Of a stretch of DNA of 64,000 nucleotides, positions 1-64,000 are shown piece after piece. The notes under the pieces were generated by a model. The model had not been told where the DNA came from and ran no database searches. It worked only from the letters and a program-made list of their open reading frames with translations. The DNA comes from Bacilli bacterium (GTDB lineage: Bacteria > Bacillota_I > Bacilli_A > RF39 > UBA660), in assembly GCA_017513865.1 (NCBI GenBank), contig JAFWMN010000032.1:16678-80677 (forward strand), written 5' to 3'. The position numbers and the translations under genes were made by a program. The number at the start of each line of letters is the position of its first letter. Positions within the stretch are counted from its first letter, which is position 1.

Positions 1-415
1 TAAAGATAAAACTATGAAAGAATTCACTAGAAGAATAAGAAACGAATTTCAATTTATGCCATATGCTCCCATCGTATTTTTATCAGCTTTAACTAAAAAA
101 AGAATTCATACTTTAATGCCACAAATAATAAAAGCAAATGAAAATGCCCACAGAGAAATTAAAACAAGTGCCTTAAATAGTGTTATAACTGATGCTTATG
201 CTTTAAACTTACCACCAACATATAAGAATAAAAGATTAAAAATATATTTTGCTAATCAAGTAAATACTTGTCCTCCAACCTTTAATATTAGGGTTAATAG
301 TAAAGGACTAATTCATTTCTCATATAAAAGATATTTAGAAAATAAAATCAGAGAAAATTTTGATTTTGAAGGAACACCAATTATTTTAAATTTTAAAAAT
401 AAAGGTGAGGAATAA
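1..415 (+). CDS. der: GTPase Der (EngA), C-terminal KH-like domain; 5' end lies outside the window
   Basis: Frame is open from position 2. The translation (FMPYAPIVFLSALTKKR...KRLKIYFANQVNTCPPTFNIRVN...HFSYKRYLENKIRENFDFEGTPI) matches the conserved C-terminus of Der/EngA. In Bacillus, der lies upstream of spoIVA. Confidence 0.85.
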   Translation, partial: KDKTMKEFTRRIRNEFQFMPYAPIVFLSALTKKRIHTLMPQIIKANENAHREIKTSALNSVITDAYALNLPPTYKNKRLKIYFANQVNTCPPTFNIRVNSKGLIHFSYKRYLENKIRENFDFEGTPIILNFKNKGEE

Positions 416-423
416 CACAAAAC

Positions 424-459
424 AAACCTCCTACATATATTATTCTAGGAGGTTTTAAA
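424..459 (+). terminator. Hairpin AAACCTCCT(N14)AGGAGGTTT followed by TTTTAAAA, a likely der terminator. Its 3' arm also supplies an AGGAGG RBS for the next ORF.
   Basis: 9-bp inverted repeat read directly from the sequence. Confidence 0.4.
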
Positions 460-460
460 A

Positions 461-703
461 TTGAAATTTTCAGATAGTTTTTTTAATAGAGTAGAGAAAA
501 AAACTAAGGTTAATAAAGAAACCATATTAAATTTAGCTGAAAAGTTAAGACAAAATGATATGAAAAATGAAGGAACATTAAGAGAAGTAATAAATGAATT
601 AAGTAAAATGACCGGAAGAGAAGTGTCTAAAGAAAAACAGGATAAAATAATTGAAGCGGTTATTAATGATAAAGTGCCAAAAGATATAGATAAGATGTTA
701 TAA
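461..703 (+). CDS. Small hypothetical protein (80 aa, TTG start) between der and spoIVA. Possibly sporulation-associated, family not recognised with confidence.
   Basis: ORF with AGGAGG 8 nt upstream of the TTG start. It overlaps an antisense ORF (445..717) that I consider spurious. Confidence 0.35.
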   Translation: MKFSDSFFNRVEKKTKVNKETILNLAEKLRQNDMKNEGTLREVINELSKMTGREVSKEKQDKIIEAVINDKVPKDIDKML

Positions 704-764
704 ACATCTTTTTTCATATATAAAAAACAAAAACATATATTTAAATAGATTACAGGAGGTAAAT

Positions 765-1127
765 ATGGAAAAAATAGATATTATTAAAAATATCACCGAA
801 AGAACAGGTGGTGATATATATTTAGGTGTAGTAGGAGCTGTTAGAACAGGAAAATCAACCTTTATAAAAAAATTTTTAGAAAATCTAGTTGTCCCAAATA
901 TTGAAGACGAATATGAAAGAAAAAGAACCTTAGATGAAATACCACAATCAGCAAAAGGAAAAACAATTATGACTACCGAACCAAAATTTGTTCCAAGCAA
1001 TGCCACCAAGATAAAAATAGATGACTTTAGTGCCAATGTTAGATTAGTTGACTGTGTTGGGTATATTATCGATGGAGCTAAAGGTTATGAGGACGAAAAT
1101 GGTCCACGAATGGTCCACACCCCTTGG
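765..1127 (+). CDS. spoIVA: Stage IV sporulation protein A (SpoIVA), 5' segment. The gene is interrupted after the Trp codon at 1125..1127 by the ICE.
   Basis: MEKIDIIKNITERTGGDIYLGVVGAVRTGKSTFIKKF...MTTEPKFVP...RLVDCVGY...KGYEDENGPRMVHTPW is near-identical to the SpoIVA N-terminus, including the Walker A motif GAVRTGKST. The reading frame then runs into unrelated sequence and stops at 1145. Confidence 0.9.
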
Positions 1128-1248
1128 GTGCAATTGATTATGTGATACCCCTAAATAATAAATAAAAAATCCCCGATAAAAAAAGGGCTAAAGGCAAAAT
1201 TTCACTTTATTAGTCAAAAGCTAAAAAACAAGAAAGTGAGATTTTTTT

Positions 1249-2238
1249 ATGAAAAATGAAGAAATTTTAGAAAAAGATGAATTAATACCTTTGCTGATAA
1301 AATATGTCAAAGTAAATAGAGTAGTTTTTCCTATTGAAAAGGTTAAGTATTTATCCAATGAAGAAGTTATAGAACTTTTAAAAGAATGTATTGAAAGCAA
1401 AATAATTTATAATCCGAATAATAAGTTAGTAGATGAAGTATCCCTATTAAGGGACGAAGATTTAAAAGTTATATTTAATCTCATGAAAGAAAGTATGAAT
1501 AATATTAATTATGATTATAAGACAGACATAGAAGAGTTAATGATCAATGTTAATTTAAGAAAAAAAGGAAAATCATTTAGTTTTCAAGAACACTTAAAAG
1601 CATTAATTATTGCATTACTTTCAAATCATAGATGGGGTGATAATAATATAAGAGAAAATATGGAAACTATTGATAATATTTTTCATAACTATGATAAGAA
1701 TTATTTAAAGGTAGTTAATCCAAGTATTTTAGTTAATAAGTTAAGAAAAATTCATTGCACTAATCCAATGATAAATAATCAAATGAAAGCATTATCTAAA
1801 AACATAATAGTGTTAGAGAAAATTGAAAAAGATTATGGTAGTCTAGATAAATTTGTTAATAAAGAAATGCCTAATGATATTGCCAACATGTTTAATGATG
1901 GAAAGTATAAGATGATACAAGTTGGACGAGCTTTTTCATACGATTATTTAAAACGAGTAGGTGTTAATACTTGTAAAACGAGTTCGGGACTACAAAGGTT
2001 ATTCGGCAGTCATAGATTAGGAATAGTTAAAAATCATAAAGCGACAGAACAACAGGTATTAAATATTATTAAAAAAATAGCAATATTAAATAACTGTGAT
2101 GAGATAATCGTTGAATCAATTATAGGACAATTTTGCTTATTAAGATCTGCCAATATATGTGGTAAAAACGCTAATTGTGAGAGATGTAAAATAAGAAATT
2201 ATTGTCATTACAATAAGAAAAATGAAGTAAATATTTAA
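1249..2238 (+). CDS. Hypothetical protein (329 aa) with a C-terminal Cys cluster (C-x7-C-x5-C-x2-C-x5-C). Possibly an Fe-S or HhH-GPD-like nucleic-acid enzyme.
   Basis: ORF with RBS. The cysteine spacing CERCKIRNYC resembles the endonuclease III-type 4Fe-4S loop. This is weak. Confidence 0.45.
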   Translation: MKNEEILEKDELIPLLIKYVKVNRVVFPIEKVKYLSNEEVIELLKECIESKIIYNPNNKLVDEVSLLRDEDLKVIFNLMKESMNNINYDYKTDIEELMINVNLRKKGKSFSFQEHLKALIIALLSNHRWGDNNIRENMETIDNIFHNYDKNYLKVVNPSILVNKLRKIHCTNPMINNQMKALSKNIIVLEKIEKDYGSLDKFVNKEMPNDIANMFNDGKYKMIQVGRAFSYDYLKRVGVNTCKTSSGLQRLFGSHRLGIVKNHKATEQQVLNIIKKIAILNNCDEIIVESIIGQFCLLRSANICGKNANCERCKIRNYCHYNKKNEVNI

Positions 2239-2331
2239 CACTAATTGGCTTACTTTTGTTCCACAAAATGATATAATGTAGGTACGAAAGTAAATGTGTG
2301 ATAAGTATGAATAACGAAGAATAATTAAAAG

Positions 2332-2532
2332 ATGATTAAAGTATTAAATCAAATGTTAATATTACTGATATTAGAGAAGAAGATGAATATGGTGATAATA
2401 AATATCATTAAAAAAATAGCAAAGCTTAATATTTGTGAAGAAGTTGTAGTAGAATCAATAATTAATCAATTCAGTTTATTAAGGTCTGCCAATATATGTG
2501 GAAAATATACTGTAATTACAACAAGAAATTAG
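2332..2532 (+). pseudogene. Truncated paralogous fragment of the C-terminus of the 1249..2238 protein
   Basis: IIKKIAKLNICEEVVVESIINQFSLLRSANICGK aligns with IIKKIAILNNCDEIIVESIIGQFCLLRSANICGK of the upstream gene. It then terminates early and lacks the remaining cysteines. Confidence 0.45.
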
Positions 2533-2613
2533 TTCAAAGTTAAAATATTATACATAGCTGTCTTATTAATTTAAGGCAGCATTTTTATGTTAGAAAGAGA
2601 GGTGAAAAAAAAG

Positions 2614-3450
2614 ATGCCTGATTGCAAAGTTATAGCTGTTGCTAATCAAAAAGGTGGAGTAGGTAAAACTACAACTACATTTAATCTAGGAGCCGCCCTC
2701 GCTAGAAATGGCAAAAAAGTATTACTAGTAGATTCTGATCCTCAAGGAGATTTAACAACTTACATGGGTTATGGACCAAATGATTTTGAATTATCACTTT
2801 CTATGTTATTTTTTGATTATATTAGTGATAATCCAGAGTTAGATATTAAAGATAGCATTTTACATCATGACGAAAAAGTAGATTTAATTCCATCAGATAT
2901 AGATTTATCCACTTTTGAAATGATTACTCAAAATGAAATGAGTAGAGAAACTTTAATGAAAAATATGCTCCATAATATAAAAGCTTATTATGACTATATT
3001 ATAATTGATTGTCAGCCTAGTTTAGGTCTATTAACAGTTAATGCTTTATCTATGGCAAATAGCGTTATTATACCTGTACAAACACATTATTTGGATGAGA
3101 AAGGTATGCATGGTTTGATCTCATCCATAAAAAAAGTTAGAGAACGAATAAATCCTGATTTAAAAGTAGATGGTATTCTTCAAACAATGGTTTCATTAAA
3201 TACTAATTTGTTTAAAGAAATGAGTCAGAGATTCAAAGATACTTATGGTACAGTATTTAATATTTATAAAACGCAGATTCCAAGAGCTGTTAAAGCAGCA
3301 GAATCAACATTTACTGGTAAAAGTGTATTCGAATATGATAAAAATGGTAAAGTAACAAAAGCTTATGAAGAACTTGCAAAAGAGGTATTAATGAATCATG
3401 AAAGAGAAAGAAAAAAAGGAACTCGCACGAAAGAAATTTTCAGTAGATGA
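2614..3450 (+). CDS. parA: ParA/Soj-family partition ATPase
   Basis: Deviant Walker [10 protein letters not shown], plus DSDPQG and [10 protein letters not shown] motifs. ATG at 2614 follows a GAGGTG RBS. The ORF track start at 2587 is probably too early. Confidence 0.85.
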
Positions 3451-4372
3451 TTTTTTTACCACACAAGAGCAGAGGGATGATGAAAAGAAAGAAAAAGTTA
3501 ATGAAATTGATATATCATTAATTGATGACTTTCCGAATCATCCTTTTAAAGTGCTCGAAAATGAAGAGTTAAAGAAATTAGCCGAAAGTATATACGATAC
3601 AGGTGTACTTGTACCGACATTAGTGAGACCGAAAGCTGATGGTAGATACGAAATGATCTCTGGTCATAGGAGAAAGAAGGCAAGTGAAATAGCAGGAATA
3701 AAAACTATCCCATGTATTGTAAGAGAACTTACTGATGATGAAGCAACAATAATAATGGTTGATAGTAACTTACAAAGAGAAAAAATACTTCCTAGTGAAA
3801 AAGCATTTGCTTATAAAATGAGAAACGATGCATTAAATCATCAAGGACAAAGAAATGACTTAACTTCTGACCGAATCGGACAAAAGTTAAATTCAAGAGA
3901 TATAATTGCATCAAAAACAGATGACAGTTCAACACAAATACAAAGGTATATCAGATTAACCTTTTTAATACCAGAATTATTAGAAATGGTAGATAATGCT
4001 GCATTAGGGGAAAAGCCATGTATTTCATTTTCTCCAGCAATAGAAATTTCGTATTTACAAGAAGATGAGCAATTAGTACTTCTAGATACAATCGAATTTA
4101 CAGATGCCACACCATCACTTTCTCAAGCTATAAGGCTTAAAAAATTAAGTCAAGAAGCTGCTAAAGAAAATAAAATATTAGATTCATATGTTATTGAAGA
4201 TATTTTAGGTGAAGAAAAACCAAATCAAATTCCAAAACTAAAATTTGATGAATCAAAAATTAGAAAAGTATTACCAAAAGGTATAGACAATAATGATATT
4301 GAAGATTTTGTTGTTAAGTCAATTGAATACTATACAAAACATCTAAGACAGAGAAGTAGTGAGGCGAGATAA
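3398..4372 (+). CDS. parB: ParB/Spo0J-like nuclease-domain partition protein
   Basis: ParB box GHRR ([23 protein letters not shown]). Overlaps the end of parA in operon arrangement. Confidence 0.8.
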
Positions 4373-4541
4373 ATTGTATATACATTTTACGCAATTTCCC
4401 CTCTTATAATCTCCCCTTATACTAACTATTAATTACTAACTGAAAAAACTATATTATATATTTATATATTAATATATAGTATTCGCACATTTTACAAAAT
4501 AAAATAATTAGAATATTATGTTAGCCAAAGAGGTGATTTAG

Positions 4542-5117
4542 TTGTTTAAAAAGATTTTATATTTATTTTTAGTATTTGTTTTAATATTCATGGGTGTTAG
4601 GTATAGTAAGCAAGTTACTCAAAAAAAGAATAATTTATCAAAAAATAAGACACAAATTAGACAAAATAAAAATCAAAAAGAAAAAAAGAATGAAGTAGAC
4701 AGTAAAGGTGCAGAAGAAAAGCAACCTGAAAGTGGTGAACAAAGCACAAATGAAGAAATCAATGAAAAGCAAAGTACTAATAAAACACAACCTTCCAATT
4801 CTTCAGCCAGTAGCCCAAAAGGGATAGGTGGTTCTAATGTACAAAATAATTCAAGTAGTGTTCCTAAAAATGAAAATGTGCAGAGAAATGATGTACAAAC
4901 TGATTCCAATCCTTCAAATGTACAAGAAACCCAAAATCCCGATGAAATAGATACAAATCATATTTTGTATTCTAATCATCATGGGCAAATAACTGAAAAT
5001 TGCGAAGAAAAAGGTTTTAAAATGCAGATTGAAAATCCTGACATGGGTAGTTTTTCATGCGTACCTGTTTATACTGTTTCTGGAAAAATTAAAGGATATT
5101 ATTTAGACATACATTAA
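4542..5117 (+). CDS. Secreted/membrane-anchored low-complexity (Ser/Asn/Gln-rich) protein
   Basis: N-terminal hydrophobic anchor LYLFLVFVLIFMGV followed by a low-complexity region. RBS GAGGTG. Confidence 0.45.
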   Translation: MFKKILYLFLVFVLIFMGVRYSKQVTQKKNNLSKNKTQIRQNKNQKEKKNEVDSKGAEEKQPESGEQSTNEEINEKQSTNKTQPSNSSASSPKGIGGSNVQNNSSSVPKNENVQRNDVQTDSNPSNVQETQNPDEIDTNHILYSNHHGQITENCEEKGFKMQIENPDMGSFSCVPVYTVSGKIKGYYLDIH

Positions 5118-5140
5118 GCAGCTTAAAAGCTGTTTTTTGT
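5118..5140 (+). terminator. Rho-independent terminator (CAGCTT aaa AGCTG followed by a T-run)
   Basis: Read directly from the sequence after the stop at 5117. Confidence 0.45.
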
Positions 5141-5162
5141 TTGAAGTTAGGAGGAAAAATTT

Positions 5163-6989
5163 ATGAGGAAAAAGATATTATTAACGATTTTTACAATGAT
5201 ACTTTGTATGCCTATATTAAGCTTAAAAGTAAAGGCAGCTGATAATGATTCAAATATTAGTTATCAGAAAATAGATGGTGTGTATTTTTATTTGGTAAAT
5301 AATTCTACAGGAGCTGTTGATACAAATCATGTAACTAAATTTTTCTTAAACGGAAAAATTGCTTATTGTATTGAACCAATGGTGGATATTAATACAAGAG
5401 TTTATAGTTCTACTAATGACTGGAATGTTACTGGACTAAGCGTAGAAAATAGAAGATATATTGAAAGAGTTGGATACTTTGGATATGAATATGCAGGTCA
5501 TGGTAATGATAGATATTGGCTTGCTGCTCAGCAATTAATTTGGGAAAAAGTAAATCCAAATGTTTCAGCTAAATTTACTACTGGGGCCAATGGTTCTGGA
5601 GAAGTGATTGACTTATCACCTGAAAGAAATGAAATAATAAATTTGATGAATACCTATGATATGAAAGCATCATTCCATAATACAACTATTGAAGGTTATA
5701 TTGGTGATGAATTTACAGTAGAAGATACAAATGGTGTATTAAATACATTTCAAATTCACTATAACGGAAAACATCAAATTACTCAAAATGGAAATAGTGT
5801 AACTATCAAATTAAACGATAAAGCTATGGGTGATGAAGTGGTAGAGTTTAGAAAATCAAACTACGATAATGAAGTTTCAATTATTTATTACAATGGAGCA
5901 TCACAAAAGCTTGCTTCACTTAGAATATCAGATCCAGCTTCTACATTCTTTAGATTAAAAAGTAAAGGTGCAGATGTTATAGTGGAGAAAAAAGGAGAAA
6001 ATGTAGTATTTGAAAATGCTAGTTATCACTATGAAGAAGTACCTTTAAAAGATACAGTATTTCCTGTTTACGCCAATGAAAATATAACAGATTTAAATGG
6101 GAATACAGTTTATAAAAAATATGATTTAGTTGGTACTTTATCAACAAATGAAGATGGATTTAGTCAGTTAAATGATATTTATTATGGTAAATATTTTACA
6201 GTAGAAGGAGAGACAGATCCTAAGCATGTAATAGATGATAAAAAGTACGAATTTGAAATTACAAAGGGAGACTTAATTGATGGCAAATTAGTTAAAACTC
6301 TCAATTTTAAAAATTTTATGAAGAAAGGTACATTTGAATTAACTAAGACAGATTTAGTTACAGGAGAAGTTATACCAAATACAGGAATTCAAATATTTAC
6401 AGAGGAAGATAGACTAATCTTTACTGGGGTAACAGATGAAAATGGTAAAATAGTTATTACTGATATTCCTGTTGGCGTTAAACTTTATATGATTGAGAAA
6501 AATCCAGCTACAGGTTATCAAATCACAGATGAAAAGATTTTCTTTGAAATAACTGAAAACGGTGAAATAGTAAAAGCCAACATGACAAATGAAAAAATTA
6601 AAGGTACACTAGATTTTACAAAATTAGATATATCAAACGACAAACCTATACCTAATACATTAATTGAAATTTATGATGAAAAAGACAATCTAATTTTTAG
6701 TGGTAGAACTGATGAAAACGGTAAAATAATAATCGAAAACTTAGAGTATGGAAAGTACTATATTTTAGAAAAAGAAGCTCCAAAAGGATATAAACTTAAT
6801 CCTGAAAAAATGTGGTTCGAGATAAAAACAGATGGTGAAATAGTTAAAGCTGTAATGAAAGATGAACTTGAAATAATCGAAGTACCTAACACTAAAAAGA
6901 ATGAAAAATATGAAGTAATAATAGGTGGAACTATTATTCTTGTTTTAGGAATAGGAGTTGTATTATTTGCTACTAAAAAAATTAAATAA
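5163..6989 (+). CDS. Cell-wall-anchored surface adhesin with repeated CnaB/prealbumin-like domains and a C-terminal sorting signal
   Basis: Signal peptide, then repeated G(K)YY..EK.AP.GY units typical of CnaB-type domains. The C-terminal VPNTK motif is followed by a hydrophobic helix and a KKIK tail. Confidence 0.65.
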   Translation: MRKKILLTIFTMILCMPILSLKVKAADNDSNISYQKIDGVYFYLVNNSTGAVDTNHVTKFFLNGKIAYCIEPMVDINTRVYSSTNDWNVTGLSVENRRYIERVGYFGYEYAGHGNDRYWLAAQQLIWEKVNPNVSAKFTTGANGSGEVIDLSPERNEIINLMNTYDMKASFHNTTIEGYIGDEFTVEDTNGVLNTFQIHYNGKHQITQNGNSVTIKLNDKAMGDEVVEFRKSNYDNEVSIIYYNGASQKLASLRISDPASTFFRLKSKGADVIVEKKGENVVFENASYHYEEVPLKDTVFPVYANENITDLNGNTVYKKYDLVGTLSTNEDGFSQLNDIYYGKYFTVEGETDPKHVIDDKKYEFEITKGDLIDGKLVKTLNFKNFMKKGTFELTKTDLVTGEVIPNTGIQIFTEEDRLIFTGVTDENGKIVITDIPVGVKLYMIEKNPATGYQITDEKIFFEITENGEIVKANMTNEKIKGTLDFTKLDISNDKPIPNTLIEIYDEKDNLIFSGRTDENGKIIIENLEYGKYYILEKEAPKGYKLNPEKMWFEIKTDGEIVKAVMKDELEIIEVPNTKKNEKYEVIIGGTIILVLGIGVVLFATKKIK

Positions 6990-7572
6990 GAAGATGGTTA
7001 TTATAATCGGCTTTTTATTTGTATTAATTGGTGCCGTAATTATTTATTGTTATTGCTCTTCTAAAATAATAGAAAAAAATATAGAAGAAAAGTCTATTGA
7101 AAGATTTTATTCTAATAATAAAAAGGCAGAAAGAAGTGAAGATATTTCTGATAGCAAAATAGATAATAATGTTATTAATTATATTGGAGTTATAAAGATT
7201 CCTAAAATAAATTTGGAAAAAGGATTTACAGCAAAAGACGATAAAAACAATGATGTAGAAAAAGGAATTAAAATATTAGAAAAATCTGATTATCCGAACA
7301 AAGATAAAGGTAATGTAATACTTGCATCACATTCAGGAACTGCAAGTATTTCATACTTTAAAAATCTTTATAAACTTTCAAATGGTGACGAGGTTTTAAT
7401 TATCTATAATGGTAATACTTATAACTATAAAGTTTCATCAAAATATAAAATAGATAAAACTGGATATGCAAAAATCAAACGAGATAATTCAAAAAGAACT
7501 CTTACATTAATAACATGCGAGGGTGATGATAAACAAATAGTAGTTATATGTGAACTTAACAATATTACATGA
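6958..7572 (+). CDS. Sortase (dedicated, likely class B/C) for the upstream adhesin
   Basis: N-terminal TM helix, conserved His (LASHSG) and the catalytic TLITCEG motif. Overlaps the adhesin gene. Confidence 0.7.
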   Translation: MYYLLLKKLNKKMVIIIGFLFVLIGAVIIYCYCSSKIIEKNIEEKSIERFYSNNKKAERSEDISDSKIDNNVINYIGVIKIPKINLEKGFTAKDDKNNDVEKGIKILEKSDYPNKDKGNVILASHSGTASISYFKNLYKLSNGDEVLIIYNGNTYNYKVSSKYKIDKTGYAKIKRDNSKRTLTLITCEGDDKQIVVICELNNIT

Positions 7573-7585
7573 ATGAGGTGGTAAA

Positions 7586-7792
7586 TTGAAAAATAATAAT
7601 TATATGAACAAGGTAAGACTATTAAAGAAAATAATAGATGCTGGATATAATACAAGAGAAAAGATAATAAAAATGAATATGAGTGATGTTAATAGACTTA
7701 AAGGTTTAACAATACAAGATTTTCATTTGATTAATGAATTAATTCCAATGATAAAAAGTAGAAAACTATTAGAGTTTTTAACTGAAATGTAA
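7586..7792 (+). CDS. Small hypothetical protein (68 aa)
   Basis: ORF with a GAGGTGG RBS. Confidence 0.35.
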   Translation: MKNNNYMNKVRLLKKIIDAGYNTREKIIKMNMSDVNRLKGLTIQDFHLINELIPMIKSRKLLEFLTEM

Positions 7793-7802
7793 AAAAATTT
7801 TT

Positions 7803-7830
7803 AAGCACTCTTAAATTGAGTGCTTTTTAA
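7803..7830 (+). terminator. Rho-independent terminator (AAGCACTC ttaaatt GAGTGCTT TTT)
   Basis: Perfect 8-bp stem followed by a T-run. Confidence 0.55.
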
Positions 7831-7838
7831 CATTTTAA

Positions 7839-8183
7839 ATGAAGGGAGATGGTTTAATGCCATTTAAAAAGAGAAAACCTCCAATTAAAGTTGAGGTGTC
7901 AAAAGAAAATTTTAATAAGCTAATAGAGTTAGTATATACTGCAAATGAGATTAATAGTGATGATGTAAAAGAAAAAGCAAATGTATTGAAAGAAAAACTA
8001 TTAAAATATAGTATTCCAACTGAAAAGGAAAATGTTATTATTAGATTATTTCCTTATGAAGCAGAGACTATTATTTATATTTTATTTTCAAGCTCAAAGG
8101 ATTATAAAGTAAACAATAACTATTACAATACTTTGCTTGAAACTAGAAAAAATTTAAAAGAAAGAGGTGAGAGTAATGCTTAA
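7839..8183 (+). CDS. Hypothetical protein (114 aa)
   Basis: ORF with RBS GAAGGGAG. Confidence 0.4.
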   Translation: MKGDGLMPFKKRKPPIKVEVSKENFNKLIELVYTANEINSDDVKEKANVLKEKLLKYSIPTEKENVIIRLFPYEAETIIYILFSSSKDYKVNNNYYNTLLETRKNLKERGESNA

Positions 8184-8520
8184 TCAAGTTGTTTTAGTTG
8201 GTAGACTTGTTACTGAGCCCGAACTTCATAAAACTGAAAACGAAAAGGAAAATGCAAGATTAGTACTTGCTGTTCCTAGAAGTTATAAGAATGAAAATGG
8301 AGAATATGAAACAGATTTTATACCTTGTACAACTTGGGGAACAATTGCACATAATACAGTAGAATACTGTAAAAAAGGTGATTTGATTGGAATTCGTGGA
8401 AGGATTGAAACTTATAATTTTGAAGTAGAAGATGGAAAAAAATATATAACAGAAGTTGTCGCCGAAAAAATTACATTTTTATCTTCTAAGAAAAAAGAAG
8501 AACCACAGGAATCTAGATAA
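8176..8520 (+). CDS. ssb: Single-stranded DNA-binding protein, short ICE/plasmid type
   Basis: MLNQVVLVGRLVTEPEL...TDFIPCTTWG...GDLIGIRGRIETYNFE OB-fold signature. Start ATG at 8176 after a GAGGTGAG RBS. Confidence 0.8.
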   Translation: MLNQVVLVGRLVTEPELHKTENEKENARLVLAVPRSYKNENGEYETDFIPCTTWGTIAHNTVEYCKKGDLIGIRGRIETYNFEVEDGKKYITEVVAEKITFLSSKKKEEPQESR

Positions 8521-8556
8521 ATTTCATATTAGTTAAAAAATGAAAGGTATAAAGTT

Positions 8557-8892
8557 ATGGAAAAGATAGATAATGAAAAAATAAAATCAAAAGCTATTAA
8601 AAAACTAACAGATGAATATTTTGAATTTTACAATAGTTTAAAAAATAAAAGTAAATCTGAAATATTAATAAAAGCTTATGAACTTGTTTGTAAAAATGAA
8701 ATAAAAGAATTATATATGTATGATGATAATAAATTGTCTGATTATAAAGCTATTTTAAAAATGAAAAAACCTTTAGATGAACTTTATAAGGTTTGGCTAT
8801 CGTTTGATGACACAATTTATATGACTATGAAGGAAAACTTACATGTATATATGACAAGAAATAACAAAGTAAATGATAGAATAGAGAGATAG
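8557..8892 (+). CDS. Hypothetical protein (111 aa)
   Basis: ORF only. Confidence 0.4.
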   Translation: MEKIDNEKIKSKAIKKLTDEYFEFYNSLKNKSKSEILIKAYELVCKNEIKELYMYDDNKLSDYKAILKMKKPLDELYKVWLSFDDTIYMTMKENLHVYMTRNNKVNDRIER

Positions 8893-8893
8893 T

Positions 8894-9832
8894 ATGTTTT
8901 ACGATAAATCTGTTATAAATGAAGTAAAAAAAATAGACGCATTAACATATCTAATGAACTATGAACCTGATAATGTTGTTAGAATTAGTAGAAATACTTA
9001 CTGTACTAAAGAACACGACAGTTTAAAACTTAGTAATGGTATGTGGTATTGGTTTTCTAAAAGTAAAGGCGGTAAGAGTGCAATTGATTATTTGATGATT
9101 GTAAAAGGATTATCTTTTACTGAATCCATAAAAATTTTATTAGAAAAAAAGAAAGCCGAGATAAAAAATTATTCATGTGATTATAAAAATATTTCTGCTG
9201 AATTTGTTAAACCAGAAGAAAATGACAACAATAATAAAGTAATAAAATACCTTTTATCTAGAGGAATTGATATTAAACTTATAATTGAATGTATAGATAA
9301 AAAATTAATATATGAAGATAAATATCATAATGCAGTTTTTGCTGGATATAATCTAAAAGGTGAGATGAAATATGCTTTTATAAGAGGAACTAATCACTCA
9401 AGATTTATGAAAGAAGCTTATGGAAGTATTAAGGCTTATTCTTTTAAAATAGATGCTATAAATGAAAGTAGATCATTACATTTATTTGAAAGTGCAATAG
9501 ATTTACTTTCTTATGCATCTTTAAATAAAGATTATTATAAAGATAACTTATTATCACTAGCCGGAGTATATAAACCCGCAAATAATTCTTCAGAAAGTAA
9601 ACTACCAATTGCATTAAAACTATATTTTTATATTCATCCTGAAATAGAAAAAGTATATTTTCATTTAGATAATGATAGGGCTGGTAGGGAGGCAACCTAT
9701 GCTCTTATGAACTTACTTAAAGATAAATATAAAGTCATTGATGAACCTCCAAAATACGGAAAGGATTTCAATGACTTTTTATGTCTTTTAAAAGAGAAAA
9801 AGCTTAATAAAATGTATAGATATGAGAGGTGA
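8894..9832 (+). CDS. DnaG/TraC-like primase: degenerate CHC2 zinc-finger-like N-domain plus Toprim domain
   Basis: HDSLKLSNGMWYWFSKSKGGKSAIDYLM resembles the primase zinc-binding region with the Zn ligands lost. The Toprim acidic motif is HLDNDRAGREA. Confidence 0.6.
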   Translation: MFYDKSVINEVKKIDALTYLMNYEPDNVVRISRNTYCTKEHDSLKLSNGMWYWFSKSKGGKSAIDYLMIVKGLSFTESIKILLEKKKAEIKNYSCDYKNISAEFVKPEENDNNNKVIKYLLSRGIDIKLIIECIDKKLIYEDKYHNAVFAGYNLKGEMKYAFIRGTNHSRFMKEAYGSIKAYSFKIDAINESRSLHLFESAIDLLSYASLNKDYYKDNLLSLAGVYKPANNSSESKLPIALKLYFYIHPEIEKVYFHLDNDRAGREATYALMNLLKDKYKVIDEPPKYGKDFNDFLCLLKEKKLNKMYRYER

Positions 9833-10056
9833 AAAACATGAAAAAGTTTATTGTAAAAATTAAAAATGTAACTGAAAAACAGTACTTAATAGATGCGAAA
9901 AATGAAGAAGAAGCAATGAAAAAAGCAACACAAACTTTCTTTGAAGAAAGACAAGAAATTGATATAGATGTGGCTGAATACGAAGTTGTTTCAGATGAGT
10001 ATGATGAAGAAGAATTTGCTCTAAAATTCAAAAAATTCGATATTTCTAAGGCTTAA
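9829..10056 (+). CDS. Small acidic hypothetical protein (75 aa)
   Basis: ORF with a GAGGTG RBS. Translationally coupled to the primase gene. Confidence 0.4.
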   Translation: MKNMKKFIVKIKNVTEKQYLIDAKNEEEAMKKATQTFFEERQEIDIDVAEYEVVSDEYDEEEFALKFKKFDISKA

Positions 10057-10074
10057 GATTAGTTATAGCCAGCA

Positions 10075-10130
10075 CTGAATTTGTATATACAAATTCAAAT
10101 TAAATGGGGAGACCCCAATCCCCCTAAAAT
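10075..10130. promoter_or_regulatory. Candidate oriT region: perfect 18-bp palindrome AATTTGTATATACAAATT plus a TGGGGagaCCCCA hairpin, immediately upstream of mobC and the relaxase gene
   Basis: Inverted repeats read from the sequence. Position relative to MobC/relaxase is typical of an oriT. The nic site is not identifiable by eye. Confidence 0.3.
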
Positions 10131-10156
10131 CTTTCATAGAAAGGAGTTGAAAAAGT

Positions 10157-10270
10157 ATGAACGAACTGTTATTTTTTATCATTGGACTTGTAATAGGAGG
10201 ACTAGTTGGAGTAGTACTTATGTGTTTTGTACAAATAGGAAGATTCAATGAACTTGAAAAAGAATATTTA
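10157..10270 (+). CDS. Possible small single-TM peptide (37 aa), absent from the ORF track
   Basis: AAAGGAG RBS 7 nt upstream of the ATG. Encodes MNELLFFIIGLVIGGLVGVVLMCFVQIG..., a single hydrophobic helix. Confidence 0.25.
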
Positions 10271-10302
10271 ATAGCTACTGGAGAGTTTCAGGATGGTGAG
10301 CC

Positions 10303-10632
10303 ATGTCAAGAAAAGAATTAAATTTTATTTTAAGATTATCTTACGAGGAAAAAGAAAAATTAGAAAAGAAAGCCGAGACCTGTGGTTATTCTATGTCAGA
10401 ATATATTAGAAGTTTAATTAATGGAATAGAGCCGAGAGAAAAACCTGATAAGGAATTTTATGATGTCTTAAAAGAAATAAGAAGAATTGGTGTTAATCTT
10501 AATCAGCTTGCTAGACACGTTAATACATTTGGTTATGCATCCAACCGAGATTTTAGAGAATTATATGATGAGGTTAGCAATCTTATATTAGATATGAAAA
10601 CTGAATATTTATATCCTAAAAAGCTAGAGTAA
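10303..10632 (+). CDS. mobC: MobC-family relaxosome accessory protein (RHH)
   Basis: LSYEEKEKLEKKAETCGYSMSEYIRSLI...NLNQLARHVN is typical of the bacterial mobilisation protein MobC family. Lies directly upstream of the relaxase gene. Confidence 0.65.
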   Translation: MSRKELNFILRLSYEEKEKLEKKAETCGYSMSEYIRSLINGIEPREKPDKEFYDVLKEIRRIGVNLNQLARHVNTFGYASNRDFRELYDEVSNLILDMKTEYLYPKKLE

Positions 10633-10700
10633 ATCATATTGACTTTAATAATCTAGCAATATATAATTTATGGTGTTGTAAGAAAGAGGTAGTAAGTATT

Positions 10701-10952
10701 ATGGATGAAAAAATTGTTAACGAATTAATTTTGCAGGTTTATGATTTAAATTTAGGAGAGAAAACGACTATATCTGAATTATTAAGTAAGACTCATTATA
10801 AAGTTATGATCAAAGATATGCCTAAACTTATGAATCTATTTCTAATAGAGTGTGAAAAGAGAAAGATTGAACTTGATTTTGGTGACAACAAAAATATAAA
10901 AACAAAGATGAATTATTCAATTCCATTTGTGAAAAAGAAAATTAATATTTAA
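10701..10952 (+). CDS. Hypothetical protein (83 aa)
   Basis: ORF only. Confidence 0.35.
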   Translation: MDEKIVNELILQVYDLNLGEKTTISELLSKTHYKVMIKDMPKLMNLFLIECEKRKIELDFGDNKNIKTKMNYSIPFVKKKINI

Positions 10953-11003
10953 GTACTCATTTATGGGTACTTTTTTTATAACAAAATTTGAAAGGAGATT
11001 TAT

Positions 11004-11270
11004 ATGAGATTAAGAAAATTAAAGAATAAAGTAAATATAATTGGAGAAATAGCAGGAAAGTCAAAGATGACTAATATTAATGGAAAAAGTGCAGTAGAGT
11101 TGTTAGTAAATGCAAACGGAGTAATAACTTGTTATTATTATTCTGATGAAAATGTTTTTGAAAAATATGAAATTGGCTCAAAAATAGCTTTAATAGGACA
11201 CGTTGAAGCTAAAGATGATACGATTGTTCCAATTATAGAAGAATATAAAGTTAAAAAAGGTGCGAGATAA
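11004..11270 (+). CDS. Hypothetical protein (88 aa)
   Basis: ORF with a GGAG RBS. Confidence 0.4.
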   Translation: MRLRKLKNKVNIIGEIAGKSKMTNINGKSAVELLVNANGVITCYYYSDENVFEKYEIGSKIALIGHVEAKDDTIVPIIEEYKVKKGAR

Positions 11271-12593
11271 TTGGCTGTTACCCAGATATGGAAAGTTAAT
11301 AATTTAAAAAGAGTAATTGACTATACTACTAATGCTGAAAAAACAGTAAAAGATATTTCTGTTTATAAAGAGGTTCACAATGGAAAAGAATATGATAATT
11401 TGGATTATGAATCAGAAGAACAATGCTTTGTTTCAGGTATAAACTGCTCTCCTAAAACTGCTTATAAAGAAATGATGATTACTAAACATCAATTTAATAA
11501 AACTGGTAGTATTCAGGGATTTCACTCTTTTCAATCGTTTAAAGAAGGAGAAGTAACTTCAGAGCTTGCTCATAAAATTGGAGTTAAGTTTGCTAGTGAA
11601 ATGTGGGGAGATAGGTTTGAAGTAGTAGTATCGACTCACTTAAATACAGATCATATTCATAATCATTTTGTTATTAATTCCGTTTCATTTGTAGATGGTA
11701 AAAGATATTATGATACTAGAAGTAGCTATGCCACAATTAGAAGACTATCTGATATGATTTGTGAAGAATATGGTCTTAGTGTTATTAGAGAAAAACCAAC
11801 AAGAAAAAAGATTAATTACGATAACTATTTTAAAAGTTCTATTAGAAGATTAAATTACTATACAATTGCTAAAGAAGATTTAGATAAAGCTATTATGGAA
11901 GCTTATAATTATGAAGACTTTGAAAATCTAATGAGATGTATGAATTATACTTTAACATATAGAGTTGGTAAATTAAGTATAAGAAAAGGTAATTATAAGA
12001 GAAATATTAGAGTTGAAAGAATGTTTGGAGAAGATTATTCTAAAGATAATATAATAGATAGAATTAGTAAGACTTATTCACCTAGAGAGCCATTTATTGA
12101 AGAATATGGAATTTCAAAAAGAAAGGTATATGCTAAAGATTATAAAAAACATAAAGGAATAGTTGCTTTGTATTTGCACTATTGTTATTTGCTTGGAGTT
12201 TTTAAGCCGAAAGAAAGATTTAACAAATTAACTCCAGAAATGAGACTTGAAGTATATAAAATGGAAAGGTATTCAGAAGAGACAAGACTGCTTGTGAGAG
12301 AAAATATAGAAACTCATGAGCAGTTTTTTGCTTATAAGAAAAATATAGAGGATAAATATATAGATTTAGTTAAAAAAAACAAAAGCTTGTGGTATGAACA
12401 TAAGAAAGGAAAATCAAGCGATGAAAAAGAAAATATATTAAAGCAAATTGAAAATCTAAATAATGATATTATTCCTTTAAAAAATGAGTATGAACTATGT
12501 AAAAAAATAGAAGAGGATATTGATAAGGTATCTGATAATTTAAAAAAGCAAGAAAAGGAGATGATAAAAAATGAACTCATCAGAGGCAGCTGA
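11271..12593 (+). CDS. Relaxase (relaxase/mobilisation nuclease domain, MobA/VirD2-like)
   Basis: N-terminal MAVTQIWKV... and the His triad HLNTDHIHNHFVIN of the PF03432-type relaxase. Paired with mobC. Confidence 0.8.
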   Translation: MAVTQIWKVNNLKRVIDYTTNAEKTVKDISVYKEVHNGKEYDNLDYESEEQCFVSGINCSPKTAYKEMMITKHQFNKTGSIQGFHSFQSFKEGEVTSELAHKIGVKFASEMWGDRFEVVVSTHLNTDHIHNHFVINSVSFVDGKRYYDTRSSYATIRRLSDMICEEYGLSVIREKPTRKKINYDNYFKSSIRRLNYYTIAKEDLDKAIMEAYNYEDFENLMRCMNYTLTYRVGKLSIRKGNYKRNIRVERMFGEDYSKDNIIDRISKTYSPREPFIEEYGISKRKVYAKDYKKHKGIVALYLHYCYLLGVFKPKERFNKLTPEMRLEVYKMERYSEETRLLVRENIETHEQFFAYKKNIEDKYIDLVKKNKSLWYEHKKGKSSDEKENILKQIENLNNDIIPLKNEYELCKKIEEDIDKVSDNLKKQEKEMIKNELIRGS

Positions 12594-13290
12594 AAGTGTT
12601 GTTAAAGTTTATTTAGAAGGAGTAGAGGTCGGAGTTAGAATTGTTGGCCCTGCTGCTAAAGAACTTGCTGTAATGTTTTATGCAATACTTAAAGACAACA
12701 AAAAAATTGCAGGAAGTACAAACCTTCGTAATATGCTTAAGTCTGGTAAAGAATTGAAAGTATTTTCATTAAAAGAAAAAGATTTAAAGACGTTTCAAAG
12801 AGAAGCTAAAAATTATGGAATACTATATAGCGTTTTAAAAAAGAAAAATCAAAAATCAGAAGATGGAATTGTCGACATATTAGTTAGAAGTGAGGACGCT
12901 GCAAAAATAAATAGAATTGTAGAGAAATTCAAGTTGATGACTCATGATAAGGCAGAGATATTAAGTAGTATAGAAAAAGATAGGGAAGCTAAAAACAAGG
13001 GAGTTAAAGAGAAAAGCCCATCAGTGAAGGAAAAGGAAGATATTATTACTAAACCTAGTAAAAAGGATGATAATTCGCTGGACCCCTATTTGGCAAAGAC
13101 AGAAAAAAGCCCTCTGTTCGAGCAGAACTTAGAAAACAAAAATATTTCAGTTAAGGGTACTGACAAAACTTCTGTAAAAAAAGAATTAGATGAAATAAAA
13201 GCAGAAATTAAGAGTAAGTCAGGTAAGAAAACTGAAGTTAAAGCTCCAAAGAAGAATAGAAATAAGAAACGAAAAACAAAAAGTAGATGA
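12571..13290 (+). CDS. Conjugation accessory protein, tentatively DUF3801/PcfB-like, with a Lys-rich C-terminus
   Basis: Position between the relaxase and coupling-protein genes, plus the GSTNLRNMLKSGKELKVFSL...AKNYGILYSV motif. Family assignment is from memory and unverified. Confidence 0.4.
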   Translation: MNSSEAAESVVKVYLEGVEVGVRIVGPAAKELAVMFYAILKDNKKIAGSTNLRNMLKSGKELKVFSLKEKDLKTFQREAKNYGILYSVLKKKNQKSEDGIVDILVRSEDAAKINRIVEKFKLMTHDKAEILSSIEKDREAKNKGVKEKSPSVKEKEDIITKPSKKDDNSLDPYLAKTEKSPLFEQNLENKNISVKGTDKTSVKKELDEIKAEIKSKSGKKTEVKAPKKNRNKKRKTKSR

Positions 13291-13306
13291 GTTGGAGATA
13301 TAGTTT

Positions 13307-13504
13307 ATGAAAAAAAGAATTAATATTTTAGAATTAACCGATGATGAACATAGTTTAATTATCAATGCTTTAAATGAACTTAGAACTAAATTAAAACAGG
13401 AAGAGATGGATACTGAATTTGTAGAAGACTTACTTATAAAAATATTAGATCCAATTGTTAAAATTAAAAAATTTGGTAGATATGTAGAAGAAAGGGATAG
13501 ATGA
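13307..13504 (+). CDS. Small hypothetical protein (65 aa)
   Basis: ORF coupled to the downstream T4CP gene. Confidence 0.35.
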   Translation: MKKRINILELTDDEHSLIINALNELRTKLKQEEMDTEFVEDLLIKILDPIVKIKKFGRYVEERDR

Positions 13505-15300
13505 TGAATAAAAGTGATTATTCATTTATTTATTTTTTTGGACTTATAATAACTATTTGGTTTTCTTTATTATCAGCTCCAATTATGGATGGTGGATTAC
13601 CTAAATACATTATGGAATTTTCAAAAGTAATGGATAATCCTTTTAAGATAACTTTTACAGATAATACATTAAGAATAACATTCATTTTTGTAATAATTTA
13701 TTCTTTAAGTTTTTTAGTCTATATAACTACTAGAAAGAACTACCGAAAAGGTGAAGAGTATGGTTCTGCTAAGTGGGGAAATAAGAAAAAACTTAGAGAT
13801 AAATATAAGAAAGAACCTATTAGCGATAATAAAATACTGACTCGAAATGTTTATTTAGGATTAGATGGTAAAATCCATAGAAGAAATTTAAATACCTTAG
13901 TAATTGGTGGTAGTGGTGCAGGAAAGACTAGATTTTATGCTAAACCTAATATTATGCAATGTAATACTTCTTTTGTAATACTTGATCCTAAGGGAGAGAT
14001 TGTAAGAGCACTTGGAGGCCTTTTGAAAAGTAAAGGTTATAATGTCAAAATTTTAGATTTAATTAATATGGAAAAAAGCCACTGTTATAATCCATTTGTT
14101 TATTTAGAAAATGATAATGATGCTCAAAGACTCGTTACTAATTTATTTAAGGCAACAACTCCAAAAGGAAGTCAGTCACAAGATCCATTTTGGGATACTG
14201 CTGCAAGTATGCTTTTACTAGCTTTAATATTTTATTTAAAATATGAAGCTCCAGAAGAAGAACAAAATTTCCCAATGGTTATGGAAATGCTTAGAGCAGG
14301 AGATGTTAAAGAAGACGATGAGATGTATGAAAGTCCATTAGATGTTTTATTTAAAAGACTTGAAGAAAGAGATCCTGAACACATAGCTCTTAAGTACTAT
14401 GATGGCTATAAAAGTGGAGCAGATAAAACTCGTAAATCAATATTAATTACTTTAATAGCAAGACTCGAAAAGTTTAATCTAGATAGTTTAATATCTCTTA
14501 CACAAACAGATGAGTTAGAACTTCAAAGGCTTGGAGAAGAAAAGACTGCTTTATTTGCTTTACTACCTGATAATGATACTAGTTTTAACTTTTTAGTTAG
14601 TATTTTATATACGCAGTTATTTCAGCAGTTATTTTTAGTTGCCGATAGAAAGTATGGTGGAAGTTTAAAAGTACCTGTTCATTTTGTTATGGACGAATTT
14701 GCTAATGTAAGTTTGCCAAATGATTTTCAGCAGCTACTTTCTGTTATGAGGTCTAGAAATATATTCGTATCAATTATTATTCAAAATTTATCACAGTTAA
14801 AAGCTCTTTTTGAAAAAGATTGGGATTCTATTGTTGGAAACTGTGATGAATTTTTATATTTAGGTGGTAATGAACAGTCTAGTCATAAATACGTTAGTGA
14901 AATAATTGGAAAGGAATCTTTAGATATAAATACTTATGGTAAGTCTAGTGGTAGAAGTGGCAATTATTCTACTAATTATCAAGGTACTGGAAGAGAACTA
15001 ATAACTCCTGATGAAGTTAGAAGACTTGATGATAGACATTGTATTTTATTAATTAGAGGAGAAATGCCAGTTAAGGATTTAAAGTATAACATCTTAAAAC
15101 ATCCTAATATTAAACTTACTGAAGATGGAGGAGCAAAGCCATTTATTCATGGTAATACTGATGAAGCTGTTGCTACTGTACACCTTGATTTGAATATTGA
15201 TAATATTGATTCTTCTATGGTAGAAGAAGTACTTGATGAATATATAGTGATTGATTCTGTTGATTTAGATGATTATTTTGAAAATGAAAGGAAGATGTAA
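13501..15300 (+). CDS. Type IV secretion coupling protein (VirD4/TraG/TcpA-like)
   Basis: Two N-terminal TM helices, Walker A LVIGGSGAGKT and the Walker B-like HFVMDEF motif. 599 aa. Confidence 0.8.
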   Translation: MMNKSDYSFIYFFGLIITIWFSLLSAPIMDGGLPKYIMEFSKVMDNPFKITFTDNTLRITFIFVIIYSLSFLVYITTRKNYRKGEEYGSAKWGNKKKLRDKYKKEPISDNKILTRNVYLGLDGKIHRRNLNTLVIGGSGAGKTRFYAKPNIMQCNTSFVILDPKGEIVRALGGLLKSKGYNVKILDLINMEKSHCYNPFVYLENDNDAQRLVTNLFKATTPKGSQSQDPFWDTAASMLLLALIFYLKYEAPEEEQNFPMVMEMLRAGDVKEDDEMYESPLDVLFKRLEERDPEHIALKYYDGYKSGADKTRKSILITLIARLEKFNLDSLISLTQTDELELQRLGEEKTALFALLPDNDTSFNFLVSILYTQLFQQLFLVADRKYGGSLKVPVHFVMDEFANVSLPNDFQQLLSVMRSRNIFVSIIIQNLSQLKALFEKDWDSIVGNCDEFLYLGGNEQSSHKYVSEIIGKESLDINTYGKSSGRSGNYSTNYQGTGRELITPDEVRRLDDRHCILLIRGEMPVKDLKYNILKHPNIKLTEDGGAKPFIHGNTDEAVATVHLDLNIDNIDSSMVEEVLDEYIVIDSVDLDDYFENERKM

Positions 15301-15609
15301 ATGAATAAAAAAATTAAAATGATTAAATTATATTATATTATGGTAACTATTGTTGCATCATTGATTTTCAGTATTATGCCAGTGTATGCAACTGAAGATC
15401 CACTAGCTGTTATAAATAACTTATCAAACTTTGTTTTTAGTATTTTAAGAGGAGTTGGAACGATATTACTTGCTTTTGGTATTTCACAGTTTGGTATGTC
15501 TTTTAAGAGTCATGACCCCTCACAGAGAGCTAATGGTGTAATGACAATAGTAGGTGGAATCATAATAGCTTTTTCGAAAGAAATTTTAAATATCATAATG
15601 GGAGGGTAA
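15301..15609 (+). CDS. Small secreted two-TM protein, VirB2/TrbC pilin-like candidate
   Basis: Signal peptide followed by two hydrophobic segments, 102 aa. Lies within the T4SS operon. Confidence 0.45.
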   Translation: MNKKIKMIKLYYIMVTIVASLIFSIMPVYATEDPLAVINNLSNFVFSILRGVGTILLAFGISQFGMSFKSHDPSQRANGVMTIVGGIIIAFSKEILNIIMGG

Positions 15610-15644
15610 AACCTCCCTTAATTTATGAAAAGAGGTGATTTGTT

Positions 15645-16481
15645 TTGAGTGATAACTGGATAGTGGGAAGCTTAAATAATGCTTTAGAAACTTGGAATTC
15701 AAAACTAGCAGAAATATGGAAATTAATAACTGAAACCCCACAAACATTTAAAGGTGGTGGTATATGGAACGTTATAGTAAATATCCACGGAGCTTTAGAA
15801 GCCATAGGACTTGCTTTACTTGTTTTATTCTTTGTTGTTGGTATTACTAAGACTTGTTCCTCACTTACAGAAGTTAGGAAGCCAGAACATGCTTTAAAGT
15901 TCTTTATTAGGTTTGCTATTGCTAAATTAATTGTAACTAGAGGAATGGAACTTATGCTGAGCTTATTTAAAATAGGACAAGGTATATCTCTAAAAATAAT
16001 GGAAGTAGCTAATATACAGAAAGTTTCAAATGCTACTTTACCTAAAGAAATGATAAAAGCAATTGAAAGCTGTGGTTTTTTTGAATCGATTCCACTATGG
16101 TTTGTTACATTAATTGGAGGTCTTGCTGTGACCGTATTATCTTTTATTATGATAATGACAGTGTACGGAAGATTTTTTAAATTATATATTTACACTGCAA
16201 TAGCACCAATACCACTTTCTACATTTGCTGGAGAACACGTACAAAATGTAGGTAGAACATTTTTAAAAAGCTATGTTGGTGTTTGTTTAGAGGGTGCTGT
16301 GATTGTACTTTCCTGTATTATTTTCTCTATGTTTGCTTCATCTCCACCAGTAGTGGATACAAATGCTGCCCCAGTTACTATGGCATGGAAGTATTTAGGG
16401 GAAATAATATTTAATATGCTTGTTTTAGTTGGAACAATTAAAGCTTCCGATAGAGTAGTTAAAGAAATGGTTGGATTATAG
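15645..16481 (+). CDS. Polytopic membrane protein, VirB6/TrbL-like channel-component candidate
   Basis: At least five predicted TM helices, located in the T4SS operon. TTG start with an AGAGGTG RBS. Confidence 0.45.
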   Translation: MSDNWIVGSLNNALETWNSKLAEIWKLITETPQTFKGGGIWNVIVNIHGALEAIGLALLVLFFVVGITKTCSSLTEVRKPEHALKFFIRFAIAKLIVTRGMELMLSLFKIGQGISLKIMEVANIQKVSNATLPKEMIKAIESCGFFESIPLWFVTLIGGLAVTVLSFIMIMTVYGRFFKLYIYTAIAPIPLSTFAGEHVQNVGRTFLKSYVGVCLEGAVIVLSCIIFSMFASSPPVVDTNAAPVTMAWKYLGEIIFNMLVLVGTIKASDRVVKEMVGL

Positions 16482-16604
16482 ATTATTATAAATTGTAATA
16501 TATAGATGACGAAAGAAATTTCATTCTAATATTTATTTAATTTAATAATTTTTTTAGCAAATAATTATATCATCATGTTATAATTAATAACTAGAGGTGA
16601 TGAT

Positions 16605-17864
16605 ATGGCAAAAAGAACTAAATATGAATTTACCTCATCATTTTTAAATACATATAAAGAAGTTGAAGTAATTGGTGAAGGTGGAAATTCGACTGTATTT
16701 AAAGTTATCGATGATGAAAATAAGGAATATGCTCTTAAGCTATTGAACAAAAAGATAGATAAAGAAAACAAAAAAAGATATAAAAATGAGATTAATTACT
16801 GTTTAAAATCTAATCATGAAAATATAATGAATGTCATAGATAATGGTATATTCGAATTAAATAATGAAAAGTACATGTTTTACGTAATGCCAATTTATTA
16901 TGAAAATTTAAGAAATATGATGACAAGAAAAATAAGTAATGAAGATAAATTAAAATATTTTAATCAAATACTCGAAGGAATAAAGTATTTTCATAATGGA
17001 AAGAATTATCATAGAGACATTAAGCCAGAAAATATACTTTTCGATAAAGCTAAGAATATTATTGTAGTTGCTGATTTTGGTATATCACATTTTAATGAAA
17101 ATGAATTATATACAGTAGTAGAAACTAAAGCTGGAAGTAGAATGGCAAACTTTCAATACGCAGCTCCAGAGCAAAAAGAAAAAAATGCAATTGTAGATCA
17201 TAGAGCAGACATCTATGCTTTAGGATTGATATTAAATGAATTATTTACTGGTCACATTCCAGTAGGGACTAGTTATAAAAAAATAGGAAATGTTGCACCT
17301 GAATATTCTTTTTTAGATGAAGTTGTTGAAAAAATGATAAAACAAGATAAAAATGATAGACCTAAAGACATTGAAACAGTACAATATGAGATTAATTCAA
17401 GAATTGAATTAGAAAAAATAAATGACGAAATAAAACGATTAAGAAAAATAGAAATAAAAGAATCGGACGAAAAAGACATTTTGATTATTGATCCTCCGAA
17501 ATTAATAAATATATCATATGATGAATATGAAAATAGGTTAAAATTTAAATTAAATCATCCTATTAATAATGATTGGATTAGTTGTATTAAGTCAAGCTCA
17601 CGAAGTTCAATAATGGGGTATGATGTTGATAGTTTTAGATTTGAATATGAATATGCAAGTGTTTTATTACCTGTTAGAAACCTCGGCTATGCTCAAAATA
17701 TTACAGATTATTTCAAACAATGGATTGACAAAGCAAATGCTAAATATCCAATTTTAATTAAAAATAGGAGAAATATCGAAAAACTTAATAAAGAAAAAGC
17801 AATGAAAGAAGAAATAGAAAAAAAAGAAAAAATTACAAAAATATTAAGCGATATTAAATTTTAA
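16605..17864 (+). CDS. Hanks-type (eukaryotic-like) Ser/Thr protein kinase with a roughly 150-aa C-terminal extension
   Basis: G-loop GEGGNSTVF, catalytic Lys in YALKLL, HRDIKPENILF, DFGIS and APE motifs. Confidence 0.8.
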   Translation: MAKRTKYEFTSSFLNTYKEVEVIGEGGNSTVFKVIDDENKEYALKLLNKKIDKENKKRYKNEINYCLKSNHENIMNVIDNGIFELNNEKYMFYVMPIYYENLRNMMTRKISNEDKLKYFNQILEGIKYFHNGKNYHRDIKPENILFDKAKNIIVVADFGISHFNENELYTVVETKAGSRMANFQYAAPEQKEKNAIVDHRADIYALGLILNELFTGHIPVGTSYKKIGNVAPEYSFLDEVVEKMIKQDKNDRPKDIETVQYEINSRIELEKINDEIKRLRKIEIKESDEKDILIIDPPKLINISYDEYENRLKFKLNHPINNDWISCIKSSSRSSIMGYDVDSFRFEYEYASVLLPVRNLGYAQNITDYFKQWIDKANAKYPILIKNRRNIEKLNKEKAMKEEIEKKEKITKILSDIKF

Positions 17865-17958
17865 TATTAAATATTGTTAGTTTGATAGACAAATTCAATC
17901 ATAAAATGGTTGGATTTTTTTTGTTATTTAATATAAAAAAAGAAAGGGATGAGAGATA

Positions 17959-18471
17959 ATGAGAAAACAATATGATGATTTTACGCAATTGAAAGTTAAA
18001 GATATGAGTAAAAGTATAAGTGATATGACTTATAAATATATAAACCCAGAAACAAATACACCTACTAAAGTACCACCAATGCATTATGAAAAAATACTTA
18101 GTCAGGTAACAGAAAAATATATGGCTGATGTTACTAGTAAACAGTTTTTAAATATTATGTATACACAGTTAGTAAATCTAAAAAAAGAAGATGAAAATTA
18201 CTTTAACCAAGCATTAGTATGCATGGATATAGGAATCAATCCAAAAGATCTTAGAATTGATGAGCAAATCGCTATAAAGATTATTAGTGAATATATAGAT
18301 GATAAGAAGAAAAATGAAAAGAAAAATTATCATTTTTTAAGTGAAGATATAGTCGAAACATTTAATGAGGCAAAAAATAATCCTGAACTTCAATCGTCAA
18401 TTATTAAAGAGTCAAATAGAGTAGAGGGAATTGATAACTATAGAAGAAATGATTATAGGGATGAAAGATAA
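17959..18471 (+). CDS. Hypothetical protein (170 aa), downstream partner of the kinase
   Basis: ORF with a GGGATGAGAG RBS. Confidence 0.45.
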   Translation: MRKQYDDFTQLKVKDMSKSISDMTYKYINPETNTPTKVPPMHYEKILSQVTEKYMADVTSKQFLNIMYTQLVNLKKEDENYFNQALVCMDIGINPKDLRIDEQIAIKIISEYIDDKKKNEKKNYHFLSEDIVETFNEAKNNPELQSSIIKESNRVEGIDNYRRNDYRDER

Positions 18472-18476
18472 AGTAT

Positions 18477-18734
18477 ATGCAAGGAAACAGTAAAATAAGA
18501 GCATTACTTACAGAAATCAGATTAAATAATGGACTATCACAAAGAGAGATGTCAAGAAGATTAGGAATTAGTCATTCTGCAATAAATGATATTGAAAATG
18601 GCAAGATAAAAAATGTAAGTATTAAAATTATAATTAAACTGGCTGAAGAATTTAATATAAGTATTAAAACACTTCTAATAGGTTCTGGATATGAAAAACT
18701 TATATATTTATTAGAAAATAGTAAGAAAGGGTGA
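18477..18734 (+). CDS. XRE-family HTH transcriptional regulator
   Basis: LSQREMSRRLGISHSAINDIENGK helix-turn-helix. Confidence 0.6.
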   Translation: MQGNSKIRALLTEIRLNNGLSQREMSRRLGISHSAINDIENGKIKNVSIKIIIKLAEEFNISIKTLLIGSGYEKLIYLLENSKKG

Positions 18735-18739
18735 TTTGA

Positions 18740-19117
18740 TTGGAAATTAAAATAAATAAAGAAATAAGGGATTTTACTGAGAATGTTTATTTTGGTTTAT
18801 CACTAAGACAATTTATATGTACGTTACTAGCATGTTTAATGGCTATTATTATTTATTTTTCTTTGAAAAAGTATATAGGAATAGATATACTATCATGGCT
18901 TTGTATGATTGGAGCTTTTCCCTTTATCGCACTTGGGTTTATAAAATATAATGGTATGAATTTTGAAGAGTTAGTATTTGCTTTTGTAAAAAGTGAAATT
19001 TTAACTCCTAAACATTTATGTTTTAAGCCAGTAAACTTTTATAATGAACTAGTTAATAATAAAAAAGAAACGGAGGTTAAAAATGAAATTAGTAAACATA
19101 TTACCAAAAATAGATAA
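18740..19117 (+). CDS. PrgI/TcpE/Tn916-Orf17-like small membrane protein
   Basis: Two TM helices, about 125 aa. Immediately upstream of and overlapping the VirB4 ATPase gene, as in Tn916 and ICEBs1. Confidence 0.5.
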   Translation: MEIKINKEIRDFTENVYFGLSLRQFICTLLACLMAIIIYFSLKKYIGIDILSWLCMIGAFPFIALGFIKYNGMNFEELVFAFVKSEILTPKHLCFKPVNFYNELVNNKKETEVKNEISKHITKNR

Positions 19118-21422
19118 GGATGAGTTTGATATTCCTAAAAGTGTACAAGATACGATTCCTATTGAAAGTATATGGAAAGATGGAATTTTTAAAGTAGGAA
19201 ATAATAAATATTCAAAATGTTTCAAATTTACTGATATTAATTATGCTGTTGCTTCTAGAAACGATAAAGAAGCAATGTTTTTACATTATAGTGAAATATT
19301 GAATTCGTTTGACGCAGGTTGTCATACAAAAATAACTATTTTGAATAGAAAATTAAATAAACTAGATTTTGAAAATAATATATTATTGCCTCTTAATAAT
19401 GATAATTTAGATGAATATAGAAAAGAATATAATAATATGCTTTTAGATAAAGCTCTTGGTACTAATAGTTTTATGCAAGAAAAATTCTTAACTATAACAG
19501 TAGAGAAAAAAACAGTAGAAGAAGCTAGAAATTATTTTTCAAGAATAGGAGCAGAATTAAGTAATCACTTTATGGCTTTGGGTTCTAAGTTTATAGAACT
19601 TGATACTAACGATAGATTAAGACTATTACATGATTATTATCGAACAGGAGAAGAAGATAATTTTGAATTCGATATGTTAGATGACATGAAAAAAGGACAT
19701 AGTTTTAAAGACTATATATGTCCTGATTCTTTTAGTTTTAAAAAAGATTATTTTGAAATGGGAAGTAAATATGGAAGAGTTTTATTTTTAAAACATTATG
19801 CTACTTATATTCGTGATGATTTAGTAGCAGAAATTACTGATTTAAGTAGAAATATGATGCTTTCAGTTGATGTTTCACCAATCCAAATGGATGAAGCTAT
19901 TAGAGAAGTTGAAAATAGGAAATTAGGTGTTGAAACTAATATTACAAATTGGCAAAGAAGACAAAATAAAAACAATAATTTTAGTGCTGTTATTCCTTAT
20001 GATTTAGAGAAACAAAGAGAAGAAAGCAGAGAATTACTAGATGATTTAATAACACGTGATCAAAGATTATTTATGTGTGTTATAACAATGGTACAAGTTT
20101 CTGATAGTAAAGAAGAATTAGATGAAAGCACAGACAGTCTTCAAGCTATTGGAAGAAAGTATAATTGCCAGTTTGGAATATTAAATTATCAGCAAATGGA
20201 TGGACTTAATACAACTTTTCCAATAGGTGTTAGTAGAATTAATACACTAAGATCATTGACTACTGAATCTTTAGGAGCATTTATGCCATTTAACGTACAA
20301 GAGATAAATCATGAAAATGGAATATATTATGGTCAAAATGTAATAAGTAAAAATATGATAATTGCTGATAGAAGACAACTTTTAAACGGCAATTCTTTTA
20401 TTTTAGGTGTATCAGGTAGTGGTAAATCGTTTACAGCTAAGAATGAAATAATATCTATTGCTCTTAGAGAACCTAATGCCGATATTATTATCATTGACCC
20501 AGAAAAAGAATATCCAAATTTAGTTAAATCTTTAGGAGGAGAACATATTTATATATCAGCTACTAGTAACAATCATATAAACGCTATGGATATAAATAGT
20601 GAATATGGAGATGGAGCAAATCCTGTAATTTTAAAAAGTGAGTTTATACTATCTCTTTGTGAGCATTTAATAGGTGGTTCTAATTTAGGACCAAAAGAAA
20701 AGTCTATTATAGATAGATGTACAGCTAGAGTATATAGAATTTATCAGCAAGGTAATTATCAAGGAGTACCACCAACACTTCAAGATTTTAGGGAAGAACT
20801 TTTAAAACAACCAGAACCTGAGGCAAAACAAATCGCCCTTGCAATTGAACTATTTACAGATGGTTCATTAAATACATTTGCTAAAAATACAAATGTTAAT
20901 ACTCATAGTAGAATTATTTGTTATGACATTTTAGATTTAGGTAAACAATTACTTCCAATAGGAATGCTTGTGGTACTAGACAGTATTTTAAATAGAATTA
21001 CGATGAATAGAGCAAAAGGAAGAAATACTTATATTTTTATTGATGAAATATATTTATTGTTCCAGCATGAGTATTCTGCAAACTTTTTATTTACTCTTTG
21101 GAAAAGAGTCAGAAAGTATGGAGCTTATGCAACAGGAATAACTCAAAATGTAGATGATTTATTACAATCACATACAGCAAGGACTATGCTTGCAAACTCA
21201 GAATTTATTGTTATGTTAAATCAAGCAAGTACAGATAGATTAGAACTTGGTAAATTACTTTCTATATCTGATTTACAGATGAATTATATTACTAATGTAG
21301 GAGCTGGAGAAGGCCTTCTTAAAGTAGGAAGTAATTTAGTACCTTTTATAAATCATTTTCCAACAAATTTAAAACTATATAAACTAATGAGTACTAAATT
21401 TGGTGAAGATGACAAAAATTAA
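19083..21422 (+). CDS. VirB4-like conjugative ATPase (Tn916 Orf16 / TcpF / ConE family)
   Basis: 779 aa. Walker A GVSGSGKS, Walker B IIIIDPEKE and the characteristic N-terminus IPIESIWKDGIF. Confidence 0.85.
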   Translation: MKLVNILPKIDKDEFDIPKSVQDTIPIESIWKDGIFKVGNNKYSKCFKFTDINYAVASRNDKEAMFLHYSEILNSFDAGCHTKITILNRKLNKLDFENNILLPLNNDNLDEYRKEYNNMLLDKALGTNSFMQEKFLTITVEKKTVEEARNYFSRIGAELSNHFMALGSKFIELDTNDRLRLLHDYYRTGEEDNFEFDMLDDMKKGHSFKDYICPDSFSFKKDYFEMGSKYGRVLFLKHYATYIRDDLVAEITDLSRNMMLSVDVSPIQMDEAIREVENRKLGVETNITNWQRRQNKNNNFSAVIPYDLEKQREESRELLDDLITRDQRLFMCVITMVQVSDSKEELDESTDSLQAIGRKYNCQFGILNYQQMDGLNTTFPIGVSRINTLRSLTTESLGAFMPFNVQEINHENGIYYGQNVISKNMIIADRRQLLNGNSFILGVSGSGKSFTAKNEIISIALREPNADIIIIDPEKEYPNLVKSLGGEHIYISATSNNHINAMDINSEYGDGANPVILKSEFILSLCEHLIGGSNLGPKEKSIIDRCTARVYRIYQQGNYQGVPPTLQDFREELLKQPEPEAKQIALAIELFTDGSLNTFAKNTNVNTHSRIICYDILDLGKQLLPIGMLVVLDSILNRITMNRAKGRNTYIFIDEIYLLFQHEYSANFLFTLWKRVRKYGAYATGITQNVDDLLQSHTARTMLANSEFIVMLNQASTDRLELGKLLSISDLQMNYITNVGAGEGLLKVGSNLVPFINHFPTNLKLYKLMSTKFGEDDKN

Positions 21423-22887
21423 AGTAAAAGATGTTGCAAAAGGCGGAATTAAAACATTAAACAAAGCTGCTCATTTATCAGAAAAAATTTTAGATGTTGG
21501 TGTAAAAGGTAAAGATAATAGTATTACAGATTATGGTGACGAAAAAATAAAAAATACCATTAGGAAAACTACCAATGAAATAAAAGAGATAGCTATAAAA
21601 GAATTTAAAAAGAAACCTGATAAATATGAAATCAAAACAAAAGAGTTTAAGAAAAAAGATGTCATTAAAAAAGCAAAAAAAGAAATAAAAAAATCAGAAA
21701 GAAGAATTCAAAATAGTAAAAAAGTTCTAAATACTGCCAAAAGAACATATGAAGCAGGTAAAAGACTTGCGATTGAATCTGCTAAAAAATTAGTAGAGGG
21801 GGCAAAAGCTACTGCGAAGTTTATTGCTTCCTCAATTAAAGCTTTGGCAAGAGCAACAGAGGCACTTATAGAATTTTTAGTCGCAGGTGGCTGGATAGTA
21901 CTTGTAATTTTGCTTGTAATTCTTTTAGTAGGTATGCTTTTCAGTTCTGTGTTTGGTATATTCTTTTCTAGTGAAAAACTAGATAAAAATAATGTTCCTA
22001 TGAGTGAAATTGTAAGTGAACTTAATAATGAACTTGCGAGTAAAATAACTGAAATTCAAAATTCCAATCCTCATGATGATTATATAATTGAATCAGATAG
22101 AGCAGATTGGAAAGATATTTTAAGTGTATATGCCGTAAAACTTTCTAATGGAAAAAATGAGACAGAAGTAGTAACAATGAATGAAGAAAAGAAAAAACTA
22201 TTAAAACAAGTATTTTGGGATATGAATGTTTTAACATATGAAGTAAAGGATGAAATGACATATGAGGATATGACTGACAAAACAGGGCCATCAAAACAAG
22301 TTAATAAAAAAGTTCTTCATATTAAAATAACCCCTAAAACTATTACGGATATGCAAGTTCAATATAATTTCTCACCTTTGCAAATAAAACAGTTAAATGA
22401 AATATCTGATAAAAAGTTTATTAGTTTATGGACTAAAGCAATTTATGGAAGCAGTACAGGAGATTCAGATATTGTTAAAATTGCCCTAAGTCAAATCGGA
22501 AATGTAGGTGGAGATCCTTATTGGTCTTGGTATGGTTTTCCATCTAGAGTAGAATGGTGTGCTTGTTTTGTTTCATGGGTAGCAAATCAAGCAGGATATA
22601 TTAAAGCGAATATAATACCTAAATTTGCAAGTTGTCAGAATGGAGCTGATTGGTTTAAAGCTATGGGAGAATGGAAAGATAGAGGATATATTCCTAAATC
22701 AGGAGAAATAATATTCTTCGATTGGAATGGTGATGGCTGGGCTAATCATGTTGGAATTGTAGAGAGAACAGATAGTAATTATATATATACAGTTGAAGGT
22801 AATTCAGGTGATAGATGTAAACAAATGAAATATCCTATTAATAGTAAAGATATATTAGGTTTTGGAACACCTCTATACACAAATTGA
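21400..22887 (+). CDS. Membrane-anchored cell-wall hydrolase with a C-terminal CHAP domain (Orf14/TcpG/CwlT-like)
   Basis: Lys-rich N-terminus, TM helix, and a C-terminal CHAP domain with catalytic Cys in VEWCACFVSW and His in WANHVGIV. Confidence 0.75.
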   Translation: MVKMTKIKVKDVAKGGIKTLNKAAHLSEKILDVGVKGKDNSITDYGDEKIKNTIRKTTNEIKEIAIKEFKKKPDKYEIKTKEFKKKDVIKKAKKEIKKSERRIQNSKKVLNTAKRTYEAGKRLAIESAKKLVEGAKATAKFIASSIKALARATEALIEFLVAGGWIVLVILLVILLVGMLFSSVFGIFFSSEKLDKNNVPMSEIVSELNNELASKITEIQNSNPHDDYIIESDRADWKDILSVYAVKLSNGKNETEVVTMNEEKKKLLKQVFWDMNVLTYEVKDEMTYEDMTDKTGPSKQVNKKVLHIKITPKTITDMQVQYNFSPLQIKQLNEISDKKFISLWTKAIYGSSTGDSDIVKIALSQIGNVGGDPYWSWYGFPSRVEWCACFVSWVANQAGYIKANIIPKFASCQNGADWFKAMGEWKDRGYIPKSGEIIFFDWNGDGWANHVGIVERTDSNYIYTVEGNSGDRCKQMKYPINSKDILGFGTPLYTN

Positions 22888-22913
22888 TCGTCCTTTGGGA
22901 CGATCTTTTTTTT
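22886..22913. terminator. Bidirectional Rho-independent terminator (GATCGTCC tttg GGACGATC followed by T9)
   Basis: Perfect 8-bp stem between convergent genes. Confidence 0.6.
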
Positions 22914-22914
22914 G

Positions 22915-23193
22915 TTATCTATTATTATATTTATTTCTAAAATGATTTAATTCATTTTTTTCATATTCTAATTTTTCCTCAAAGTAATTTATTTTTTCTG
23001 TAATATTATCTAATTCTTCTTTCCACAAATTGTATTTCTTTTTAAATATTTTAAGTGGCTTATAATTTAATTGTATTTCTTTTTGCTTCTTCCAGTGATT
23101 TAAACTGATATTAATACTTTTTAATATTAAATTACTTTGTTTTAATTCAATTAAATATAATTTGTCTATTTCTTTTTGATAGTCTGCTTTCAT
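22915..23193 (-). CDS. Small coiled-coil hypothetical protein (92 aa)
   Basis: The only credible minus-strand ORF inside the element. Convergent with the T4SS operon. Confidence 0.4.
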   Translation of the reverse strand: MKADYQKEIDKLYLIELKQSNLILKSINISLNHWKKQKEIQLNYKPLKIFKKKYNLWKEELDNITEKINYFEEKLEYEKNELNHFRNKYNNR

Positions 23194-23298
23194 ATAGCAC
23201 TCCTTTTTTAATTGATTATATCACATTTCTAATCTATACGTCAGACATACGAGGTTAAAATTGATTTAAATGGGAAAATTATTATAGGTGATAGTAGT

Positions 23299-23751
23299 AT
23301 GATTGATAATAATTTAAAATGGTGCAGAGAAGAGCTAGATATGACACAAGAGGAACTAGGATATATATTTGGTGTTAGCAGAAAAACCGTTTCTGGTTGG
23401 GAAACTGCAAATAATCCAATTCCACTTAAAAAGTTGGTTAAGCTATGTAATACATATGATTTTTCAGCAGATTATGCTGTTGGCTTCACTAGAAGAAATA
23501 ATAAATACGGAACACAAATAAAAATAGATAAAAAGGAAATTGGATTAAGAATTAAGAAAGTGCGAAAAAAAATGAATTTATCTCAAGCTAAATTTGCCGA
23601 AAAAATCGGCATTTCCCAAACAACTTATAGTCATTATGAAACAGGATTATATTTAATTACCACGATATCTGCTTATTATATTTGCAAGACATATAATATT
23701 TCTATGGATTATATACTTGGAAGAATAAATAATATTTATAGAAATAAGTGA
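23299..23751 (+). CDS. Tandem (double) XRE-type HTH regulator
   Basis: Two HTH units: LDMTQEELGYIFGVSRKTVSGWE and MNLSQAKFAEKIGISQTTYSHYE. Confidence 0.6.
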   Translation: MIDNNLKWCREELDMTQEELGYIFGVSRKTVSGWETANNPIPLKKLVKLCNTYDFSADYAVGFTRRNNKYGTQIKIDKKEIGLRIKKVRKKMNLSQAKFAEKIGISQTTYSHYETGLYLITTISAYYICKTYNISMDYILGRINNIYRNK

Positions 23752-23827
23752 TATAATAGAAATGTATTCGAAAGAATACGAACCATTTAACTTTGCATCT
23801 CCCACGCTCTTACAAAGAGATGCAATA

Positions 23828-23867
23828 AGGAATAGCTATTTGTTAACAATGCTATTCCTTTTTCTTT
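23828..23867 (+). terminator. Rho-independent terminator (AGGAATAGC N14 GCTATTCCT followed by a T-run)
   Basis: 9-bp stem read from the sequence. Confidence 0.45.
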
Positions 23868-24007
23868 ATATTTGATATATGAAACATTAATAGGTGTTAA
23901 ATGTATAAAATATTGTTTTTATTATATGTTGTAATATATTCAAGATTCGTGTTTGACTAAATTATAAAAAAAGCGTATTATATACATCAATTCAAGGGGT
24001 GAATGCA

Positions 24008-24889
24008 ATGAAAGAAGCAAGAAATGACATACAATTACTTTATGACTTTTGGGTTGTTGCTAGAGAAGGAAAATTAAATGTTGCTGCTAATATTCTAGAT
24101 TTAACATCATCAAACTTAAGTAAAAGAATATCTACTTTGGAAGGGTTGATGAATCAAACTTTAATGATTAGAGATAATAAAGGAATAAAACTAACTTTAC
24201 AAGGTAAACAATTATTTAAAAAAATAGAATCTGAAATGGCTAATCTTACCTCTATTTATGGTAAAGCTGATACAAAAGGATCTTTAATCATTGGCACAAC
24301 AAGAAATATTGCTGATAATTATCTCGCAACCTATTTGACAATTTTTAAAAAAAAATATCCTAATGTTTTTATAAAAATTATTACAGATAATGCTTCTAAT
24401 TTAAATACATATTTAACAGAACATAAAATAGATATTTTAATCGATTATTTTCCACAAATAAATTTTACAGAAAAATATGATTTTGAAACTAAATCTTTAA
24501 ATGAATTTAAAACTTGTTTTGCCTGTAGTAAAGATTTTTACATGAAGAATGGAAAATATATTGAAAGTTTGAAAGAATTAAACAATTATAATTTAGTTAT
24601 ACCAGGTAGTTCTCGTAGACGACAAATGTTGGATGAAATACTTCAAAAAAATAACATTCAACTGAATCCCAAAATAGAAATGCCAGATTCAAAATTAATG
24701 ATTAATTTTGTTGAAAGAACAGAAGATTATATTGGATATTTTATTGAAAATGAATTAGCAGGGACTAATTTAATCAAATTAAAGATTAAAGAAAATCTTC
24801 CATCGAATTCCTTTGGAATAGTTTATTTGAAAAACTTTAATTCTAATTATAATGTGAAAAAATTTGTTGAGTTAATATATGATAATTAA
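24008..24889 (+). CDS. LysR-type transcriptional regulator
   Basis: N-terminal wHTH (LLYDFWVVAREGKLNVAANILDLTSSNLSKRISTLE) followed by a substrate-binding-domain-sized C-terminus. ATG at 24008 follows an AAGGGGTG RBS. Confidence 0.6.
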   Translation: MKEARNDIQLLYDFWVVAREGKLNVAANILDLTSSNLSKRISTLEGLMNQTLMIRDNKGIKLTLQGKQLFKKIESEMANLTSIYGKADTKGSLIIGTTRNIADNYLATYLTIFKKKYPNVFIKIITDNASNLNTYLTEHKIDILIDYFPQINFTEKYDFETKSLNEFKTCFACSKDFYMKNGKYIESLKELNNYNLVIPGSSRRRQMLDEILQKNNIQLNPKIEMPDSKLMINFVERTEDYIGYFIENELAGTNLIKLKIKENLPSNSFGIVYLKNFNSNYNVKKFVELIYDN

Positions 24890-25061
24890 CTCTTTTTTAT
24901 TTTGTATGTTATAATTTACAATAGACATGAATTAATTTTACATATCTCATCAAAAAATGAGACTACTATAATTAATGAAGAGAATATTTCTTTTTAGAGA
25001 AGCAGACATTTATAATTTTTCTTCTAAAGAAATAAAATCGCAAAAAAAATAGAGGGATAAT

Positions 25062-25625
25062 ATGAAAGTATTCAAAATAATTACTGATGAAGATTTCGGC
25101 TTAAAAATGAAGAAAATTACCAATCCAAGAATTAGATTTGGTGCTCGCGGAATTATAATTAATAAAAACAATGAAATTGGATTATTATATAAGGAAAAGA
25201 AAAAAGAGTATAAATTGATTGGTGGTGGGGTAAAAAAAGGTGAAACTTATGAAAATGCTTTTATACGAGAGGCTAGAGAGGAAGCAGGATGCCTAATAAA
25301 TATAGACAAAAAGATAGGAATTATTAAAGAAATCAAAACTCACGATAATTTTATTCAGGAATCAGAAGTATTTATAGCACATGTTGTTAGAGATAAAATG
25401 AAATTAGAGTTAACGGAAAAGGAAATTGGCGAAGGTTCTAAATGTATATGGGTGAAAATTGATAAAGCCATTGAGTTGATTAGAAATTCTGAAAAAGAAA
25501 TAATAGCATCTAAATATGACGGAGAAAAGAGTATTTATCATACAATGTTTATAGTTAGAAGAGATGCTGAAATATTAAAATACTATATAAAGAATTGTAA
25601 TATAATAACACATAAGTTATATTGA
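25062..25625 (+). CDS. NUDIX hydrolase
   Basis: Nudix box GGGVKKGETYENAFIREAREEAGC. Confidence 0.7.
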   Translation: MKVFKIITDEDFGLKMKKITNPRIRFGARGIIINKNNEIGLLYKEKKKEYKLIGGGVKKGETYENAFIREAREEAGCLINIDKKIGIIKEIKTHDNFIQESEVFIAHVVRDKMKLELTEKEIGEGSKCIWVKIDKAIELIRNSEKEIIASKYDGEKSIYHTMFIVRRDAEILKYYIKNCNIITHKLY

Positions 25626-25716
25626 ATTTCAGTAAACATATATTGTAAAATTAATAATTTACAAATATTGAAAAGTCCTTATAATAAAAGATAAATATTA
25701 AAAAAGGAGGACTTTT

Positions 25717-27543
25717 ATGGTAGATGATAAATATATTATTAACGCAATTAATAATCATTGTAATATAGAACATAAGAAAAATAAGATATCTGTAGCTTTA
25801 ATAGGATTAGGACCACATGCCAAAAGAATTTATTTGAATTTCTTTAAAAAATATAAAATTAATCTCACTTTATTAGTGGATTTGACATCTAAAAAAAGTA
25901 ACATAAGAAAATATCTAGACGATAAAGGATTTAATAAGACTAGAATATTTACAATAGATGATTCAATTAAAGACTTAGATCATCTACCAAAAGAAATTTT
26001 TAGTAATCTACGTGCCATATGCGATATATTAGAAATTACACACATTGTGATTGCAACTGAACCAAAAGCTCATAACATGTATTTAGAATTTGCATTAAAA
26101 AACAATATAGACGTTTTAACTGATAAGCCAATAACAGTTACGAAGAATATGACCAATTTTAATAGTATAAATAAGATTAGAAAACAATATTATCATATAT
26201 ATAAATTGGCAGAGCATTCTAATGCACTATGCAAAGTCATGTGTCAAAGACAATATCATAAAGGTTATGAATATATTAAAGAAGTCTTGTCAGATGTTGT
26301 TAAAAAATATCAAATTCCAATAACTTATATAGATATTTACCATTGTGATGGAAACTGGGAAATGCCACATGATTTATTAAAAGAGAATCATCCTTACAAG
26401 TATGGATATGGAAAATTATTTCATAGTGGCTATCATTTTATTGATTTATTAAGTGATCTTATAAAAATAAATAATCAACTTCCACAGTCAAAAAAAATTA
26501 CAAAAGGTGAAATATATAGCAACTGTTTTACACCAAATGATGAACTTGCAGTCTTTAATATAAAAGATTATAAACGTATATTTAAAAACCAAAAAATCCC
26601 CGAATATTATAAAATTAACACTAATCCTAAATTTAACAAATTTGGTGAGAAAAATTTTTATGGATTATTAAAATTTACAAATTCTCACAATCAAACCATA
26701 ACTAATGTTGATTTGAATCTACTTCATTATGGATTTTCAAGAAGAGGGTGGATAGAGAGCAGAGATTTTTATAAAAAAAATGGAAGAATTAGACATGAAC
26801 AGATTAATATACAAGTAGGGACACTTATGAATATTCAAATTCATAGCTACCAGTCTAAGCAAATAGAAGATAGAAGTAGTGATAATTTATCAGAAGAACA
26901 GGTTGGTGGATTAGAGCATTTTGATATAGATATATATAGAAATATCGATATAATTGGTGGAAAGCCATATGAACGAATAACTCTTGGAAATTTATACACT
27001 GATAGTGAAAAGAAAAATATGCTTGGCTATAATGAACTAGCAAGAGAAACATATTTAACTAATTTCTTCAGTAGAAAGTGCGAAAAAGGCGATATAAAGG
27101 ATCAGGCCCTAGCTATTGAAATTTTATATAGCTGTGCAATGGGAATAAAAAATTATTATAATAATGTTAAAAAGCCAGAAAAAATACGTGTTAGAAATAA
27201 GTACACATATCCGATAAAGCTAAAAGAATTAAAAAAGCACATATCAAAAGATAATATTAATGAAGAAAAAAAAATATTAAAATATTATAAAATAGAAGAC
27301 GATGAATATGCTTATGGATCAACTTTAGCTTATTTGAATAATAAAAAAAGCTATGAAGCGTACTTGCATATTTCTGATGACGATGATACTGCAAGTGGCT
27401 TATTCTATAAAGAAATAAAAAATAAATTTTTGGCATATATCTATTATTACATCATATGCATTTTGGCTTACAAAAAAAATATAAAAAAGATAAGTGATTT
27501 ATTAGATAAGACAACGATTGAACAAAATTTGCACAAACAATGA
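25717..27543 (+). CDS. Large hypothetical protein (608 aa) with an N-terminal Rossmann-like (Gfo/Idh/MocA-type) fold
   Basis: ISVALIGLGPHAKRIY dinucleotide-binding-like motif and ...DVLTDKPIT. The rest is unrecognised. Confidence 0.4.
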   Translation: MVDDKYIINAINNHCNIEHKKNKISVALIGLGPHAKRIYLNFFKKYKINLTLLVDLTSKKSNIRKYLDDKGFNKTRIFTIDDSIKDLDHLPKEIFSNLRAICDILEITHIVIATEPKAHNMYLEFALKNNIDVLTDKPITVTKNMTNFNSINKIRKQYYHIYKLAEHSNALCKVMCQRQYHKGYEYIKEVLSDVVKKYQIPITYIDIYHCDGNWEMPHDLLKENHPYKYGYGKLFHSGYHFIDLLSDLIKINNQLPQSKKITKGEIYSNCFTPNDELAVFNIKDYKRIFKNQKIPEYYKINTNPKFNKFGEKNFYGLLKFTNSHNQTITNVDLNLLHYGFSRRGWIESRDFYKKNGRIRHEQINIQVGTLMNIQIHSYQSKQIEDRSSDNLSEEQVGGLEHFDIDIYRNIDIIGGKPYERITLGNLYTDSEKKNMLGYNELARETYLTNFFSRKCEKGDIKDQALAIEILYSCAMGIKNYYNNVKKPEKIRVRNKYTYPIKLKELKKHISKDNINEEKKILKYYKIEDDEYAYGSTLAYLNNKKSYEAYLHISDDDDTASGLFYKEIKNKFLAYIYYYIICILAYKKNIKKISDLLDKTTIEQNLHKQ

Positions 27544-27783
27544 ACAAATAATATGAAAATAATGAAATAATTATATACAATTAAATATATTGAACGTGAA
27601 AAATATATTCGTATAATATTGTATGATGAGTCATTTTTACAAAGAATGACTCTTTTTTTATTTCCAATTTTTTCAAACAAACTATTGACTAAACATGCAA
27701 TATTTATTAGAATAAATAACAAATTTTTACTATGAGAGAGTTTTCCTAGACTATCATTAAGCTATGAATGTCTCTCACAAATA

Positions 27784-27846
27784 TTGTATGTAGTATGTTG
27801 TATGTTGTATGTTGTAAGTTGTATGTTGTAAGTTGTAAGTTGTAAT
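27784..27846. repeat. Heptanucleotide tandem repeat (TTGTAWG), about 9 units, immediately upstream of the 27871 ORF
   Basis: ttgtatg tagtatg ttgtatg ttgtatg ttgtaag ttgtatg ttgtaag ttgtaag ttgtaat, read directly. Confidence 0.8.
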
Positions 27847-27870
27847 TTTAGAAAGGTTAGGCGAATCTAA

Positions 27871-28407
27871 ATGGAAGATATACTTACATTAGATAAAATA
27901 TTTAGTTTGCCAAATACGATATTACATAATTCAGAATTGTTAAATGAATATACAAAAATGCTTGATGAAGATTATTATAATAAGTTTAATATTGCTGAGA
28001 TTAAATTAGATTTGGATCAGTTCTTCAAGAAATTTAATAATCTTAAATATACATATAGATATAATATTTCGACTGGTAATAAAGTAATTTCAAATTATGA
28101 TTTTGGCTCTGTAATTAATTCGTATATAAAAAGTGATAAAACAGCAGTATTGGCATGTAATATTATTGATAGTACTGCATTATTAAATGAGATATCTAAT
28201 GCAATGATTAACTTGTCTAATAAATTAACAATTGAAGAAGCAGTCTATTTCGTAAATGAATTTTTTGGGAATCTTTCTGAAACTAAAATTGCTGACAATT
28301 TAAGGATATGCAGAAATACTTTACAAAAAATTAAGAAAAGTTGTTTGGTAAAAACATGGTTTGAATTAAAACCTTATTTAGATGAATTAGAAAAATTAAA
28401 TGAGTGA
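27871..28407 (+). CDS. Hypothetical protein (178 aa)
   Basis: ORF with a GAAAGG RBS, followed by a hairpin and T-run. Confidence 0.4.
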   Translation: MEDILTLDKIFSLPNTILHNSELLNEYTKMLDEDYYNKFNIAEIKLDLDQFFKKFNNLKYTYRYNISTGNKVISNYDFGSVINSYIKSDKTAVLACNIIDSTALLNEISNAMINLSNKLTIEEAVYFVNEFFGNLSETKIADNLRICRNTLQKIKKSCLVKTWFELKPYLDELEKLNE

Positions 28408-28503
28408 CTTAGCACTCTTTTTTTTTGAAAAAATTGGAAGTAAGTAAAAACAGAAAATCAGTGGTGACTGTCTATGCGTACTTTACAATTAAAAATATAT
28501 CAT

Positions 28504-28540
28504 AGAGAAGAATTATATATAATGTTCTTCTCTTTTTTTT
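28504..28540 (+). terminator. Rho-independent terminator (AGAGAAGAA N12 TTCTTCTCT followed by T8)
   Basis: 9-bp stem read from the sequence. Confidence 0.45.
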
Positions 28541-28610
28541 ATGGTTTCATTAACTCTCGTGCTCCTCCTTATAAAGCAAAAATTTTAACAAAAAAAATAG
28601 GAGGTAAAAT

Positions 28611-29078
28611 ATGAATGCAAATCCAAAAAGAAGAAAATATAGAGATAATCCTTATACATTAATGAATAATGAAGATGAATTTTGTATATTATTTATTGAT
28701 TCATCTAATAATGTTCAGATAATAGAGGTCCCAGAATTTGTTTATGATACTTTCAATCTTTTCGAACTTGAAGATCTTTCTCAAATGAATGAATATGATA
28801 GACACATCGAACATATGAGTTTTGATGACATTTCCTTTAGTAAAATTACAAATAAACAAAAAAGTTTAGAAGATGAAGTAATCAATAAAATTTTATGTGA
28901 CACTCTAAAAAAAGAAATATCGAAATTACCAGAAATACAGAAACGTAGACTTGTTATGTATTTTTTTAATGATATGAAATTAAAAGATATAGCACTTCTT
29001 GAAAATTGTTCCCCTAGAGCTGTAAAGTCAAGTATAGATATCTCTATTTCAAAATTAAAAAAAATATTAAAATATTAA
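28611..29078 (+). CDS. Sigma-70 region-4-like regulator (Tn916 Orf7-like / small sigma-like factor), copy A
   Basis: C-terminal PEIQKRRLVMYFFNDMKLKDIALLENCSPRAVKSSIDISISKLKK matches the region-4 HTH. Paralog of the 41859..42317 gene. Confidence 0.55.
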   Translation: MNANPKRRKYRDNPYTLMNNEDEFCILFIDSSNNVQIIEVPEFVYDTFNLFELEDLSQMNEYDRHIEHMSFDDISFSKITNKQKSLEDEVINKILCDTLKKEISKLPEIQKRRLVMYFFNDMKLKDIALLENCSPRAVKSSIDISISKLKKILKY

Positions 29079-29109
29079 AAATTAGACTTCAAAAAATAAG
29101 TATAAGTGA

Positions 29110-29158
29110 GGAATATAATGAAGGAGTTTTTTCTCTTTCATTATATTCCATTTTTTTA
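29110..29158 (+). terminator. Strong Rho-independent terminator (13-bp stem GGAATATAATGAA/TTCATTATATTCC followed by T7)
   Basis: Read directly from the sequence. Confidence 0.6.
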
Positions 29159-29167
29159 TGGAATTAA

Positions 29168-29379
29168 TGTTCTTTGAAAATTTAGTAAAAATAATCAAAT
29201 ACGTTCTTATTACTTTGAGCACATTAACAAGTACGCTTGCGAATAATACTTGGTTATAAATATTAATTTGCTTTTAATAATGCGATGACAAGAAATAAGT
29301 ATAATGATACTTCTACCCAGCCACAGACTCAACCAATGGGGGTAGTCCTGAATAGATCCAGGAAAGTGAAAATCTTATG
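29168..29379 (+). repeat. 212-bp conserved leader repeat, copy A (about 88% identical to 42389..42600). Contains TATAAT, a CTACCC...GGGTAG hairpin, an RBS and an ATG.
   Basis: Direct repeat found by eye. Both copies lie just downstream of a sigma-like gene and its terminator. Confidence 0.85.
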
Positions 29380-31344
29380 GAATTGATTAGCAATCAATCA
29401 TTTGATTATTACGTGAAACAAATTTTAATAATAAATTTAAAAAGAAAGGTTGTGGAAAAAATGAATTTAGATAATTTAAAATTATCAGGAGTCGGAGAAA
29501 TTCATTTAACAGATTCACTTAATGCATCATTGCTAAAGTTAAATGTTAAACTAAATTCTTCATCCGTGGCTCCAAACAGTAATGATTTGTTCATATATGT
29601 TGATAAAGCAGACATGAACAATCAAACAGATGAAAGAAAAGAATATTTATTTGATTTATCAAACCCATTAAAACAACTAAATGGAGTTAGTGATGAATTT
29701 AAATTAACAATTGAATTTGAAGAAAATGAAGCAATATTAAAAGCTTCCGTAAAAAGAATGATTGGAGTATCTGAAGAAATAGATTATGTATTAGATAGTC
29801 CTGTAATTGAAGAAATTGAAAGTTTTCCAATAACATTATTTGAAGGTGAAAACTATATTTATACAAATTATACAGGAGCAGTTATTGATTTAATGTATCC
29901 AAAAGATACAGAAGTAAATAGAATGTTTTTAAACAATGCTATTTATTACGGTCATAAATTAAAAAAAGATGGTGAATTTACTTTAGATGATATTTATTTC
30001 AAAGATGCATTTACAAAAACAGAAGACAAACTAAACTTAGAAGTGAATAATGCTAACATTGACTGTTTAACTTCTAGAAATAATAAATTTAGTTTAGACA
30101 GTGAAGGTAATTTAATAGTTAATAGTATTACTTCAAAAATACAGACTAATATTGCAGGAGAAGTTACCCTAGACGGTGAAGCATCAAAAATAGAGATTAC
30201 AAATCTAGATGCTTTAAATGACGGCGGTGTATATGAATTTATCGCTATTGGATATACCAATTCTACTACTCAAACAGATATTAGTGTTAAAATTAATGAC
30301 CAAACTTCAGGATATCATCATTGCTATATGAATGCTCAAGGTAATCGAGATAATAGTGGTGGTTTATCTACTAATTTCAATTATGTTCAGGACAGTGATG
30401 ATATAAATGAATTTTTACAAACAAATGGGTCAATTAATTCTTATCCAGTAGTTGTAGAAGGAAGACTATATATTTCGGAAAATTCTTCTAATCAAAAGAG
30501 AGTTAATTATAGTTTAAGACATTATAGAAGTGTTGCATCAGGACAGTCAATTTGTCTATTAGGTGGTGTATTTTCTCAATCATTTGAAAATATTAATTCA
30601 TTAAGTATTTCTTTAACTAACAGTTCAATTAAATTTTCTAAAGGCTCTAGACTAGTCGTATTTAATCCATTAAAGGGGGCAAAAGGTGACCAAGGGGAAA
30701 CTGGCGCTACAGGTCCTTCAAATTCAATAACTATTGGTACAGTAGTAGCGGGAAATGAAGCTAGTGCTACACTTACTGGTGAAAGTCCAAATCAGGTACT
30801 TAATCTTGTATTGCCAAGAGGTGAACAAGGAGAAGCCGGAGGAACAATGACGGTTTCTGAAGTTGAAAATTTAATTACCCAAAGACTTGGTACTTTATAT
30901 CCTGTGGGAAGTATTTATATGTCAGTAGTTGCAACGAATCCAAGTACGTTATTTGGTGGAACTTGGGAACAGCTTAAAGATAGATTTTTACTTGGCGCTG
31001 GAGATATTTATGAAAATGGTGCTACAGGTGGTAGTGCTGAATTACAAGCCCATTTTCATGGTATACCTTCTTTAAGTGGAACAGCTCAAAGTAATGGTGA
31101 TCATTCCCATGTCACATCAAGAAGAACTTCTACATATGGCTCAGGCATGCAGTCAAATTGGAGATGTATTACAGCCCCAGCATCAGCTAATGGAGATTAT
31201 ACTCAGATAAGTAATACTGAAAATGCAGGAGCTCACACACATACAGTAACAACTAATGCAAGCACTACAGAAAGCACAGGTAATGGTACAGCAGGAAATA
31301 TGCCACCATATTTAGCAGTCTATATGTGGAAACGTATTTCATAG
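29377..31344 (+). CDS. Phage tail-fibre-like protein with collagen-like G-X-Y repeats and a C-terminal tail-collar-type domain
   Basis: GAKGDQGETGATGPS...RGEQGEAGG collagen triplets. C-terminal PVGSIYMS...LFGGTWEQLKDRFLLGAG pattern of the phage tail-collar/fibre domain, then His-rich motifs. Confidence 0.6.
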   Translation: MELISNQSFDYYVKQILIINLKRKVVEKMNLDNLKLSGVGEIHLTDSLNASLLKLNVKLNSSSVAPNSNDLFIYVDKADMNNQTDERKEYLFDLSNPLKQLNGVSDEFKLTIEFEENEAILKASVKRMIGVSEEIDYVLDSPVIEEIESFPITLFEGENYIYTNYTGAVIDLMYPKDTEVNRMFLNNAIYYGHKLKKDGEFTLDDIYFKDAFTKTEDKLNLEVNNANIDCLTSRNNKFSLDSEGNLIVNSITSKIQTNIAGEVTLDGEASKIEITNLDALNDGGVYEFIAIGYTNSTTQTDISVKINDQTSGYHHCYMNAQGNRDNSGGLSTNFNYVQDSDDINEFLQTNGSINSYPVVVEGRLYISENSSNQKRVNYSLRHYRSVASGQSICLLGGVFSQSFENINSLSISLTNSSIKFSKGSRLVVFNPLKGAKGDQGETGATGPSNSITIGTVVAGNEASATLTGESPNQVLNLVLPRGEQGEAGGTMTVSEVENLITQRLGTLYPVGSIYMSVVATNPSTLFGGTWEQLKDRFLLGAGDIYENGATGGSAELQAHFHGIPSLSGTAQSNGDHSHVTSRRTSTYGSGMQSNWRCITAPASANGDYTQISNTENAGAHTHTVTTNASTTESTGNGTAGNMPPYLAVYMWKRIS

Positions 31345-31366
31345 TATTAGTGAAAAAGGTGATAAA

Positions 31367-34300
31367 ATGAATAATAATAAGTTTAACAGATTAAATAATA
31401 ATAGAAAACTGTCAAAAGAAGAAATTATGGCAAAAGTTAAAAAGGATTTAGAACCTGATAAAGGTATTGAAATTATATCTAAACGTGGAAAAAGGGAAAA
31501 GCATTTTTTGCAAAAAGATGGTACTATTGTTGCGAAAATATATTCTGACGACATTCATTTTCAAAAAAATAACAAATATGAAGAAATAGATAATACTTTG
31601 ATAAAAGAAGGAAAATATTATAGAAATAAAAATAATTCTTTTAAAGTATATTTTAAAAATAATAGTAAAGAAGATTTTCTTATTTATGAAATTGATGGTA
31701 GCAATTTGATTTTTAACATAACAGATGTTAATGATACTCAGGCAATTATTAGTGATACTGATACTAAATATGTTAAGAAAATTACATATAAAAACATATA
31801 TGAAGAAATAGATTTTGAATATTTGATAACCCCTACAAAAGTAAAAGAAAATATAATTATTAAAAATAAAGAATCATTAAAAAACGATATTAAGTTCATT
31901 TTGAAAACTGAATTATATTTAAAATATAATTCTGAAAAAAGTATAAGCGCAATAAAAAACGGTAAAGTATTGTTCAATTTAGAAGCACCATATATAATCG
32001 ATGCGAATGGCGATATTATCGATAATGTATCATATAAACTAAACAGTTTAGATAATGGATATGAACTATCTTTCATAATAAATAAGGATAAATTATCAGA
32101 TAATAATATTAATTATCCTATTATTATAGACCCAACCATCTCAACATATAGTGATGGCGAAGTTTATGATACATATATATACCCAGGAGATGCATCTGAT
32201 AATTGCAATAGTCATGATGTCTTAAAAGCTTGTGTTGAAAAGGTTAATGGGCAAAATAGAATTAATAGAAGTTTAATAAAATTTGACTTACCTACAATTG
32301 GAACCGGAAGTCAAATCTGCGAAGCAAGATTAAATTTGGTTGGTTATCCTTTATCTGATAATTGGTATGTTGGAAATAATGATAATAATTATATTGATGT
32401 ACATAGGATTACAGAAGATTGGAATGAAAGCAATGCAAAATGGAATAATATGAATGATAAATATGATCATAAAATAATAGACTCATCATATTTTGTTAAA
32501 GGTACAATAACATTTGAAGATACAGATTACACGTATACTGGATATTCTTCCTTCAATATCACTTCATTAGTTCAGAGTTGGTATACTGATAGTCAGAATT
32601 ATGGTGTTTTGCTTAAACAACATAATGAAACATATAATAGCAATTGTGAATTAGCTAAGTTTTATTCAAAAAATAATAATATTAGTGGCGATAACCCAAA
32701 ACCAACTTTAATTATAGTGTATAGAAATCAGAATGGTTTAGAATCATATATGAATTACCAATCACAAGCAATTACTAATGGTATGGTTTATCAGAATACG
32801 TTTAATGGAAATCTTATAGCAATGCTTCAAGTAGCACAGACAATTGGAAGTTATTTGCCTGTTAATTTAAACATTGTTTATAATACAAATGATGTTATTC
32901 TAAATAATAATAGAGGCTTAGGAATTGGGTTTAAATTCACATTATGGCAGACAATAAAAGAAGTCACCATCTCTGGAATTAATTATTTAGAATATTTAGA
33001 TGAAGATGGAACATTACATTATTTTATTAACGAAGATGGTGTATATAAAGATGAAGATAATTTGGAACTTTCTATAGAAAAAAATACTAGTTACTATTTA
33101 TTAACCGATAGATTTGGTAATAAAATGACATTTACAATAGTAAATAGTATAGGATATCTGACAAAGTATCAGGACACATCCAACAATACTATAACGATTA
33201 ATTATGATTCTTCCAATAGAATAATAGAAGTTGTTGACAGCAATAATAAAAATATAATAATTAATTATGATAATGATTTAGTTAGGGTAATAAGTGCTAA
33301 TAATACTGTATGCTTGAATTATTTATCTAATAAATTAGTTTCAGTTTCATATGATTCTGATATTATATCTTTTTCTTATAATGACAATAATTGTATATCA
33401 GAAATAATAAACACAGATGGTTTAAAACTACAATATGAATATTATGAAAAAACACCACATAAGATTAAAAAAGTAAAAGAATATGGGCTGAACAATGAAG
33501 AAGGGTCTTACTTTAGATTTGATTATGGACACAATATTACAAAAATTACTGATAATAAAAATAGAGTAACAACTATAAGTTTTAATGACTCAGGATTAGA
33601 AGTATGTACAAGTGATTTAAAGAATGAAAATGGAGTGTCGAATGCATATTCTATTTTTAACAAATATGGTGAAGATGATATATATAAAAATAAGTTAATA
33701 ACCGGTGGTATCCCAACAAAATATGTAAAGAACTATTTAAAGAACACAGGATTCGAAAATAACGAATTGTTTTTTGTTAAGAGCGATAATTTATTTGATT
33801 TATCATTAACTGAAGAACATGCTTATAATGGGAATAGAAGTTTAAAACTGTCAACAGAATTAAATGATAAAAATATAAGCTACTCGATTTCTGTTCCTAA
33901 AGGGAAATACTATACTTTTAGTTGCTATATTAAGAATAATGCCAAAGTAAAAATTGGATTATCCTACATAGATAGTAATAATAATAGCATTTCGAATAAT
34001 TCTGAATATATCATGCCATCTCAAAGATTTGAGCGAAATGAAGTTTCTATTTTTTATCCAAATGATTCTTTAAGTAATATATCTATAAATATATATCAGG
34101 AATTTGCAGGAATTACTTATATAGATAATATTCAGCTTGAAGAAGGCCAAATTGCAAACAAATTTAATTATATTGAAAATTCTGATTTTTCAGATGGTTT
34201 AACAGGATGGGATTTGTCTTCTGGTGATAATGATAACTCTAGATTTAGTATAGTAGCACTAGATGATAATAGCAAAGCTTTAAAAATTAATATGGATCCT

Positions 34301-37300
34301 ATTATATATACAAGCATTTATAAAGAATTTTATATTAATGGCAAAGCAGGTGAAAAGTATACAATATCGTTTTGGTACAAGGATAACGGTAATTCAAATC
34401 CTGAAAACAATTATGTTATTATTTCACCTAATTTTGAAGAATCATTGGAAACAGATTGGCATCCAGAAGAATCATTAAATTCAAGTGCTAACATTTGGCA
34501 ATATTTTTCAAAAACTATGACTATGCCAGCATCTTTTGATAAAATTGGAATATTACTATTGCAGCATGATGTTAATGAAATGTATATAACAAATATATCA
34601 CTTTACAAAGATGAAAATGAAAGTTCTTATAATTATGACGCTAATGGAAATGTTATAGGAATATATGACTATAACAAAAAAATTGGTTCATATAATTATG
34701 ATTCAAATAATCAAATGATAGGCTCAGCAAATAAAGATGGATGTACTACTTATTATGAATATGATAATCTAATTCATGACAAAATCCATAGGAATCTTAC
34801 TGATTTTGGTATGGTTAATGAGATAATGTATGATAGCAATAATAATCCTATTGTATCAAGAACTATAAAAAAAGGATATCAAAATGATAATACTGATGGC
34901 TTATATAGTATAAGAATTAAAGGAAGTAACACTTATGTGAGAAATATTAGAAATCAAGTTGTTCTTTGTTCTAACTGTGGAATTCATGATTTGTGGAATG
35001 TTAGAAAATATAATGATGATTTTTATACAATTAGCCATTCAATTCTACTAAATAAATTTTTTACTGTCACAAATAATAAATTGACTTTGTGTGATTTTAA
35101 TGAACAAAAATCTTTATTCAAACTAACAAGAAATAAAAATGGTAGTTTTTCAATACAGGATTATAATAATAAATACTTAAAGGTTGATAATAATTTATTA
35201 ATATTGTCAGACTATTCACAAAATGATAGTAATTTTGAGTTTTACTTAGAAAATAGTGTTGGAAAGCAATTTATTGAAGGGAATACTAAATATAATAACA
35301 ATGGAAAATATATTGAAGAGACAATAGATAGCGGCTTATTTACTAGAAAGTATGTTATAGATGAAAATACTGGACATATTGAAAAAATAACTTCATCAGA
35401 TGGAAATGTTACTATTTATGAATATGATGAAGATGAAAAAATTAGTAAAGCAATAAACTTTGACAGAAAAATTATTTATAATTATAACGACAACAAGTGC
35501 TTAAAAGAAATAGTAGTTGGAAATAAAGTTTATAAGTTTATATATGATGACTTCTTAAATATTTCTGAAGTTTTATTAAATAATAATTATTCATTGATAA
35601 AAAGTAATTATGAAAATAATAATGGGGTAGTTTTATCTACAAAATATGGAAATAATGATTTAACATATTATACTTATGATGAGTTTGATAGGTTAAAAAC
35701 TATTACTAGAGGAGACGATGTATATACTTTTATTTACAACAATAATGGTCATTTAGTGAGAATAGTATCGAATAATCATGAAGAAAGATTTATTTATAAT
35801 GAAAATGGTAAATTAGACAGATATGAGTTTGACAATTTTAAGATAAAGTATTCAGAGTCAGATGATGGTATAAGTCACTTTAATGAGTTTGTAATAATAG
35901 AAGGAGAGAATAGTCATTCTGAGCAGATGAATTTTCAATATGTGAATAATAATATTGGGTGCTTAAATTTTGATAATAACAATATTCAATATAGTTATGA
36001 TGAAATAGGAAGATTGATTAAATCTAATATTAATAACAGCATTGATGTTACAATAGAATATTTAAGAAATGGAAATCGCATGACTTCATTAGTTAAAAAA
36101 TACAAATATTACAATAATACATATTTATATAAATATAATAAATCCGGTTTTATTACTCATGAATATATAAATGGAAAACTGAATCACAAATATTACTATA
36201 ATCACTATAATGAATTAATAAAAGAAGATGATTATAAGTTAAGTCAAACAATAAAGTATAATTATGATTTGTATGGAAATTTACTAGAAAAGCGAATTTA
36301 TAAAATTAACAGTTTTGAATTATTAGATCAGATAAAGTATGAATATAATACTAATTGGGAAGATCAATTAGTTGAATTTAACGGAGAAGAAATATTATAT
36401 GACGCAAGTGGAAATGTAACAAATATTAATAATAGAGTTACTTTAACGTGGTCAAATGGTAAGCAATTAGATAAATATCAAGATAATGAGGGTAATATAA
36501 TTATGTATAATTATTCTCATGATGGACTGAGAATAGGAAAAAACATAAATGGAAATGAAATAAAGTATTATTTAGATGGTCATAATATTATATTTGAAAA
36601 AGATGGATTAAATATGATATACTATATACGTGATAACAAGGGTAATCTTTTAGGATTTAAATATAATAATGATTTATATTATTATGTTAAAAATGTTCAA
36701 GAAGATATAATTGGAATTTTAAATTCTAACTATCAGTGCGTTGCAAAATATAGCTATGATAGCTGGGGTAATATTGTTTCAATTACTGATTCTAATGATA
36801 ATGATATTAGTCAGATTAATAATCATATTGCTAACATAAACCCTTTCAGATATCGTAGCTACTATTATGATAAAGAGACATCTCTTTATTATTTAAATAG
36901 TCGTTATTATAATCCTAAATGGGGAAGATTTATAAGTGCTGATGGAATTATAGGAGTTTCAGATTTTATGGGATTCAACTTATATCAATATGCTTTTAAT
37001 AATCCGATAAATTATTCAGATTCAGATGGACATTTTAGTGTACTAGCCGCTATTGTTGGTGGTGTTGTAATAGCAGGAGCATATTCTCTTATTAAAAAAG
37101 CAACTAATTCTAGTAGCAAAAAATCAAACAAGAAGAGTTCATCATCAAAAAACAAAAATAATAAAAAAAATAGTTCCAGTGTATCATCAGCAAGTTCAGT
37201 AGCAAGTGCAGGTGCTCAAAGAGCCTCTAGTAGTCTATCATCTTTAGCAGTTACTTGTACGTATAAAACTCCAAAGAAATATCATTATGAAGATGCAATT

Positions 37301-37765
37301 AAGCAAGCAGAATGCTTTGTTAAGGCTTATGGCATAACTAAAGAAACACATTATAGTCGTAATGATAACTATAATAAACTGCCACTAACTCATCAGAAAG
37401 AGGCGTTTAAATATCATTTTGTTCCAATGCAAAATTCTAGTTGTCATAATATAGGAACAAAAGGTAATACTAAGTATGTTGGACCTATAGAAACAATAGT
37501 TGTAAATGGAAAAGTTATTACAATTCAAAAGGAAGTCGTTTTTGATCCAAGAGGATTTATAGTTACTGATCCTAATAATTATGGAACAGCTAATTTTGCA
37601 CCAAGAATTGAGGGAATAGAAGACAAGGAACTACAAAAAGAAAATCACGATAGACATTATGCTTATGATGTAGCTGCATGGATTTTATGGGGTAATAGTG
37701 AAGATGATACAACATCTATTGAGCAGAGAATAAATGCATATCATAAGTGGAAACCAAAAAAATAA
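31367..37765 (+). CDS. Rhs/YD-repeat polymorphic toxin (2132 aa) with tandem CBM-like domains, an inserted ricin-B-like beta-trefoil, an Rhs core, a TM helix plus Ser/Lys linker, and a variable C-terminal toxin domain
   Basis: Many YD repeats (YDxxGN, YxYDxxxR). Core end motif RYRSYYYDKETSLYYLNSRYYNPKWGRFISADGI. No signal peptide or LXG domain. Confidence 0.85.
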   Translation: MNNNKFNRLNNNRKLSKEEIMAKVKKDLEPDKGIEIISKRGKREKHFLQKDGTIVAKIYSDDIHFQKNNKYEEIDNTLIKEGKYYRNKNNSFKVYFKNNSKEDFLIYEIDGSNLIFNITDVNDTQAIISDTDTKYVKKITYKNIYEEIDFEYLITPTKVKENIIIKNKESLKNDIKFILKTELYLKYNSEKSISAIKNGKVLFNLEAPYIIDANGDIIDNVSYKLNSLDNGYELSFIINKDKLSDNNINYPIIIDPTISTYSDGEVYDTYIYPGDASDNCNSHDVLKACVEKVNGQNRINRSLIKFDLPTIGTGSQICEARLNLVGYPLSDNWYVGNNDNNYIDVHRITEDWNESNAKWNNMNDKYDHKIIDSSYFVKGTITFEDTDYTYTGYSSFNITSLVQSWYTDSQNYGVLLKQHNETYNSNCELAKFYSKNNNISGDNPKPTLIIVYRNQNGLESYMNYQSQAITNGMVYQNTFNGNLIAMLQVAQTIGSYLPVNLNIVYNTNDVILNNNRGLGIGFKFTLWQTIKEVTISGINYLEYLDEDGTLHYFINEDGVYKDEDNLELSIEKNTSYYLLTDRFGNKMTFTIVNSIGYLTKYQDTSNNTITINYDSSNRIIEVVDSNNKNIIINYDNDLVRVISANNTVCLNYLSNKLVSVSYDSDIISFSYNDNNCISEIINTDGLKLQYEYYEKTPHKIKKVKEYGLNNEEGSYFRFDYGHNITKITDNKNRVTTISFNDSGLEVCTSDLKNENGVSNAYSIFNKYGEDDIYKNKLITGGIPTKYVKNYLKNTGFENNELFFVKSDNLFDLSLTEEHAYNGNRSLKLSTELNDKNISYSISVPKGKYYTFSCYIKNNAKVKIGLSYIDSNNNSISNNSEYIMPSQRFERNEVSIFYPNDSLSNISINIYQEFAGITYIDNIQLEEGQIANKFNYIENSDFSDGLTGWDLSSGDNDNSRFSIVALDDNSKALKINMDPIIYTSIYKEFYINGKAGEKYTISFWYKDNGNSNPENNYVIISPNFEESLETDWHPEESLNSSANIWQYFSKTMTMPASFDKIGILLLQHDVNEMYITNISLYKDENESSYNYDANGNVIGIYDYNKKIGSYNYDSNNQMIGSANKDGCTTYYEYDNLIHDKIHRNLTDFGMVNEIMYDSNNNPIVSRTIKKGYQNDNTDGLYSIRIKGSNTYVRNIRNQVVLCSNCGIHDLWNVRKYNDDFYTISHSILLNKFFTVTNNKLTLCDFNEQKSLFKLTRNKNGSFSIQDYNNKYLKVDNNLLILSDYSQNDSNFEFYLENSVGKQFIEGNTKYNNNGKYIEETIDSGLFTRKYVIDENTGHIEKITSSDGNVTIYEYDEDEKISKAINFDRKIIYNYNDNKCLKEIVVGNKVYKFIYDDFLNISEVLLNNNYSLIKSNYENNNGVVLSTKYGNNDLTYYTYDEFDRLKTITRGDDVYTFIYNNNGHLVRIVSNNHEERFIYNENGKLDRYEFDNFKIKYSESDDGISHFNEFVIIEGENSHSEQMNFQYVNNNIGCLNFDNNNIQYSYDEIGRLIKSNINNSIDVTIEYLRNGNRMTSLVKKYKYYNNTYLYKYNKSGFITHEYINGKLNHKYYYNHYNELIKEDDYKLSQTIKYNYDLYGNLLEKRIYKINSFELLDQIKYEYNTNWEDQLVEFNGEEILYDASGNVTNINNRVTLTWSNGKQLDKYQDNEGNIIMYNYSHDGLRIGKNINGNEIKYYLDGHNIIFEKDGLNMIYYIRDNKGNLLGFKYNNDLYYYVKNVQEDIIGILNSNYQCVAKYSYDSWGNIVSITDSNDNDISQINNHIANINPFRYRSYYYDKETSLYYLNSRYYNPKWGRFISADGIIGVSDFMGFNLYQYAFNNPINYSDSDGHFSVLAAIVGGVVIAGAYSLIKKATNSSSKKSNKKSSSSKNKNNKKNSSSVSSASSVASAGAQRASSSLSSLAVTCTYKTPKKYHYEDAIKQAECFVKAYGITKETHYSRNDNYNKLPLTHQKEAFKYHFVPMQNSSCHNIGTKGNTKYVGPIETIVVNGKVITIQKEVVFDPRGFIVTDPNNYGTANFAPRIEGIEDKELQKENHDRHYAYDVAAWILWGNSEDDTTSIEQRINAYHKWKPKK

Positions 37766-37785
37766 ATAGTTGAGGGGAGATAAAT

Positions 37786-38571
37786 ATGAAGAGAATATTA
37801 GGAATTATAATAATTTGCGTAATAATTATAATTACTTGTATTATTTCAATTTTTCGTACATTAAATAGTATGCATTTTAAGTATATCGAGAGGGGCGTAA
37901 AAATTGTTAATAGTAATATTTATCGTTTAAACCTTGCTATAGAAGATGAAAATGAACAAGAAATAAAAAAAATGATAAAAACGATTAATCTTAATAAGTT
38001 ACCATTTTTTTATGAACGAAATGTTATTGAAGAAACCAAGGAACAATACATGAATATTTCCCCATTATCTACCGCCTGCTGGATGGGAAATTATAAAATA
38101 GTTCAGATGTTAATTGAAAATGGTGCAGACGTTAATTATAGAGGGAATTCTTATAATTATTATCCGATTGAACATGCATTAATATATTATGGTATGACAG
38201 AAGATAGATATAAAATTGCAAAGCTATTAATAGAAAAAGGCTCAAAAATAAATGTACGAAGTAGTAATCAAAATTTGTTAGTTTCCTTTTTAATGGCTAA
38301 TTATATTGATAATGATGAATTAAATTCTAAACAAGCTAGATTATGTTTGAAAACAATAAAACTACTTATTAATAAATATAACTATAGTACTGATGAATTA
38401 AATGCCATTTTAGTTGCATCGGTTAAAAGTAATAATTTTATTGTTGCAAAATATCTGATAGAAAATTCTATGCTTTATGATAATAATCAACTTAAATTAA
38501 AAGAATTGTTATTAGAAATTGCAAAGTCCAATGAAAACAAGTCAATGATTGAGTACTTACAAAGTAAATAG
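37786..38571 (+). CDS. Ankyrin-repeat protein, putative immunity protein for the Rhs C-terminal toxin
   Basis: Ankyrin-like repeats (SPLSTACWMGNYKIVQMLIENGADVN...). Immediately downstream of the toxin gene in the canonical toxin/immunity arrangement. Confidence 0.6.
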   Translation: MKRILGIIIICVIIIITCIISIFRTLNSMHFKYIERGVKIVNSNIYRLNLAIEDENEQEIKKMIKTINLNKLPFFYERNVIEETKEQYMNISPLSTACWMGNYKIVQMLIENGADVNYRGNSYNYYPIEHALIYYGMTEDRYKIAKLLIEKGSKINVRSSNQNLLVSFLMANYIDNDELNSKQARLCLKTIKLLINKYNYSTDELNAILVASVKSNNFIVAKYLIENSMLYDNNQLKLKELLLEIAKSNENKSMIEYLQSK

Positions 38572-38695
38572 TTTATTTTTCTTATATTATTTAAAATAGT
38601 TTTATTAGTTAGTACATAATTGATTTTGTCAACTATAATTTAGTTGAATTTAATTACTTTATGTATTTCTAATTAATAAGGAAGGATGGCGAAAA

Positions 38696-39553
38696 TTGAG
38701 TGATATACTCAACATGCATATGACATTGGAAAGTAAAAAAATGAGCAATTACTATAAAAAATTTAAAAGTGGTAAAATAAGTATTGAAGAATTTGAAAAA
38801 GCGAAAAAAGAAGGTTATTTATTTGATTTTCCTACATATCTTGAACACGATGATATACTAAAGCAAATTAAATATTTTGTAAGTCAAATATCAAAAAAAG
38901 ATGTAGCTAATGCATTTCTCTATAGTTTAACAACAAGAAGACTTGAATATAGATCAATTTTAGGTTCATATTGGTATGCCGTAGCTTTATTTCCACACAA
39001 AAAACATAATCGTTATGGAACTGATGGATTTTGCGATATATGTGATTGGATGGATATGCCAAAAGATACACCTGAAAATGAAAAAAAATGGTATCATTAC
39101 AAATATAATATTTATAATTATGATAGATATAGAGTTGGGGGCATTGTACATACAAATGTCAATTATGTAATGTTTGATTTGCGTGAATTTCTAAAAATGC
39201 CAAAAGTTGAGCCAACACAAAAAGACAAAGAAATACTTTTGAAAACACTTCATCTTATTGATGATTTGAAATTAAATAACAAAGCTGGAACATATAGAGA
39301 TTACATTGTGAAAAATAAATTGTTCCCTACTAATAAAAATGAAATCGCTCAATTTTTAAATATACTAGGTGTCTGTGGAGTTTTATCAAGCGATATGTAT
39401 CCATGTTATGATGAATATTATGTTCCTGCGGATGGTTCTAGAGACCCAATTGAGTATTTAAATGATTTTCGCTATCCATTGAATAGATGGAAAGTAGCTG
39501 ATGGTATCAATAAAAAACGCTTTAAAAAAGTATTTGGTTTTGAATATAGATAA
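38696..39553 (+). CDS. Hypothetical protein (285 aa), possibly an orphan immunity or accessory protein
   Basis: ORF with a TTG start. Position in the polymorphic-toxin locus only. Confidence 0.35.
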   Translation: MSDILNMHMTLESKKMSNYYKKFKSGKISIEEFEKAKKEGYLFDFPTYLEHDDILKQIKYFVSQISKKDVANAFLYSLTTRRLEYRSILGSYWYAVALFPHKKHNRYGTDGFCDICDWMDMPKDTPENEKKWYHYKYNIYNYDRYRVGGIVHTNVNYVMFDLREFLKMPKVEPTQKDKEILLKTLHLIDDLKLNNKAGTYRDYIVKNKLFPTNKNEIAQFLNILGVCGVLSSDMYPCYDEYYVPADGSRDPIEYLNDFRYPLNRWKVADGINKKRFKKVFGFEYR

Positions 39554-39723
39554 TATTAAGCAAGATATTGAATATAGTCTCATCAATTTGTTTTCTTCAT
39601 TTACACTAAAAAGATAACTAATATTTGCAAAAGGAATATTATTATAAAACACACAAAATAGCAAAAAATTAAAGAATCTTTGATATTTATTCAAAGATTC
39701 TTTAATATTTATGAAAGGAAATT

Positions 39724-40026
39724 ATGATAGAAATAGTATTAAATTGGTTTATACCTTTTATTTTAACTGCTATATTTGGATATATAGCAAAAGAACTTAA
39801 AGAAAATAAAAAACATGATGAAGCCATGCGTAACAGCATGGTTTTATTATTACGTAGTCAAATAACAGGAAAATGCGAAAATTATTTAAGAATGGGTTTT
39901 CTACCAGATTATGCAAGGAGTTGCTTAGAAGATTTATATAAGCAATATGAATCTTTAGGAGGAAATCATGGAGTAAATAAATTGGTTGATCAAACTTTTA
40001 ACCTAAAACCATTAAAGGAGGATTGA
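39724..40026 (+). CDS. Small protein with an N-terminal TM helix (100 aa)
   Basis: ORF with a GAAAGGAAA RBS. Upstream of the holin/endolysin pair. Confidence 0.35.
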   Translation: MIEIVLNWFIPFILTAIFGYIAKELKENKKHDEAMRNSMVLLLRSQITGKCENYLRMGFLPDYARSCLEDLYKQYESLGGNHGVNKLVDQTFNLKPLKED

Positions 40027-40030
40027 TACT

Positions 40031-40282
40031 ATGGAAATTTATTATATGTCTATTGTTGCAATGATGACTTTTGTCTTTGGTGCAATAAACAAAGCATATT
40101 TTGAAAGTATGCCAAATAGATTTATACCAATTCAAAATGTTTTTATTGGATTAATATCAGGAATTATTTGTTATTTCGGTCATTTAGAAAGTGATTTGTT
40201 AGAATCTATTGTTTTATGCATAATGGCAGCTATGAGTTCAGGAGGAGTTGCCGATATGAAGGATATTGTTAAACGTGATTAA
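40031..40282 (+). CDS. Putative holin (83 aa, 2-3 TM helices)
   Basis: AAAGGAGG RBS, hydrophobic helices and a charged C-terminus. Overlaps the start of the GH25 lysin gene. Confidence 0.5.
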   Translation: MEIYYMSIVAMMTFVFGAINKAYFESMPNRFIPIQNVFIGLISGIICYFGHLESDLLESIVLCIMAAMSSGGVADMKDIVKRD

Positions 40283-41294
40283 AAAAGGTATAGATGTATC
40301 TAAATGGCAAGGGATTATAGACTGGAATAAAGTTAAAAATAGTGGTATTGAATTTGCTATTATAAGAATTGGCTTTGGTAAATTTATTAACCAAAAAGAC
40401 ACCTGTTTTGAAAGAAATTATAGAGAAGCTAGAAATAGTGGTATACCTATAGGTGTATATCATTATAGCTATGCTACTTCTGTAGAAGAGGCAAAAGAAG
40501 AAGCAAAATGTGTTGTAAGATGGTTAAATGGCAGAAAACTAGATTTACCTGTTTATTTCGATATAGAAGATAAATCTCAGAGTTCGTTAAATAAAAATAT
40601 ATTAAATTCTATGTGTGAAGCTTTTTGCAATATTATTGAAAAAGCTGGTTATTGGGCCGGAATATATTCAAACAAATATTGGGCCACATCAATTATTGAT
40701 GGTGCAAAATTAGGTAGTAGATATACGTATTGGATTGCACAATATAATAATGAATGCACTTATAAAGGAAATTATGATATATGGCAATATAGCTCCTCTG
40801 GTAGTGTAGATGGAATAATAGGAAATGTAGATATGAATTATATGAATAGAGATTTAATTTCAGAAATCAACAATCCTAACGACAAATCTAATATAGAAAA
40901 TAATAACAAAGAGAACAATATACTTGATTTAAGCAATTATAATGGAAAATCAATTGTAGATGGATTAAAAAGTATAGGGGTAGATAGTTCTTTTGAAAAC
41001 AGAAGTATTATATATAGAAATATGGGGTTTATTGATGAATATATTGGAAGTAGTATTCAAAATATAAATCTTCTAAATAGACTAAAACATAAATCTATAA
41101 ATACTTTCTATCCTAAATATAATGGAAATAGTGATTCTATAGTAGATGCCTTAAAGTCATTAAATGTTGATAGTTCTATAAATAATAGAAAAATAATAGC
41201 AAAAATTAATAACATCGATAATTATACGGGAAGTGCTATTCAAAATATACAATTACTAAGATTATTAAAAAATGGCCAATTAAAGAAAAAATAA
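40266..41294 (+). CDS. GH25 muramidase (endolysin-like, no signal peptide) with two about 45-aa C-terminal putative cell-wall-binding repeats
   Basis: Start KKGIDVSKWQGIIDWNKVKNSGIEFAIIRIGFG is the GH25 signature. Internal repeats LKSIGVDSS.../LKSLNVDSS.... Confidence 0.8.
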   Translation: MLNVIKKGIDVSKWQGIIDWNKVKNSGIEFAIIRIGFGKFINQKDTCFERNYREARNSGIPIGVYHYSYATSVEEAKEEAKCVVRWLNGRKLDLPVYFDIEDKSQSSLNKNILNSMCEAFCNIIEKAGYWAGIYSNKYWATSIIDGAKLGSRYTYWIAQYNNECTYKGNYDIWQYSSSGSVDGIIGNVDMNYMNRDLISEINNPNDKSNIENNNKENNILDLSNYNGKSIVDGLKSIGVDSSFENRSIIYRNMGFIDEYIGSSIQNINLLNRLKHKSINTFYPKYNGNSDSIVDALKSLNVDSSINNRKIIAKINNIDNYTGSAIQNIQLLRLLKNGQLKKK

Positions 41295-41858
41295 AAGTAT
41301 ATAATAATTTTAATACGCTTTTTTCGATATAAATATTAAATTAAATAATATAATAACAAAAATCATTTTTTATAAAGTAAATTATTTCTTATATTCTGTA
41401 AATAATTAGATATATTATTCGCTTTATTTTATAGACTATTATAAAATTATTGGTAACTATATGTTATATATATTTCTTTCAGACAAAAAAGTACACCATT
41501 CGGAACACTTATATAAAAAAAAGAGAATATTGAATATAATAAAGGCCATCAGCAATTACAAGGGTATGTTAAAGGACTATTGTAATGAAGAAAAAGGGGA
41601 TTTATCCTTTTTCATCGGCGAATCTAACATATACTTTGTATAATGTTCCGTTCATTGTAATTGCAATAGGTGGTTACTATGAACGAAAAATGTTATTTGT
41701 TATGCTGTTTGCTATGTGATAACTCAAGAAGTTTGTCTTCTAGGGCTGTGTCTTTTACTCATTTTAAGAGTAGGAGATGCAGCCCTCTTTTTTTGTGCTC
41801 TTTTTTAGTTAGAGGACCACCTATCCTTTCAATTAAAAAAATTGAAAGGAGTTACGAG

Positions 41859-42317
41859 GTGGATAAAAGACCAATAAGAAGAAAGTATAGAGATAATCCT
41901 TATTTACTAGAAAGCATTAAAGAAAAGAATATATATATTATTAAATTTAATGATATAAATGGAAAACATGAAGTAGTAGTAGACAAGGATATTTTTGATT
42001 TATTTGATAAAAATGAGAAATATGAAAACGCTAGATATTTTGAATATTCTAAACATTTATTTCATAATGAAATTAACTATTCGCAAATTAAATCTAATTA
42101 TTCTTTAGAAGATGAGGTTATAAATAATCTATCTCTTAAAGAATTAAAGTACACTATTGAAATGCTGCCTGATATTCAGAAAAGAAGAATTAAAAAATAT
42201 TATTTTGAAGAGAAAACTTTAGAAGAAATTGCTATGGAAGAAGGCTGTTCAAAAGTTGCAATTAAGTATTCTATTGATAGTGCATTGAGAAAAATATCAA
42301 AAATTTTCAAAATATGA
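41859..42317 (+). CDS. Sigma-70 region-4-like regulator, copy B (GTG start)
   Basis: Paralog of 28611..29078 (RRKYRDNPY...LPDIQKRRIKKYYFEEKTLEEIAMEEGCSKVAIKYSIDSALRKI). AAAGGAG RBS before GTG at 41859. The ORF-track start at 41670 gives an implausible Cys-rich extension. Confidence 0.55.
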   Translation: MDKRPIRRKYRDNPYLLESIKEKNIYIIKFNDINGKHEVVVDKDIFDLFDKNEKYENARYFEYSKHLFHNEINYSQIKSNYSLEDEVINNLSLKELKYTIEMLPDIQKRRIKKYYFEEKTLEEIAMEEGCSKVAIKYSIDSALRKISKIFKI

Positions 42318-42346
42318 CTTAACTTTTTCACGATTTCGCTACTAAA

Positions 42347-42382
42347 GGGTGAGAGTGTAAAAAACTTCTCACCCTATTTTTT
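42347..42382 (+). terminator. Rho-independent terminator (GGGTGAGAG N11 TCTCACCC followed by a T-run)
   Basis: Read directly from the sequence. Confidence 0.55.
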
Positions 42383-42388
42383 AGGTTT

Positions 42389-42600
42389 TGTTCTTTGAAA
42401 ATTTAGTGTCATTTATCAAATACGTTCTTATTACTTTGAGCACATTAACAAGTACGCTTGCGAATAATACTTGGTTATAAAAATAAAGTGGCTCTTTATT
42501 ATGTAATGACGAGTAATAAGTATAATGATACTTCTACCCAGCCACAGACTCAACCAATGGGGGTAGTCCTGAATAGAAACAGGAAAGTGAAATTCTTATG
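42389..42600 (+). repeat. 212-bp conserved leader repeat, copy B. Its ATG opens only a 3-codon ORF (ATG AAA CTG TAA).
   Basis: Paralog of 29168..29379. Confidence 0.85.
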
Positions 42601-42729
42601 AAACTGTAAAGCCGGCAGTTGTTTGATAAATCCCAACTGAGGGAATGAGAAATATATCAGATATGATTAAGTAAAAAATATCCAAGACTTTTTGTCTTGG
42701 TTTATACATATGAAAGGTTAGTGAAAAAA

Positions 42730-42921
42730 ATGAAAGAATATCAAATAGATTTAAAATTAATTTTATCTAGCAAATTTTTACAAAGTGGGAAAAATAAGAA
42801 GGAAATAAGAGATAAAGTTACTAATGTCATAATAGAAGCTTTAAAAAATGATAAGACTTTAAAAATATTATTTAATAATGAAATTCCTGTATATATAATG
42901 GATATAAGTGAAAATGAATAG
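42730..42921 (+). CDS. Candidate antitoxin (63 aa) overlapping the MazF-like gene
   Basis: Small ORF whose stop overlaps the start of the toxin gene. Shows no recognisable antitoxin fold. Confidence 0.3.
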   Translation: MKEYQIDLKLILSSKFLQSGKNKKEIRDKVTNVIIEALKNDKTLKILFNNEIPVYIMDISENE

Positions 42922-43276
42922 AAGAGAAATTAGAAGAGGAGATATTTATACAGCAATTTTAGAATTGGGAATTGGCTCTGAACAAACTGGGATTAGACCT
43001 GTACTTATCATTCAAAATAATGTAGGAAATATATATAGTAATACAACTATAATCGCACCTATTTCATCATCATATACAAAACATGATATTCCAACTCATG
43101 TTTTTTTAAATAATAAAGATTACTTATATAACAGTTCAATTATTTTATTAGAACAAATACGAGTAATATCTAAAAATAGATTAGGTCACTACATAGCACA
43201 TCTAAGCGATAAAAAAATGAAAGATGTTGACAATGCAATATTAAAGTCATTGGGAATAAAAAAAAACAAAATTTAA
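42908..43276 (+). CDS. PemK/MazF-family mRNA interferase toxin
   Basis: RRGDIYTAILELGIGSEQTGIRPVLIIQNNVGNIYSNTTIIAPISS is characteristic of the MazF/PemK family. Confidence 0.65.
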   Translation: MKMNRREIRRGDIYTAILELGIGSEQTGIRPVLIIQNNVGNIYSNTTIIAPISSSYTKHDIPTHVFLNNKDYLYNSSIILLEQIRVISKNRLGHYIAHLSDKKMKDVDNAILKSLGIKKNKI

Positions 43277-43359
43277 AAATATGAGGAGGCAGAGCATTAT
43301 AGAAAAATGTAATTTTTATAAAATAAATAACATAGAATTGGAAGTAGGGAGGAATATTT

Positions 43360-43578
43360 ATGTATAAAACAATAGAGTTTTACGATAATAATGGCTGTGA
43401 CTTAAAAGAGGTACTAAAAAGTTGTATATATAAATATTACATTGAAAATAAAAATTTACTAATAAACAAAAAAAGCAAACTTGAAACGGACGAGAAAAGT
43501 AGTATAATAAAAGCGACTAATAAAGTGAAAAAGTTGTCTAATGAAAGGAGTAAGAAATGTACCCTAAGTACAAATTAG
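43360..43578 (+). CDS. Small protein (72 aa) directly upstream of and overlapping the serine recombinase gene. Candidate recombination directionality factor.
   Basis: Strong RBS GGGAGG. Position only. Confidence 0.3.
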   Translation: MYKTIEFYDNNGCDLKEVLKSCIYKYYIENKNLLINKKSKLETDEKSSIIKATNKVKKLSNERSKKCTLSTN

Positions 43579-45143
43579 GAAAGACAACATTTAAAATAGC
43601 CATTTATATAAGGCTTTCAAGAGAAGATGGAGATGATTTAGAATCTGAAAGTGTCACAAATCAGAGAAGCTTATTACTTGGTTATTTGAAAGCACAAAAT
43701 TTAGAACATGTCGATATATATATTGACGATGGATACACAGGAACAAATTTCGAACGTCCAGAATTCAAAAGAATGCTTGAAGATATAAAAAATGGGAAAA
43801 TAAATATGGTTATTACAAAAGATCTTTCAAGATTAGGCCGTGACCATATAATGACAGGTTACTATGTTGAAACCTATTTTCCTGAAAACGATGTTAGATA
43901 TATTGCAGTAAATGATGACATAGACACATTCTACGAAACAAGTGGTTCTGATATGATGCCGTTTAGATTAAGTATGAATGACATGTATGCGAAAGATATA
44001 TCTAAAAAAGTTCGCTCAAATCTACTTCAAATGAAAAAAGATGGAAAATTTTGTGGTAGTTCTGCCTCATATGGATATATGAGAGATCCATTAGATAAAC
44101 ATAAATTAATACCAAATCCAGAAACTGCACCAGTAGTAAAAAGGATATTTGACTTATATGTTGCAGGATATGGTAGTTCCCAAATCGCTGAAATATTGAC
44201 TAGAGAAGAATTACCTACGCCAATTATGTATAAACATTCTGGTGCTAAATTGAATAGATTCAATCATCCTGAAATATGGAAACATACTACAGTTAGCAAT
44301 ATCATTAAAAATAGAGTATATATTGGAGATTTAATTCAGCACAAATTTCAAAAAATCAATTATAAAATTAAGAAAAGAAAAGCAGTACCAGAAAATGAAT
44401 GGTTTATAAAAGAAAATGCACATGAGCCACTTATTGATAAGAAAACTTTTCAAATAGCACAATCCATAAAAGATTCTTCTAATAATTATGATCCAAATCG
44501 TAGAAAAGTAAATTACGTCTTATCTGATTTAGTTTTTTGTAAAGATTGTGGTGCTAGAATGAGCATTAGTTATGATAAAAAAAGAGATAGAACCACAATG
44601 AATTGTAATAACTATCGCAAATTTAGCAAATATGATATATGCTTTTCACATTATATTAACTATAAAAAACTAGAAAAGACAGTATATGACAAACTAAGAA
44701 GTATGGCTAGTAAGTATGATAACAATAAAGAAGAATTTGAAAGAATTATTAAAAATGAATATACAGATCCTAAAGCTGAAAAAATAAAAAAGATAGATGA
44801 GTTAAACATTAAGATTACAGATTTGAAAAGAAAACAAGATTCATTATATGACGATAAGTTTAATAATATTATTACTGTGGAAACATATCAGAGATTATTT
44901 AATAATGCTGAAGAAGAAATTAATATTGCAAAGAGTAAACTAAAAATATTAAAAAAAGAAGTATCTAGTATTCAAAAAGAAAATTCTGACTATAACGAAT
45001 ATTTAGAAATAGTAGAAAATTTCTTAAAAATGAAAAATCCTACTAAAGAAATAATGAATAGATTAATAGAAAAAATCTATATAACAAAAGATAAGACATT
45101 AGAAATTCATTATCGAATAAAGAAAAATGAACTTACAGTATAA
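43557..45143 (+). CDS. Large serine recombinase (TndX/TnpX/SpoIVCA/SprA-like)
   Basis: Resolvase-type N-domain with catalytic Ser in IYIRLSREDG and the DGYTGTNFERPEF...ITKDLSRLGRD motif. 528 aa with a Cys-containing and coiled-coil C-terminal region. Its 3' end is 69 bp from the element junction. Confidence 0.9.
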   Translation: MYPKYKLGKTTFKIAIYIRLSREDGDDLESESVTNQRSLLLGYLKAQNLEHVDIYIDDGYTGTNFERPEFKRMLEDIKNGKINMVITKDLSRLGRDHIMTGYYVETYFPENDVRYIAVNDDIDTFYETSGSDMMPFRLSMNDMYAKDISKKVRSNLLQMKKDGKFCGSSASYGYMRDPLDKHKLIPNPETAPVVKRIFDLYVAGYGSSQIAEILTREELPTPIMYKHSGAKLNRFNHPEIWKHTTVSNIIKNRVYIGDLIQHKFQKINYKIKKRKAVPENEWFIKENAHEPLIDKKTFQIAQSIKDSSNNYDPNRRKVNYVLSDLVFCKDCGARMSISYDKKRDRTTMNCNNYRKFSKYDICFSHYINYKKLEKTVYDKLRSMASKYDNNKEEFERIIKNEYTDPKAEKIKKIDELNIKITDLKRKQDSLYDDKFNNIITVETYQRLFNNAEEEINIAKSKLKILKKEVSSIQKENSDYNEYLEIVENFLKMKNPTKEIMNRLIEKIYITKDKTLEIHYRIKKNELTV

Positions 45144-45212
45144 TAAAAAGTGAGTTGCCGATGAGCAATTTTTAAAAAGTCGAAAGGGTATCACGAAAAC
45201 AGGTCATACTGG

Positions 45213-46325
45213 TATGAAGAAGCTATACCGTTTGTCGAAGCTGCCGAAATAGGAACTGAAAAAGTTATCAAAGATCATTCCAGCATTGGTATTCTAATAA
45301 CAACCGACGGCTCGATAGGAGAATTTGAAAGAAAAGATTATATTGAAGCTGAAACTAAAGTAGCAGAGGAACTAAAAGAAATAGGCAAACCATATATAAT
45401 AATTTTAAATTCTACTCATCCGATGCTTCCGGAAACTGAAAATATTGCCCAAAATCTCAAAGACGAATATAAAGTACCAGTACTTCCAATGAATATTGAT
45501 AACATGAGTGAAAGAGATGCCTATAACATATTAAGAGAAGCTTTATATGAATTTCCAGTAAACTCTATAAATATTGATATGGCCGATTGGGTTGCTTGTT
45601 TAGAACCAAATAACAAATTAAAAAAAGCTTATATTGATATTATTAAAGAAAGTATAGAACCAATTGATAAAATAAGAGATGTCGATACTATTACAAACAA
45701 ACTAGAGGAATGCGAATATATTGAAAAAGCTTATCTTTCAGCCGTCGATACCGCAACCGGAGATATTAGAGTAACTTTAAAAACCCCAAACCATTTATAT
45801 GAAGAAGTATTAAAAGATATAATAGGCGTTGAAATAAATAATAAATCACAACTATTAAGTTTATTTCAAGAATATAATGAAGCTAAAAATGAATATGATC
45901 AAATAAAAGAAGCCTTAAAAATGGTTAAAACAACGGGCTATGGGGTAGCTTCACCAACTTTATCTGATATGACCTTAGACACCCCAGAAATTATCAAACA
46001 AGGAAGTAGGTATGGTATTAAATTAAAAGCTGTAGCTCCATCAATTCATATGTTTAGGGTAGATGTAGAATCAACCTTCGAACCAATTATCGGTTCAGAA
46101 CTACAAAGTAAAGAGCTTATTAATTATCTCATGAAAGACAAAGAAACTGATAGTGAAAATATTTGGAAAAGTGAAATCTTTGGTAGAAGTTTAGATGTTA
46201 TAGTTAAAGAGGGAATACAAGCAAAACTATCATTAATGCCAGAATCAGTTAGATATAAATTAAAACAAACATTATCAAAAGTAGTAAATAAAGGCTCAAA
46301 TAATTTATTTGCTATTGTCATATAG
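45213..46325 (+). CDS. spoIVA: SpoIVA, 3' segment (370 aa). In-frame continuation after the insertion.
   Basis: YEEAIPFVEAAEIGTEKVIKDHSSIGILITTDGSIGEF...KMVKTTGYGVASPTLSDMTLDTPEIIKQGSRYGIKLKAVAPSIHM...IQAKLSLMPESVRYKLKQTL is collinear with the B. subtilis SpoIVA middle and C-terminus. Confidence 0.9.
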   Translation, partial: YEEAIPFVEAAEIGTEKVIKDHSSIGILITTDGSIGEFERKDYIEAETKVAEELKEIGKPYIIILNSTHPMLPETENIAQNLKDEYKVPVLPMNIDNMSERDAYNILREALYEFPVNSINIDMADWVACLEPNNKLKKAYIDIIKESIEPIDKIRDVDTITNKLEECEYIEKAYLSAVDTATGDIRVTLKTPNHLYEEVLKDIIGVEINNKSQLLSLFQEYNEAKNEYDQIKEALKMVKTTGYGVASPTLSDMTLDTPEIIKQGSRYGIKLKAVAPSIHMFRVDVESTFEPIIGSELQSKELINYLMKDKETDSENIWKSEIFGRSLDVIVKEGIQAKLSLMPESVRYKLKQTLSKVVNKGSNNLFAIVI

Positions 46326-46507
46326 ATAGTTTAACAAACTATCTTTTTAATATAGAAATAAACATTCTGTTATAAAGGTAGTAAAATTATAAAAAAAATA
46401 AGCAAAAAGTGTAAAAAAACCTTAAAAAATATTGATTTTTACCTTCAAAAATGGTACTATTTAAGTGTAAGCAAGATAGCTTAACAAAACAAGGGAGGTA
46501 TTTAGAA

Positions 46508-46780
46508 ATGACTAAACAAAATTTAGTAAACTATGTCGCTGAAGAAACTGGTATGACAAAAGCTGATGCTACTAGAGCATTAGACGCAGTTTTAGGCGGA
46601 ATCGTTGCAGGATTAAAAAAGGAAGGAAAAGTAACTTTAACAGGTTTCTGCACTTTTACAAAACAACATAAAGAAGCAAGAAAAGGACGTAACCCAAGAA
46701 CTGGGGAAACTGTTACTATTCCTGCTAGAAATGCTGTTTCAATTAAAGCTGGATCTAAATTAAAAGATGCATTAAACTAA
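46508..46780 (+). CDS. hup: DNA-binding protein HU
   Basis: MTKQNLVNYVAEETGMTKADA...RKGRNPRTGETVTIPARNAVSIKAGSKLKDAL. GGGAGG RBS. hbs follows spoIVA in Bacillus. Confidence 0.9.
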   Translation: MTKQNLVNYVAEETGMTKADATRALDAVLGGIVAGLKKEGKVTLTGFCTFTKQHKEARKGRNPRTGETVTIPARNAVSIKAGSKLKDALN

Positions 46781-46819
46781 GGCTTTGCGCCTTTTTTTAA
46801 TGGGAAATTGGAGGAAATA

Positions 46820-47914
46820 ATGTACGAAACTACCCTAAAATTATTACAAAAAATTAGTAGCTTTGGCTATAAAGCATATATTATAGGTGGTTATCCAAGA
46901 GATTTATATTTAAAAAGAAGTAGTAGTGATGTTGATATATGCACGGATGCAACCCCTATGGAGCTGCACAATATATTTTCAGAAATAATATATAGTTCTG
47001 AATATGGTTCAGTAACAATAATCTTTGAAAATATTAAATTTGAAATCACAACGTTTAGAAAAGAATATAATTATAAAGATAATAGACACCCAGATAAAAT
47101 AGAATATATTGATAATTTAGAAGAAGACTTACTTAGAAGAGACTTCACCATGAATACTTTAGCTATCGATAAAGATGGCAACGAAATAGATCTATTAGGG
47201 GCCAAAAAAGATTTGGATAAAAAAATAATTAGAATGGTAGGAAACCCTAAAGTAAGATTAAAAGAAGATGCCTTAAGAATATTAAGAGCAGTAAGATTTG
47301 CTACTACCTTAAATTTTGAACTTGATCCTATTTTAAAAATATATATAAAAAAATACGGACATTTTTTAAGAAAAATATCTAATGATGTTAAGAAAAACGA
47401 ATTAGATATAATATTTTCAAATTCTAATAAAGAATATGGGATAAAATTATTAATCGATTTAAAATTAACTAATCACTTAGATATTTCAAACTTAAAAAAT
47501 ATTAAAATAACACCATCTATGATAGTTACATGGGCTCAGCTAAATGCTATCCACAAATATAATTTCAATTCTATTGAAAAAGAAAGTATTCTCAAAATAA
47601 ATGAAGTAAAAGATAAAGATATATTAGATAGAAATGTCTTATATAGATATGGATTATATACTTGTACTATGGCAGCCGAACTAAAAGACATTGACAAAAG
47701 AAAATTAAATGAAGAATTTGCTAAAATGCCAATAAGAAGCAAAAATGATATAGCTTTAGAACCAGTGGAAATATGTAAAATACTAAACAAAGAAGCAGGC
47801 CCCTTTTTAAAACAAATTATTGATGATTTAGAATCAAAAATATTAAATGATAAACTTCCTAATGAAAAGGAAGAAATAATAAAATATATTGAAGAAAAAT
47901 ATAAGAAGAGCTAA
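46820..47914 (+). CDS. cca: CCA-adding tRNA nucleotidyltransferase
   Basis: GGYPRDLYL...DVDI polymerase-beta-like head motif. ATG at 46820 follows a GGAGGAAATA RBS. Confidence 0.8.
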   Translation: MYETTLKLLQKISSFGYKAYIIGGYPRDLYLKRSSSDVDICTDATPMELHNIFSEIIYSSEYGSVTIIFENIKFEITTFRKEYNYKDNRHPDKIEYIDNLEEDLLRRDFTMNTLAIDKDGNEIDLLGAKKDLDKKIIRMVGNPKVRLKEDALRILRAVRFATTLNFELDPILKIYIKKYGHFLRKISNDVKKNELDIIFSNSNKEYGIKLLIDLKLTNHLDISNLKNIKITPSMIVTWAQLNAIHKYNFNSIEKESILKINEVKDKDILDRNVLYRYGLYTCTMAAELKDIDKRKLNEEFAKMPIRSKNDIALEPVEICKILNKEAGPFLKQIIDDLESKILNDKLPNEKEEIIKYIEEKYKKS

Positions 47915-47976
47915 AAACTCTTTTTATATTGGCAAAAAGAAATAATTAAGATATAATAAGTTAAAAAGGTGATAAC

Positions 47977-48594
47977 ATGACAAGTAAAGTGATTGAATTA
48001 ATAAAAAATGGCAGTATTTTAATTCCTAAATTACTACTAACAAACTATAAAAAATTAGAGATAACTGATAAAGAATTAATATTAGTCGTCTATCTAATTA
48101 ATAATGACGAATTTGATCCCGAAAGAATATCTAATGATTTAGATTTAAAGATTCCTGATGTTTTAAAAATGATTGATAGTTTAACTAAAAAAGATATTTT
48201 AGAAATAAAAGCTACTACGAATAAAGTATATGAAGAAAAAGTAATTTTAGATGAACTTTATAACAAATTAGCTTTACTTATTATTAATAAAGAAGAAGTA
48301 AAAGAAACTACTATATATGATAAATTTGAAAAAGAATTTGCTAGAACATTAAGCCCTATGGAATATGAAATAATAGGGGCTTGGATTGATAATAATTATA
48401 GTGAAGAAATAATTGAAGAAGCCTTAAAAGAAGCAATTTATAATGGGGTAACCAGTTTAAAATATATTGATAAAATATTATCAGAATGGCAAAGAAAAGG
48501 TATTAAAAGTAAAAAAGATATAAACAAAAAACCAAAGGTAACAAAAGAGAAGAAAGAAGTATTTGATTATGACTGGCTCAACGAAAATGATTGA
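47977..48594 (+). CDS. dnaD: DnaD-domain replication initiation / membrane attachment protein
   Basis: C-terminal DnaD/DnaB_2 signature MEYEIIGAWIDNNYSEEIIEEALKEAIYNGVTSLKYIDKILSEWQRKGI. Adjacent to nth as in Bacillus. Confidence 0.65.
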   Translation: MTSKVIELIKNGSILIPKLLLTNYKKLEITDKELILVVYLINNDEFDPERISNDLDLKIPDVLKMIDSLTKKDILEIKATTNKVYEEKVILDELYNKLALLIINKEEVKETTIYDKFEKEFARTLSPMEYEIIGAWIDNNYSEEIIEEALKEAIYNGVTSLKYIDKILSEWQRKGIKSKKDINKKPKVTKEKKEVFDYDWLNEND

Positions 48595-49186
48595 AAATTA
48601 CTTAGATGAGTTATATCCAAATCCCCGATGTGAATTAAATTATATTAAAGATTATGAATTATTATTAGCCACTATGTTAAGTGCTCAAACAACCGATAAA
48701 AGAGTCAATATGGTAACCAAAACTTTATTTAAAAAATATCCTACTTTAAATGACTTAAGTCAAGCAAATATTAATGAAGTAATGAATATTATTAAACCAA
48801 TCGGAACTTTCAGAATAAAAGGAAATAACTTGATTGAAATAGCTAAAAGATTAATCAAAGATTATGATGGGAAACTACCAAATGATAGAAAATATTTAGA
48901 AACATTACCTGGGGTAGGGAGAAAAACCGCTAACGTTGTTTTAAGTAATATATTTAATGAACCATGTATCGCCGTTGATACCCATGTATCTAGAGTGAGT
49001 AAAAGATTAAATCTAGCTAAACCAAAAGATGATCCATTAATAATCGAAAAAAAACTAACTAAAAAATTTAAAAAAGAAGATTTATGTAAAAGACATCATC
49101 AAATGGTCTTATTTGGGAGATACTACTGTACAGCTAGAAATCCTAAATGTGAAACATGTAAATTAAAAGAAATATGCAACAATTAG
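48563..49186 (+). CDS. nth: Endonuclease III
   Basis: HhH-GPD motif LPGVGRKTANVVL...D and the 4Fe-4S cluster CTARNPKCETCKLKEIC. Confidence 0.85.
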   Translation: MIMTGSTKMIENYLDELYPNPRCELNYIKDYELLLATMLSAQTTDKRVNMVTKTLFKKYPTLNDLSQANINEVMNIIKPIGTFRIKGNNLIEIAKRLIKDYDGKLPNDRKYLETLPGVGRKTANVVLSNIFNEPCIAVDTHVSRVSKRLNLAKPKDDPLIIEKKLTKKFKKEDLCKRHHQMVLFGRYYCTARNPKCETCKLKEICNN

Positions 49187-49228
49187 TTGCATATTTTTCA
49201 TGTAAAAAAAGGAATAATAATTTATTCC

Positions 49229-52200
49229 TTAATTAACGTCGACTGTGACTTCTATCTTTCCAACATTTGTATCAGCATATTTAACATCATATGTTACCAA
49301 ATATCTTCCAGCATTATTAGACACATCATTTATTGTTGCTTTCTCGCCAGTTACTTTATTAATAATACTTCCTCTAGTAACCGTAGCTTCACTAGTAATA
49401 TCCTCACCACGTGCGGTTATTTTAACTTTATTGTGATTATAAGGCTTATCTTTAGGATTAAAGTCGTAGGCTTTACCAGCATTCCAACTTATTACATACA
49501 TATCAGGACTGATATGAACATCACTAGGAGAAATACCTTTATAATCTACTGATATTTCAGCACCAGAACTTGAAGCCCCTTTAAATACAGTATAAGAAGA
49601 CTTAACAACAAGTTTTGGTGAATTAATATTAGGAAGTTTAACTGTCGCACTATTTGATGTAGATGAACCAAGTAGATTTAAACTATCACCATTTTTAACA
49701 TATATATCATATACTACTTGACCAAGAACACTATTATTATATCCCATAATATAATTTAAAAGTGAGCTTTGATCTTTACTAGAAGAATAAGCTTTATTAA
49801 TGTGACCTTTCCAATAATCAGGATTAAGACCTTCAGGCATTCCAATTGCATTCCAAGTAAGAGTAGCATTATTTCCACTAACAGATGCCTTAAGACCAGT
49901 AACATTAGGTAAAGCGTTAAATCTAGATGATACTTCACTAGGCTTACTATCAGCTTTAAACACTTCTACAGTTTTAGCATCATCCGGTGTACTAGGACCA
50001 GGGAGTAATGCCTCACCACAGTTTCTTTCAACAGTAACTTCAACAACCCCTTCAGGTTTACTAAAATGTGAACCAGCTTTAAAGAAGTTTTTAGCTACAG
50101 CTTGGAATAATCTAGAATTTTGACCAGAACCAAATCTGTTATAGTGGGTACTTGAATTTATTTCATAACCATACCAAACAGCAATTGTATAATCTGGACT
50201 AATACCAGCCACCCATAAATCATTGATTGCATTACTTGGCAAATGTCTTATAGCCAAAGTTTTTTTATCAAAGTTAGTCGTACCAGTTTTAGCACCAAAT
50301 TCAGCCCCATTAATATTTTTATATTTTCCTAAGGCATTTTGTCCAGTATCGATCAACATATTAGTAACCATATAAGCCGTTTCTGGACTCATAACTTTTT
50401 CCTTTTTAATCTCATTTTCATAAGTTTTACCATCTTTATCAAATTCGATTTTTGTAAAACTATAAGGTTCTACATAGAAACCACCATTAGCGAAAGTTTC
50501 ATATGCACCAGCAACAGTCATAGGTGATTCACCATCATAACCACCAATTGCATGTGCCTCATGAATCTTACCACTACTTTCATCAACCTCTGGAGAAAGA
50601 CCAATACTTTGTACAAATTCCTTTATTTTTTCATTTTCAACATTTTGGAAAGTTTTTAAAGCTGGTATGTTTCGTGATTCAACTAAAGCCTGTCTAATTG
50701 TCATCATACCCTTATATCTTCCATCCCAGTTATTAATTTCTGTACCATTACTATAAGTGGTTTTTTCATCCAAAATTAATTGTGAAGGATTCCAGTTATT
50801 ATATTCAATAGCTGGACCATAGTCATACATTGGTTTAGCCGTTGAACCGATTTGTCTTTTAATTTGTGTGGCATTATTTCTACTCATGGCGCCTTCTTTG
50901 TTACGACCACCACCAATAGCGACAATAGCTCCGGTTTTAGTATCAAGAGCAATTACACCGGCTTCAACTTCATCGTTTTCCCAGCTATAGCTAGCCCCAC
51001 TCATAATATCAGAAATTGTATCTTGTTTTTCTTTGTCCATTGTTGTATATATTTTCATTGAATATGAATATGGATTATAACCAGTTTTTTCTTCAACTTC
51101 TCTAGCTACTGTATCAATGAAACCTTGATACTTAGAATTAGCTGTTGTTGATTTACGGCCTTTAATAACAATTTTATCAACTGTCATTTTTTTAGCAATC
51201 TCATGTTCTTTATTAGTGATATAACCATGACGTTTCATTAAAGAAAGAACTATTTTTCTACGAGCTTCGGTTTTTTCTGGATTTAAATTTGGATCATATA
51301 CAACTGGTGATTGGAATAAACCTGCAATCATTGCTGACTCCGAAACATTTAAATCTTTGGCATGCTTATTAAAATATGTTTGAGCAGCTTGTTCAACGCC
51401 ATAAGCTCCACTACCTAAATAATATGAATTAGCATAAAATTCTAATATTTGTTCCTTAGAATAATTTTTTTCAATTTGGAACATCGCAATATAAATATCG
51501 GTAAATTTACGTTTAATACCTTCAAATCCTCTAGCAATATTAGAAGTATATTGGTTTTTAGACACCTGCATTGTTAAAGTTGAAGCCCCACCTGCATGTT
51601 GACCTAAAACTTGACCAAATGAAGCTTTGATAAATCTTGGCAAGTCAAATCCATTATGTTCAAAGAATCTTGAATCTTCTGTTGCGATTATCGCATTAAC
51701 AAGTTCTTCAGACATTTGGTCATAAGCTATTTTCTGTCTCATCTCAGTACCTAGTTTTGCAAAAGTATCGCCCTTACTATCTAATAAAGTACTAGCCTCT
51801 TTAGAATACAGCTTATTAGGGTTAAATTTTCCAGCTGTTAAAGCGATAAATACACAGAAAACAACCCCTAAAATAATACATAATAAGAAGAACGATAAAA
51901 GACCTAAAAGAATTTTTTTCTTTAAACTCTTTTTCTTTTTAGTTTTTCTTTTTTTTGCCATATTGTCACTTCCTTTATCTGTATCTGAATCAGAAATAAC
52001 AAGCGGAGAATCTACTTTTTTACTTCTTCTAGAAGTTCTCGAATGTCTAATTTTATTTCTATTTTCCAATTTTTTGCGCCAACTAAAATAAGGAATCAGC
52101 CATACTAAATTTGCTAGTACAAAAGCTAAAAAACCTATAAAGAAATTAAAGATAATAGTTCCAATAATAAAAATTAATAAAGATAGACATAAAACAATTA

Positions 52201-52288
52201 AACGGAATTTATCTTTCATTAGAAAAACCTTTACATCTTTAAATTCTCTTAATAAAAATTCTTTAATATCTAATAATTTTTCTTTCAT
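49229..52288 (-). CDS. ponA: Class A penicillin-binding protein 1A (glycosyltransferase + transpeptidase) with a C-terminal Ig/Fn3-like extension
   Basis: GT51 motif EDSRFFEHNGFD. TP motifs STAKP, SRN and KTGT. N-terminal TM anchor. Confidence 0.9.
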   Translation of the reverse strand: MKEKLLDIKEFLLREFKDVKVFLMKDKFRLIVLCLSLLIFIIGTIIFNFFIGFLAFVLANLVWLIPYFSWRKKLENRNKIRHSRTSRRSKKVDSPLVISDSDTDKGSDNMAKKRKTKKKKSLKKKILLGLLSFFLLCIILGVVFCVFIALTAGKFNPNKLYSKEASTLLDSKGDTFAKLGTEMRQKIAYDQMSEELVNAIIATEDSRFFEHNGFDLPRFIKASFGQVLGQHAGGASTLTMQVSKNQYTSNIARGFEGIKRKFTDIYIAMFQIEKNYSKEQILEFYANSYYLGSGAYGVEQAAQTYFNKHAKDLNVSESAMIAGLFQSPVVYDPNLNPEKTEARRKIVLSLMKRHGYITNKEHEIAKKMTVDKIVIKGRKSTTANSKYQGFIDTVAREVEEKTGYNPYSYSMKIYTTMDKEKQDTISDIMSGASYSWENDEVEAGVIALDTKTGAIVAIGGGRNKEGAMSRNNATQIKRQIGSTAKPMYDYGPAIEYNNWNPSQLILDEKTTYSNGTEINNWDGRYKGMMTIRQALVESRNIPALKTFQNVENEKIKEFVQSIGLSPEVDESSGKIHEAHAIGGYDGESPMTVAGAYETFANGGFYVEPYSFTKIEFDKDGKTYENEIKKEKVMSPETAYMVTNMLIDTGQNALGKYKNINGAEFGAKTGTTNFDKKTLAIRHLPSNAINDLWVAGISPDYTIAVWYGYEINSSTHYNRFGSGQNSRLFQAVAKNFFKAGSHFSKPEGVVEVTVERNCGEALLPGPSTPDDAKTVEVFKADSKPSEVSSRFNALPNVTGLKASVSGNNATLTWNAIGMPEGLNPDYWKGHINKAYSSSKDQSSLLNYIMGYNNSVLGQVVYDIYVKNGDSLNLLGSSTSNSATVKLPNINSPKLVVKSSYTVFKGASSSGAEISVDYKGISPSDVHISPDMYVISWNAGKAYDFNPKDKPYNHNKVKITARGEDITSEATVTRGSIINKVTGEKATINDVSNNAGRYLVTYDVKYADTNVGKIEVTVDVN

Positions 52289-52842
52289 GGCATACCTCCA
52301 AAATACAAATTATCAATTACCTCGATATAATCGGTCCTTGGATTATATTTATCTTTAATTAAATATCCTTTATTTTCAAAATAAGTAAGAGGAATTGATT
52401 TACGATCATTATTATTAATAAATTCTTTTAAATCACCATGAGTTAAAAGAAACGTCTTATTTATTGTGGTAAACCTTACTATTAAAAAACCAATCCCACC
52501 GTGCTTACATATCATATCTAAATGCTTAAGCTGATGAACATGAATATTACTTAAAGGAAAAGACGTACGTGATTTAGTTTCTTTAGCTTCAAAATCAATA
52601 TACTTTCCTTTATATATCCCATTATAATCAGTAGTTGAAGGCGTTCTAAAGTAACCTTCTTTAATTACCGCTTCTAATCTTGAAGGATAATTAACTTTAG
52701 ATATGGTAATAGGCGTTGGTTTTTTATAAATAACCGCAATATCATTTACTAGATAAAAATGATTAGTAGCTTCCAAATCAGCTTCTAATGTCATTCCACG
52801 ATTCGCATATTTATAATTTTTCGCCCCTAATGATTTTATCAT
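52285..52842 (-). CDS. recU: Holliday junction resolvase RecU
   Basis: Typical RecU sequence. The ponA-recU adjacency is conserved. Confidence 0.85.
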   Translation of the reverse strand: MIKSLGAKNYKYANRGMTLEADLEATNHFYLVNDIAVIYKKPTPITISKVNYPSRLEAVIKEGYFRTPSTTDYNGIYKGKYIDFEAKETKSRTSFPLSNIHVHQLKHLDMICKHGGIGFLIVRFTTINKTFLLTHGDLKEFINNNDRKSIPLTYFENKGYLIKDKYNPRTDYIEVIDNLYFGGMP

Positions 52843-53126
52843 ATTTGATCGCCACTATAATTATACTATAAATAGAATAATTTTTGAAGTTTAAATTAAA
52901 AAAATACTAAATATATCTAGTATTGTCGAAAGAGCTGAAAATATAAGGTAAACGTGTTAGTATGAAAAAGAAAGAGAGGAAATATGGATATAAAAAAAAT
53001 AAATAAAATGTTTGAAAGTATGCTTTATGATATAGAATATATAAAGAAAATAACTTATTTAATAAAAAGAGAGTAGTTTTTAAAAAATAAAGGTGCTATA
53101 ATAAAAAAAGAATAAGGAGGGATACT

Positions 53127-54368
53127 TTGAATAGAAAACCTTTAGATTTAACCTCGTTACCAAATATAATTAAAGAAATGATTGAAGGTAATGCAAATGC
53201 TGCCTGCATCATTGATGAACTTATTAAGACTAAAGGAGAAAACAACACTCTGGCTATTTTAATAATTTTAGATGATATGAATATAAGAGGAAGCCAATTA
53301 TATAATTTATATAAAATGTGTGAACAAGACATAAATAATTTTTATGAAAAAGTTATAAATATGTCCGAAAAAGACACTGAAGAATTAAATTCTAATTCTT
53401 TTGCTATTACTAAATATAAAGCTATTTTTGAAGGTACAAGTAAAGATAGAGAAAATAATCCTGATAAATATATTTTCTCTGATGAAGAAAGAAATAATAT
53501 AAGAAATAAAAAAAGCAAAGATATGGCCCGTGATATCCTAGAAGAAAAACAAACGGATTTATATCCAAGTATTACCTCTAAAGAAGCCTTACAAATTATA
53601 AATAAAAAAGGGTTTACCTTAGGATATCAAAAAACATATGAAACAAATAATAAAAAAATAATATATAGAGTATTTTATAATGAATATGGCGACATCTTAT
53701 ATACTCATTCCTTAGAAAAACCAGATATATTTTTATGGGGAGAGTCTAAACTCCATATGTTAAGACATTATAATCATCAAAAATATGATAATATAAAATG
53801 CAATATATATAAAAACATAAGAGGTATTATCTCATACGTCATAGAACTAAAAGAAAAACCATTTAAAACTTATGAAGAAATATTAGAAAGAAAAGAAGAA
53901 AAAATAAAAGAATATAAACCAGAATATTATGATAGTAATATGCTACCAATAATTAAATCATTAGATTCATTAAAATATAAAGAAAAAAATAAAGATTATA
54001 ACAGCATTGTAATCGCCAGTATATATAATTTAATGGTATTTCCTGAAACATACTATGATTTAGATAAAAATTTAAAACAAATTTACAAAAAACTTTTAGA
54101 AAATTCTGAAGTTAAAGCCTATGATGAAATTATTTACCAGTTAAATGCGAATGATAGTATTGAAATAGCAAAAAAAATTCAAGATGTTTTAAGAATTAAT
54201 TTAGATAAAGAAAAACTTCTAAAAGCCAAAGCAAGATATCAAGAAAAAATTTATCAAAATACAAATGCTAAAAACAAGATTTTAAGTCATTTTATAGAAA
54301 ATCCCGAAGATATAAACTTAAAAACCAAAATAGATAAAATATCTAAAATAAAAGTAGAAATAAACTAA
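53127..54368 (+). CDS. Hypothetical protein (413 aa)
   Basis: ORF with an AGGAGGGA RBS. No motif recognised. Confidence 0.45.
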   Translation: MNRKPLDLTSLPNIIKEMIEGNANAACIIDELIKTKGENNTLAILIILDDMNIRGSQLYNLYKMCEQDINNFYEKVINMSEKDTEELNSNSFAITKYKAIFEGTSKDRENNPDKYIFSDEERNNIRNKKSKDMARDILEEKQTDLYPSITSKEALQIINKKGFTLGYQKTYETNNKKIIYRVFYNEYGDILYTHSLEKPDIFLWGESKLHMLRHYNHQKYDNIKCNIYKNIRGIISYVIELKEKPFKTYEEILERKEEKIKEYKPEYYDSNMLPIIKSLDSLKYKEKNKDYNSIVIASIYNLMVFPETYYDLDKNLKQIYKKLLENSEVKAYDEIIYQLNANDSIEIAKKIQDVLRINLDKEKLLKAKARYQEKIYQNTNAKNKILSHFIENPEDINLKTKIDKISKIKVEIN

Positions 54369-54464
54369 CCCCATTTTATAAAAAAATGAGGTTTTCTATT
54401 GTACATTTCCTTTACGTTCTATATACATTATAGTAATATTTTATATGGAAAAACATACTTCAAA

Positions 54465-55553
54465 TTAAGAAGTATGTTTTTCCATATAATAAGCATAATA
54501 CTCTTCTAAAGTTATATCATTTTCATAAATAATTTTAGAAACTTTTTTTCCAACATATCGATAGTGCCAAGACTCATATTTATAACCAGTAATATCTTCT
54601 TTACCTTTAGGAAACCTCAAAATAAAACCATATTTATAAGCATTTTCACTAAGCCACTTTGCTTCTTTAGTATTTGCAAAACTAGAATTTATTGTATTAA
54701 TGTCTGTGCATAGTCCTGTCTGATGTTCAGAATAGCCTGGTCTAGCTGAATAAATATCTGCTTTTTCTTTACCATCTCGTTGAACATAACTATTATATAA
54801 ATTAACCTGATAATTATAACTACGGTAAGCTGAAGCATTTTTTAAAATAATATTATCTAATAAAGCACCGTCAACCATTTCCATAAACTTATCAGCAGCC
54901 TCTTTTCGCATTTTATTATTGGCCCCGCTATTATACTTAGAAGAAAGAGCAACTAGATCTGTAGGTACATAATTATCAGACAAATGATTAAATTTATTAA
55001 CTAAAACTAAATTATCATCATTTAAATTAGAAGATTTAGTATCACTATAAAAAGTTTTATCCGCATTAGAATTAACAATAGCTACAATTTTTTTACTATT
55101 ATAATCATGACTATTACCATAATCTAAATACCTAGAAGTATTATCATAAATAAAATATTTTTCTTTAACTAAATCAGCAAGTAAAGAAGAAGCCGTATAC
55201 TTCATAAAATCATACCCAGAATTAACAATTGTAATAATGTCATTTATATCAGAATTACTATTTTTTTCATAATAATCAAAATATTTCTTAAAATTACTAT
55301 CTTTATAATCTTTTGATTTAATTAAATTAACTAAATCCTTATTATATTTTTTAATAAATTTATAATTTCTTTTTGGCACATTTTCCATTATAATTGAAAC
55401 TTCTTTAGAATTATATCCAAGATTGTTTAATCGTTTTTTAAAACTAGGTTTTACTTTATAGAAAAGGATAGAACATAGTAAAATAAAACCACAAACTATT
55501 AAAAAAACAAATAAATAAACCTTTTTTTTAAGTCTTCTTTTTTTCTTTCTCAT
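54465..55553 (-). CDS. Membrane-anchored D-alanyl-D-alanine carboxypeptidase, VanY/peptidase M15B family
   Basis: SEHQTGLCTDI and ESWHYRYVG zinc-binding motifs. N-terminal TM helix. Confidence 0.75.
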   Translation of the reverse strand: MRKKKRRLKKKVYLFVFLIVCGFILLCSILFYKVKPSFKKRLNNLGYNSKEVSIIMENVPKRNYKFIKKYNKDLVNLIKSKDYKDSNFKKYFDYYEKNSNSDINDIITIVNSGYDFMKYTASSLLADLVKEKYFIYDNTSRYLDYGNSHDYNSKKIVAIVNSNADKTFYSDTKSSNLNDDNLVLVNKFNHLSDNYVPTDLVALSSKYNSGANNKMRKEAADKFMEMVDGALLDNIILKNASAYRSYNYQVNLYNSYVQRDGKEKADIYSARPGYSEHQTGLCTDINTINSSFANTKEAKWLSENAYKYGFILRFPKGKEDITGYKYESWHYRYVGKKVSKIIYENDITLEEYYAYYMEKHTS

Positions 55554-55561
55554 TAAAATCC

Positions 55562-56521
55562 CTACTTATCTAAATAATATGCATAATATTCATCAAAGGT
55601 TAAACCACTATTGAAAACTTTAGTTGCCAAATCTTTACCTAAATAACGATAATGCCAAGCTTCATAATCATAGCCAGTTATACTTTCTTTATCTTTAGGA
55701 TATCTTAAAATAAAACCATATTTATAGGCATTTTTACTAAGCCATTTAAAAGCATCAGTTCCTTCAAAATTTTTCATACCAGCACCTGGCGTGAAAATAT
55801 CTAAAGCAAGACCTGTTTGATGTTCAGAAAAGTTTGGCCTAGCAGCAACACTATCCGCATATTTTTGCCCCTTTTTATCTTCATATTGTTCATAAATTCT
55901 CTTTTGTGAATTATAATCTCTATAAGAAGAATTAACTATTAAAGTAATACCATCTTCTTTAGCTTTTTTAGACATTTCTTTAAAAGCCTCGTAAACTTTT
56001 TCTTTTATACTATTATTTGGATAAGCATAAGAATTACTCATTGAAACAATATCTTTAGGTTCATATTTATCAGGCAAATAATAGTATTTATTAACTAAAA
56101 TACCGTATCCCTTATCCATATCAGTTTCTAAAGTATGAGTATAAAAATCATAATTAGTTTTCGTATTCACTTTGGCAATAACATCCTTATAATTAATACT
56201 ATTACTTTTATATGTTTTTTTAATATAAGCAAGATAATCATCATATTTTGACCATATTAAATACTTTTGCTTAGTAAGTGGTATTAAAAATCTATCATAT
56301 TTTTTTAAAGCATAATCAATATATTTTTTATCGAGTTTTACGATATAAGCAATTTCCGCATCATCATAGCCAATTTTACCAAGCTTATATTCATAACTAG
56401 TATAATGTTTAAATAAAGCAAAAATTAACAGAAGAGCTAAAAAACAGAATAAAATAATCCCCAATAAAATAAATGGCTCTTTTTTTAATTTTCTTTTTTT
56501 CATAAAACTCACCACCTCCAT
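55562..56521 (-). CDS. Membrane-anchored D,D-carboxypeptidase, VanY/M15B family (tandem paralog)
   Basis: SEHQTGLALDI and EAWHYRYLG motifs. Confidence 0.75.
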   Translation of the reverse strand: MEVVSFMKKRKLKKEPFILLGIILFCFLALLLIFALFKHYTSYEYKLGKIGYDDAEIAYIVKLDKKYIDYALKKYDRFLIPLTKQKYLIWSKYDDYLAYIKKTYKSNSINYKDVIAKVNTKTNYDFYTHTLETDMDKGYGILVNKYYYLPDKYEPKDIVSMSNSYAYPNNSIKEKVYEAFKEMSKKAKEDGITLIVNSSYRDYNSQKRIYEQYEDKKGQKYADSVAARPNFSEHQTGLALDIFTPGAGMKNFEGTDAFKWLSKNAYKYGFILRYPKDKESITGYDYEAWHYRYLGKDLATKVFNSGLTFDEYYAYYLDK

Positions 56522-56618
56522 TATAGCACATTTACCTTATATAATAATGAAAATATCGTTTATTTCTTGACGAAAATACAAAAAATAATTATAATTTTAA
56601 AAAAAGAAAGGAATATAT

Positions 56619-57179
56619 ATGAAAGAAGACGACTATGAAAATATAGATATATATGATTATTTAGCTTACTGTAATAATAAAAGATTAATTAGACTATCAG
56701 GATTAATAACCAAAAAACAAGTAATAAATCTTATTCCAAAAGATAATACAGGTTTATCACCGATTCATATTGATATTATAGAAGAAATATTAAAGAAAAC
56801 GATTCCTAAACGAAGAAGAGCAAATTGGCAAGACGCATCTGAGGAAATTGTTATATTTTCAAACGGGTATGATTTTGTCATTGAACTTCCAAACAAAATA
56901 TCAGTAGAACAATATAATGCATTACTAAATCTTATCTATGAAATAAAAAGATATGAAAAAGATTATAATCAAAAAATTGATTTATCATTTGAACCAGAAA
57001 ACTTAATAAAAGAAGCCGAAAGTAAAATATCATATGATATTAGCCCCAACTCAAATGAAATAATTGTTGGAAGGCCACATAATAATCTTGAGGAAAAGTC
57101 AAAACAAAAAGGATTAAAAGAAGAGTTCGAAAACGGCATAAAACGTTTTAAAAGATTAATAAAAGTTAGAAAAAAATAA
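56619..57179 (+). CDS. Hypothetical protein (186 aa)
   Basis: ORF only. Confidence 0.4.
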   Translation: MKEDDYENIDIYDYLAYCNNKRLIRLSGLITKKQVINLIPKDNTGLSPIHIDIIEEILKKTIPKRRRANWQDASEEIVIFSNGYDFVIELPNKISVEQYNALLNLIYEIKRYEKDYNQKIDLSFEPENLIKEAESKISYDISPNSNEIIVGRPHNNLEEKSKQKGLKEEFENGIKRFKRLIKVRKK

Positions 57180-57243
57180 ATAAAACTATACAAAATTAAA
57201 AATAAATGATATAATTTTGTTGTAGGTAATAGAGGGTGGTCGT

Positions 57244-57678
57244 TTGAAATATTTAGGCTTAGATTTAGGCACTCGTTCACTTGGCATATCCATATCAGAC
57301 TTAACAAAAACTGTTGCTACACCATATGAAGTAGTACATTTTGAAGAAAAAGATTATGGAAAGGCAATTGAAAAACTAGCCACTATTATTGAAAAAGAAC
57401 CTATTGAAAAATTCATATTAGGCTATCCAAAAAATATGAATGGATCAGAGGGCCCTAGAGCTAAAGAAACTTTAGAATTCAAAAAACTTTTAGAAGAAAA
57501 TTTCAAATTAGAAGTTATTCTTCAAGACGAAAGATTATCGACTAAAGAAGCTTCAGGGTATATGATAAAAGCAGACATGTCTAGAAAAAAAAGAAAACAA
57601 AAAATAGACAGTTTGGCTGCTAATATTATTTTACAGACATATTTGGATAAAAGAAAGGGTGGAAAATATGGAAAATAA
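57244..57678 (+). CDS. ruvX: RuvX/YqgF pre-16S rRNA nuclease (Holliday junction resolvase-like)
   Basis: LGLDLGTRSLGISISD N-terminus. Confidence 0.85.
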   Translation: MKYLGLDLGTRSLGISISDLTKTVATPYEVVHFEEKDYGKAIEKLATIIEKEPIEKFILGYPKNMNGSEGPRAKETLEFKKLLEENFKLEVILQDERLSTKEASGYMIKADMSRKKRKQKIDSLAANIILQTYLDKRKGGKYGK

Positions 57679-57994
57679 TGAAGTTGTAAAATTTAAAGCA
57701 ATTGACGATGAAGGAAGACAATTAGACTGTGAAGCACTATTCTTATTTGAATCACCAGAGACAAAAAAACACTATATAGTTTATACAGATCATTCGATTG
57801 ATGATGAAGGAAACACAAAAGTATATGCTTCAATTTATAATCCTGATGATTTAAAACAAGATGAAAATAATGAGTTTGCCGCACTACCACTTCAACCAAT
57901 TGAAACTGATAAAGAATGGAAAATAATTGAAACAATTTTAAATGAGATGCAAGCTCAAATTGAATCAGCTAGTAGTCCTGCTGAGAATGCTTAA
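57659..57994 (+). CDS. DUF1292 (YrzB-like) protein
   Basis: Acidic about 110-aa protein, conserved downstream of ruvX. Confidence 0.6.
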   Translation: MENMENNEVVKFKAIDDEGRQLDCEALFLFESPETKKHYIVYTDHSIDDEGNTKVYASIYNPDDLKQDENNEFAALPLQPIETDKEWKIIETILNEMQAQIESASSPAENA

Positions 57995-58013
57995 TTTAGA
58001 GTAGGTCTTTACT

Positions 58014-59099
58014 TTGAAAACAGTTAGAAGATTTTCATGGAGTAAGTTCTTACTCTTTTTACTATTTCTAATAATATTTAATATAATAATCGCAATAGGT
58101 GTATACATATTTGAAACAGCCCCTGTAAGCAGCAAAAAAACACCTAAAATGATCACAATTGAAAAAGGTGAAAATTATTATTTAATAGCTGATAAATTAA
58201 AAAAGAATAATTTAATAAAATCAAAAACATTTTATAAAATATATTTAAAAATAAATTCACCAAAATCATTAACCGCCGGTGATTATGAATTAAATGAATC
58301 AATGAGCGTAAGCGAAATAGTAAAAACCTTAAGTGATGAAGATAATCAAAAAATTGACACTATAAAAATAACTTTTAGAGAAGGACTAAATATTAGACAA
58401 ATCGCAAAAATTGTCGAAGAAAAAACAGAAATTAAAGCTGATGAATTCATACGAACTGTAACAGATAAAGAATTCTTAAAATCCATTCAAAGTGATTATT
58501 GGTTTTTAACTGATAGTATTTATAATGAACAAATTTTTTATCCATTAGAAGGGTATTTATTTCCAGATACTTATATTTTTGATAAAAAAACCTTAACCGC
58601 TAAAAGCATCGTTAAAAAAATGTTAGAAAACACTGGTACTAAACTAAAAAAATATGAAGAAAAACTAGCCCAAAATCAAACATACAGTATTCATAATATT
58701 TTTACTATGGCGTCATTAATAGAACAAGAAGGCGTTACAGCTGAAGATAGAGCTCTAGTAGCCAGCGTATTTTACAATAGACTTAAAATAAATATGTCAT
58801 TAGGAAGTGATGTCACTACTTATTATTCAGCCGGGAAATCATTAAACGAATCATTAACTAAAGCTGAATTAGATGACTGTAATGGTTATAATACTAGATG
58901 TGTAACTATGAAGGGTCTCCCTGTTGGACCAATATCAAATTTTGGCTTAACCTCTTTAGAAGCTGCTTTAAATCCAACACCTAGTGATTACTATTATTTT
59001 GTTGCCGACACCAGTAAAAAAGTATACTTCACTAAAAATATAAATGAACACAATCAAACAATTGCTAAACTAAAAAAAGAGGGAAAATGGGCCGCTTAG
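58014..59099 (+). CDS. mltG: Endolytic murein transglycosylase MltG (YceG)
   Basis: N-terminal TM helix and the YceG-like domain (...FYPLEGYLFPDTY...). Confidence 0.85.
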   Translation: MKTVRRFSWSKFLLFLLFLIIFNIIIAIGVYIFETAPVSSKKTPKMITIEKGENYYLIADKLKKNNLIKSKTFYKIYLKINSPKSLTAGDYELNESMSVSEIVKTLSDEDNQKIDTIKITFREGLNIRQIAKIVEEKTEIKADEFIRTVTDKEFLKSIQSDYWFLTDSIYNEQIFYPLEGYLFPDTYIFDKKTLTAKSIVKKMLENTGTKLKKYEEKLAQNQTYSIHNIFTMASLIEQEGVTAEDRALVASVFYNRLKINMSLGSDVTTYYSAGKSLNESLTKAELDDCNGYNTRCVTMKGLPVGPISNFGLTSLEAALNPTPSDYYYFVADTSKKVYFTKNINEHNQTIAKLKKEGKWAA

Positions 59100-59674
59100 A
59101 AGACATTGAAAAGTATGCTGAAAAAGAAAATATTCCAATCATGCAAAAAGATGGAATTGAATTCCTCGAAAACTATATAAAAGAAAATAAAATTAAAAAA
59201 ATCTTAGAAATTGGATCAGCAATTGGCTATTCAGCAATTAAAATGGCTTTAGTAGATAAAGATATTGAAATAACTACCATTGAAAGAGAACAAAAAAGAT
59301 ATGAAAAAGCTATAGAAAATATAAAAGAATTTAATTTGGATAAAAGAATAAATATTATCTTAAAAGACGCTTTAGAAGTAACTATAAATGATAAATACGA
59401 TTTAATATTTATTGATGCGGCTAAAGCGCAAAACATAAAGTTTTTTGAAAAATTTAAAAATAATTTAAATAAAAATGGTGTAATAATTACTGATAATTTA
59501 AATTTCCACGGACTTACAGAAAATCCTGAAAATATTAAAAGTAAAGCCTTAAAAGCCTTGGTAAGAAAAATAAATAATTACAAAGATTTTTTAAAAAATA
59601 ATGAGGAATTTAAAACATTTTTCTCTGACAAAGGTGATGGTATATCAATTAGTAAAAAAAATGATGAAAAATGA
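59087..59674 (+). CDS. SAM-dependent O-methyltransferase, YrrM/TrmR-like
   Basis: LEIGSAIGYSAIKMA SAM-binding motif and DLIFIDAAK. Position matches B. subtilis yrrM. Confidence 0.7.
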   Translation: MGRLEDIEKYAEKENIPIMQKDGIEFLENYIKENKIKKILEIGSAIGYSAIKMALVDKDIEITTIEREQKRYEKAIENIKEFNLDKRINIILKDALEVTINDKYDLIFIDAAKAQNIKFFEKFKNNLNKNGVIITDNLNFHGLTENPENIKSKALKALVRKINNYKDFLKNNEEFKTFFSDKGDGISISKKNDEK

Positions 59675-59717
59675 AAAAAAGTATGTTATAATGTATAATA
59701 GAAAAGGGGAATGAAAA

Positions 59718-60431
59718 ATGAATATAAATAAAATGAAAGAAAAAGCCCTAAAAAAGCTTAAAGGCAATTATGGAGTAATAGTTCCAGCTATCTTAATATA
59801 TTTTTTAATAGTTTTGTTCTTTAGTGCAGCATCAAGATTAATATATAATGAAAATATAGATATACTATTTAATATATTAATTACGGGACTATTATACATG
59901 GGATTACTTCAAATAGTAATTAAAACATCTAAAGGTGAAAAAACAGACCTAAAAACCTTGTTTTCAAGAACAGATTTGTTCTGGAAAGCAACGGCTATAA
60001 CCATAGTAAACACTATATTTACTTTAATTTGTTTAATATTAGAATGCATTGCTGCAAAATCATTAATGACTTTTATTTGTAATGAAGCTAATATAAATAT
60101 TATGTTAGTAACCTTTATGATTATAATTGGCGTATTATTATGTTCGGCAATCGCTATTTTCTATATAATTATTATGACATCTTGGTCACAAGTATACTAT
60201 ATATTATATGAAAATGAAGATATGCCAGTAGTTGACATATTTTCAAGAAGTATGGACCTAATGGAAGAATACAAACTTGATTATATTATTCTTCTTTTAA
60301 GCTTTATTGGTTGGATTATTGCCGGAATATTTACCTTTGGAATTTTATATTTATGGCTTACCCCTTATATAGCTGTAGCTCAAACAAATTTCTATTATGA
60401 ATTAAAGAAAAAAGAAAAAAAAGAAAGTTAA
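59718..60431 (+). CDS. Polytopic membrane protein (237 aa)
   Basis: At least 5 hydrophobic helices. Confidence 0.45.
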   Translation: MNINKMKEKALKKLKGNYGVIVPAILIYFLIVLFFSAASRLIYNENIDILFNILITGLLYMGLLQIVIKTSKGEKTDLKTLFSRTDLFWKATAITIVNTIFTLICLILECIAAKSLMTFICNEANINIMLVTFMIIIGVLLCSAIAIFYIIIMTSWSQVYYILYENEDMPVVDIFSRSMDLMEEYKLDYIILLLSFIGWIIAGIFTFGILYLWLTPYIAVAQTNFYYELKKKEKKES

Positions 60432-60509
60432 CCTCTATTTAATAGAGGTTTTTATTATAAGTGGATTTTTTAATTATATTTTGATATAATCTATATCGCG
60501 GAGGAGACT

Positions 60510-61295
60510 ATGAATAAAATTAGTGTAATTATAAAAAGTATAGCTGAAGCTAAAGATATAAAAGATATGGTAGATGCGTATTTAATACCTATAGAAGATT
60601 TAAGTATCAATTACCAAAAGACATTTACAATAGAAGAAATAGAAGAAATAAAAAAACTAAAAAAAGAAGTTTTTGTGTTTATAAATAAAAATATCCACAA
60701 TAATGAATTAGAAAAATTAGAAGAAACATTAAAAAATATAGAAAAATTAAATATAAATGGCATTATATTTTACGATATATCATTAATAGAATTAAAAAAA
60801 GAATTAAATTTAAAAACAGATTTAGTTTGGCATCAAGAACACCTAACTACTAATTATGTTGCGGCTAATTATTATTATGATAAAGGCGTAAAATATACAT
60901 ATTTATCCTCTGAGCTTACAAAAAGGGAAATAGAAGAAATAAAAGAAAAATATAAAGGCAAAACCTTTGTAAATGTTTTTGGATATCTTCCAATGTTTAC
61001 TTCAAGAAGACGTTTAGTAAATAATTATGTTGATACATTTAATTTAAAAGAAAAAGGAAATAGAATATATAAAGAAGAAAAATACTATTACATAGATGAC
61101 AATAAAAAAGGCACAACCGTATATTCTGATTATATTTTAAATGTTAAAGAAGAAATAAAGGCCGATTATATCGTTTTTAATAGTAATATGATTGATGAAG
61201 ATACATTTAAAGAAATATTAAAAGACTATAAAAATAATAAACTAGAAAAAGAAACAGGTTTCTTATTTAAGGAAACAATATATAAGGTGAAGTAA
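60510..61295 (+). CDS. Peptidase U32-family protein (YrrN/TrhP-like)
   Basis: U32 family resemblance and the yrrN position in conserved synteny. Confidence 0.6.
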   Translation: MNKISVIIKSIAEAKDIKDMVDAYLIPIEDLSINYQKTFTIEEIEEIKKLKKEVFVFINKNIHNNELEKLEETLKNIEKLNINGIIFYDISLIELKKELNLKTDLVWHQEHLTTNYVAANYYYDKGVKYTYLSSELTKREIEEIKEKYKGKTFVNVFGYLPMFTSRRRLVNNYVDTFNLKEKGNRIYKEEKYYYIDDNKKGTTVYSDYILNVKEEIKADYIVFNSNMIDEDTFKEILKDYKNNKLEKETGFLFKETIYKVK

Positions 61296-61296
61296 T

Positions 61297-62487
61297 ATGG
61301 AAAAACCCGAGTTATTAGCGCCAGCTGGCGATTTAGAAAGATTAAAAATTGCTTTATTATATGGTGCGGACGCCGTATATATAGGAGGCATGTTTAATTT
61401 AAGAGCGAATACCCCCAATTCTACTTTAGAAGACTTAAAAGAAGGGGTAGAATATGCCCATAAATTAAATAAAAAAGTATATGTTACTGTTAATATAGCC
61501 ATGCACAATAAAGAATGTGAAAAAATAAAACCATATTTAAAAGAACTAAAAAAAATAAATGTTGATGCTATAATAATTAGTGATCCAGGACTTATAAAAA
61601 TGGCTAAAGAAATTGGACTAGAAGTTCATTTATCAACCCAAAATTCAACTCTAAACAAAAAATCTGTAAAATTTTGGGAAAATGAAGGCGTTTCTAGAAT
61701 TGTACTAGCTAGAGAATGCAGTAAAGAAGATATAAAAGATATCAAAGAAAATAATAAAATAGAATTAGAAGTATTTATCCATGGAGCCATATGTGCTTCA
61801 TATAGCGGAAGATGCGTTCTTTCAAATTATCTAACTAATAGAGATTCCAATCGAGGTGGCTGCAGTCAAATATGCAGATGGGATTTTGATTTATATAATG
61901 AAAATAAAAAAATCGAAGGTGAAAAACCCTTTACTTTTTGTACTAAAGATTTATCTATGGCTAAATACTTGCCAGATTTAATAAATCTAGGAGTAGATAG
62001 CTTAAAAATTGAAGGAAGAATGCGCTCTGTCTATTATATCGCAACAGTTGTTAAAACATATAGAAGCATTATTGATGAATATTTTAATAATAAAAAGACA
62101 TATAAGTACAATAAAGAATATGAAAAAATATTAGATGATGTTGCTAATAGAGAATCAATCACCCAATTCTTTGATGGCAATTTTGGTAAAGATGTTCAAT
62201 ATTATAATGGAAGAAAAGAAACGACCAACCAAGAATTCATTGGTATTGTTCTTTCCTATGACGAAAAGAATAAATTGGCCAAAGTAGAGCAAAGGAATCA
62301 TTTTAAAAAAGGTGATAATATCGAAATATTTGGTCCTAAAACAAGACAAAAGTTAAAAATAAATGACATATATGACGAAGATATGAATATTATTGAAATA
62401 GTTAGGCATCCTAAGCAAATAGTATACTTAAAAGTACCTGAAAAAGTCGAAGAAAATTACATGATAAAATGTATTGACAAACAATAA
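61297..62487 (+). CDS. Peptidase U32-family protein (YrrO/TrhP-like) with a C-terminal beta-barrel
   Basis: U32 signature E.R...SYSGRC...CRW with Cys cluster. Synteny. Confidence 0.8.
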   Translation: MEKPELLAPAGDLERLKIALLYGADAVYIGGMFNLRANTPNSTLEDLKEGVEYAHKLNKKVYVTVNIAMHNKECEKIKPYLKELKKINVDAIIISDPGLIKMAKEIGLEVHLSTQNSTLNKKSVKFWENEGVSRIVLARECSKEDIKDIKENNKIELEVFIHGAICASYSGRCVLSNYLTNRDSNRGGCSQICRWDFDLYNENKKIEGEKPFTFCTKDLSMAKYLPDLINLGVDSLKIEGRMRSVYYIATVVKTYRSIIDEYFNNKKTYKYNKEYEKILDDVANRESITQFFDGNFGKDVQYYNGRKETTNQEFIGIVLSYDEKNKLAKVEQRNHFKKGDNIEIFGPKTRQKLKINDIYDEDMNIIEIVRHPKQIVYLKVPEKVEENYMIKCIDKQ

Positions 62488-62538
62488 AATATATAGTATA
62501 CTTTGCAAGTAAAATATTTAGAAAACCGAGGTGAGAAA

Positions 62539-63003
62539 ATGACAGAAGAAGTTTATGTGACTGAGCAAGGTCTAAATGACATGAAAAAAGAACTTGAATA
62601 TTTAAAAATGGAAAAAAGGCCTGCCGTAATTGAAGCTTTAAAAGAAGCCAGAGCCTTAGGAGACTTAAGTGAAAATGCTGAATATGATGCTGCTAGAAAT
62701 GAACAATCAGAAGTTGAAAATCGTATTCTTATTCTTGAAAAACAAATTGAAAATGCTATTGTGATTGAAAATAGAGGTAATGACAAAGTCAATGTTGGAA
62801 ATACCGTTGAAATAGAATATGTTGAAGATAAAGAAAAAGAAACATACACCATTGTTGGTATTAAAGAAGCTGATCCATTTGAAAATAAAATTTCTAATGA
62901 ATCACCAATTGCTCAAGCTATCATGGGAGCAAAACTAGGAGAAGTAAGAGCGGTTGCTAGTCCAAATGGTGAATATCAAGTAAAAGTAATCAGCATTAAA
63001 TAA
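62539..63003 (+). CDS. greA: Transcription elongation factor GreA
   Basis: VTEQGLNDMKKELEYLKM...EAREHGDLSENAEYDAA. ATG at 62539 follows a GAGGTGAG RBS. Confidence 0.85.
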   Translation: MTEEVYVTEQGLNDMKKELEYLKMEKRPAVIEALKEARALGDLSENAEYDAARNEQSEVENRILILEKQIENAIVIENRGNDKVNVGNTVEIEYVEDKEKETYTIVGIKEADPFENKISNESPIAQAIMGAKLGEVRAVASPNGEYQVKVISIK

Positions 63004-63111
63004 ACACCTATTTAGGTGTTTTTTTGTTTTTTTAAATATCACTTGACTTATATTTATAATATCTTTAAAATATAATTAGAGAATGAATTTTCTCTAGATG
63101 GAGGTAATAAA

Positions 63112-64000
63112 ATGAATAATATTATTTTCTCCATTTTGCTAGTTTTAATAGGACTTTTTGTTGGCATAATTGCCATGATAATTTTAAATTCAGTAAAAAC
63201 CTTTGCGGCTACCAAAAAAGCTCAAGGGTTAATTAAAGATGCTAAAAAAGAAGCTGATAAAATAAAAAGAGATAGTATTTTAGAAGCTAAAGAAGAAAAC
63301 CATAAATTAAAAATTCAATTAGATAAAGAAACAAAAGAGAAAAAACAAGAAATAAAAGAACTAGAAGACCGTCTTCAGGCTAGAGAAGACAGTATTGATA
63401 GACGTGATCAAAACATGCAAAAAAGAGAGCAAATGCTCGAAGATAAAGAAAATAGTCTAATTGAAAAACAAAAAGATATTCAAAATAAGCAAGTGGAGTT
63501 GGAAGAAACTAAAAAAGAAGAATTAAAACTACTTGAAAAAATTGCTGGTTATTCTAAAAAAGAAGCCAAAGAACTCATTATGAAAAAAGTTGAAGAAATG
63601 ATGAACTTAGAAATCACTTCTTATATCAAAGATAGAGAAGCAGAAGCCAAACTCGAAGTTGATAAAAAATCAAAAGATTTACTAGTATCAGCTATGCAGA
63701 AATATGCTGCTGATGTTGCTGAAGAACAAACAGTAACTGTAGTAGCTTTACCAAATGATGAAATGAAAGGCCGTATTATCGGTAGAGAAGGAAGAAACAT
63801 CAGAACAATTGAAGCTGTTACCGGAGTTGATTTAATAATTGATGATACTCCTGAAGCTATTGTTTTATCAAGTTTTGATCCATACAGAAGAGAAATTGCT
63901 AGAATAACTTTAGAAAATTTAATAAAAGATGGAAGAATTCATCCAGGAAGAATTGAAGAAGTATATGATAAAACTGCCAAAGAAATGCAAAGTAAATTAA
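63112..64000 (+). CDS. rny: Ribonuclease Y, N-terminal part; 3' end lies outside the window
   Basis: N-terminal TM helix, coiled coil and the KH motif MKGRIIGREGRNIRTIEAVTGVDLIIDDTPEAIVLSSFDPYRREIA. Confidence 0.85.
   Translation, partial: MNNIIFSILLVLIGLFVGIIAMIILNSVKTFAATKKAQGLIKDAKKEADKIKRDSILEAKEENHKLKIQLDKETKEKKQEIKELEDRLQAREDSIDRRDQNMQKREQMLEDKENSLIEKQKDIQNKQVELEETKKEELKLLEKIAGYSKKEAKELIMKKVEEMMNLEITSYIKDREAEAKLEVDKKSKDLLVSAMQKYAADVAEEQTVTVVALPNDEMKGRIIGREGRNIRTIEAVTGVDLIIDDTPEAIVLSSFDPYRREIARITLENLIKDGRIHPGRIEEVYDKTAKEMQSKL

Follow-up and report, generated by a model that had tools for sequence, protein, structure and literature searches.

In the window, the 64,000-nucleotide stretch of DNA analyzed here, which comes from an uncultured gut bacterium, the spore-coat gene spoIVA is interrupted by a complete integrative conjugative element that its own large serine recombinase (LSR) has put into a fixed attB inside the gene. 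The insert falls exactly between two codons, after codon 121, and recombination of attL with attR would restore an uninterrupted 491-aa spoIVA with no scar. This scarless removal probably serves the rebuilding of spoIVA in spore formation. The element belongs to a widespread and apparently undescribed family, whose LSR clade is dedicated to one spoIVA codon, the only target observed. As a target gene, spoIVA is undocumented in the papers searched on intervening elements of sporulation genes, a known class with skin/sigK, SPbeta/spsM, gin/gerE, and yin/yabG as precedents (PMC4191935, PMC5595907, PMC10747680, PMC5025042).

An earlier note, made from the letters of the window, had proposed that spoIVA is split at 1127/45213 and that an in-frame join yields 491 aa with no frameshift or deletion, and both proposals held. 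The 5' ORF (765–1145) reads MEKIDII...GAVRTGKS...ENGPRMVHTPW and continues into the element-encoded VQLIM before its stop. Its 126-aa product is an exact NCBI entry (MBR3199530.1, from a MAG named "Bacilli bacterium"); the 90% cluster of this entry has 30 members, and 126 aa is the prevailing length among the 15 listed. The computed join of 363 nt with 1110 nt plus stop (121 + 370 = 491 aa) completes the reading frame and all three Pfam domains: SpoIVA_ATPase (1–237/237, E = 1.3e-108), SpoIVA_middle (1–179/179), and SpoIVA_C (1–76/76). The insertion cuts the ATPase domain, and the integrated state hence cannot make SpoIVA. Intact 491-aa SpoIVA proteins with 77–97% identity align over 100% of the joined length. 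Among close relatives, the comparison with which had been proposed earlier, intact genes of 489–497 aa (77–97% identity) lie within the same synteny, the order der-spoVIF-spoIVA-hbs-cca-dnaD-nth-pbp-recU being preserved. Neither half has frameshifts or stops in the window and seven other hosts, the 370-aa frame being intact in all eight host backgrounds, and the hosts retain further sporulation genes (spoVIF in the window, GPR and SpoIIP in L114, and SipL in L117).

Table 1. Features of the interrupted spoIVA locus and of the inserted element (positions in the window)
Feature	Position	Strand	Description
spoVIF (80 aa; host context)	461..703	+	Pfam SpoVIF, E = 1.9e-22; sigmaK-type site AC-N17-CATATATTA upstream
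Putative spoIVA promoter (sigmaE-type, mother-cell)	714..741	+	TCATATA-N13-CATATATT; -10 box 31 nt 5' of ATG
spoIVA 5' part	765..1127	+	121 codons with Walker A GAVRTGKS; last residues ...PRMVHTPW
attL	1125..1149	+	core TGG (1125-1127), then element-side arm GTGCAATTGATTAT-GTGATACC; GTGATACC motif 1142-1149
Intervening element	1128..45212	+	44,085 bp; all real genes co-oriented with spoIVA
First element gene, 329 aa	1249..2238	+	no family match; C-terminal C-x5-C-x2-C-x5-C motif
Partition-type genes	2587..4372	+	ParA 2587-3450; ParB 3398-4372
Surface adhesin and sortase	5163..7572	+	adhesin (thioester + SpaA domains) 5163-6989; sortase 6958-7572
DNA-processing module	8167..13290	+	SSB 8167-8520; DUF3848; Toprim/DUF3991 primase-like 8894-9832; MbpA-like accessory 10303-10632; MobA/VirD2 relaxase 11271-12593; DUF3801 12571-13290
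Mating-pair module	13501..22887	+	VirD4/TraG coupling protein 13501-15300; VirB2-like pilin 15301-15609 (weak match); Ser/Thr kinase 16605-17864; PrgI 18740-19117; VirB4-type ATPase 19083-21422; CHAP cell-wall hydrolase 21400-22887
Cargo	29377..42317	+	Gp10_C-domain protein; RHS-repeat toxin 31367-37765 (2132 aa); ankyrin protein 37786-38571; GH25 muramidase 40266-41294; sigma-70 region-4 protein 41670-42317
Probable toxin-antitoxin pair	42697..43276	+	74-aa ORF; MazF/PemK toxin 42908-43276
Promoter-like site 5' of small ORF	43310..43338	+	TAATTTT-N14-CATAGAAT
Conserved small ORF	43360..43578	+	72 aa here, 41-72 aa elsewhere; N-terminus MYxxxE[FY][FY]...L.[DE].L[KL]SCIxxYY
Sigma-70-type promoter-like site	43481..43508	+	TTGAAA-16-TATAAT, 11/12 matches; in small ORF, just 5' of LSR start; consensus match only
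LSR, 528 aa	43557..45143	+	Resolvase, Recombinase, Zn-ribbon domains; marginal DUF4368 match
attR	45187..45212	+	element-side arm GGTATCAC-N15, then core TGG (45210-45212)
spoIVA 3' part	45213..46325	+	370 codons + stop; begins YEEAIPFVEAAEIG; frame 1

The description of the insert as a full conjugative element was borne out by its genes, which include a relaxase, coupling protein, VirB4-type ATPase, PrgI, CHAP hydrolase, ParA/ParB, SSB, and a primase-like protein (Table 1). The 10.2-kb element of L012 has a homologue of the 329-aa first gene at the same left-end position. Terminator prediction gave nothing between the 5' part of spoIVA and this gene and a first hit at 2557–2580. By its position alone, the 74-aa ORF beside the MazF/PemK gene would be the antitoxin.

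The attL and attR sites have in common only the 3-nt core TGG, which fixes the element boundary to within 3 nt, and the stop codon of the LSR gene lies 69 nt from the right junction, as had been noted. Joining the attR and attL arms gives the attP of the window element as GGTATCAC-N15-TGG-N14-GTGATACC, and in four elements attP reconstructs as GGTATCAC-N15-TGG-N14/15-GTGATACC. The distance from the GTGATACC motif to the core is constant to within 1 nt in the window, L012, L015, L016, L098, and L112. In L099, the attL motif has co-varied to GCACTACC, and in the most divergent attP both arms are altered together, to GGTAGTGC and GCACTACC. With its dyad symmetry, the attP made up by the element ends is typical of LSRs, and the attB in spoIVA reads ...ACnCCnTGG/TAYGAnGA... 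(codons Thr-Pro-Trp/Tyr-Glu, the slash marking the split), with the crossover within TGG.

Among LSR relatives of at least 55% identity, all 12 lineages examined (55–100%) abut the same spoIVA codon; homologues of at most 45% identity are not at this codon. The exact LSR protein is found on at least 20 metagenome contigs, in every case against the spoIVA 3' part. A chance origin of the split gene is excluded because the same spoIVA/element junction recurs, to the base, on at least 20 independent contigs that stem from various studies and assemblers, and the same junctions are present in six GTDB representative MAGs and on contigs of 0.2–1 Mb. At least four host species carry the same element at this codon, with element ends 98.6–100% identical and host flanks 74–82% identical, and between L011 and L012 the IME is 99.9% and spoIVA ∼73% identical: the elements have spread horizontally between species. 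Vertical co-divergence of element and host was considered in a single test (L011/L012), which gave horizontal transfer instead. The similarity of the elements far exceeds that of their hosts, so that the insertions look recent, and intact frames therefore tell little about selection after the insertion.

The inserts vary greatly in size (44,085; 11,102; 10,201; ∼10,300; ∼6,700; ∼5,900; 3,598; and 3,507 bp). The small ones consist of cargo, the small ORF, and an intact LSR, nothing more, and those of 3.5–6 kb contain no transfer genes yet have a full-length LSR, the small ORF, and symmetric att arms. What defines the family is this recombination unit of small ORF, LSR, and att arms, while the cargo is very different and some inserts are too small to move by themselves. 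In all five elements with both junctions mapped, the joined spoIVA ORFs are 490–492 aa long. A second, unrelated LSR clade is found at another spoIVA codon, and one contig (L011) carries both inserts.

The LSR has its catalytic Ser within the motif YIRLSRED, the solved structures nearest to it being the TnpX catalytic domain (E = 2.5e-27) and SPbeta SprA (E = 4.5e-20). Its length is 528 aa in 10/10 copies translated and 520–531 aa in more distant lineages. The small ORF, which had no Pfam or NCBIfam match, stands directly 5' of the LSR gene in 9/9 lineages with the sequence read and is a candidate recombination directionality factor or other LSR partner. The search for mother-cell promoters 5' of 43360 and 43557, suggested in the earlier note, gave two promoter-like sites: a conserved CATA-type box is present 5' of the small ORF, its TAnnnT part also fitting sigmaA, and the LSR site is of the sigma-70 type, kept as TTTAAA-N16-TATAAT in L012, L011, and L013. 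The CATA box is located 26–33 nt 5' of the small-ORF ATG in 8/9 lineages, within diverged surrounding sequence. CATAnnnT has a background frequency of 0.0013 per nt, and CA stands before only 3.7% of the window's TAnnnT hexamers. The window has 15 GGAGG-ATG starts, of which just two, spoIVA and the small ORF, show CATAnnnT at –36 to –26. The putative spoIVA promoter box was read directly from the sequence and set against the B. subtilis sigmaE consensus (kmATATT-N14-CATAcAhT). In geometry it matches the box 5' of the small ORF, which may be read by a sporulation sigma factor.

Natural empty sites equal two predicted joins exactly. For the L012 host, the joined SpoIVA protein occurs as an empty allele on 209 contigs, the element thus being polymorphic in at least one host species. 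For the L015 host, the joined protein is on contig L115, the flanks of which are identical to L015 at 548/548 and 2681/2683 positions and overlap by the TGG core. No attP junction of an excised circle was found in JGI metagenome contigs, nor did the window's host yield an empty site from the same strain. The L002 copy has a 44-bp deletion at attR directly after TGGTATGAAGA; the host half of attR is gone, and the rebuilt gene would frameshift.

We consider it rather likely that excision in the mother cell rebuilds spoIVA during sporulation while the forespore keeps the element, a reading drawn from analogy and from the conserved CATA-type –10 box. The recombination unit would be switched on in the mother cell, likely via the CATA-type promoter, with the small ORF acting as directionality factor for the LSR, itself expressed from a sigmaA-like promoter of its own. 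After that, the element would be excised and spoIVA rebuilt in time for sigmaE-driven expression; the integrated copy retained in the forespore would pass the element on via the spore. During growth, conjugation would be supplied by this same excision, with regulators of the element in control. Some observations count against such a mechanism: the CATA box holds a sigmaA-compatible TAnnnT, the –35 matches, lying in AT-rich DNA, are weak, and no family is recognised for the small ORF. Two further facts count against it as well: LSRs of the TnpX/TndX type are able to excise with no directionality factor, and SpoIVA is required early, from engulfment, leaving a short time for repair. The L002 deletion, the recent horizontal arrival, and the polymorphism in the host speak against an obligatory developmental role.

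A possible but less probable explanation is plain insertional inactivation, in which spoIVA is a conserved attachment site dispensable in growth, the carriers are asporogenous or nearly so, and excision takes place only at low vegetative frequency for transfer, with no link to sporulation. In-frame repair is indeed impossible in L002, the elements are recent arrivals and polymorphic within species, for the window's host neither attP nor an attB from the same strain turned up, many LSR elements disrupt nonessential genes (PMC10083194), and the hosts likely belong to gut Bacilli orders with repeated loss of sporulation (PMC10868615), the order assignment being a guess based on record labels. Inactivation does not easily account for the 3.5- to 6-kb inserts, however, as retention of the complete recombination unit without transfer genes is hard to explain unless excision matters. 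Also the intactness of both spoIVA halves in eight host backgrounds and the conservation of the CATA-type box argue against it, and in the published cases all experimentally tested LSR elements in mother-cell sporulation genes excise during sporulation.

That the host lineage had already abandoned sporulation and the split gene is a decaying relic is very improbable: the L002 deletion and the general tendency of these gut lineages toward sporulation loss would fit, but both halves are free of frameshifts and stops in the window and seven other hosts, the neighboring spoVIF is intact with a sigmaK-type promoter, close relatives keep an intact, syntenic spoIVA, and one exact codon hit in 12 LSR lineages is not a product of decay. 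Still less credible is an assembly or binning artefact, with a chimeric contig joining a mobile element to spoIVA. All data are metagenome assemblies and the double interruption in L011 rests on one contig, but the base-exact recurrence of the junctions across studies, assemblers, representative MAGs, and long contigs opposes it, and the junction has the features expected of an LSR site.

The earlier view that spoIVA is not a known host gene agrees with the literature: neither the main text of the skin, SPbeta, gin, yin, and TIGER/"regulated gene integrity" papers nor full-text searches gave it as a target. The skin element in sigK (B. subtilis and C. difficile; SpoIVCA/CD1231, directionality factor CD1234) is likewise an LSR element interrupting a mother-cell sporulation gene, with the recombinase gene adjoining one junction, same-site relatives of very different size, and scarless restoration of the frame by excision, predicted for spoIVA. 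In contrast to skin, a defective prophage in a late sigma factor gene, the spoIVA insert is a complete conjugative element in the gene of an early sigmaE-regulon structural ATPase; its LSR falls in another clade, with TnpX and SprA as the nearest solved structures, and its developmental excision is proposed by analogy. SPbeta in spsM (SprA/SprB) is similarly an active mobile element for which excision would be needed in both transfer and gene repair, SprA is the closest full-length solved relative of the spoIVA LSR, and the predicted two-promoter layout, in which a sigmaA-like promoter serves the LSR and another promoter the small gene 5' of it, may be SPbeta-like. Here, however, a conjugative element stands in place of a phage, SprB cannot be recognised in the small ORF, and the regulation is predicted.

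The gin element in gerE (B. cereus ATCC 10987; GirC/GirX) is also a nonphage intervening element, and L016 and L099 (3.5–3.6 kb; cargo and recombination unit only) are gin-like minimal relatives; the target gene and recombinase clade differ, and the spoIVA family includes a self-transmissible member. An engineered ICEBs1 with the SPbeta recombination unit in spsM, likewise an LSR-driven conjugative element in a sporulation gene, demonstrated that recombination units and element backbones are exchangeable (Suzuki et al. 2019, PMC6957869). While that construct is artificial, the spoIVA family is a natural counterpart of the exchange, with one unit on ICE, IME, and cargo-only inserts. Finally, the TnpX and TndX recombinases (Tn4451, Tn5397; DUF4368 "multi-targeting" clade) share with the spoIVA LSR the TnpX-like catalytic domain, the DUF4368 match, marginal in our case, and the setting of a Firmicutes conjugative element, but whereas they use many target sites (PMC10083194), the spoIVA clade is found at one codon of one gene in 12/12 lineages.

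The spoIVA gene of the window is interrupted within the region encoding its ATPase domain, and the two parts were recovered by translation as the earlier note had placed them. The upstream ORF (765-1145) starts with MEKIDIIKNITERTGGDIYLGVVGAVRTGKS, including the Walker A motif, and is SpoIVA-like up to ...ENGPRMVHTPW, after which it adds VQLIM and a stop; the SpoIVA reading frame picks up again with YEEAIPFVEAAEIG... and continues to its stop. In silico excision restores a full-length gene of 121 + 370 = 491 codons, the sum first reported, and the joined protein matched all three SpoIVA Pfam domains from the first to the last profile position and aligned over its full length with intact SpoIVA from more than 100 clusters (489-497 aa, 77-97% identity). 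The only sequence common to the two element ends, attL and attR, is the Trp codon TGG, which leaves the size and boundaries of the insert ambiguous by 3 nt. Just upstream of the crossover, the spoIVA coding sequence contains two copies of AATGGTCCAC as a direct repeat 11 nt apart; the repeat was not seen in other hosts and is probably a coding coincidence.

The description of the interrupting DNA as a full conjugative element also held up. It encodes a relaxase (PF03432), a coupling protein (PF02534), a VirB4-type ATPase (PF19044 TraG P-loop, PF12846 AAA_10) and mating-pair proteins, together with a large serine recombinase (LSR) and att sites, and is a complete integrative conjugative element of the Firmicutes type IV secretion type. 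All real element ORFs run in the orientation of spoIVA, and the G+C content is uniform at 24-30% over the insert and the adjoining flanks. The annotated modules are partition (ParA and ParB); surface (sortase, thioester/SpaA adhesin); DNA processing (SSB, a Toprim/DUF3991 primase-like protein, an MbpA-like accessory protein, a MobA/VirD2 relaxase, DUF3801); mating pair (VirD4-type coupling protein, a weakly matching VirB2-like pilin, PrgI, VirB4-type ATPase, CHAP hydrolase); cargo (Ser/Thr kinase, RHS-repeat toxin with an ankyrin protein, GH25 muramidase, a sigma-70 region-4 protein, a MazF module); and a recombination unit, in which a small ORF, a candidate directionality factor, overlaps the start of the LSR gene. 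The first gene after attL had no significant Pfam or NCBIfam match. As a terminator scan predicted none between the spoIVA 5' part and this gene, the spoIVA promoter could drive its transcription. The RHS toxin and ankyrin proteins occur in two versions, of 2132 + 261 aa in the window and L001 and of 2057-2113 + 299 aa in L002-L004, on element copies whose right ends are nearly identical; this suggests that toxin cargo is swapped at a higher rate than the element backbone. An additional 271-aa ORF was present in L002-L004, L006 and L010.

Features of the window and of comparison loci (L numbers: metagenome contigs or metagenome-assembled genomes (MAGs) carrying related LSRs or intact or split spoIVA)
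Locus	Feature	Position	Length	Description
Window	Site upstream of spoVIF	433-441		
Window	spoVIF	461-703		directly upstream of spoIVA
Window	SigmaE-like site	714-741		upstream of spoIVA
Window	spoIVA 5' part	765-1127	121 aa	
Window	Direct repeat	1098-1118		
Window	Element	1128-45212	44,085 bp	complete conjugative element + small ORF + LSR
Window	First element gene	1249-2238	329 aa	C-terminal C-x5-C-x2-C-x5-C motif resembling an Fe-S cluster loop
Window	ORF	2332-2532		partial duplicate of the C-terminus of the first element gene
Window	Ser/Thr protein kinase gene	16605-17864		eukaryote-like; inside the mating-pair module, between coupling-protein and VirB4 genes
Window	RHS/ankyrin genes	31367-38571		
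Window	Small ORF	43360-43578	72 aa	
Window	SigmaA-like site	43481-43508		inside small ORF
Window	LSR gene	43557-45143	528 aa	
Window	spoIVA 3' part	45213-46325	370 aa	
L002	Deletion in spoIVA 3' part	11654-11700 (window 45224-45267)	44 bp	
L011	Second insert	8231-15345	about 7.1 kb	546-aa LSR + small resolvase
L012	Insert		10,201 bp	Mob_Pre gene as two adjacent ORFs, cation-efflux transporter; mobilizable type; + small ORF + LSR
L012	Homologue of first element gene	1565-2563		left end of the 10-kb element
L015	Insert		11,102 bp	one 2317-aa surface protein (2170-9123) + small ORF + LSR
L016	Insert		3,507 bp	one Fic protein + small ORF + LSR
L098	Insert		about 6.7 kb	signal peptidase, 1258-aa surface protein (5587-9363) + small ORF + LSR
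L099	Insert		3,598 bp	three small ORFs besides small ORF + LSR
L112	Insert		about 5.9 kb	one 1278-aa Big_3 protein (5973-9809) + small ORF + LSR
L113	Insert		about 10.3 kb	one 2609-aa protein (1878-9707) + LSR; no separate small ORF called
L116	Second-site locus	3537-11628		LSR 77% identical to that of the L011 second insert
L117	Second-site locus	7383-11643		LSR 49% identical to that of the L011 second insert

The LSR consists of resolvase, recombinase and zinc-ribbon domains (PF00239, PF07508, PF13408), with a marginal match to DUF4368 (25.4 bits against a cut-off of 25). The R19-L20-S21 motif with the catalytic serine is invariant among 20 homologues, and the nearest solved structures are TnpX for the catalytic domain and SprA of SPbeta over the full length. 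The gene adjoins the junction, ending 69 nt from attR, the same distance as originally noted, and there are att sites at both ends. The right end of the element is GGTATCAC-N15-TGG and the left end TGG-N14-GTGATACC; joined, they give a predicted attP of the form GGTATCAC-N15-TGG-N14/15-GTGATACC (GGTATCACGAAAACAGGTCATACTGGGTGCAATTGATTATGTGATACC in the window element), an imperfect 50-bp palindrome centered on or beside TG(G). Short sites of about 40-50 bp with imperfect dyad symmetry are typical of LSRs, and this predicted attP has the expected architecture. The arms are identical in the elements of the window, L012, L015 and L016, while in the most divergent element with both ends (L099, LSR 58% identical) they have co-varied to GGTAGTGC and GCACTACC, a paired change characteristic of sites that a symmetric protein dimer reads. 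The predicted attB join in the window host, ...CACACCCCTTGGTATGAAGAAGC..., encodes Thr-Pro-Trp|Tyr-Glu/Asp-Glu, so that its conservation follows from that of the SpoIVA protein. Its right half contains GCTATACC, 5 bases nearer the core than GTGATACC in attP, an offset that fits the published model of LSR attB and attP sites; a search of the left half found no convincing counterpart of the motif. With its 50-bp attP and the conserved attB, this LSR provides a new and well-defined site-specific pair, and the natural variation of the arms is of use for work on LSR specificity.

We then considered the wider family. Metagenome contigs encoding the exact LSR protein number at least 20 and come from several studies; on every one of them the spoIVA 3' part comes next. 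Across these contigs, the junction is base-identical and the last 3.8 kb of the element are 98.6-100% identical, against about 80-81% for the spoIVA 3' part and 74-82% for the downstream genes. This difference between element end and host flanks points to horizontal transfer, by which the element has reached one and the same site in four host species or more. An alignment scan for LSR homologues, taking one genome per species, yielded 80 loci. All six with an LSR of at least 58% identity and long enough to judge (L011, L012, L013, L015, L016 and L017) abut the spoIVA 3' part from residue ~121, and none with an identity of 45% or less does. Six more homologues from a protein search (55-72% identity) showed the same arrangement, so that the same spoIVA codon is occupied in 12/12 lineages with an LSR of at least 55% identity, rather than the many target genes of TnpX/TndX-like integration; the SpoIVA C-terminal parts of the hosts are mutually 56-99% identical. 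By the comparative criterion of PMC7192596, a tight integrase clade has repeatedly and independently disrupted one position.

The inserts at this codon differ greatly in size and content, and the cargo-only derivatives with the same recombination unit illustrate its movement between element backbones. In four of them, a giant surface-type protein (1258-2609 aa; L015, L098, L112 and L113) is essentially the sole cargo. The LSR is of full length, 528 aa, in 10/10 translated copies and 520-531 aa in more distant lineages, and the L099 type alone was seen on 22 contigs. In all five elements with both junctions mapped, the joined gene encodes 490-492 aa. The small ORF, called or read, lies directly upstream of the LSR gene in every lineage except L113; its N-terminus follows MYxxxE[FY][FY]...L.[DE].L[KL]SCIxxYY in the nine lineages whose sequence was read, and it had no significant Pfam or NCBIfam family match.

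Comparison with related genomes carrying an uninterrupted spoIVA, proposed in the earlier note, revealed shared synteny and natural empty sites equal to the predicted joins. The joined SpoIVA of the L012 host (human-gut MAG UMGS855) is an exact intact 492-aa protein on 209 contigs, and that of the L015 host occurs on a single contig, L115, whose flanks match those of L015 at 548/548 and 2681/2683 positions in alignments that overlap by exactly the TGG core. These natural joins indicate that integration and excision are precise and that near-identical strains with and without the element exist. The exact joined SpoIVA of the window, L016 and L099 hosts was not found in a collection of 15 billion proteins, which could reflect fixation of the element or thin sampling; the intact spoIVA genes nearest to that of the window host belong to other species at 83-88% nucleotide identity. 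Among JGI metagenome contigs, the exact attP, with degenerate positions covering the L012 type, had zero matches, and the generic pattern had ten, all with 29-58% G+C and without an LSR, which we discarded as chance. We likewise rejected vertical co-divergence of L011 and L012 as a gauge of selection on the split gene, as their elements are 99.9% identical and their spoIVA genes about 73%, a sign of horizontal transfer rather than co-inheritance.

A second LSR family, unrelated to the first, was found in the same gene. In L011, a single contig, a further insert splits the spoIVA 3' part behind ...APSIH at about codon 413, and its core is CATAT; joining around this insert restores ...APSIHMIKVEVESTFEP... 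in frame, and the two families together leave spoIVA in three pieces. The second LSR is 31% identical to that of the window over 314 alignable N-terminal residues. Members of its family (546-551 aa) occupy the same second site in the hosts of L116 and L117, in one of which SipL lies beside spoIVA in the clostridial arrangement, and spoIVA is therefore a target of two LSR clades, each at its own codon. One database gene call, P0363, is a second-family-type LSR fused to the SpoIVA C-terminal domains.

The hosts are low-G+C gut bacteria whose record titles name them as uncultured Bacilli, Tenericutes or Mycoplasma and give rabbits, deer, ruminants and humans as sources, and the 126-aa product of the window's spoIVA 5' part is NCBI MBR3199530.1 of a "Bacilli bacterium" MAG. 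The order der-spoVIF-spoIVA-hbs-cca-dnaD-nth-pbp-recU is common to the window and relatives with intact spoIVA, and other host flanks contain germination protease and SpoIIP. All this is compatible with the uncultured orders RFN20, RF39 and ML615J-28 or neighboring ones; the three orders reportedly comprise both predicted spore-formers and non-spore-formers (PMC10868615). Genomes titled "Tenericutes" or "Mycoplasma sp." (L011-L017) contain spoIVA, and the window host, their close relative, encodes spoVIF and a class A penicillin-binding protein as well. Sporulation capacity of such lineages is now predicted by gene presence in MAGs (PMC10868615), and pipelines of this kind will mis-score a spoIVA in two or three pieces, reading it as fragments. 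The split gene itself could be a reversible switch or the first step to the loss of sporulation.

In B. subtilis, spoIVA is expressed early in the mother cell under sigmaE, and CATA-type -10 boxes are a hallmark of sigmaE and sigmaK promoters. In the window, spoIVA is preceded by the sigmaE-like TCATATA-N13-CATATATT, and spoVIF by AC-N17-CATATATTA, which we take to match the B. subtilis sigmaK consensus; the latter suggests that mother-cell promoter motifs are conserved in this uncultured lineage. The earlier note had advised a look for such promoters upstream of the small ORF and the LSR gene. The small ORF is preceded by TAATTTT-N14-CATAGAAT, with a CATAnnnT box sharing the geometry of the spoIVA and spoVIF boxes; its -35 is weak, and the hexamer is compatible with sigmaA as well. 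In 8/9 lineages the box is found at 26-33 nt from the small-ORF ATG, on its upstream side, although the neighboring sequence has diverged. CATAnnnT occurs in the window at a base rate of 0.0013 per nt, and no more than 3.7% of TAnnnT hexamers are preceded by CA; a box with this spacing was found for 2/15 GGAGG-ATG starts, those of spoIVA and the small ORF, and among + strand ORFs of at least 80 aa only for spoVIF, spoIVA and the RHS gene. The LSR gene has a sigmaA-like site of its own, TTGAAA-16-TATAAT, just upstream of its start. Sigma-70 and terminator scans found promoter-like sites no commoner than in shuffled sequence, and of the sigma-70 sites we used only this one because it is conserved in relatives. 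The separate site suggests a division of labor resembling that of SPbeta, with a constitutive recombinase and a regulated partner.

Judged from sequence, integration into spoIVA is site-specific, scarless and of LSR type, with a unit common to very different elements and spreading horizontally. We lean toward a model coupled to sporulation, in which the element would be excised from spoIVA in the mother cell. This is inferred because a tight integrase clade occupies the same domain position in many independent events (PMC7192596), because inserts without transfer genes retain an intact recombination unit, an argument also made for skin and gin (PMC5595907, PMC6957869), and because the CATAnnnT box is kept upstream of the small ORF and a separate sigmaA-like site precedes the LSR gene. 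The main rival, plain insertional inactivation of spoIVA with vegetative excision only, is possible but distinctly less probable. Several observations count against the sporulation-coupled model. No attP was found among the JGI contigs, the CATA box of the small ORF includes a usable sigmaA hexamer, one host species or more commonly has the empty spoIVA allele, and, with elements 99-100% and hosts 73-86% identical, the elements look like recent arrivals, so that intact spoIVA halves are no proof of selection after insertion. In L002, the deletion right after TGGTATGAAGA takes out the part of attR that belongs to the host and would put the rebuilt gene out of frame; this copy is either a dead-end insertion, making the interruption irreversible in at least one lineage, or an assembly error.

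That the split spoIVA is a relic pseudogene is very improbable, and an assembly artefact behind an arrangement repeated across contigs and studies is scarcely credible. Returning to sporulation-coupled excision, the comparative finding is solid and broad and the mechanism unsurprising, and excision during sporulation is a proposed function. If the element's transfer were coupled to sporulation, excision would rebuild spoIVA for the spore and free a circular, transfer-competent element in the terminally differentiated, dying mother cell, making this cell a cost-free conjugation donor while the forespore retains the integrated copy. The layout is compatible with this, since the element genes are co-oriented with spoIVA and, with no terminator predicted before the first of them, a sigmaE-driven spoIVA transcript would enter the integrated element. 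More broadly, spoIVA would be a gene so used by two unrelated LSR clades, at two codons and sometimes both at once. The joint reading, that the element couples its own transfer to sporulation and that spoIVA is a hotspot of programmed rearrangement in uncultured gut Firmicutes, is on balance unlikely.

Most previously described target genes act late in sporulation, and spoIVA acts early. Of the coat morphogenetic proteins, SpoIVA alone is conserved throughout the spore-formers (bioRxiv 10.1101/2022.02.25.481979). In agreement with the earlier suggestion of a previously undocumented target, spoIVA was not named as one in the literature on skin(Cd), SPbeta, gin, yin, TIGER, recombination-unit exchange and the LSR atlas, a coverage that stops short of the 2013 Molecular Microbiology study of vfbin and vrin. 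With it, the few sporulation genes in which excisable elements reside gain a further member. In mechanism and logic, the spoIVA element resembles skin in sigK, SPbeta in spsM, vfbin in spoVFB, vrin in spoVR, gin in gerE and yin in yabG. It differs from these in that the target is an early structural ATPase needed for coat assembly, that one gene is targeted twice, and that a complete conjugative element takes the intervening role, a natural example of a self-transmissible element within a sporulation gene. The LSR clade is TnpX-like and yet strictly single-site, in contrast to the multi-targeting DUF4368 enzymes (PMC10083194).

Follow-up and report, generated by a model that had tools for sequence, protein, structure and literature searches.

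A spoIVA-intervening element with a conjugation gene set in uncultured gut Bacilli

The interrupted spoIVA gene and the element boundaries

The window (the whole 64,000-nucleotide stretch analysed here) carries spoIVA, an essential gene of the spore coat, interrupted between Trp121 and Tyr122 by a 44,085-bp element. The insertion codon lies inside a conserved SpoIVA coding motif, GPRM-x-TPW/YEE-x-IPF (slash, insertion point). Every gene of 100 aa or more within the element is on the + strand, in the same orientation as spoIVA.

765..1127, +, 5' part of spoIVA, aa 1-121 (Pfam SpoIVA_ATPase 1-124, E=2.5e-59)
1125..1150, +, attL: core TGG (1125-1127), 14 nt, element-end inverted repeat GTGATACCC (1142-1150)
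1128..45212, +, integrated element, 44,085 bp (shared-TGG ends and joined reading frame)
45186..45212, +, attR: inverted repeat GGGTATCAC (45186-45194), 15 nt, core TGG (45210-45212)
45213..46325, +, 3' part of spoIVA, aa 122-491 (ATPase 196-237, middle and C domains)

The TGG is common to both element edges, and the spoIVA halves, when joined in silico, form an unbroken 491-aa SpoIVA ORF. The element therefore spans 1128..45212, exactly the limits given in the initial annotation of this DNA.

The same attL junction is seen in a different host allele (ACACCATGG followed by GTGCAATTG; L012, L013, L014). An identical attR 27-mer occurs in seven further metagenome contigs, each then continuing into the 3' part of spoIVA. 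More than 20 contigs, drawn from various samples, studies and assemblers, share these attL and attR junctions, so the joins between spoIVA and the element are not an assembly artefact.

SpoIVA is the sole coat morphogenetic protein universal to spore-formers, and in model organisms spoIVA is a mother-cell sigmaE gene (bioRxiv 10.1101/2022.02.25.481979). Here, a sigmaE-like promoter (TCATATA-N13-CATATATT) precedes the gene at about 714-742, and the spoIVA start has a CATAnn[AT]T box at -45..-16, where such boxes were found at just 2 of 52 gene starts. There is no terminator between this promoter and ORF1 (1249..2238), and the earliest terminator-like site is at 2557-2580. In these uncultured, putatively spore-forming hosts, the only sporulation genes seen near the insertion site are spoIVA and spoVIF.

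Conjugation module and cargo

The following genes and features make up the conjugation module.

10076..10097, no strand, perfect 22-bp palindrome, some 200 nt upstream of mobC, putative oriT element
10303..10632, +, MobC/NikA-like relaxosome accessory protein (Pfam NikA-like 8.7e-18, MobC 6.5e-9)
11271..12593, +, relaxase with MobA/VirD2-like nuclease domain, 440 aa, TTG start (PF03432 1.3e-39, profile 8-132 of 132)
12571..13290, +, DUF3801/PcfB-family protein (Pfam match; a Cohnella plasmid homologue is annotated PcfB)
13501..15300 (start 13501/13504), +, VirD4-type coupling protein, T4CP (PF02534 8e-60)
15301..15609, +, pilin-like protein (TrbC/T4SS-pilin-like, weak match)
15645..16481, +, TrbL_2/VirB6-like membrane protein (precomputed PF19478)
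18740..19117, +, PrgI (VirB3-like)
19083..21422, +, VirB4, CD1110 family
21400..22887, +, CHAP cell-wall hydrolase

The initial annotation had assigned MobC and a relaxase to 10303..12593. Both are present, but the span is not one gene, and two small ORFs (10701..10952 and 11004..11270) lie between them. The T4CP, VirB4 and CHAP genes were where it had placed them and are intact, and its pilin-, VirB6- and PrgI-like proteins were recovered as well. Its Tn916/ICEBs1-type label was rejected: the relaxase is of the PF03432 type with MobC/NikA and not Rep_trans, VirB4 matches the NCBIfam CD1110 family (NF045971; 1017 bits, cutoff 325) and the T4CP matches the CD1115 family (NF045973; 519 bits, cutoff 250).

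The CD1110 and CD1115 families take their names from C. difficile CTn4 genes (PMC3158075). By this NCBIfam placement of VirB4 and T4CP, the element is assigned as an ICE of the C. difficile CTn4-type T4SS family. Both proteins pass the curated equivalog cutoffs, so that the placement is made at the level of these families. The layout is also CTn4-like (MobC, PF03432 relaxase, PcfB/DUF3801, VirD4, pilin-like, VirB6-like, PrgI, VirB4, hydrolase). Unlike CTn4, the element has spoIVA as its target, another large serine recombinase (LSR) clade, a small ORF and different hosts, and its cargo differs in having an RHS toxin with a lysis cassette and a defence kinase.

No frameshifts or internal stops were found in element genes within the window, including the relaxase, T4CP and VirB4 genes, for which the initial annotation had named them as evidence against its reading. 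At least 10 independent metagenome contigs have ORFs of the same lengths. Across copies, dN/dS of the conjugation genes is 0.02-0.15, without stops (relaxase 0.07-0.12, T4CP 0.04-0.08, VirB4 0.03). Since the gene set is intact and both the low dN/dS and the ORF lengths are kept across copies, the element looks like a complete ICE and not a decayed skin-like remnant, as had been proposed.

It is very unlikely that the T4SS is incomplete or inactive and that the element spreads via helper plasmids, other ICEs or transduction. By sequence, neither a VirB8-like component among the element ORFs nor an oriT in the element was recognised, and relatives of about 10 kb with Mob_Pre are widespread without a T4SS of their own, so helpers exist in these communities. 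However, every conjugation gene is under strong purifying selection with the same ORF length across copies, and the missing functions could reside in conserved genes that have no annotation, for example the 170-aa ORF or the CHAP protein's N-terminal 380 aa. The gene order matches an annotated relative and is that of the CD1110/CD1115 family, which includes CTn4, an element that excises and transfers experimentally (PMC3158075).

The remaining genes outside the recombination unit are listed below.

1249..2238, +, ORF1, 329 aa, C-terminal C-x6-C-x2-C-x5-C motif (no family match)
2587-3450, +, ParA (Pfam AAA_31 5e-57)
3398-4372, +, ParB (ParB_N 3e-21)
5163-6989, +, surface adhesin with SpaA and thioester domains
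6958-7572, +, sortase
8167-8520, +, SSB
8557-8892, +, DUF3848 protein
8894-9832, +, DUF3991-Toprim primase-like protein
16605..17864, +, Ser/Thr kinase, defence-type (PD-T4-6/mad6-like), within a T4SS-operon slot whose content varies
23299..28407, +, regulators and accessory genes: double-HTH Xre-type, LysR, NUDIX, GFO/IDH-like 608-aa protein, 178-aa protein without assignment
28611..41294, +, toxin/lysis cargo block, comprising the next seven genes
28611-29078, +, ECF-like sigma factor
29377-31344, +, tail-fibre-like Gp10_C protein
31367-37765, +, RHS toxin, 2132 aa
37786-38571, +, ankyrin immunity-like protein
39724-40026, +, phrog_4105 protein
40031-40282, +, holin
40266-41294, +, GH25 endolysin
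42908..43276, +, MazF/PemK toxin (PF02452 5e-29)

ORF1 is kept at 79% in the mobilizable relatives of about 10 kb. In other copies of the element, the kinase slot holds ArdC-N or DUF4379 and DUF3846 genes, and the RHS C-terminus and the immunity gene vary from copy to copy. The MazF/PemK gene is preceded by a gene for a 63-aa putative antitoxin.

The tail-fibre-like protein, holin and endolysin, in a window from a metagenome assembly, could point to a prophage, a phage-ICE chimera or an artefactual joining of an ICE to spoIVA. We regard this as extremely improbable: no capsid, portal, terminase or tail-tube genes were found among all ORFs, the phage-like genes flank the RHS toxin and resemble a toxin-release cassette, and the recurring attL and attR argue against misassembly.

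Spread between hosts and the family of spoIVA-targeting elements

The last 1.7 kb of the element is 99.5-100% identical in four host backgrounds in which the same codon is occupied, whereas the host flanking genes are only 72-93% identical. On both sides, the element ends are 97.6-100% identical versus 72-86% for the host flanks. This comparison shows that the element has recently moved among uncultured gut Bacilli of low GC content, with four or more host species involved, and bears out the horizontal mobility and spoIVA specificity suggested earlier. Because near-identical copies fill the same codon in several host species, we interpret the element as actively spreading, with spoIVA as its landing site.

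The initial annotation had proposed a search of related genomes for occupied and empty attB sites. Both states of spoIVA were found within species, and the empty-site alignment begins exactly at the TGG. A fixed element with degraded ends, the scenario it had set against its own reading, is therefore excluded. In the window's own host species, no empty site was found, only the occupied state; the best intact SpoIVA match for this host is 96.7% identical.

All LSRs at least 55% identical to that of the element (55-100%; about 35 species representatives) adjoin a 3' part of spoIVA whose first residue is aa ~121. They are carried by minimal forms of 3.5-4 kb, which keep cargo, small ORF and LSR only, by Mob_Pre mobilizable elements of about 10 kb, and by the 44-kb ICE. 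As the unit of LSR and small ORF is also found on the Mob_Pre and minimal elements, the ICE is the autonomous representative within a spoIVA-intervening element family. Identical LSRs occur in hosts with SpoIVA merely 61% identical. For the minimal elements, dS was saturated in the comparison for vertical co-divergence. The minimal and mobilizable relatives at this site, and the candidate directionality factor described below, go beyond the initial annotation. In two MAGs, spoIVA is interrupted at aa ~402 by another LSR element, unrelated to the first.

Recombinase, small ORF and proposed excision

The element's right end carries the recombination unit.

43331..43338, +, CATAGAAT box, -10 element of mother-cell sigma type, preceding the small ORF
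43360..43578, +, small ORF, 72 aa, overlapping the LSR start; candidate recombination directionality factor (RDF)
43481..43508, +, sigmaA-like promoter TTGAAA-16-TATAAT inside the small ORF (11/12, consensus match only)
43557..45143, +, LSR, 528 aa, catalytic motif IRLS21RED (Pfam Resolvase, Recombinase, Zn_ribbon_recom, DUF4368)

The nearest solved relatives of the LSR are TnpX and SprA/YokA (TnpX versus the catalytic domain, E=2.5e-27). These domains agree with the serine recombinase first proposed, as in Tn5397 and several C. difficile CTns (PMC3158075). As here, an LSR is the sole integrase of Tn5397 (TndX), Tn4451 (TnpX) and CTn2/CTn5/CTn7, and the DUF4368 C-terminal domain and short core overlap are common to clostridial LSR transposons and our element. 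However, the transfer module of Tn5397 is Tn916-type, no sporulation-gene splitting or developmental excision is reported for these transposons, and, unlike Tn5397-type LSRs, the present clade strictly uses one spoIVA codon in about 35 species.

A small ORF running into the LSR start is a feature of 35/35 spoIVA-targeting LSR loci versus 0/45 distant-LSR loci. It has a GGAGG RBS and a pN/pS of 0.38, and no match to known families, including known RDFs. Its position and co-inheritance make it a candidate directionality factor. A CATAnn[AT]T box precedes it at the same position in 13 of 15 unique family members versus 2 of 52 control gene starts, one of them spoIVA itself; the promoter is called from this -10-like box, and the sequence in the -35 region, GTwmTTT, is a poor fit to the sigmaE consensus. 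The sigmaA-like promoter lies about 50 nt upstream of the LSR ATG and mirrors the CD1231/CD1234 arrangement of C. difficile (PMC5025042). The overlap of small ORF and LSR start parallels that of skr with spoIVCA (PMC6957869), and the sporulation-type promoter before the presumed RDF resembles those of CD1234 and sprB (PMC6957869, PMC5025042, PMC4191935).

Sporulation-gene intervening elements include skin (sigK; B. subtilis, C. difficile), SPbeta (spsM), vfbin, vrin, gin and yin. Those in sigK, spsM, gerE and spoVFB/spoVR excise during sporulation, the spoVFB/spoVR cases as summarised in reviews (PMC6957869, PMC4191935, PMC5595907, PMC5025042). Like skin and SPbeta, the present element is an LSR element inside the coding region of a mother-cell sporulation gene whose ORF is restored by excision, here in silico. 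Elements of the skin/SPbeta type and of the spoIVA family vary in size between a few kb and tens of kb, with the recombination unit alone in common. By analogy, excision probably takes place in the mother cell, and it is fairly likely that the element is a self-transmissible CTn4-type ICE with a spoIVA-codon-specific LSR whose mother-cell excision restores spoIVA.

In vegetative cells, the element's own regulators would switch on the small directionality factor and the transfer genes, and LSR and small factor would recombine attL with attR into a circle. The relaxase would nick oriT upstream of mobC, the T4SS would pass one strand to a recipient, and there the LSR alone would integrate attP (GGGTATCAC-N15-TGG-N14-GTGATACCC) into spoIVA. 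During sporulation, transcription of the small ORF from the CATAnnAT promoter would depend on a sigmaE- or sigmaK-type factor of the mother cell, with the LSR produced constitutively. Excision would be restricted to the terminal mother cell while the forespore chromosome retains the integrated copy, and the intact 491-aa spoIVA would be regained in time for coat and cortex assembly. The initial annotation had supposed that an element excised in sporulation would have to reintegrate or else disappear from the mother cell. This dilemma is moot under the established skin/SPbeta paradigm: only the terminal mother cell excises the element, which stays integrated in the forespore (PMC6957869, PMC4191935).

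Alternatively, spoIVA may be a safe harbour, targeted as a conserved gene dispensable for vegetative growth in non-sporulating carriers, with rare excision for conjugation only. Scans of two collections yielded no attP junction, all seven right-end matches are attR, no same-sample attB was found, and the window's host species is known only in the occupied state. Gut Firmicutes have commonly lost the ability to sporulate, which favours this alternative, and the intact spoIVA halves prove little for the ICE itself because recent insertions would not yet show decay. We nevertheless consider it rather doubtful. In several species representatives, non-mobile minimal elements of 3.5-4 kb still have the small ORF and an intact LSR, which is hard to explain if excision brings no host benefit. 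The box before the small ORF is of the same type as in the spoIVA promoter, two unrelated LSR lineages picked the same mother-cell gene, and all reviewed, experimentally characterised LSR elements in mother-cell sporulation genes excise during sporulation.

The element differs from characterised intervening elements, which are prophages, prophage remnants or gin, in having a full conjugation apparatus; gin is non-conjugative, with its transfer route unknown (PMC5595907). spoIVA is absent from the reported intervening-element targets, and in the literature we found no report of it as an attachment site and no characterised natural ICE that acts as an intervening element of a sporulation gene. 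Suzuki et al. (2020) engineered ICEBs1 with the SPbeta recombination unit and thereby showed that units of this kind can be moved between phages and ICEs (PMC6957869). There, as proposed here, an LSR/RDF unit runs ICE integration and excision with a sporulation gene as target. That construct is artificial and differs from our element in T4SS family, target and recombinase; the element described here would be its natural counterpart.

The interrupted spoIVA gene and the ends of the element

The window has a G+C content of ~26% and carries spoIVA in two parts, separated by an insert of 44,085 bp. The left ORF (765..1145) corresponds to SpoIVA ATPase profile positions 1-124 in Pfam. The right ORF, ending at 46325, corresponds to ATPase profile positions 196-237 and the middle and C-terminal domains, and the split falls inside the ATPase domain. 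Joining 765..1127 with 45213..46325 in silico gave an unbroken 491-aa SpoIVA with the motif GPRMVHTPW·YEEAIPF, divided between Trp121 and Tyr122. With slashes marking the junctions, the DNA reads …CCT TGG/gtgcaattg… on the left and …catac TGG/TAT GAA GAA… on the right. The junction reading and the joined ORF place the insert at 1128..45212, in agreement with the initial annotation. On its upstream side the split gene is flanked by der and spoVIF, and hup, cca, dnaD, nth and a PBP gene follow it downstream. A 112-kb metagenome contig (ENA ERZ27256856 k141_505401) is identical to the window.

The occupied ends (attL and attR) share a TGG core, and inverted-repeat arms are found at the element ends. 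The reconstructed circle junction (attP), GGGTATCAC-N15-TGG-N14-GTGATACCC, has dyad symmetry, and the TG at the dyad centre is the likely crossover dinucleotide. The predicted junctions are …CACACCCCTTGG/TATGAAGAAGC… for the empty site (attB) and …GGTCATACTGG/GTGCAATTGATT… for attP.

One metagenome contig, L013 (ENA ERZ28018966 k141_374458), has at 44,110 bp about the length of the element and was considered as an excised circle. This was rejected, as the contig starts only 10 bp outside attL and its end, ACACCATGG/GTGC, is attL in another host allele. Contig L014 has the same attL junction in a different host allele. The assembly of L013 probably breaks at the junction because more than one host flank is present for the same element in one sample.

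Conjugation module and cargo

Gene content was assigned with Pfam, NCBIfam, PADLOC and PHROGs. All element ORFs of at least 100 aa are on the + strand.

Gene order of the element, from attL to attR
1249-2238, +: ORF1 (function unassigned by family), then ParA, ParB, LPXTG-type SpaA/thioester adhesin, sortase and SSB
Next: DUF3991-Toprim primase-like protein, MobC/NikA, 440-aa PF03432 relaxase (11271..12593, +), PcfB/DUF3801 and VirD4-type coupling protein
Next: pilin-like protein, TrbL_2/VirB6-like protein, Ser/Thr kinase, conserved 170-aa protein, HTH protein, PrgI, VirB4 and CHAP hydrolase
Next: regulators (double-HTH Xre-type, LysR), NUDIX, oxidoreductase-like protein and ECF-like sigma factor
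Next: tail-fibre-like Gp10_C, 2132-aa RHS toxin, ankyrin immunity-like protein, holin (40031-40282), GH25 endolysin and second sigma-r4 protein
End: MazF with small antitoxin, 72-aa small ORF and 528-aa large serine recombinase (LSR)

The core trio of an integrative and conjugative element (ICE) is intact, consisting of the PF03432 relaxase, a PF02534/NF045973 coupling protein (T4CP) and an NF045971 VirB4, with no internal stops in the copies compared. The initial annotation gave 10303..12593 as the relaxase span. MobC and a relaxase are indeed present there, as separate genes with two small ORFs between MobC and the relaxase proper. The mating-pair proteins PrgI (VirB3-like), TrbL_2 (VirB6-like) and CHAP hydrolase were also recognised, while sequence search recognised no VirB8-like protein among the element ORFs. 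An oriT could not be recognised from the element sequence, and a candidate oriT element is the perfect 22-bp palindrome at 10076-10097.

Against NCBIfam NF045971 ('CD1110 family', cutoff 325), VirB4 reaches 1017 bits; the score of the coupling protein with NF045973 ('CD1115 family', cutoff 250) is 519 bits. The best plasmid-borne relatives found by tblastn carry the same annotations as these VirB4/VirD4 families. The order primase-like protein, MobC, relaxase, PcfB, VirD4, pilin-like protein, VirB6-like protein, PrgI and VirB4 recurs in Cohnella plasmid NZ_CP051681, and all metagenome copies examined have the same conjugation gene order. On the profile scores and the gene order shared with the Cohnella plasmid, we assign the transfer module to the CTn4 type (CD1110/CD1115 family). 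Both name-giving genes, CD1110 and CD1115, are part of C. difficile 630 CTn4 (CD1091-CD1118), an element that excises and is transferred at ~1e-6 (PMC3158075). The comparison with C. difficile conjugative transposons in the initial annotation was right in spirit. Its Tn916/ICEBs1-type label is wrong, because the relaxase is MobA/VirD2-like (PF03432, with weak NCBIfam matches to TraI/MobA(P) and SAG1250 relaxases) and not Rep_trans (MOB_T), and the T4CP is VirD4-type (PF02534, TraG-D_C, NF045973) and not FtsK/TcpA-type. A prophage was also rejected, because the element ORFs include no capsid, portal, terminase, head or packaging genes.

An exact match to the PrgI protein retrieved copies on many contigs, and ten listed places were compared. 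The core lengths are constant in all ten (relaxase 440, VirB6-like protein 278, VirB4 779 and hydrolase 494 aa); the T4CP has 598 aa in the listed places and 604 in one divergent variant. For the core conjugation genes, comparison of the window with three diverged copies gives dN/dS of 0.02-0.15 and no internal stops, which shows that these genes are under purifying selection. Within one pair, dS ranges from 0.04 to 0.75 between genes, and this strong difference indicates modular recombination among the ICE variants.

A variable slot in the T4SS operon (16605-17864) is bounded by the VirB6-like gene on one side and the conserved 170-aa gene on the other. In the window it holds the Ser/Thr kinase, which resembles single-gene anti-phage defence kinases (PADLOC PD-T4-6/mad6-like, E=2e-41). 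Elsewhere the slot holds an ArdC-N anti-restriction gene (L103) or DUF4379 and DUF3846 genes (L100/L102).

The cargo at 28611-41294 (ECF-like sigma factor, Gp10_C tail-fibre-like protein, RHS, ankyrin protein, holin and GH25 endolysin) resembles a lysis-released toxin locus. The RHS protein has a C-terminal region of ~240 aa beyond the Rhs core, and this C-terminus is swapped in other copies together with the immunity gene (67% identity; ankyrin protein of 261 aa versus 299 aa). A chromosomal Gp10_C-like and RHS pair, 38% identical to that of the element, lies downstream of spoIVA in locus L045 (13254-~20000), so such toxin cassettes are not confined to the ICE. A hairpin at 41742-41786 (19 pairs and a T-run) is strongly terminator-like and lies inside a mechanically listed ORF (41670-42317); the gene actually present there probably encodes the 152-aa sigma-r4 protein and starts at 41859. 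Beside the recombination unit, a MazF/PemK toxin and its 63-aa upstream partner (42724-43276) are conserved in all ICE copies and form a possible stabilisation module.

ORF1, the first element gene past attL, is conserved in ICE and mobilizable forms. Sequence searches of Pfam, NCBIfam, PHROGs, PADLOC and PDB returned nothing significant for ORF1 or the conserved 170-aa ORF. The ORF1 C-terminus carries the motif C-x6-C-x2-C-x5-C, a spacing that we take to be that of the EndoIII/MutY iron-sulfur loop. No terminator was found between the spoIVA promoter and ORF1, so ORF1 is probably transcribed in the mother cell too.

Target specificity and the family of spoIVA-intervening elements

The exact window LSR is present on 20 contigs and lies directly upstream of the spoIVA 3' part in all nine listed contigs that extend past it. 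On the right side, the element end is 97.8-99.6% identical to the window, whereas the adjoining host genes are 72-82% identical. On the left side, the corresponding values are 97.6-100% for the element and 84-86% for the host, with the junction at the same Trp codon in a different host allele. Four host backgrounds could be told apart by spoIVA identity (78-93%). The element DNA is 99.5-100% identical in these four backgrounds, with flanks at 72-93%, and its last 1.7 kb is 100% identical in three of them and 99.5% identical to the window's copy.

We scanned one genome per GTDB species for the LSR, which returned 80 loci. Uncultured gut MAGs account for all 80; their sources include human, Hadza, roe deer, goat and rabbit, and their labels include Bacilli, Tenericutes, Mollicutes and Erysipelotrichaceae. 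Every LSR of at least 55% identity with enough flank is followed, 50-70 bp further on, by a spoIVA 3' part starting at residue ~121, whereas those of 45% identity or less are located elsewhere. The ~35 species representatives and the metagenome contigs are all inserted between Trp121 and Tyr122. They thus show multiple independent integrations at one position by a tight integrase clade, the pattern that Mageeney et al. 2020 use as a criterion. Seven further attR sites in other metagenomes (including sloth gut) all continue TGG/TA… into diverse spoIVA alleles. Among the ~10-kb elements, LSRs with 100% identical amino acid sequences are shared by hosts that differ widely in SpoIVA (3' parts only ~61% identical). 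In a comparison of LSR and spoIVA dS across 406 pairs, aimed at whether selection on spoIVA persisted during occupation, dS was saturated near 1 between species representatives.

Intact 491-aa SpoIVA is abundant in relatives, with unchanged synteny. We found two conspecific pairs of occupied and empty sites: L005/L007/L008, which carry the ICE right end, against empty L113 (98.5% over 7.3 kb), and L022, which carries a related element, against empty L115/L116 (98.4-99.1%). Both alignments start exactly after TGG. The element is therefore polymorphic within species, and fixation with degraded ends, which the initial annotation named as a possible refutation, was not borne out. For the host of the window itself, the searches gave no empty site, and its exact joined SpoIVA is absent from a collection of 15 billion proteins; the best intact relative is 96.7% identical in amino acids and 87-90% in nucleotides.

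From these identity comparisons, we conclude that the spread across species is recent, with strict targeting of one spoIVA codon, and we infer that the transfer route is conjugation by the element's own T4SS. The earlier description of the insert as a complete ICE is upheld by the intact gene set, the dN/dS range, the spread among hosts and the specificity for spoIVA. It is very probable that the element is a functional, horizontally spreading ICE.

Related elements were measured where one locus holds both spoIVA halves, and they fall into smaller size classes than the ICE.

Smaller elements at the same spoIVA site
Minimal, ~3.5-4.1 kb: L036, L038 (8174-11649), L027 (7328-11459)
~10-11 kb: L016 (1457-11656), L037, L040, L047, L049
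Also of the ~10-kb type: L017, L021, L022, L031-L033

Besides the small ORF and the LSR, minimal elements have only one or two genes of cargo, either for a Fic-motif protein (HPFNDGNGR) or for an AAA ATPase together with a 131-aa ORF. The ~10-kb type, the commonest among species representatives, carries an ORF1 homologue (79% identical), a Mob_Pre relaxase, a cation-efflux gene, HTH regulators and an OB-fold-like 139-aa protein, followed by the small ORF and the LSR. Their gene content is that of integrative mobilizable elements. In a few loci a distant T4CP is encoded upstream, pointing to other ICE lineages. ICE, mobilizable and minimal forms have in common the conserved unit of LSR and small ORF. 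The LSR consists of Resolvase PF00239 (with the nucleophile Ser), Recombinase PF07508, zinc ribbon PF13408 and DUF4368 domains, and the motif IRLSRED is conserved in all homologues. Its PDB relatives are TnpX and SprA.

In two MAG contigs, spoIVA is in three pieces (L015, CALVXD010000070, 7391-15612; L017, UMGS1402, 11656-12501). The second interruption is at …KAPSIH/M(I)KVEVESTFEP, aa ~402. The second element in L015 is ~7 kb long, and its own LSR, 28% identical to the first, lies directly upstream of the downstream gene piece.

Candidate excision control and proposed developmental excision

The right end of the ICE holds the recombination unit.

Recombination unit
43360..43578, +: small ORF, overlapping the LSR start
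43557-45143, +: LSR (ATG at 43557)

A small ORF is directly upstream of, or overlaps the start of, every LSR in the clade, and its N-terminus is conserved (MYEt.EFYd.nG.DLKEVLKSCIY.YY). An HMM of the small ORF matched 35 of 35 spoIVA-targeting loci and none of the 45 loci with more distant LSRs. The ORF has a GGAGG RBS and a pN/pS of ~0.38. Sequence searches of Pfam, NCBIfam, PHROGs, PADLOC and PDB returned nothing significant for it, and no homology to a known recombination directionality factor (RDF).

A CATAcaaT/CATAnnAT box is conserved ~25-30 nt upstream of the small-ORF ATG. It is present in 13 of 15 unique small-ORF upstream regions, compared with 2 of 52 other gene starts in the window, one of the two being spoIVA, whose promoter reads TCATATA-N13-CATATATT. 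CATA-type -10 elements are characteristic of sigmaE and sigmaK promoters. The -35 region of the small-ORF box (GTwmTTT) is a poorer fit to promoters of this kind. The best + strand sigmaA-like promoter (11/12) lies within the small ORF and precedes the LSR ATG by ~50 nt. This layout is like that of the C. difficile skin element, in which CD1231, the recombinase, is made constitutively and CD1234, a 72-aa RDF, depends on sigmaE/SpoIIID (PMC5025042), and like that of the B. subtilis skin, in which skr overlaps the start of spoIVCA (PMC6957869). Mother-cell sigmaE expression of spoIVA itself is established in B. subtilis and C. difficile (PMC5025042). We infer that the small ORF is a candidate RDF, presumably driven by a mother-cell sigma factor.

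In the mechanism that we propose, a mother-cell sigma factor would turn on the small RDF, and the element would leave the mother-cell chromosome. Excision during sporulation would thereby restore spoIVA, the gene for a universal spore-coat morphogenetic ATPase, while the spore would retain the element; the hosts would be sporulating bacteria. The same unit of LSR and small RDF would also serve conjugative spread across species, even deeply diverged genera, of reduced-genome gut Bacilli. Developmental excision is favoured by the retention of minimal elements, by the promoter box, by the precedent of the characterised LSR elements in mother-cell genes, all of which, among those reviewed, excise during sporulation, and by the second, unrelated LSR element that splits spoIVA at ~402 in two MAGs. 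Against it, neither attP nor a same-sample attB was seen in assembled contigs. The exact attP 23-mer had no match in metagenome_contigs and viral_contigs, an absence that says little either way because circles are expected to be rare, and a 27-nt right-end scan of metagenome contigs returned seven loci, all attR and none attP.

On balance, we lean slightly towards the element being excised developmentally. The combined statement, a spreading functional ICE that also undergoes developmental excision, we consider reasonably probable. We are evenly divided on the fullest formulation, namely that a natural self-transmissible ICE is a developmentally excised spoIVA-intervening element whose portable unit of LSR and small RDF is shared with mobilizable and minimal relatives.

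Sporulation-gene intervening elements are a classic programmed DNA rearrangement. Split genes have been reported for sigK, spoVFB, spoVR, spsM, gerE, kamA and yabG, with prkA as a computational case. Experimentally characterised intervening elements are prophages, remnants or one non-conjugative element, and the spread of the non-viral ones is an acknowledged open question (PMC5595907). The authors of the gin study report that their element is without conjugation genes and that they do not know how it transfers (PMC5595907). An ICE with a sporulation-gene recombination unit has been built artificially (PMC6957869), and Mageeney et al. make the general point that among integrative elements with a gene-regulatory role there can be full-sized ICEs or prophages (PMC7192596). 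The full-text literature searched, mostly outside subscription journals, contained neither spoIVA as attB nor a natural characterised ICE as a sporulation-gene intervening element. The parts are known (an LSR intervening element and a CTn4-type ICE); their combination, and its target, are undescribed in that literature.

The new target encodes SpoIVA, the only coat morphogenetic protein that all spore-formers share; it is required early, under sigmaE. The recombination unit is carried by a complete conjugative vehicle, which on comparative evidence moves from species to species and always inserts at the same codon. The graded family (ICE, mobilizable and minimal forms) shows unit exchange and domestication, as predicted from engineered swaps (PMC6957869). 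If the proposed mechanism is true, spoIVA would be a new and unusually early-acting regulated-integrity gene, and the element would provide the transfer route that has been missing for intervening elements not derived from phages; excision in the mother cell, itself destined to die, could possibly also launch conjugation. The compact set of LSR, attP/attB and candidate RDF, with its very broad host range, is a potential genome-engineering tool.

These findings concern sporulation-linked biology in gut lineages that are uncultured and mostly carry Tenericutes-like annotations. The low-GC gut host lineages may be unrecognised spore-formers. They use the standard genetic code, with long ORFs intact under table 11, and the spoVIF region of the window is at 461-703. 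MAG records (L015-L049) give the hosts as Tenericutes, Mollicutes, Mycoplasma or Bacilli, although spoIVA and spoVIF are present in them.

Follow-up and report, generated by a model that had tools for sequence, protein, structure and literature searches.

The window, that is, the whole 64-kb stretch of DNA that was analysed, holds an ICE of about 44 kb that is not of the Tn916 type and is inserted in spoIVA. Apart from a few short overlapping ORFs on the minus strand, its candidate genes (1249 to 45143) are all on the + strand, and its left and right ends are placed at about 1128 and 45212. A prophage reading, considered for the Gp10_C domain, the GH25 lysin and the small holin-like ORFs, was dropped on the ParA/ParB, relaxase, T4CP, VirB4 and CHAP genes. 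Within the element, the series sigma-region-4-like gene, intrinsic terminator, conserved non-coding block occurs twice, as cassette A ahead of an operon with tail-fibre-like and Rhs genes and as cassette B ahead of a PemK TA pair and a recombinase gene (Table 1).

Table 1. Features of the two cassettes and of the genes that follow them (H, helix; J, junction; the two strands of a helix are separated by a slash).
Feature	Position	Strand	Basis
Gene A, sigma-region-4-like, 155 aa, putative Orf7-like partner of cassette A	28611..29078	+	Pfam Sigma70_r4_2, E 2.2e-8, residues 99-141 only
Terminator after gene A, 17-bp stem 29110-29149 and U-run	29110..29158	+	-24 kcal/mol, z -5.5
Nearly invariant unpaired block GTTCTTTGAAAA, opening the conserved region of copy A	29169..29180	+	Alignment A3, columns 1-12
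canT-family RNA core, copy A	29191..29409	+	Rfam pemK RF02913; nhmmer core profile, E 4e-54; covariation
Copy A, H1	29191-29200/29400-29409	+	
Copy A, H2	29207-29211/29294-29298	+	
Copy A, H3	29225-29233/29247-29256	+	
Copy A, H4	29262-29266/29274-29278	+	
Copy A, J (S3-equivalent bases 29301-29303)	29299-29312	+	
Copy A, H5	29313-29323/29337-29345	+	
Copy A, H6	29346-29351/29359-29363	+	
Copy A, H7	29364-29366/29374-29376	+	
Copy A, H8	29382-29386/29394-29398	+	
Copy A operon	29461..41294	+	Pfam matches, start codon evidence
Tail-fibre-like gene, Gp10_C domain	29461-31344	+	
Rhs gene	31367-37765	+	
Ankyrin protein gene	37786-38571	+	
Unannotated ORF, 285 aa	38696-39553	+	
Two small unannotated ORFs, holin-like by position only	39724-40026, 40031-40282	+	
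GH25 muramidase gene	40266-41294	+	
Terminator between copy A operon and gene B, 19-bp stem 41742-41786 and U-run	41742..41795	+	-30.3 kcal/mol, z -6.5
Gene B, sigma-region-4-like, 152 aa, GTG start	41859..42317	+	Pfam Sigma70_r4, E 1.6e-5
Terminator after gene B, 10-11-bp stem 42346-42375 and U-run	42346..42383	+	-16.8 kcal/mol, z -3.4
Invariant block GTTCTTTGAAAA, copy B	42390..42401	+	Alignment
canT-family RNA core, copy B	42412..42630	+	Rfam pemK; nhmmer, E 3e-53; covariation
Copy B, H1	42412-42421/42621-42630	+	
Copy B, H2	42428-42432/42515-42519	+	
Copy B, H3	42446-42454/42468-42477	+	
Copy B, H4	42483-42487/42495-42499	+	
Copy B, J (S3-equivalent bases 42522-42524)	42520-42533	+	
Copy B, H5	42534-42544/42558-42566	+	
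Copy B, H6	42567-42572/42579-42584	+	
Copy B, H7	42585-42587/42595-42597	+	
Copy B, H8	42603-42607/42615-42619	+	
3' pseudoknot element, CCC...GGG, loop CTGA pairing with downstream TCAG	42633..42662	+	Helices 9, 10
Hairpin CCAAGAC-TTTTT-GTCTTGG and TTTATACAT, between RNA B and first gene; terminator-like with a short stem, candidate "soft stop"	42682..42709	+	-10.2 kcal/mol
Genes headed by copy B	42730..45143	+	Pfam
Putative antitoxin, 63 aa	42730-42921	+	
PemK/MazF toxin	42908-43276	+	Pfam PemK_toxin, E 5e-29
72-aa protein gene	43360-43578	+	
Large serine recombinase	43557-45143	+	Resolvase, Recombinase and Zn_ribbon_recom

Two paralogous sigma-region-4-like proteins, the gene of each followed by an intrinsic terminator, had been proposed in the initial annotation, and both points were borne out. 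The proteins are about 38-39% identical (E 3e-30) and both match sigma region 4 in Pfam, while the terminators were confirmed by stem and U-run and by folding energies. The Sigma70_r4 and Sigma70_r4_2 matches are confined to the C-terminal third of both proteins, and no sigma region 2 was found in them with Pfam and NCBIfam, which gave C-terminal matches only, below the family cut-offs. In the AlphaFold model of the gene B protein (pLDDT 81.6), for which 143 homologues were found, the N-terminal part is predicted to be a three-stranded beta sheet and not sigma region 2, and Foldseek matched sigma region 4 structures with the C-terminal ~70 aa only. With region 4 found but no region 2, the proteins do not fit the definition of a sigma-70 family sigma factor. 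Tn916 Orf7 has the same size and architecture, with Sigma70_r4_2 at its C-terminus; comparison with it gave a BLASTP match at E 0.02 and, in hhalign, a probability of 56% (E 1e-4) for 42 columns within region 4. The sigma-4 protein may be the counterpart of Orf7, and its role would be that of an activator of the unit's promoter or of a polymerase-bound helper.

The non-coding block had been described as a 212-bp leader, about 88% identical between the copies, with a TATAAT promoter, a hairpin, an RBS and an ATG. The block is real but its extent is greater, since the direct repeat (29168-29406 and 42389-42627) covers 239 nt, ungapped and ~86-87% identical, and is the longest one of the whole window. 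Rather than a promoter/RBS/ATG leader, it is a structured RNA of about 240 nt. In other genomes, this RNA was located 3' of 72 of 83 related sigma-4-like genes, at a distance of 50-120 nt, and in a metagenome scan starting from the RNA, a sigma-4-like or orf7/orf8-like gene was directly upstream in 50 of the 79 evaluable loci. The downstream genes are mostly a PemK TA, an Xis-like HTH gene and a serine or tyrosine recombinase gene, and the order of copy B (RNA, PemK TA, recombinase) is the commonest in the family; the order of sigma-4 gene, RNA, Gp10_C-like and Rhs-like genes is also present in relatives L067 and L068. Since only two relatives came out of a scan of viral contigs, phages are not the typical carriers of the cassette.

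The RNA folds into eight helices, the domain with H2-H8 being closed by the long-range helix H1. RNAalifold on the family alignment gave 51 pairs, 43 of them compensated. For the named structure of 60 pairs, 95.7% of the cells are paired compared with 81.9% in shuffles, and 51 of the pairs change on both sides compared with 28.8 in shuffles. The covariation score was 0.474 (0.221 in shuffles), was as high in 0 of 500 shuffles, and fell to 0.07-0.15 with the partners slid. All pairs of copy A are standard but one, in H6, as checked pair by pair, and the minimum-energy fold of the single copy B sequence recovers H1, H4, H5, H6 and H8. Since the z-scores of single-sequence folding are unremarkable (-1.3 to -2.1), the structural case rests on covariation. 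The CTACCC...GGGGTAG hairpin noticed initially is genuine, being helix H5 and P1 of Rfam pemK. In addition, a 3' pseudoknot is found in copy B and most relatives and is missing in copy A and Tn916; its helices 9 and 10 are paired in 84-88% of the cells, with changes on both sides in eight of nine pairs.

Part of this RNA is in Rfam as pemK, RF02913, a model of 61 consensus positions that corresponds to J and H5-H7, the 3' third of the window RNA. The conserved RNA goes beyond the model by ~130 nt on the 5' side and ~30-60 nt on the 3' side, and the long-range helix closes it. With a gathering score of 34.8 bits, the model matched copy A at 29301-29380 with 43.8 bits, copy B at 42522-42601 with 46.1 bits, and Tn916/Tn925 (L081, 3323-3423) with 55 bits, and was above the gathering score in 12 of the 12 relatives tested. 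Copy A also gave a match to RF03082 dinG over the same helices, at 31.8 bits, below the threshold of 46.9. Both pemK and the related dinG are candidate motifs of Weinberg et al. 2017 (PMC5737381), and Rfam files RF02913 as a cis-regulatory element of unknown mechanism. A literature search found no paper tying the RF02913 pemK RNA to canT.

The RNA canT of Tn916 was characterized experimentally as a cis-acting, orientation-specific, processive antiterminator (Wirachman & Grossman 2024, PMC11658703). It needs no other Tn916 gene, being active without orf7/orf8 in a reporter, and under a foreign promoter the canT segment reads through three heterologous terminators in series; it was described from one element, and according to its authors it had been analysed neither structurally nor comparatively (PMC11658703). 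Tn916 was located by tblastn with the Xis sequence, and blastn of the leader against PLSDB plasmids gave no match. An nhmmer profile built without Tn916 matched canT end to end (L081 3161-3431, E 2.7e-16). The active 452-bp canT fragment maps to L081 3166-3617 and begins within the GTTCTTTGAAAA block of Tn916 (3161-3172), and the 162-bp deletion (PMC11658703) takes out, by coordinate mapping, the entire pemK motif. The S3 substitution (ATA to TGC at nt 283 after orf8; AUA to UGC in the RNA), which abolishes canT activity (PMC11658703), falls at L081 3323-3325, the three bases with which the pemK motif opens. The equivalent bases are ATA in both window copies, and in the family alignment the 3' A of these columns is invariant and the T nearly invariant. 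MAFFT misplaces Tn916 in H1, H3, H4 and H8; aligned by hand, H1 (AATCGAAT/GTTCGATT) and H8 (AGCTTT/AAAGCT) of Tn916 pair, its centroid fold contains H1, and the central helices H3 and H4 are not alignable. By homology, the window RNAs belong to the canT family, and the earlier suggestion of an antitermination target in the hairpin thus went in the right direction.

Terminators were also studied. A strong one lies ~10-20 nt 5' of the GTTCTTTGAAAA block and ~30-40 nt 5' of H1. With a fold-based detector, 63 of 72 family loci show a hairpin and T-run after the sigma-4-like gene (median -24.4 kcal/mol), and 48 of 68 show a terminator-like site 3' of the RNA, ahead of the first gene (median -15.3 kcal/mol). 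Only 29110-29149 and 41742-41786 have stems of at least 15 bp among the + strand terminators of the element, and short-stem + strand terminators lie at 2557, 5116, 10951, 22886, 27628 and 28402. Since long-stem terminators resist antitermination by conAn and act as ends (PMC10325885), those at 29110 and 41742 are, by analogy, candidate antitermination-resistant "hard stops". Within the copy A operon (29461-41294), the search for intrinsic terminators on the + strand found none, and the need for antitermination there is therefore not obvious. A sigma-A promoter scan near both copies gave nothing above shuffles and no convincing candidate between terminator and RNA. TTGAAA of the invariant block was rejected as a -35 element because the 5' strand of the co-varying H1 would fall upstream of the start, and an ECF-type promoter was rejected for unsuitable spacing.

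Cassettes A and B are probably canT-type read-through cassettes, each pairing a sigma-4 protein with a cis-acting antiterminator RNA. Antitermination activity in the window element is predicted from homology to one characterized member, canT, and the transcription start is likewise putative. Each cassette would consist of a small sigma-region-4 DNA/RNAP-binding protein and a ~240-nt canT-family RNA, which would fold as it is transcribed, with H1 closing the domain that holds H2-H8, and would then act in cis on its own polymerase so that intrinsic terminators are read through over many kb. From the right end of the ICE, copy B would let transcription proceed through the PemK TA genes and the serine recombinase gene and, after excision and circularisation, across the joint. 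Past the short-stem terminators, the polymerase would then move on into the co-directional genes for partition, relaxase, coupling protein and type IV secretion. Copy A would render the same service to the 12-kb tail-fibre-like/Rhs toxin/lysis operon. The long-stem terminators at 29110 and 41742 would end the two antiterminated units, the latter by stopping the copy-A-modified polymerase. It is possible that, as first supposed, one switch governs both excision and toxin cargo expression. Since Tn916 canT is active without orf7/orf8 in a reporter, the sigma-4 protein may play no part in antitermination.

A wider reading is tentative and rather doubtful. Firmicutes mobile elements would place a portable two-part read-through cassette, bracketed by resistant long-stem terminators, before any long operon, with the protein supplying promoter recognition or docking on the polymerase flap. 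A cascade would run from gene B to RNA B, excision/transfer, gene A, RNA A and finally toxin/lysis, and the pemK and dinG orphans would all be polymerase-modifying antiterminators. In such a cascade, gene A would be the last gene of copy B's excision/transfer unit.

It is unlikely that the RNA is instead a riboswitch or protein-binding leader that acts as a local, non-processive riboregulator and controls only the adjacent downstream hairpin. The hairpin and T-run between a large structured RNA and the first gene in the 48 loci mentioned above, as well as the highly conserved unpaired junctions and the pseudoknot, would suit such a device, but there is no alternative pairing between the RNA core and the downstream terminator, a terminator 3' of the RNA is missing from copy A and several relatives, and the Tn916 homologue passes three heterologous terminators in series (PMC11658703).

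The likeness to the Tn916 orf7/orf8 to xis/int region had been taken as an attenuation circuit, in which a TATAAT promoter, an attenuator hairpin and RBS/ATG are switched by the upstream sigma-like factor. The non-coding block is indeed homologous, along its whole core, to the Tn916 sequence that separates orf8 from xis, but the circuit is quite improbable, given that the Tn916 homologue works under a foreign promoter as a processive antiterminator (PMC11658703). Both window copies do contain TATAAT, a GGAAAG stretch and ATG, with the sigma-4 protein gene directly 5'. However, the TATAAT position, which reads TTAAAG in most relatives, is an unpaired, nearly invariant junction within the RNA, and the co-varying helices H1-H4 lie 5' of it, indicating that the transcript begins well upstream. 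The presumed RBS and ATG are helix H7 and a conserved A/GUG of the RNA, which opens a mere 3-24 codons in all 65 other family loci in which its position could be established; the 3-codon ORF of copy B has no significance. The tail-fibre-like gene of copy A most probably starts not at ATG 29377 but at ATG 29461, which has its own RBS, and the L067 homologue starts (MNL...) at the equivalent position.

Very little probability is given to a pemK-specific cis-regulatory element, such as a target of the PemK endoribonuclease for TA autoregulation. In about half of the relatives, as in copy B, a PemK toxin gene is the first or second one downstream, but none lies downstream in copy A, L067, L068, the L059 group or Tn916; moreover, the RNA exceeds the Rfam motif fourfold in size, and it is linked more tightly with recombinases and with the sigma-4 gene on its 5' side. 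A recent neutral duplication or recombination scar devoid of function has next to no probability, and as a full explanation is refuted by family-wide covariation: although the identity of the RNA copies is the highest among 759 cassette pairs of similar protein distance, the repeat is carried by relatives, more than 170 independent loci, one of them experimentally active, conserve it with compensatory changes, and H4 and H8 differ between copies A and B by paired changes. The contrast between RNA and protein identity points to gene conversion within the element, and homogenisation between the two copies is likely.

This locus and its relatives place canT in a large RNA family that extends well beyond Tn916-like elements and is in part already in Rfam under a misleading name. 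The eight-helix fold is well supported, the known loss-of-function mutation falls in an invariant junction, and the mechanism is open to direct test through compensatory mutants, RNAP-RNA structures and the role of the sigma-4 protein. If the portable-cassette reading is true, the covariation-supported fold would give canT its first usable structural model. The second copy before the Rhs toxin/lysis operon suggests that the device is reused for the full-length expression of long cargo operons, a use parallel to that of RfaH in Gram-negative bacteria. RfaH/ops, LoaP, EAR and HK022 put are processive antitermination systems that serve long horizontally acquired operons, including conjugation and toxin operons in the case of RfaH, and their components, NusG paralogues or different RNAs, are unrelated.

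The conAn system of pLS20-type plasmids is similar in that a small protein gene and a large RNA head a long operon and in that the conjugation operon has internal terminators (Miguel-Arribas et al. 2021, PMC8191782). Its protein gene and RNA share one transcript, whereas in the window a terminator parts them, and the two have no sequence relation. Membership of conAn was rejected, since ConAn1 is PF17362 (pXO2-34; PMC8191782), for which no match was found at E <= 0.01, and the window proteins match only sigma region 4. With canT of Tn916, homology is found all along the core, beginning at the GTTCTTTGAAAA block and reaching the end of the pemK motif and H8. Copy B is placed as in Tn916: an Orf7-like sigma-4 gene and then a long hairpin precede it, the recombination genes follow, and it sits at the right end of the ICE. 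All genes are co-directional in both elements, so that transcription can cross the joint after excision, as in the Tn916 logic. In contrast to Tn916, the window ICE inserts in spoIVA, encodes a relaxase of the MobA/VirD2 type together with a VirD4-type coupling protein and a serine recombinase, lacks an Orf8 (HTH_16) homologue, and carries a PemK TA pair between RNA B and the recombinase. The central helices of its RNAs differ from those of canT, copy B, like most relatives, has the extra 3' pseudoknot, and the RNA is present in two copies, one of them heading a toxin cargo operon.

The longest direct repeat of the 64-kb window is a gapless pair of segments, 87% identical, found downstream of two sigma-4-like genes at a distance of ~90 nt in copy A and ~70 nt in copy B. 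The encoded proteins share 39% identity (E 3e-30), and their Pfam matches are confined to the C-terminal third. Repeat, protein identity, Pfam matches and terminator folds thus bear out, in outline, the paired sigma-like genes, terminators and conserved block described in the initial annotation, although the 212-bp length given there for the block was short.

Features of the two cassettes and of the surrounding element (window positions)
Feature	Position	Strand	Remarks
spoIVA, N-terminal part	765-1145		
Candidate genes of the element	1249-45143	+	
Other terminators in the element	2557, 5116, 10951, 22886, 27628, 28402	+	stems 5-11 bp
Sigma-4-like gene A	28611-29078	+	155 aa; Sigma70_r4 / Sigma70_r4_2
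Terminator, gene A to repeat	29110-29149	+	17-bp stem, U-run, -24 kcal/mol
Repeat, copy A	29168-29406		239 nt
Rfam pemK RNA, copy A	29301-29380		43.8 bits
S3-equivalent bases, copy A	29301-29303		
Copy A operon	29461-41294		
Terminator before gene B	41742-41786	+	19-bp stem
Sigma-4-like gene B	41859-42317	+	152 aa; Sigma70_r4 / Sigma70_r4_2
Terminator, gene B to repeat	42346-42375	+	10-11-bp stem, U-run, -16.8 kcal/mol
Repeat, copy B	42389-42627		239 nt
Rfam pemK RNA, copy B	42522-42601		46.1 bits
S3-equivalent bases, copy B	42522-42524		
3' pseudoknot, copy B	42633-42662		A3 columns 347-386
spoIVA, C-terminal part	45213-46325		

Both copies exceeded the gathering score of the Rfam pemK RNA (RF02913), a motif confined to the final third of the repeat. 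The whole block recurs in a sample of 80 genomic loci with genes for relatives of the sigma-4-like protein: 72 of 83 such genes have, 50–120 nt past the stop codon, the invariant GTTCTTTGAAAA and then ~240 conserved nt. The RNAalifold consensus of the 35-sequence family alignment (A3) contains 51 pairs, and 43 of these show compensatory changes. When the named structure of ten helices and 60 pairs was compared with 500 shuffles, 95.7% of cells were paired (81.9% in shuffles), 51 pairs had changed on both sides (28.8 in shuffles) and the covariation score was 0.474 (0.221 in shuffles), a value reached by none of the 500; sliding the 3' partners by 1–3 columns lowered it to 0.07–0.15.

The RNA domain is closed by the long-range helix H1, formed by ...TCATCAAAT with GTTTGATGA..., ~200 nt apart. 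Within it lie H2, enclosing H3 and H4, then an unpaired near-invariant junction, (A/T)TAA(T/A)GATACT, between the H2 domain and H5, followed by H5–H7, which correspond to the Rfam motif, and H8. With the exception of one H6 pair, all H1–H8 pairs are satisfied in both window copies. Most relatives, like copy B, also have a strongly covarying 3' pseudoknot, in which a CCC-loop-GGG element pairs through its loop with a TATCAGT-like word further 3'; it is absent from copy A and from Tn916. Since the covarying fold is satisfied by both copies, the TATAAT, "RBS" and "ATG" of the promoter-hairpin-RBS leader proposed initially are positions of the RNA. TATAAT is replaced by TTAAAG in most relatives, and the conserved A/GUG opens just 3–24 codons in 65/65 other family loci where it was locatable. 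The copy A ATG, previously read as the start of the tail-fibre-like gene, merely happens to be in frame; the gene most probably starts at 29461, behind an RBS of its own, which matches the MNL... N-terminus of its homologue in another genome (L067). The dinG RNA (RF03082) matched copy A at 29303–29403 below threshold (31.8 bits vs a gathering score of 46.9), and its model and the copy A RNA have the junction, H5, H6 and H8 in common. The dinG RNA probably represents a sister branch within this RNA family.

The canT RNA of Tn916 is a cis-acting, orientation-specific, processive antiterminator, independent of other Tn916 genes and active on heterologous terminators (Wirachman and Grossman, PMC11658703). 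A Tn916-type element on pCF10 was recovered (L081: orf7 2391–2813, orf8 2810–3040, xis 3501–3704, int), with a Rfam pemK match of 55 bits at 3323–3423. The window-type family profile, built without Tn916, aligned to L081 3161–3431 (E 2.7e-16), beginning at the same GTTCTTTGAAAA, and this interval is canT. By the published coordinates (PMC11658703), the active 452-bp canT fragment corresponds to L081 3166–3617, and the inactivating 162-bp deletion, which takes away the entire pemK motif, to 3269–3430. The S3 substitution (ATA to TGC at nt 283 after orf8), also inactivating, falls at 3323–3325, on the three bases that open the Rfam motif, inside the near-invariant junction. The canT paper mentions neither pemK, Rfam nor covariation and states that further structural analysis was not pursued (PMC11658703); a link between canT and the pemK motif was not found in the published papers searched.

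The AlphaFold model of the sigma-4-like protein (pLDDT 81.6) shows an N-terminal three-stranded sheet, a long helix and then four helices, with sigma region 4 as the sole Foldseek match (~60–75 residues; best matches at rmsd 1.2–2 Å). It is best termed a sigma-4 protein rather than a sigma factor. Homology to Tn916 Orf7 was detected over region 4 only (hhalign probability 56%, E 1e-4), and size and architecture agree. An RNA-first metagenome scan, designed to sidestep the bias of protein-first sampling, gave 120 pattern matches, of which 100 were upheld by nhmmer. Among the 79 confirmed loci with at least 650 nt upstream, the upstream gene was of the window type in 29, a Tn916-type orf7 and/or orf8 homologue in 12 and a third sigma-4-like family in 9, while the others follow DeoR-type HTH or Rep_trans genes, or no recognisable gene; the sigma-4/RNA pairing is therefore frequent (~63%), not obligatory. 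The third family (MAYNKAREEKKW...) precedes the RNA in, e.g., metagenome loci L084 and L106, and DeoR-type HTH genes in L089, L122 and L127. In L110 and L160 the RNA lies 300–700 nt past Rep_trans genes, where a repetitive spacer yields spurious SLYGAKKIF-like ORFs.

In the sigma-first sample, the genes found most often past the RNA are those for a ~67-aa protein, a PemK toxin, small proteins of the HTH_17 or DUF6870 families and a serine or tyrosine recombinase. The context of copy B is therefore canonical, and it is this PemK-containing context that gave the Rfam motif its name. The copy A operon opens with a Gp10_C-domain gene and continues with genes for an Rhs protein of 2132 aa and an ankyrin protein; three unannotated ORFs follow, one of 285 aa and two small ones (holin-like in position alone), and a GH25 muramidase gene with DUF3597 comes last. 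Because the order sigma-4, RNA, Gp10_C-like, Rhs-like also occurs in two other genomes, L067 (from 6331) and L068 (from 1287), the module is a recurring one. Gp10_C is a phage baseplate domain, and the ankyrin protein possibly confers immunity. The gene order suggests lysis- or holin-dependent release of the Rhs toxin.

A hairpin and T-run separate gene and RNA in 63/72 loci (median -24.4 kcal/mol), and a weaker terminator-like site lies between the RNA and the first gene in 48/68 (median -15.3 kcal/mol). Likewise, a very stable hairpin with a U-rich tail (-31.9 kcal/mol) is found immediately 3' of orf8 in Tn916. Only the terminators after gene A and before gene B have stems of at least 15 bp on the + strand of the element. 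In pLS20, a terminator resists processive antitermination when its stem has ~15 bp, typical stems being 9 ± 2 bp (PMC10325885). Past the terminator U-run (copy A: 29159–29168, TGGAATTAAT), the terminator's 5' arm is partly repeated in most loci, and this partial copy changes along with the arms, e.g., GGAAACAGGTG ... GGAGCAGGATG; it could be a pairing partner for the 3' arm or a repeated protein-binding site at the -35 position of a promoter that drives the RNA. Conservation across genomes extends to the 5' regions of the sigma-4-like genes (41742–41858, 28402–28610). Each region has a terminator with a long stem, then a GGTGTAGAAGTCCACC-like word and, adjoining the RBS, a hairpin of the form TCAATTTG...CAAATTGA, which in copy B reads TTTCAATT...AATTGAAA. 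The GGAGG of the copy A RBS has a potential pairing partner in a CTCCTCC word.

Homology to canT, fold, synteny and terminator map are demonstrated, and from them we infer the following steps. Once transcribed, RNA B would make polymerase terminator-resistant, and the modified polymerase would transcribe the TA and recombinase genes. Once the element has excised, it would cross the joint into the transfer genes, past short-stem terminators, and halt at the 17-bp terminator that follows gene A. For the 12-kb toxin/lysis operon, RNA A would play the same role, with the 19-bp terminator before gene B as the end point. In the accepted Tn916 model, Porf7 is activated by Orf7/Orf8 and transcription continues into xis-int (PMC5812530); by analogy, the sigma-4 protein would activate transcription of its own unit. 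Polymerase may enter the RNA either by reading through the terminator before it or from a promoter between terminator and H1. The invariant block has a possible -10, GAAAAT, with the partial 5'-arm copy at the would-be -35, and no sigma-A -35 for it is present in the terminator-to-H1 stretch.

A recent whole-cassette duplication is not indicated, the RNAs (86% identical) being far more alike than the proteins (38% identical in this comparison), whose nearest relatives are each in another genome; the nearest relative of each RNA is the other window copy. Among 759 cassette pairs with proteins 30–48% identical, that RNA identity is the highest (RNA mean 68, sd 7). The two RNAs have a derived H5 (CTACCC/GGGTAG) in common; H4 and H8 differ through paired changes. 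The likeness indicates either that gene conversion has homogenised the copies or that both have adapted to one and the same host polymerase.

The element is an integrative conjugative element (ICE) of ~44 kb (~1128–45212) that splits spoIVA; a phage was rejected, since ParA, ParB, a MobA/VirD2-type relaxase, a VirD4-type coupling protein, a VirB4-like ATPase and a CHAP hydrolase are encoded. A DUF3991/Toprim protein, a sortase and a thioester adhesin are also encoded, and the gene of a large serine recombinase lies at the right end. The minus strand holds a few short ORFs overlapping the candidate genes. The SpoIVA N-terminal fragment ends ...GPRMVHTPW (~1128) and the C-terminal part resumes WYEEAIPF... 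(~45213), placing the insertion at the conserved ...TPW|YEE... position, with a degenerate target copy at the right end (KGYHENRSYW vs KGYEDENGPRMVHTPW). The transfer region includes a eukaryotic-type Ser/Thr protein kinase gene and a thioester-domain/SpaA-repeat surface protein with its sortase (16605–17864, 5163–7572). Outside the element, adjacent minus-strand paralogues (54465–55553 and 55562–56521; region 54459–56521) produce another direct repeat, D2 (201 nt, 73% identical).

With a large serine recombinase and an insertion in spoIVA, the ICE resembles skin-type intervening elements of sporulation genes. The initial observation is confirmed and its interpretation supported in part: the relation to the Tn916 orf7/orf8 to xis/int circuit is real, by homology, and attenuation at a promoter-hairpin-RBS leader gives way to a proposed mechanism of processive antitermination by a large structured RNA. 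The kind of element is already known, as canT and as Rfam pemK; new are the identification of canT with the pemK motif, a fold backed by covariation, the spread to an ICE that is not of the Tn916 type and a second copy ahead of an Rhs toxin operon.
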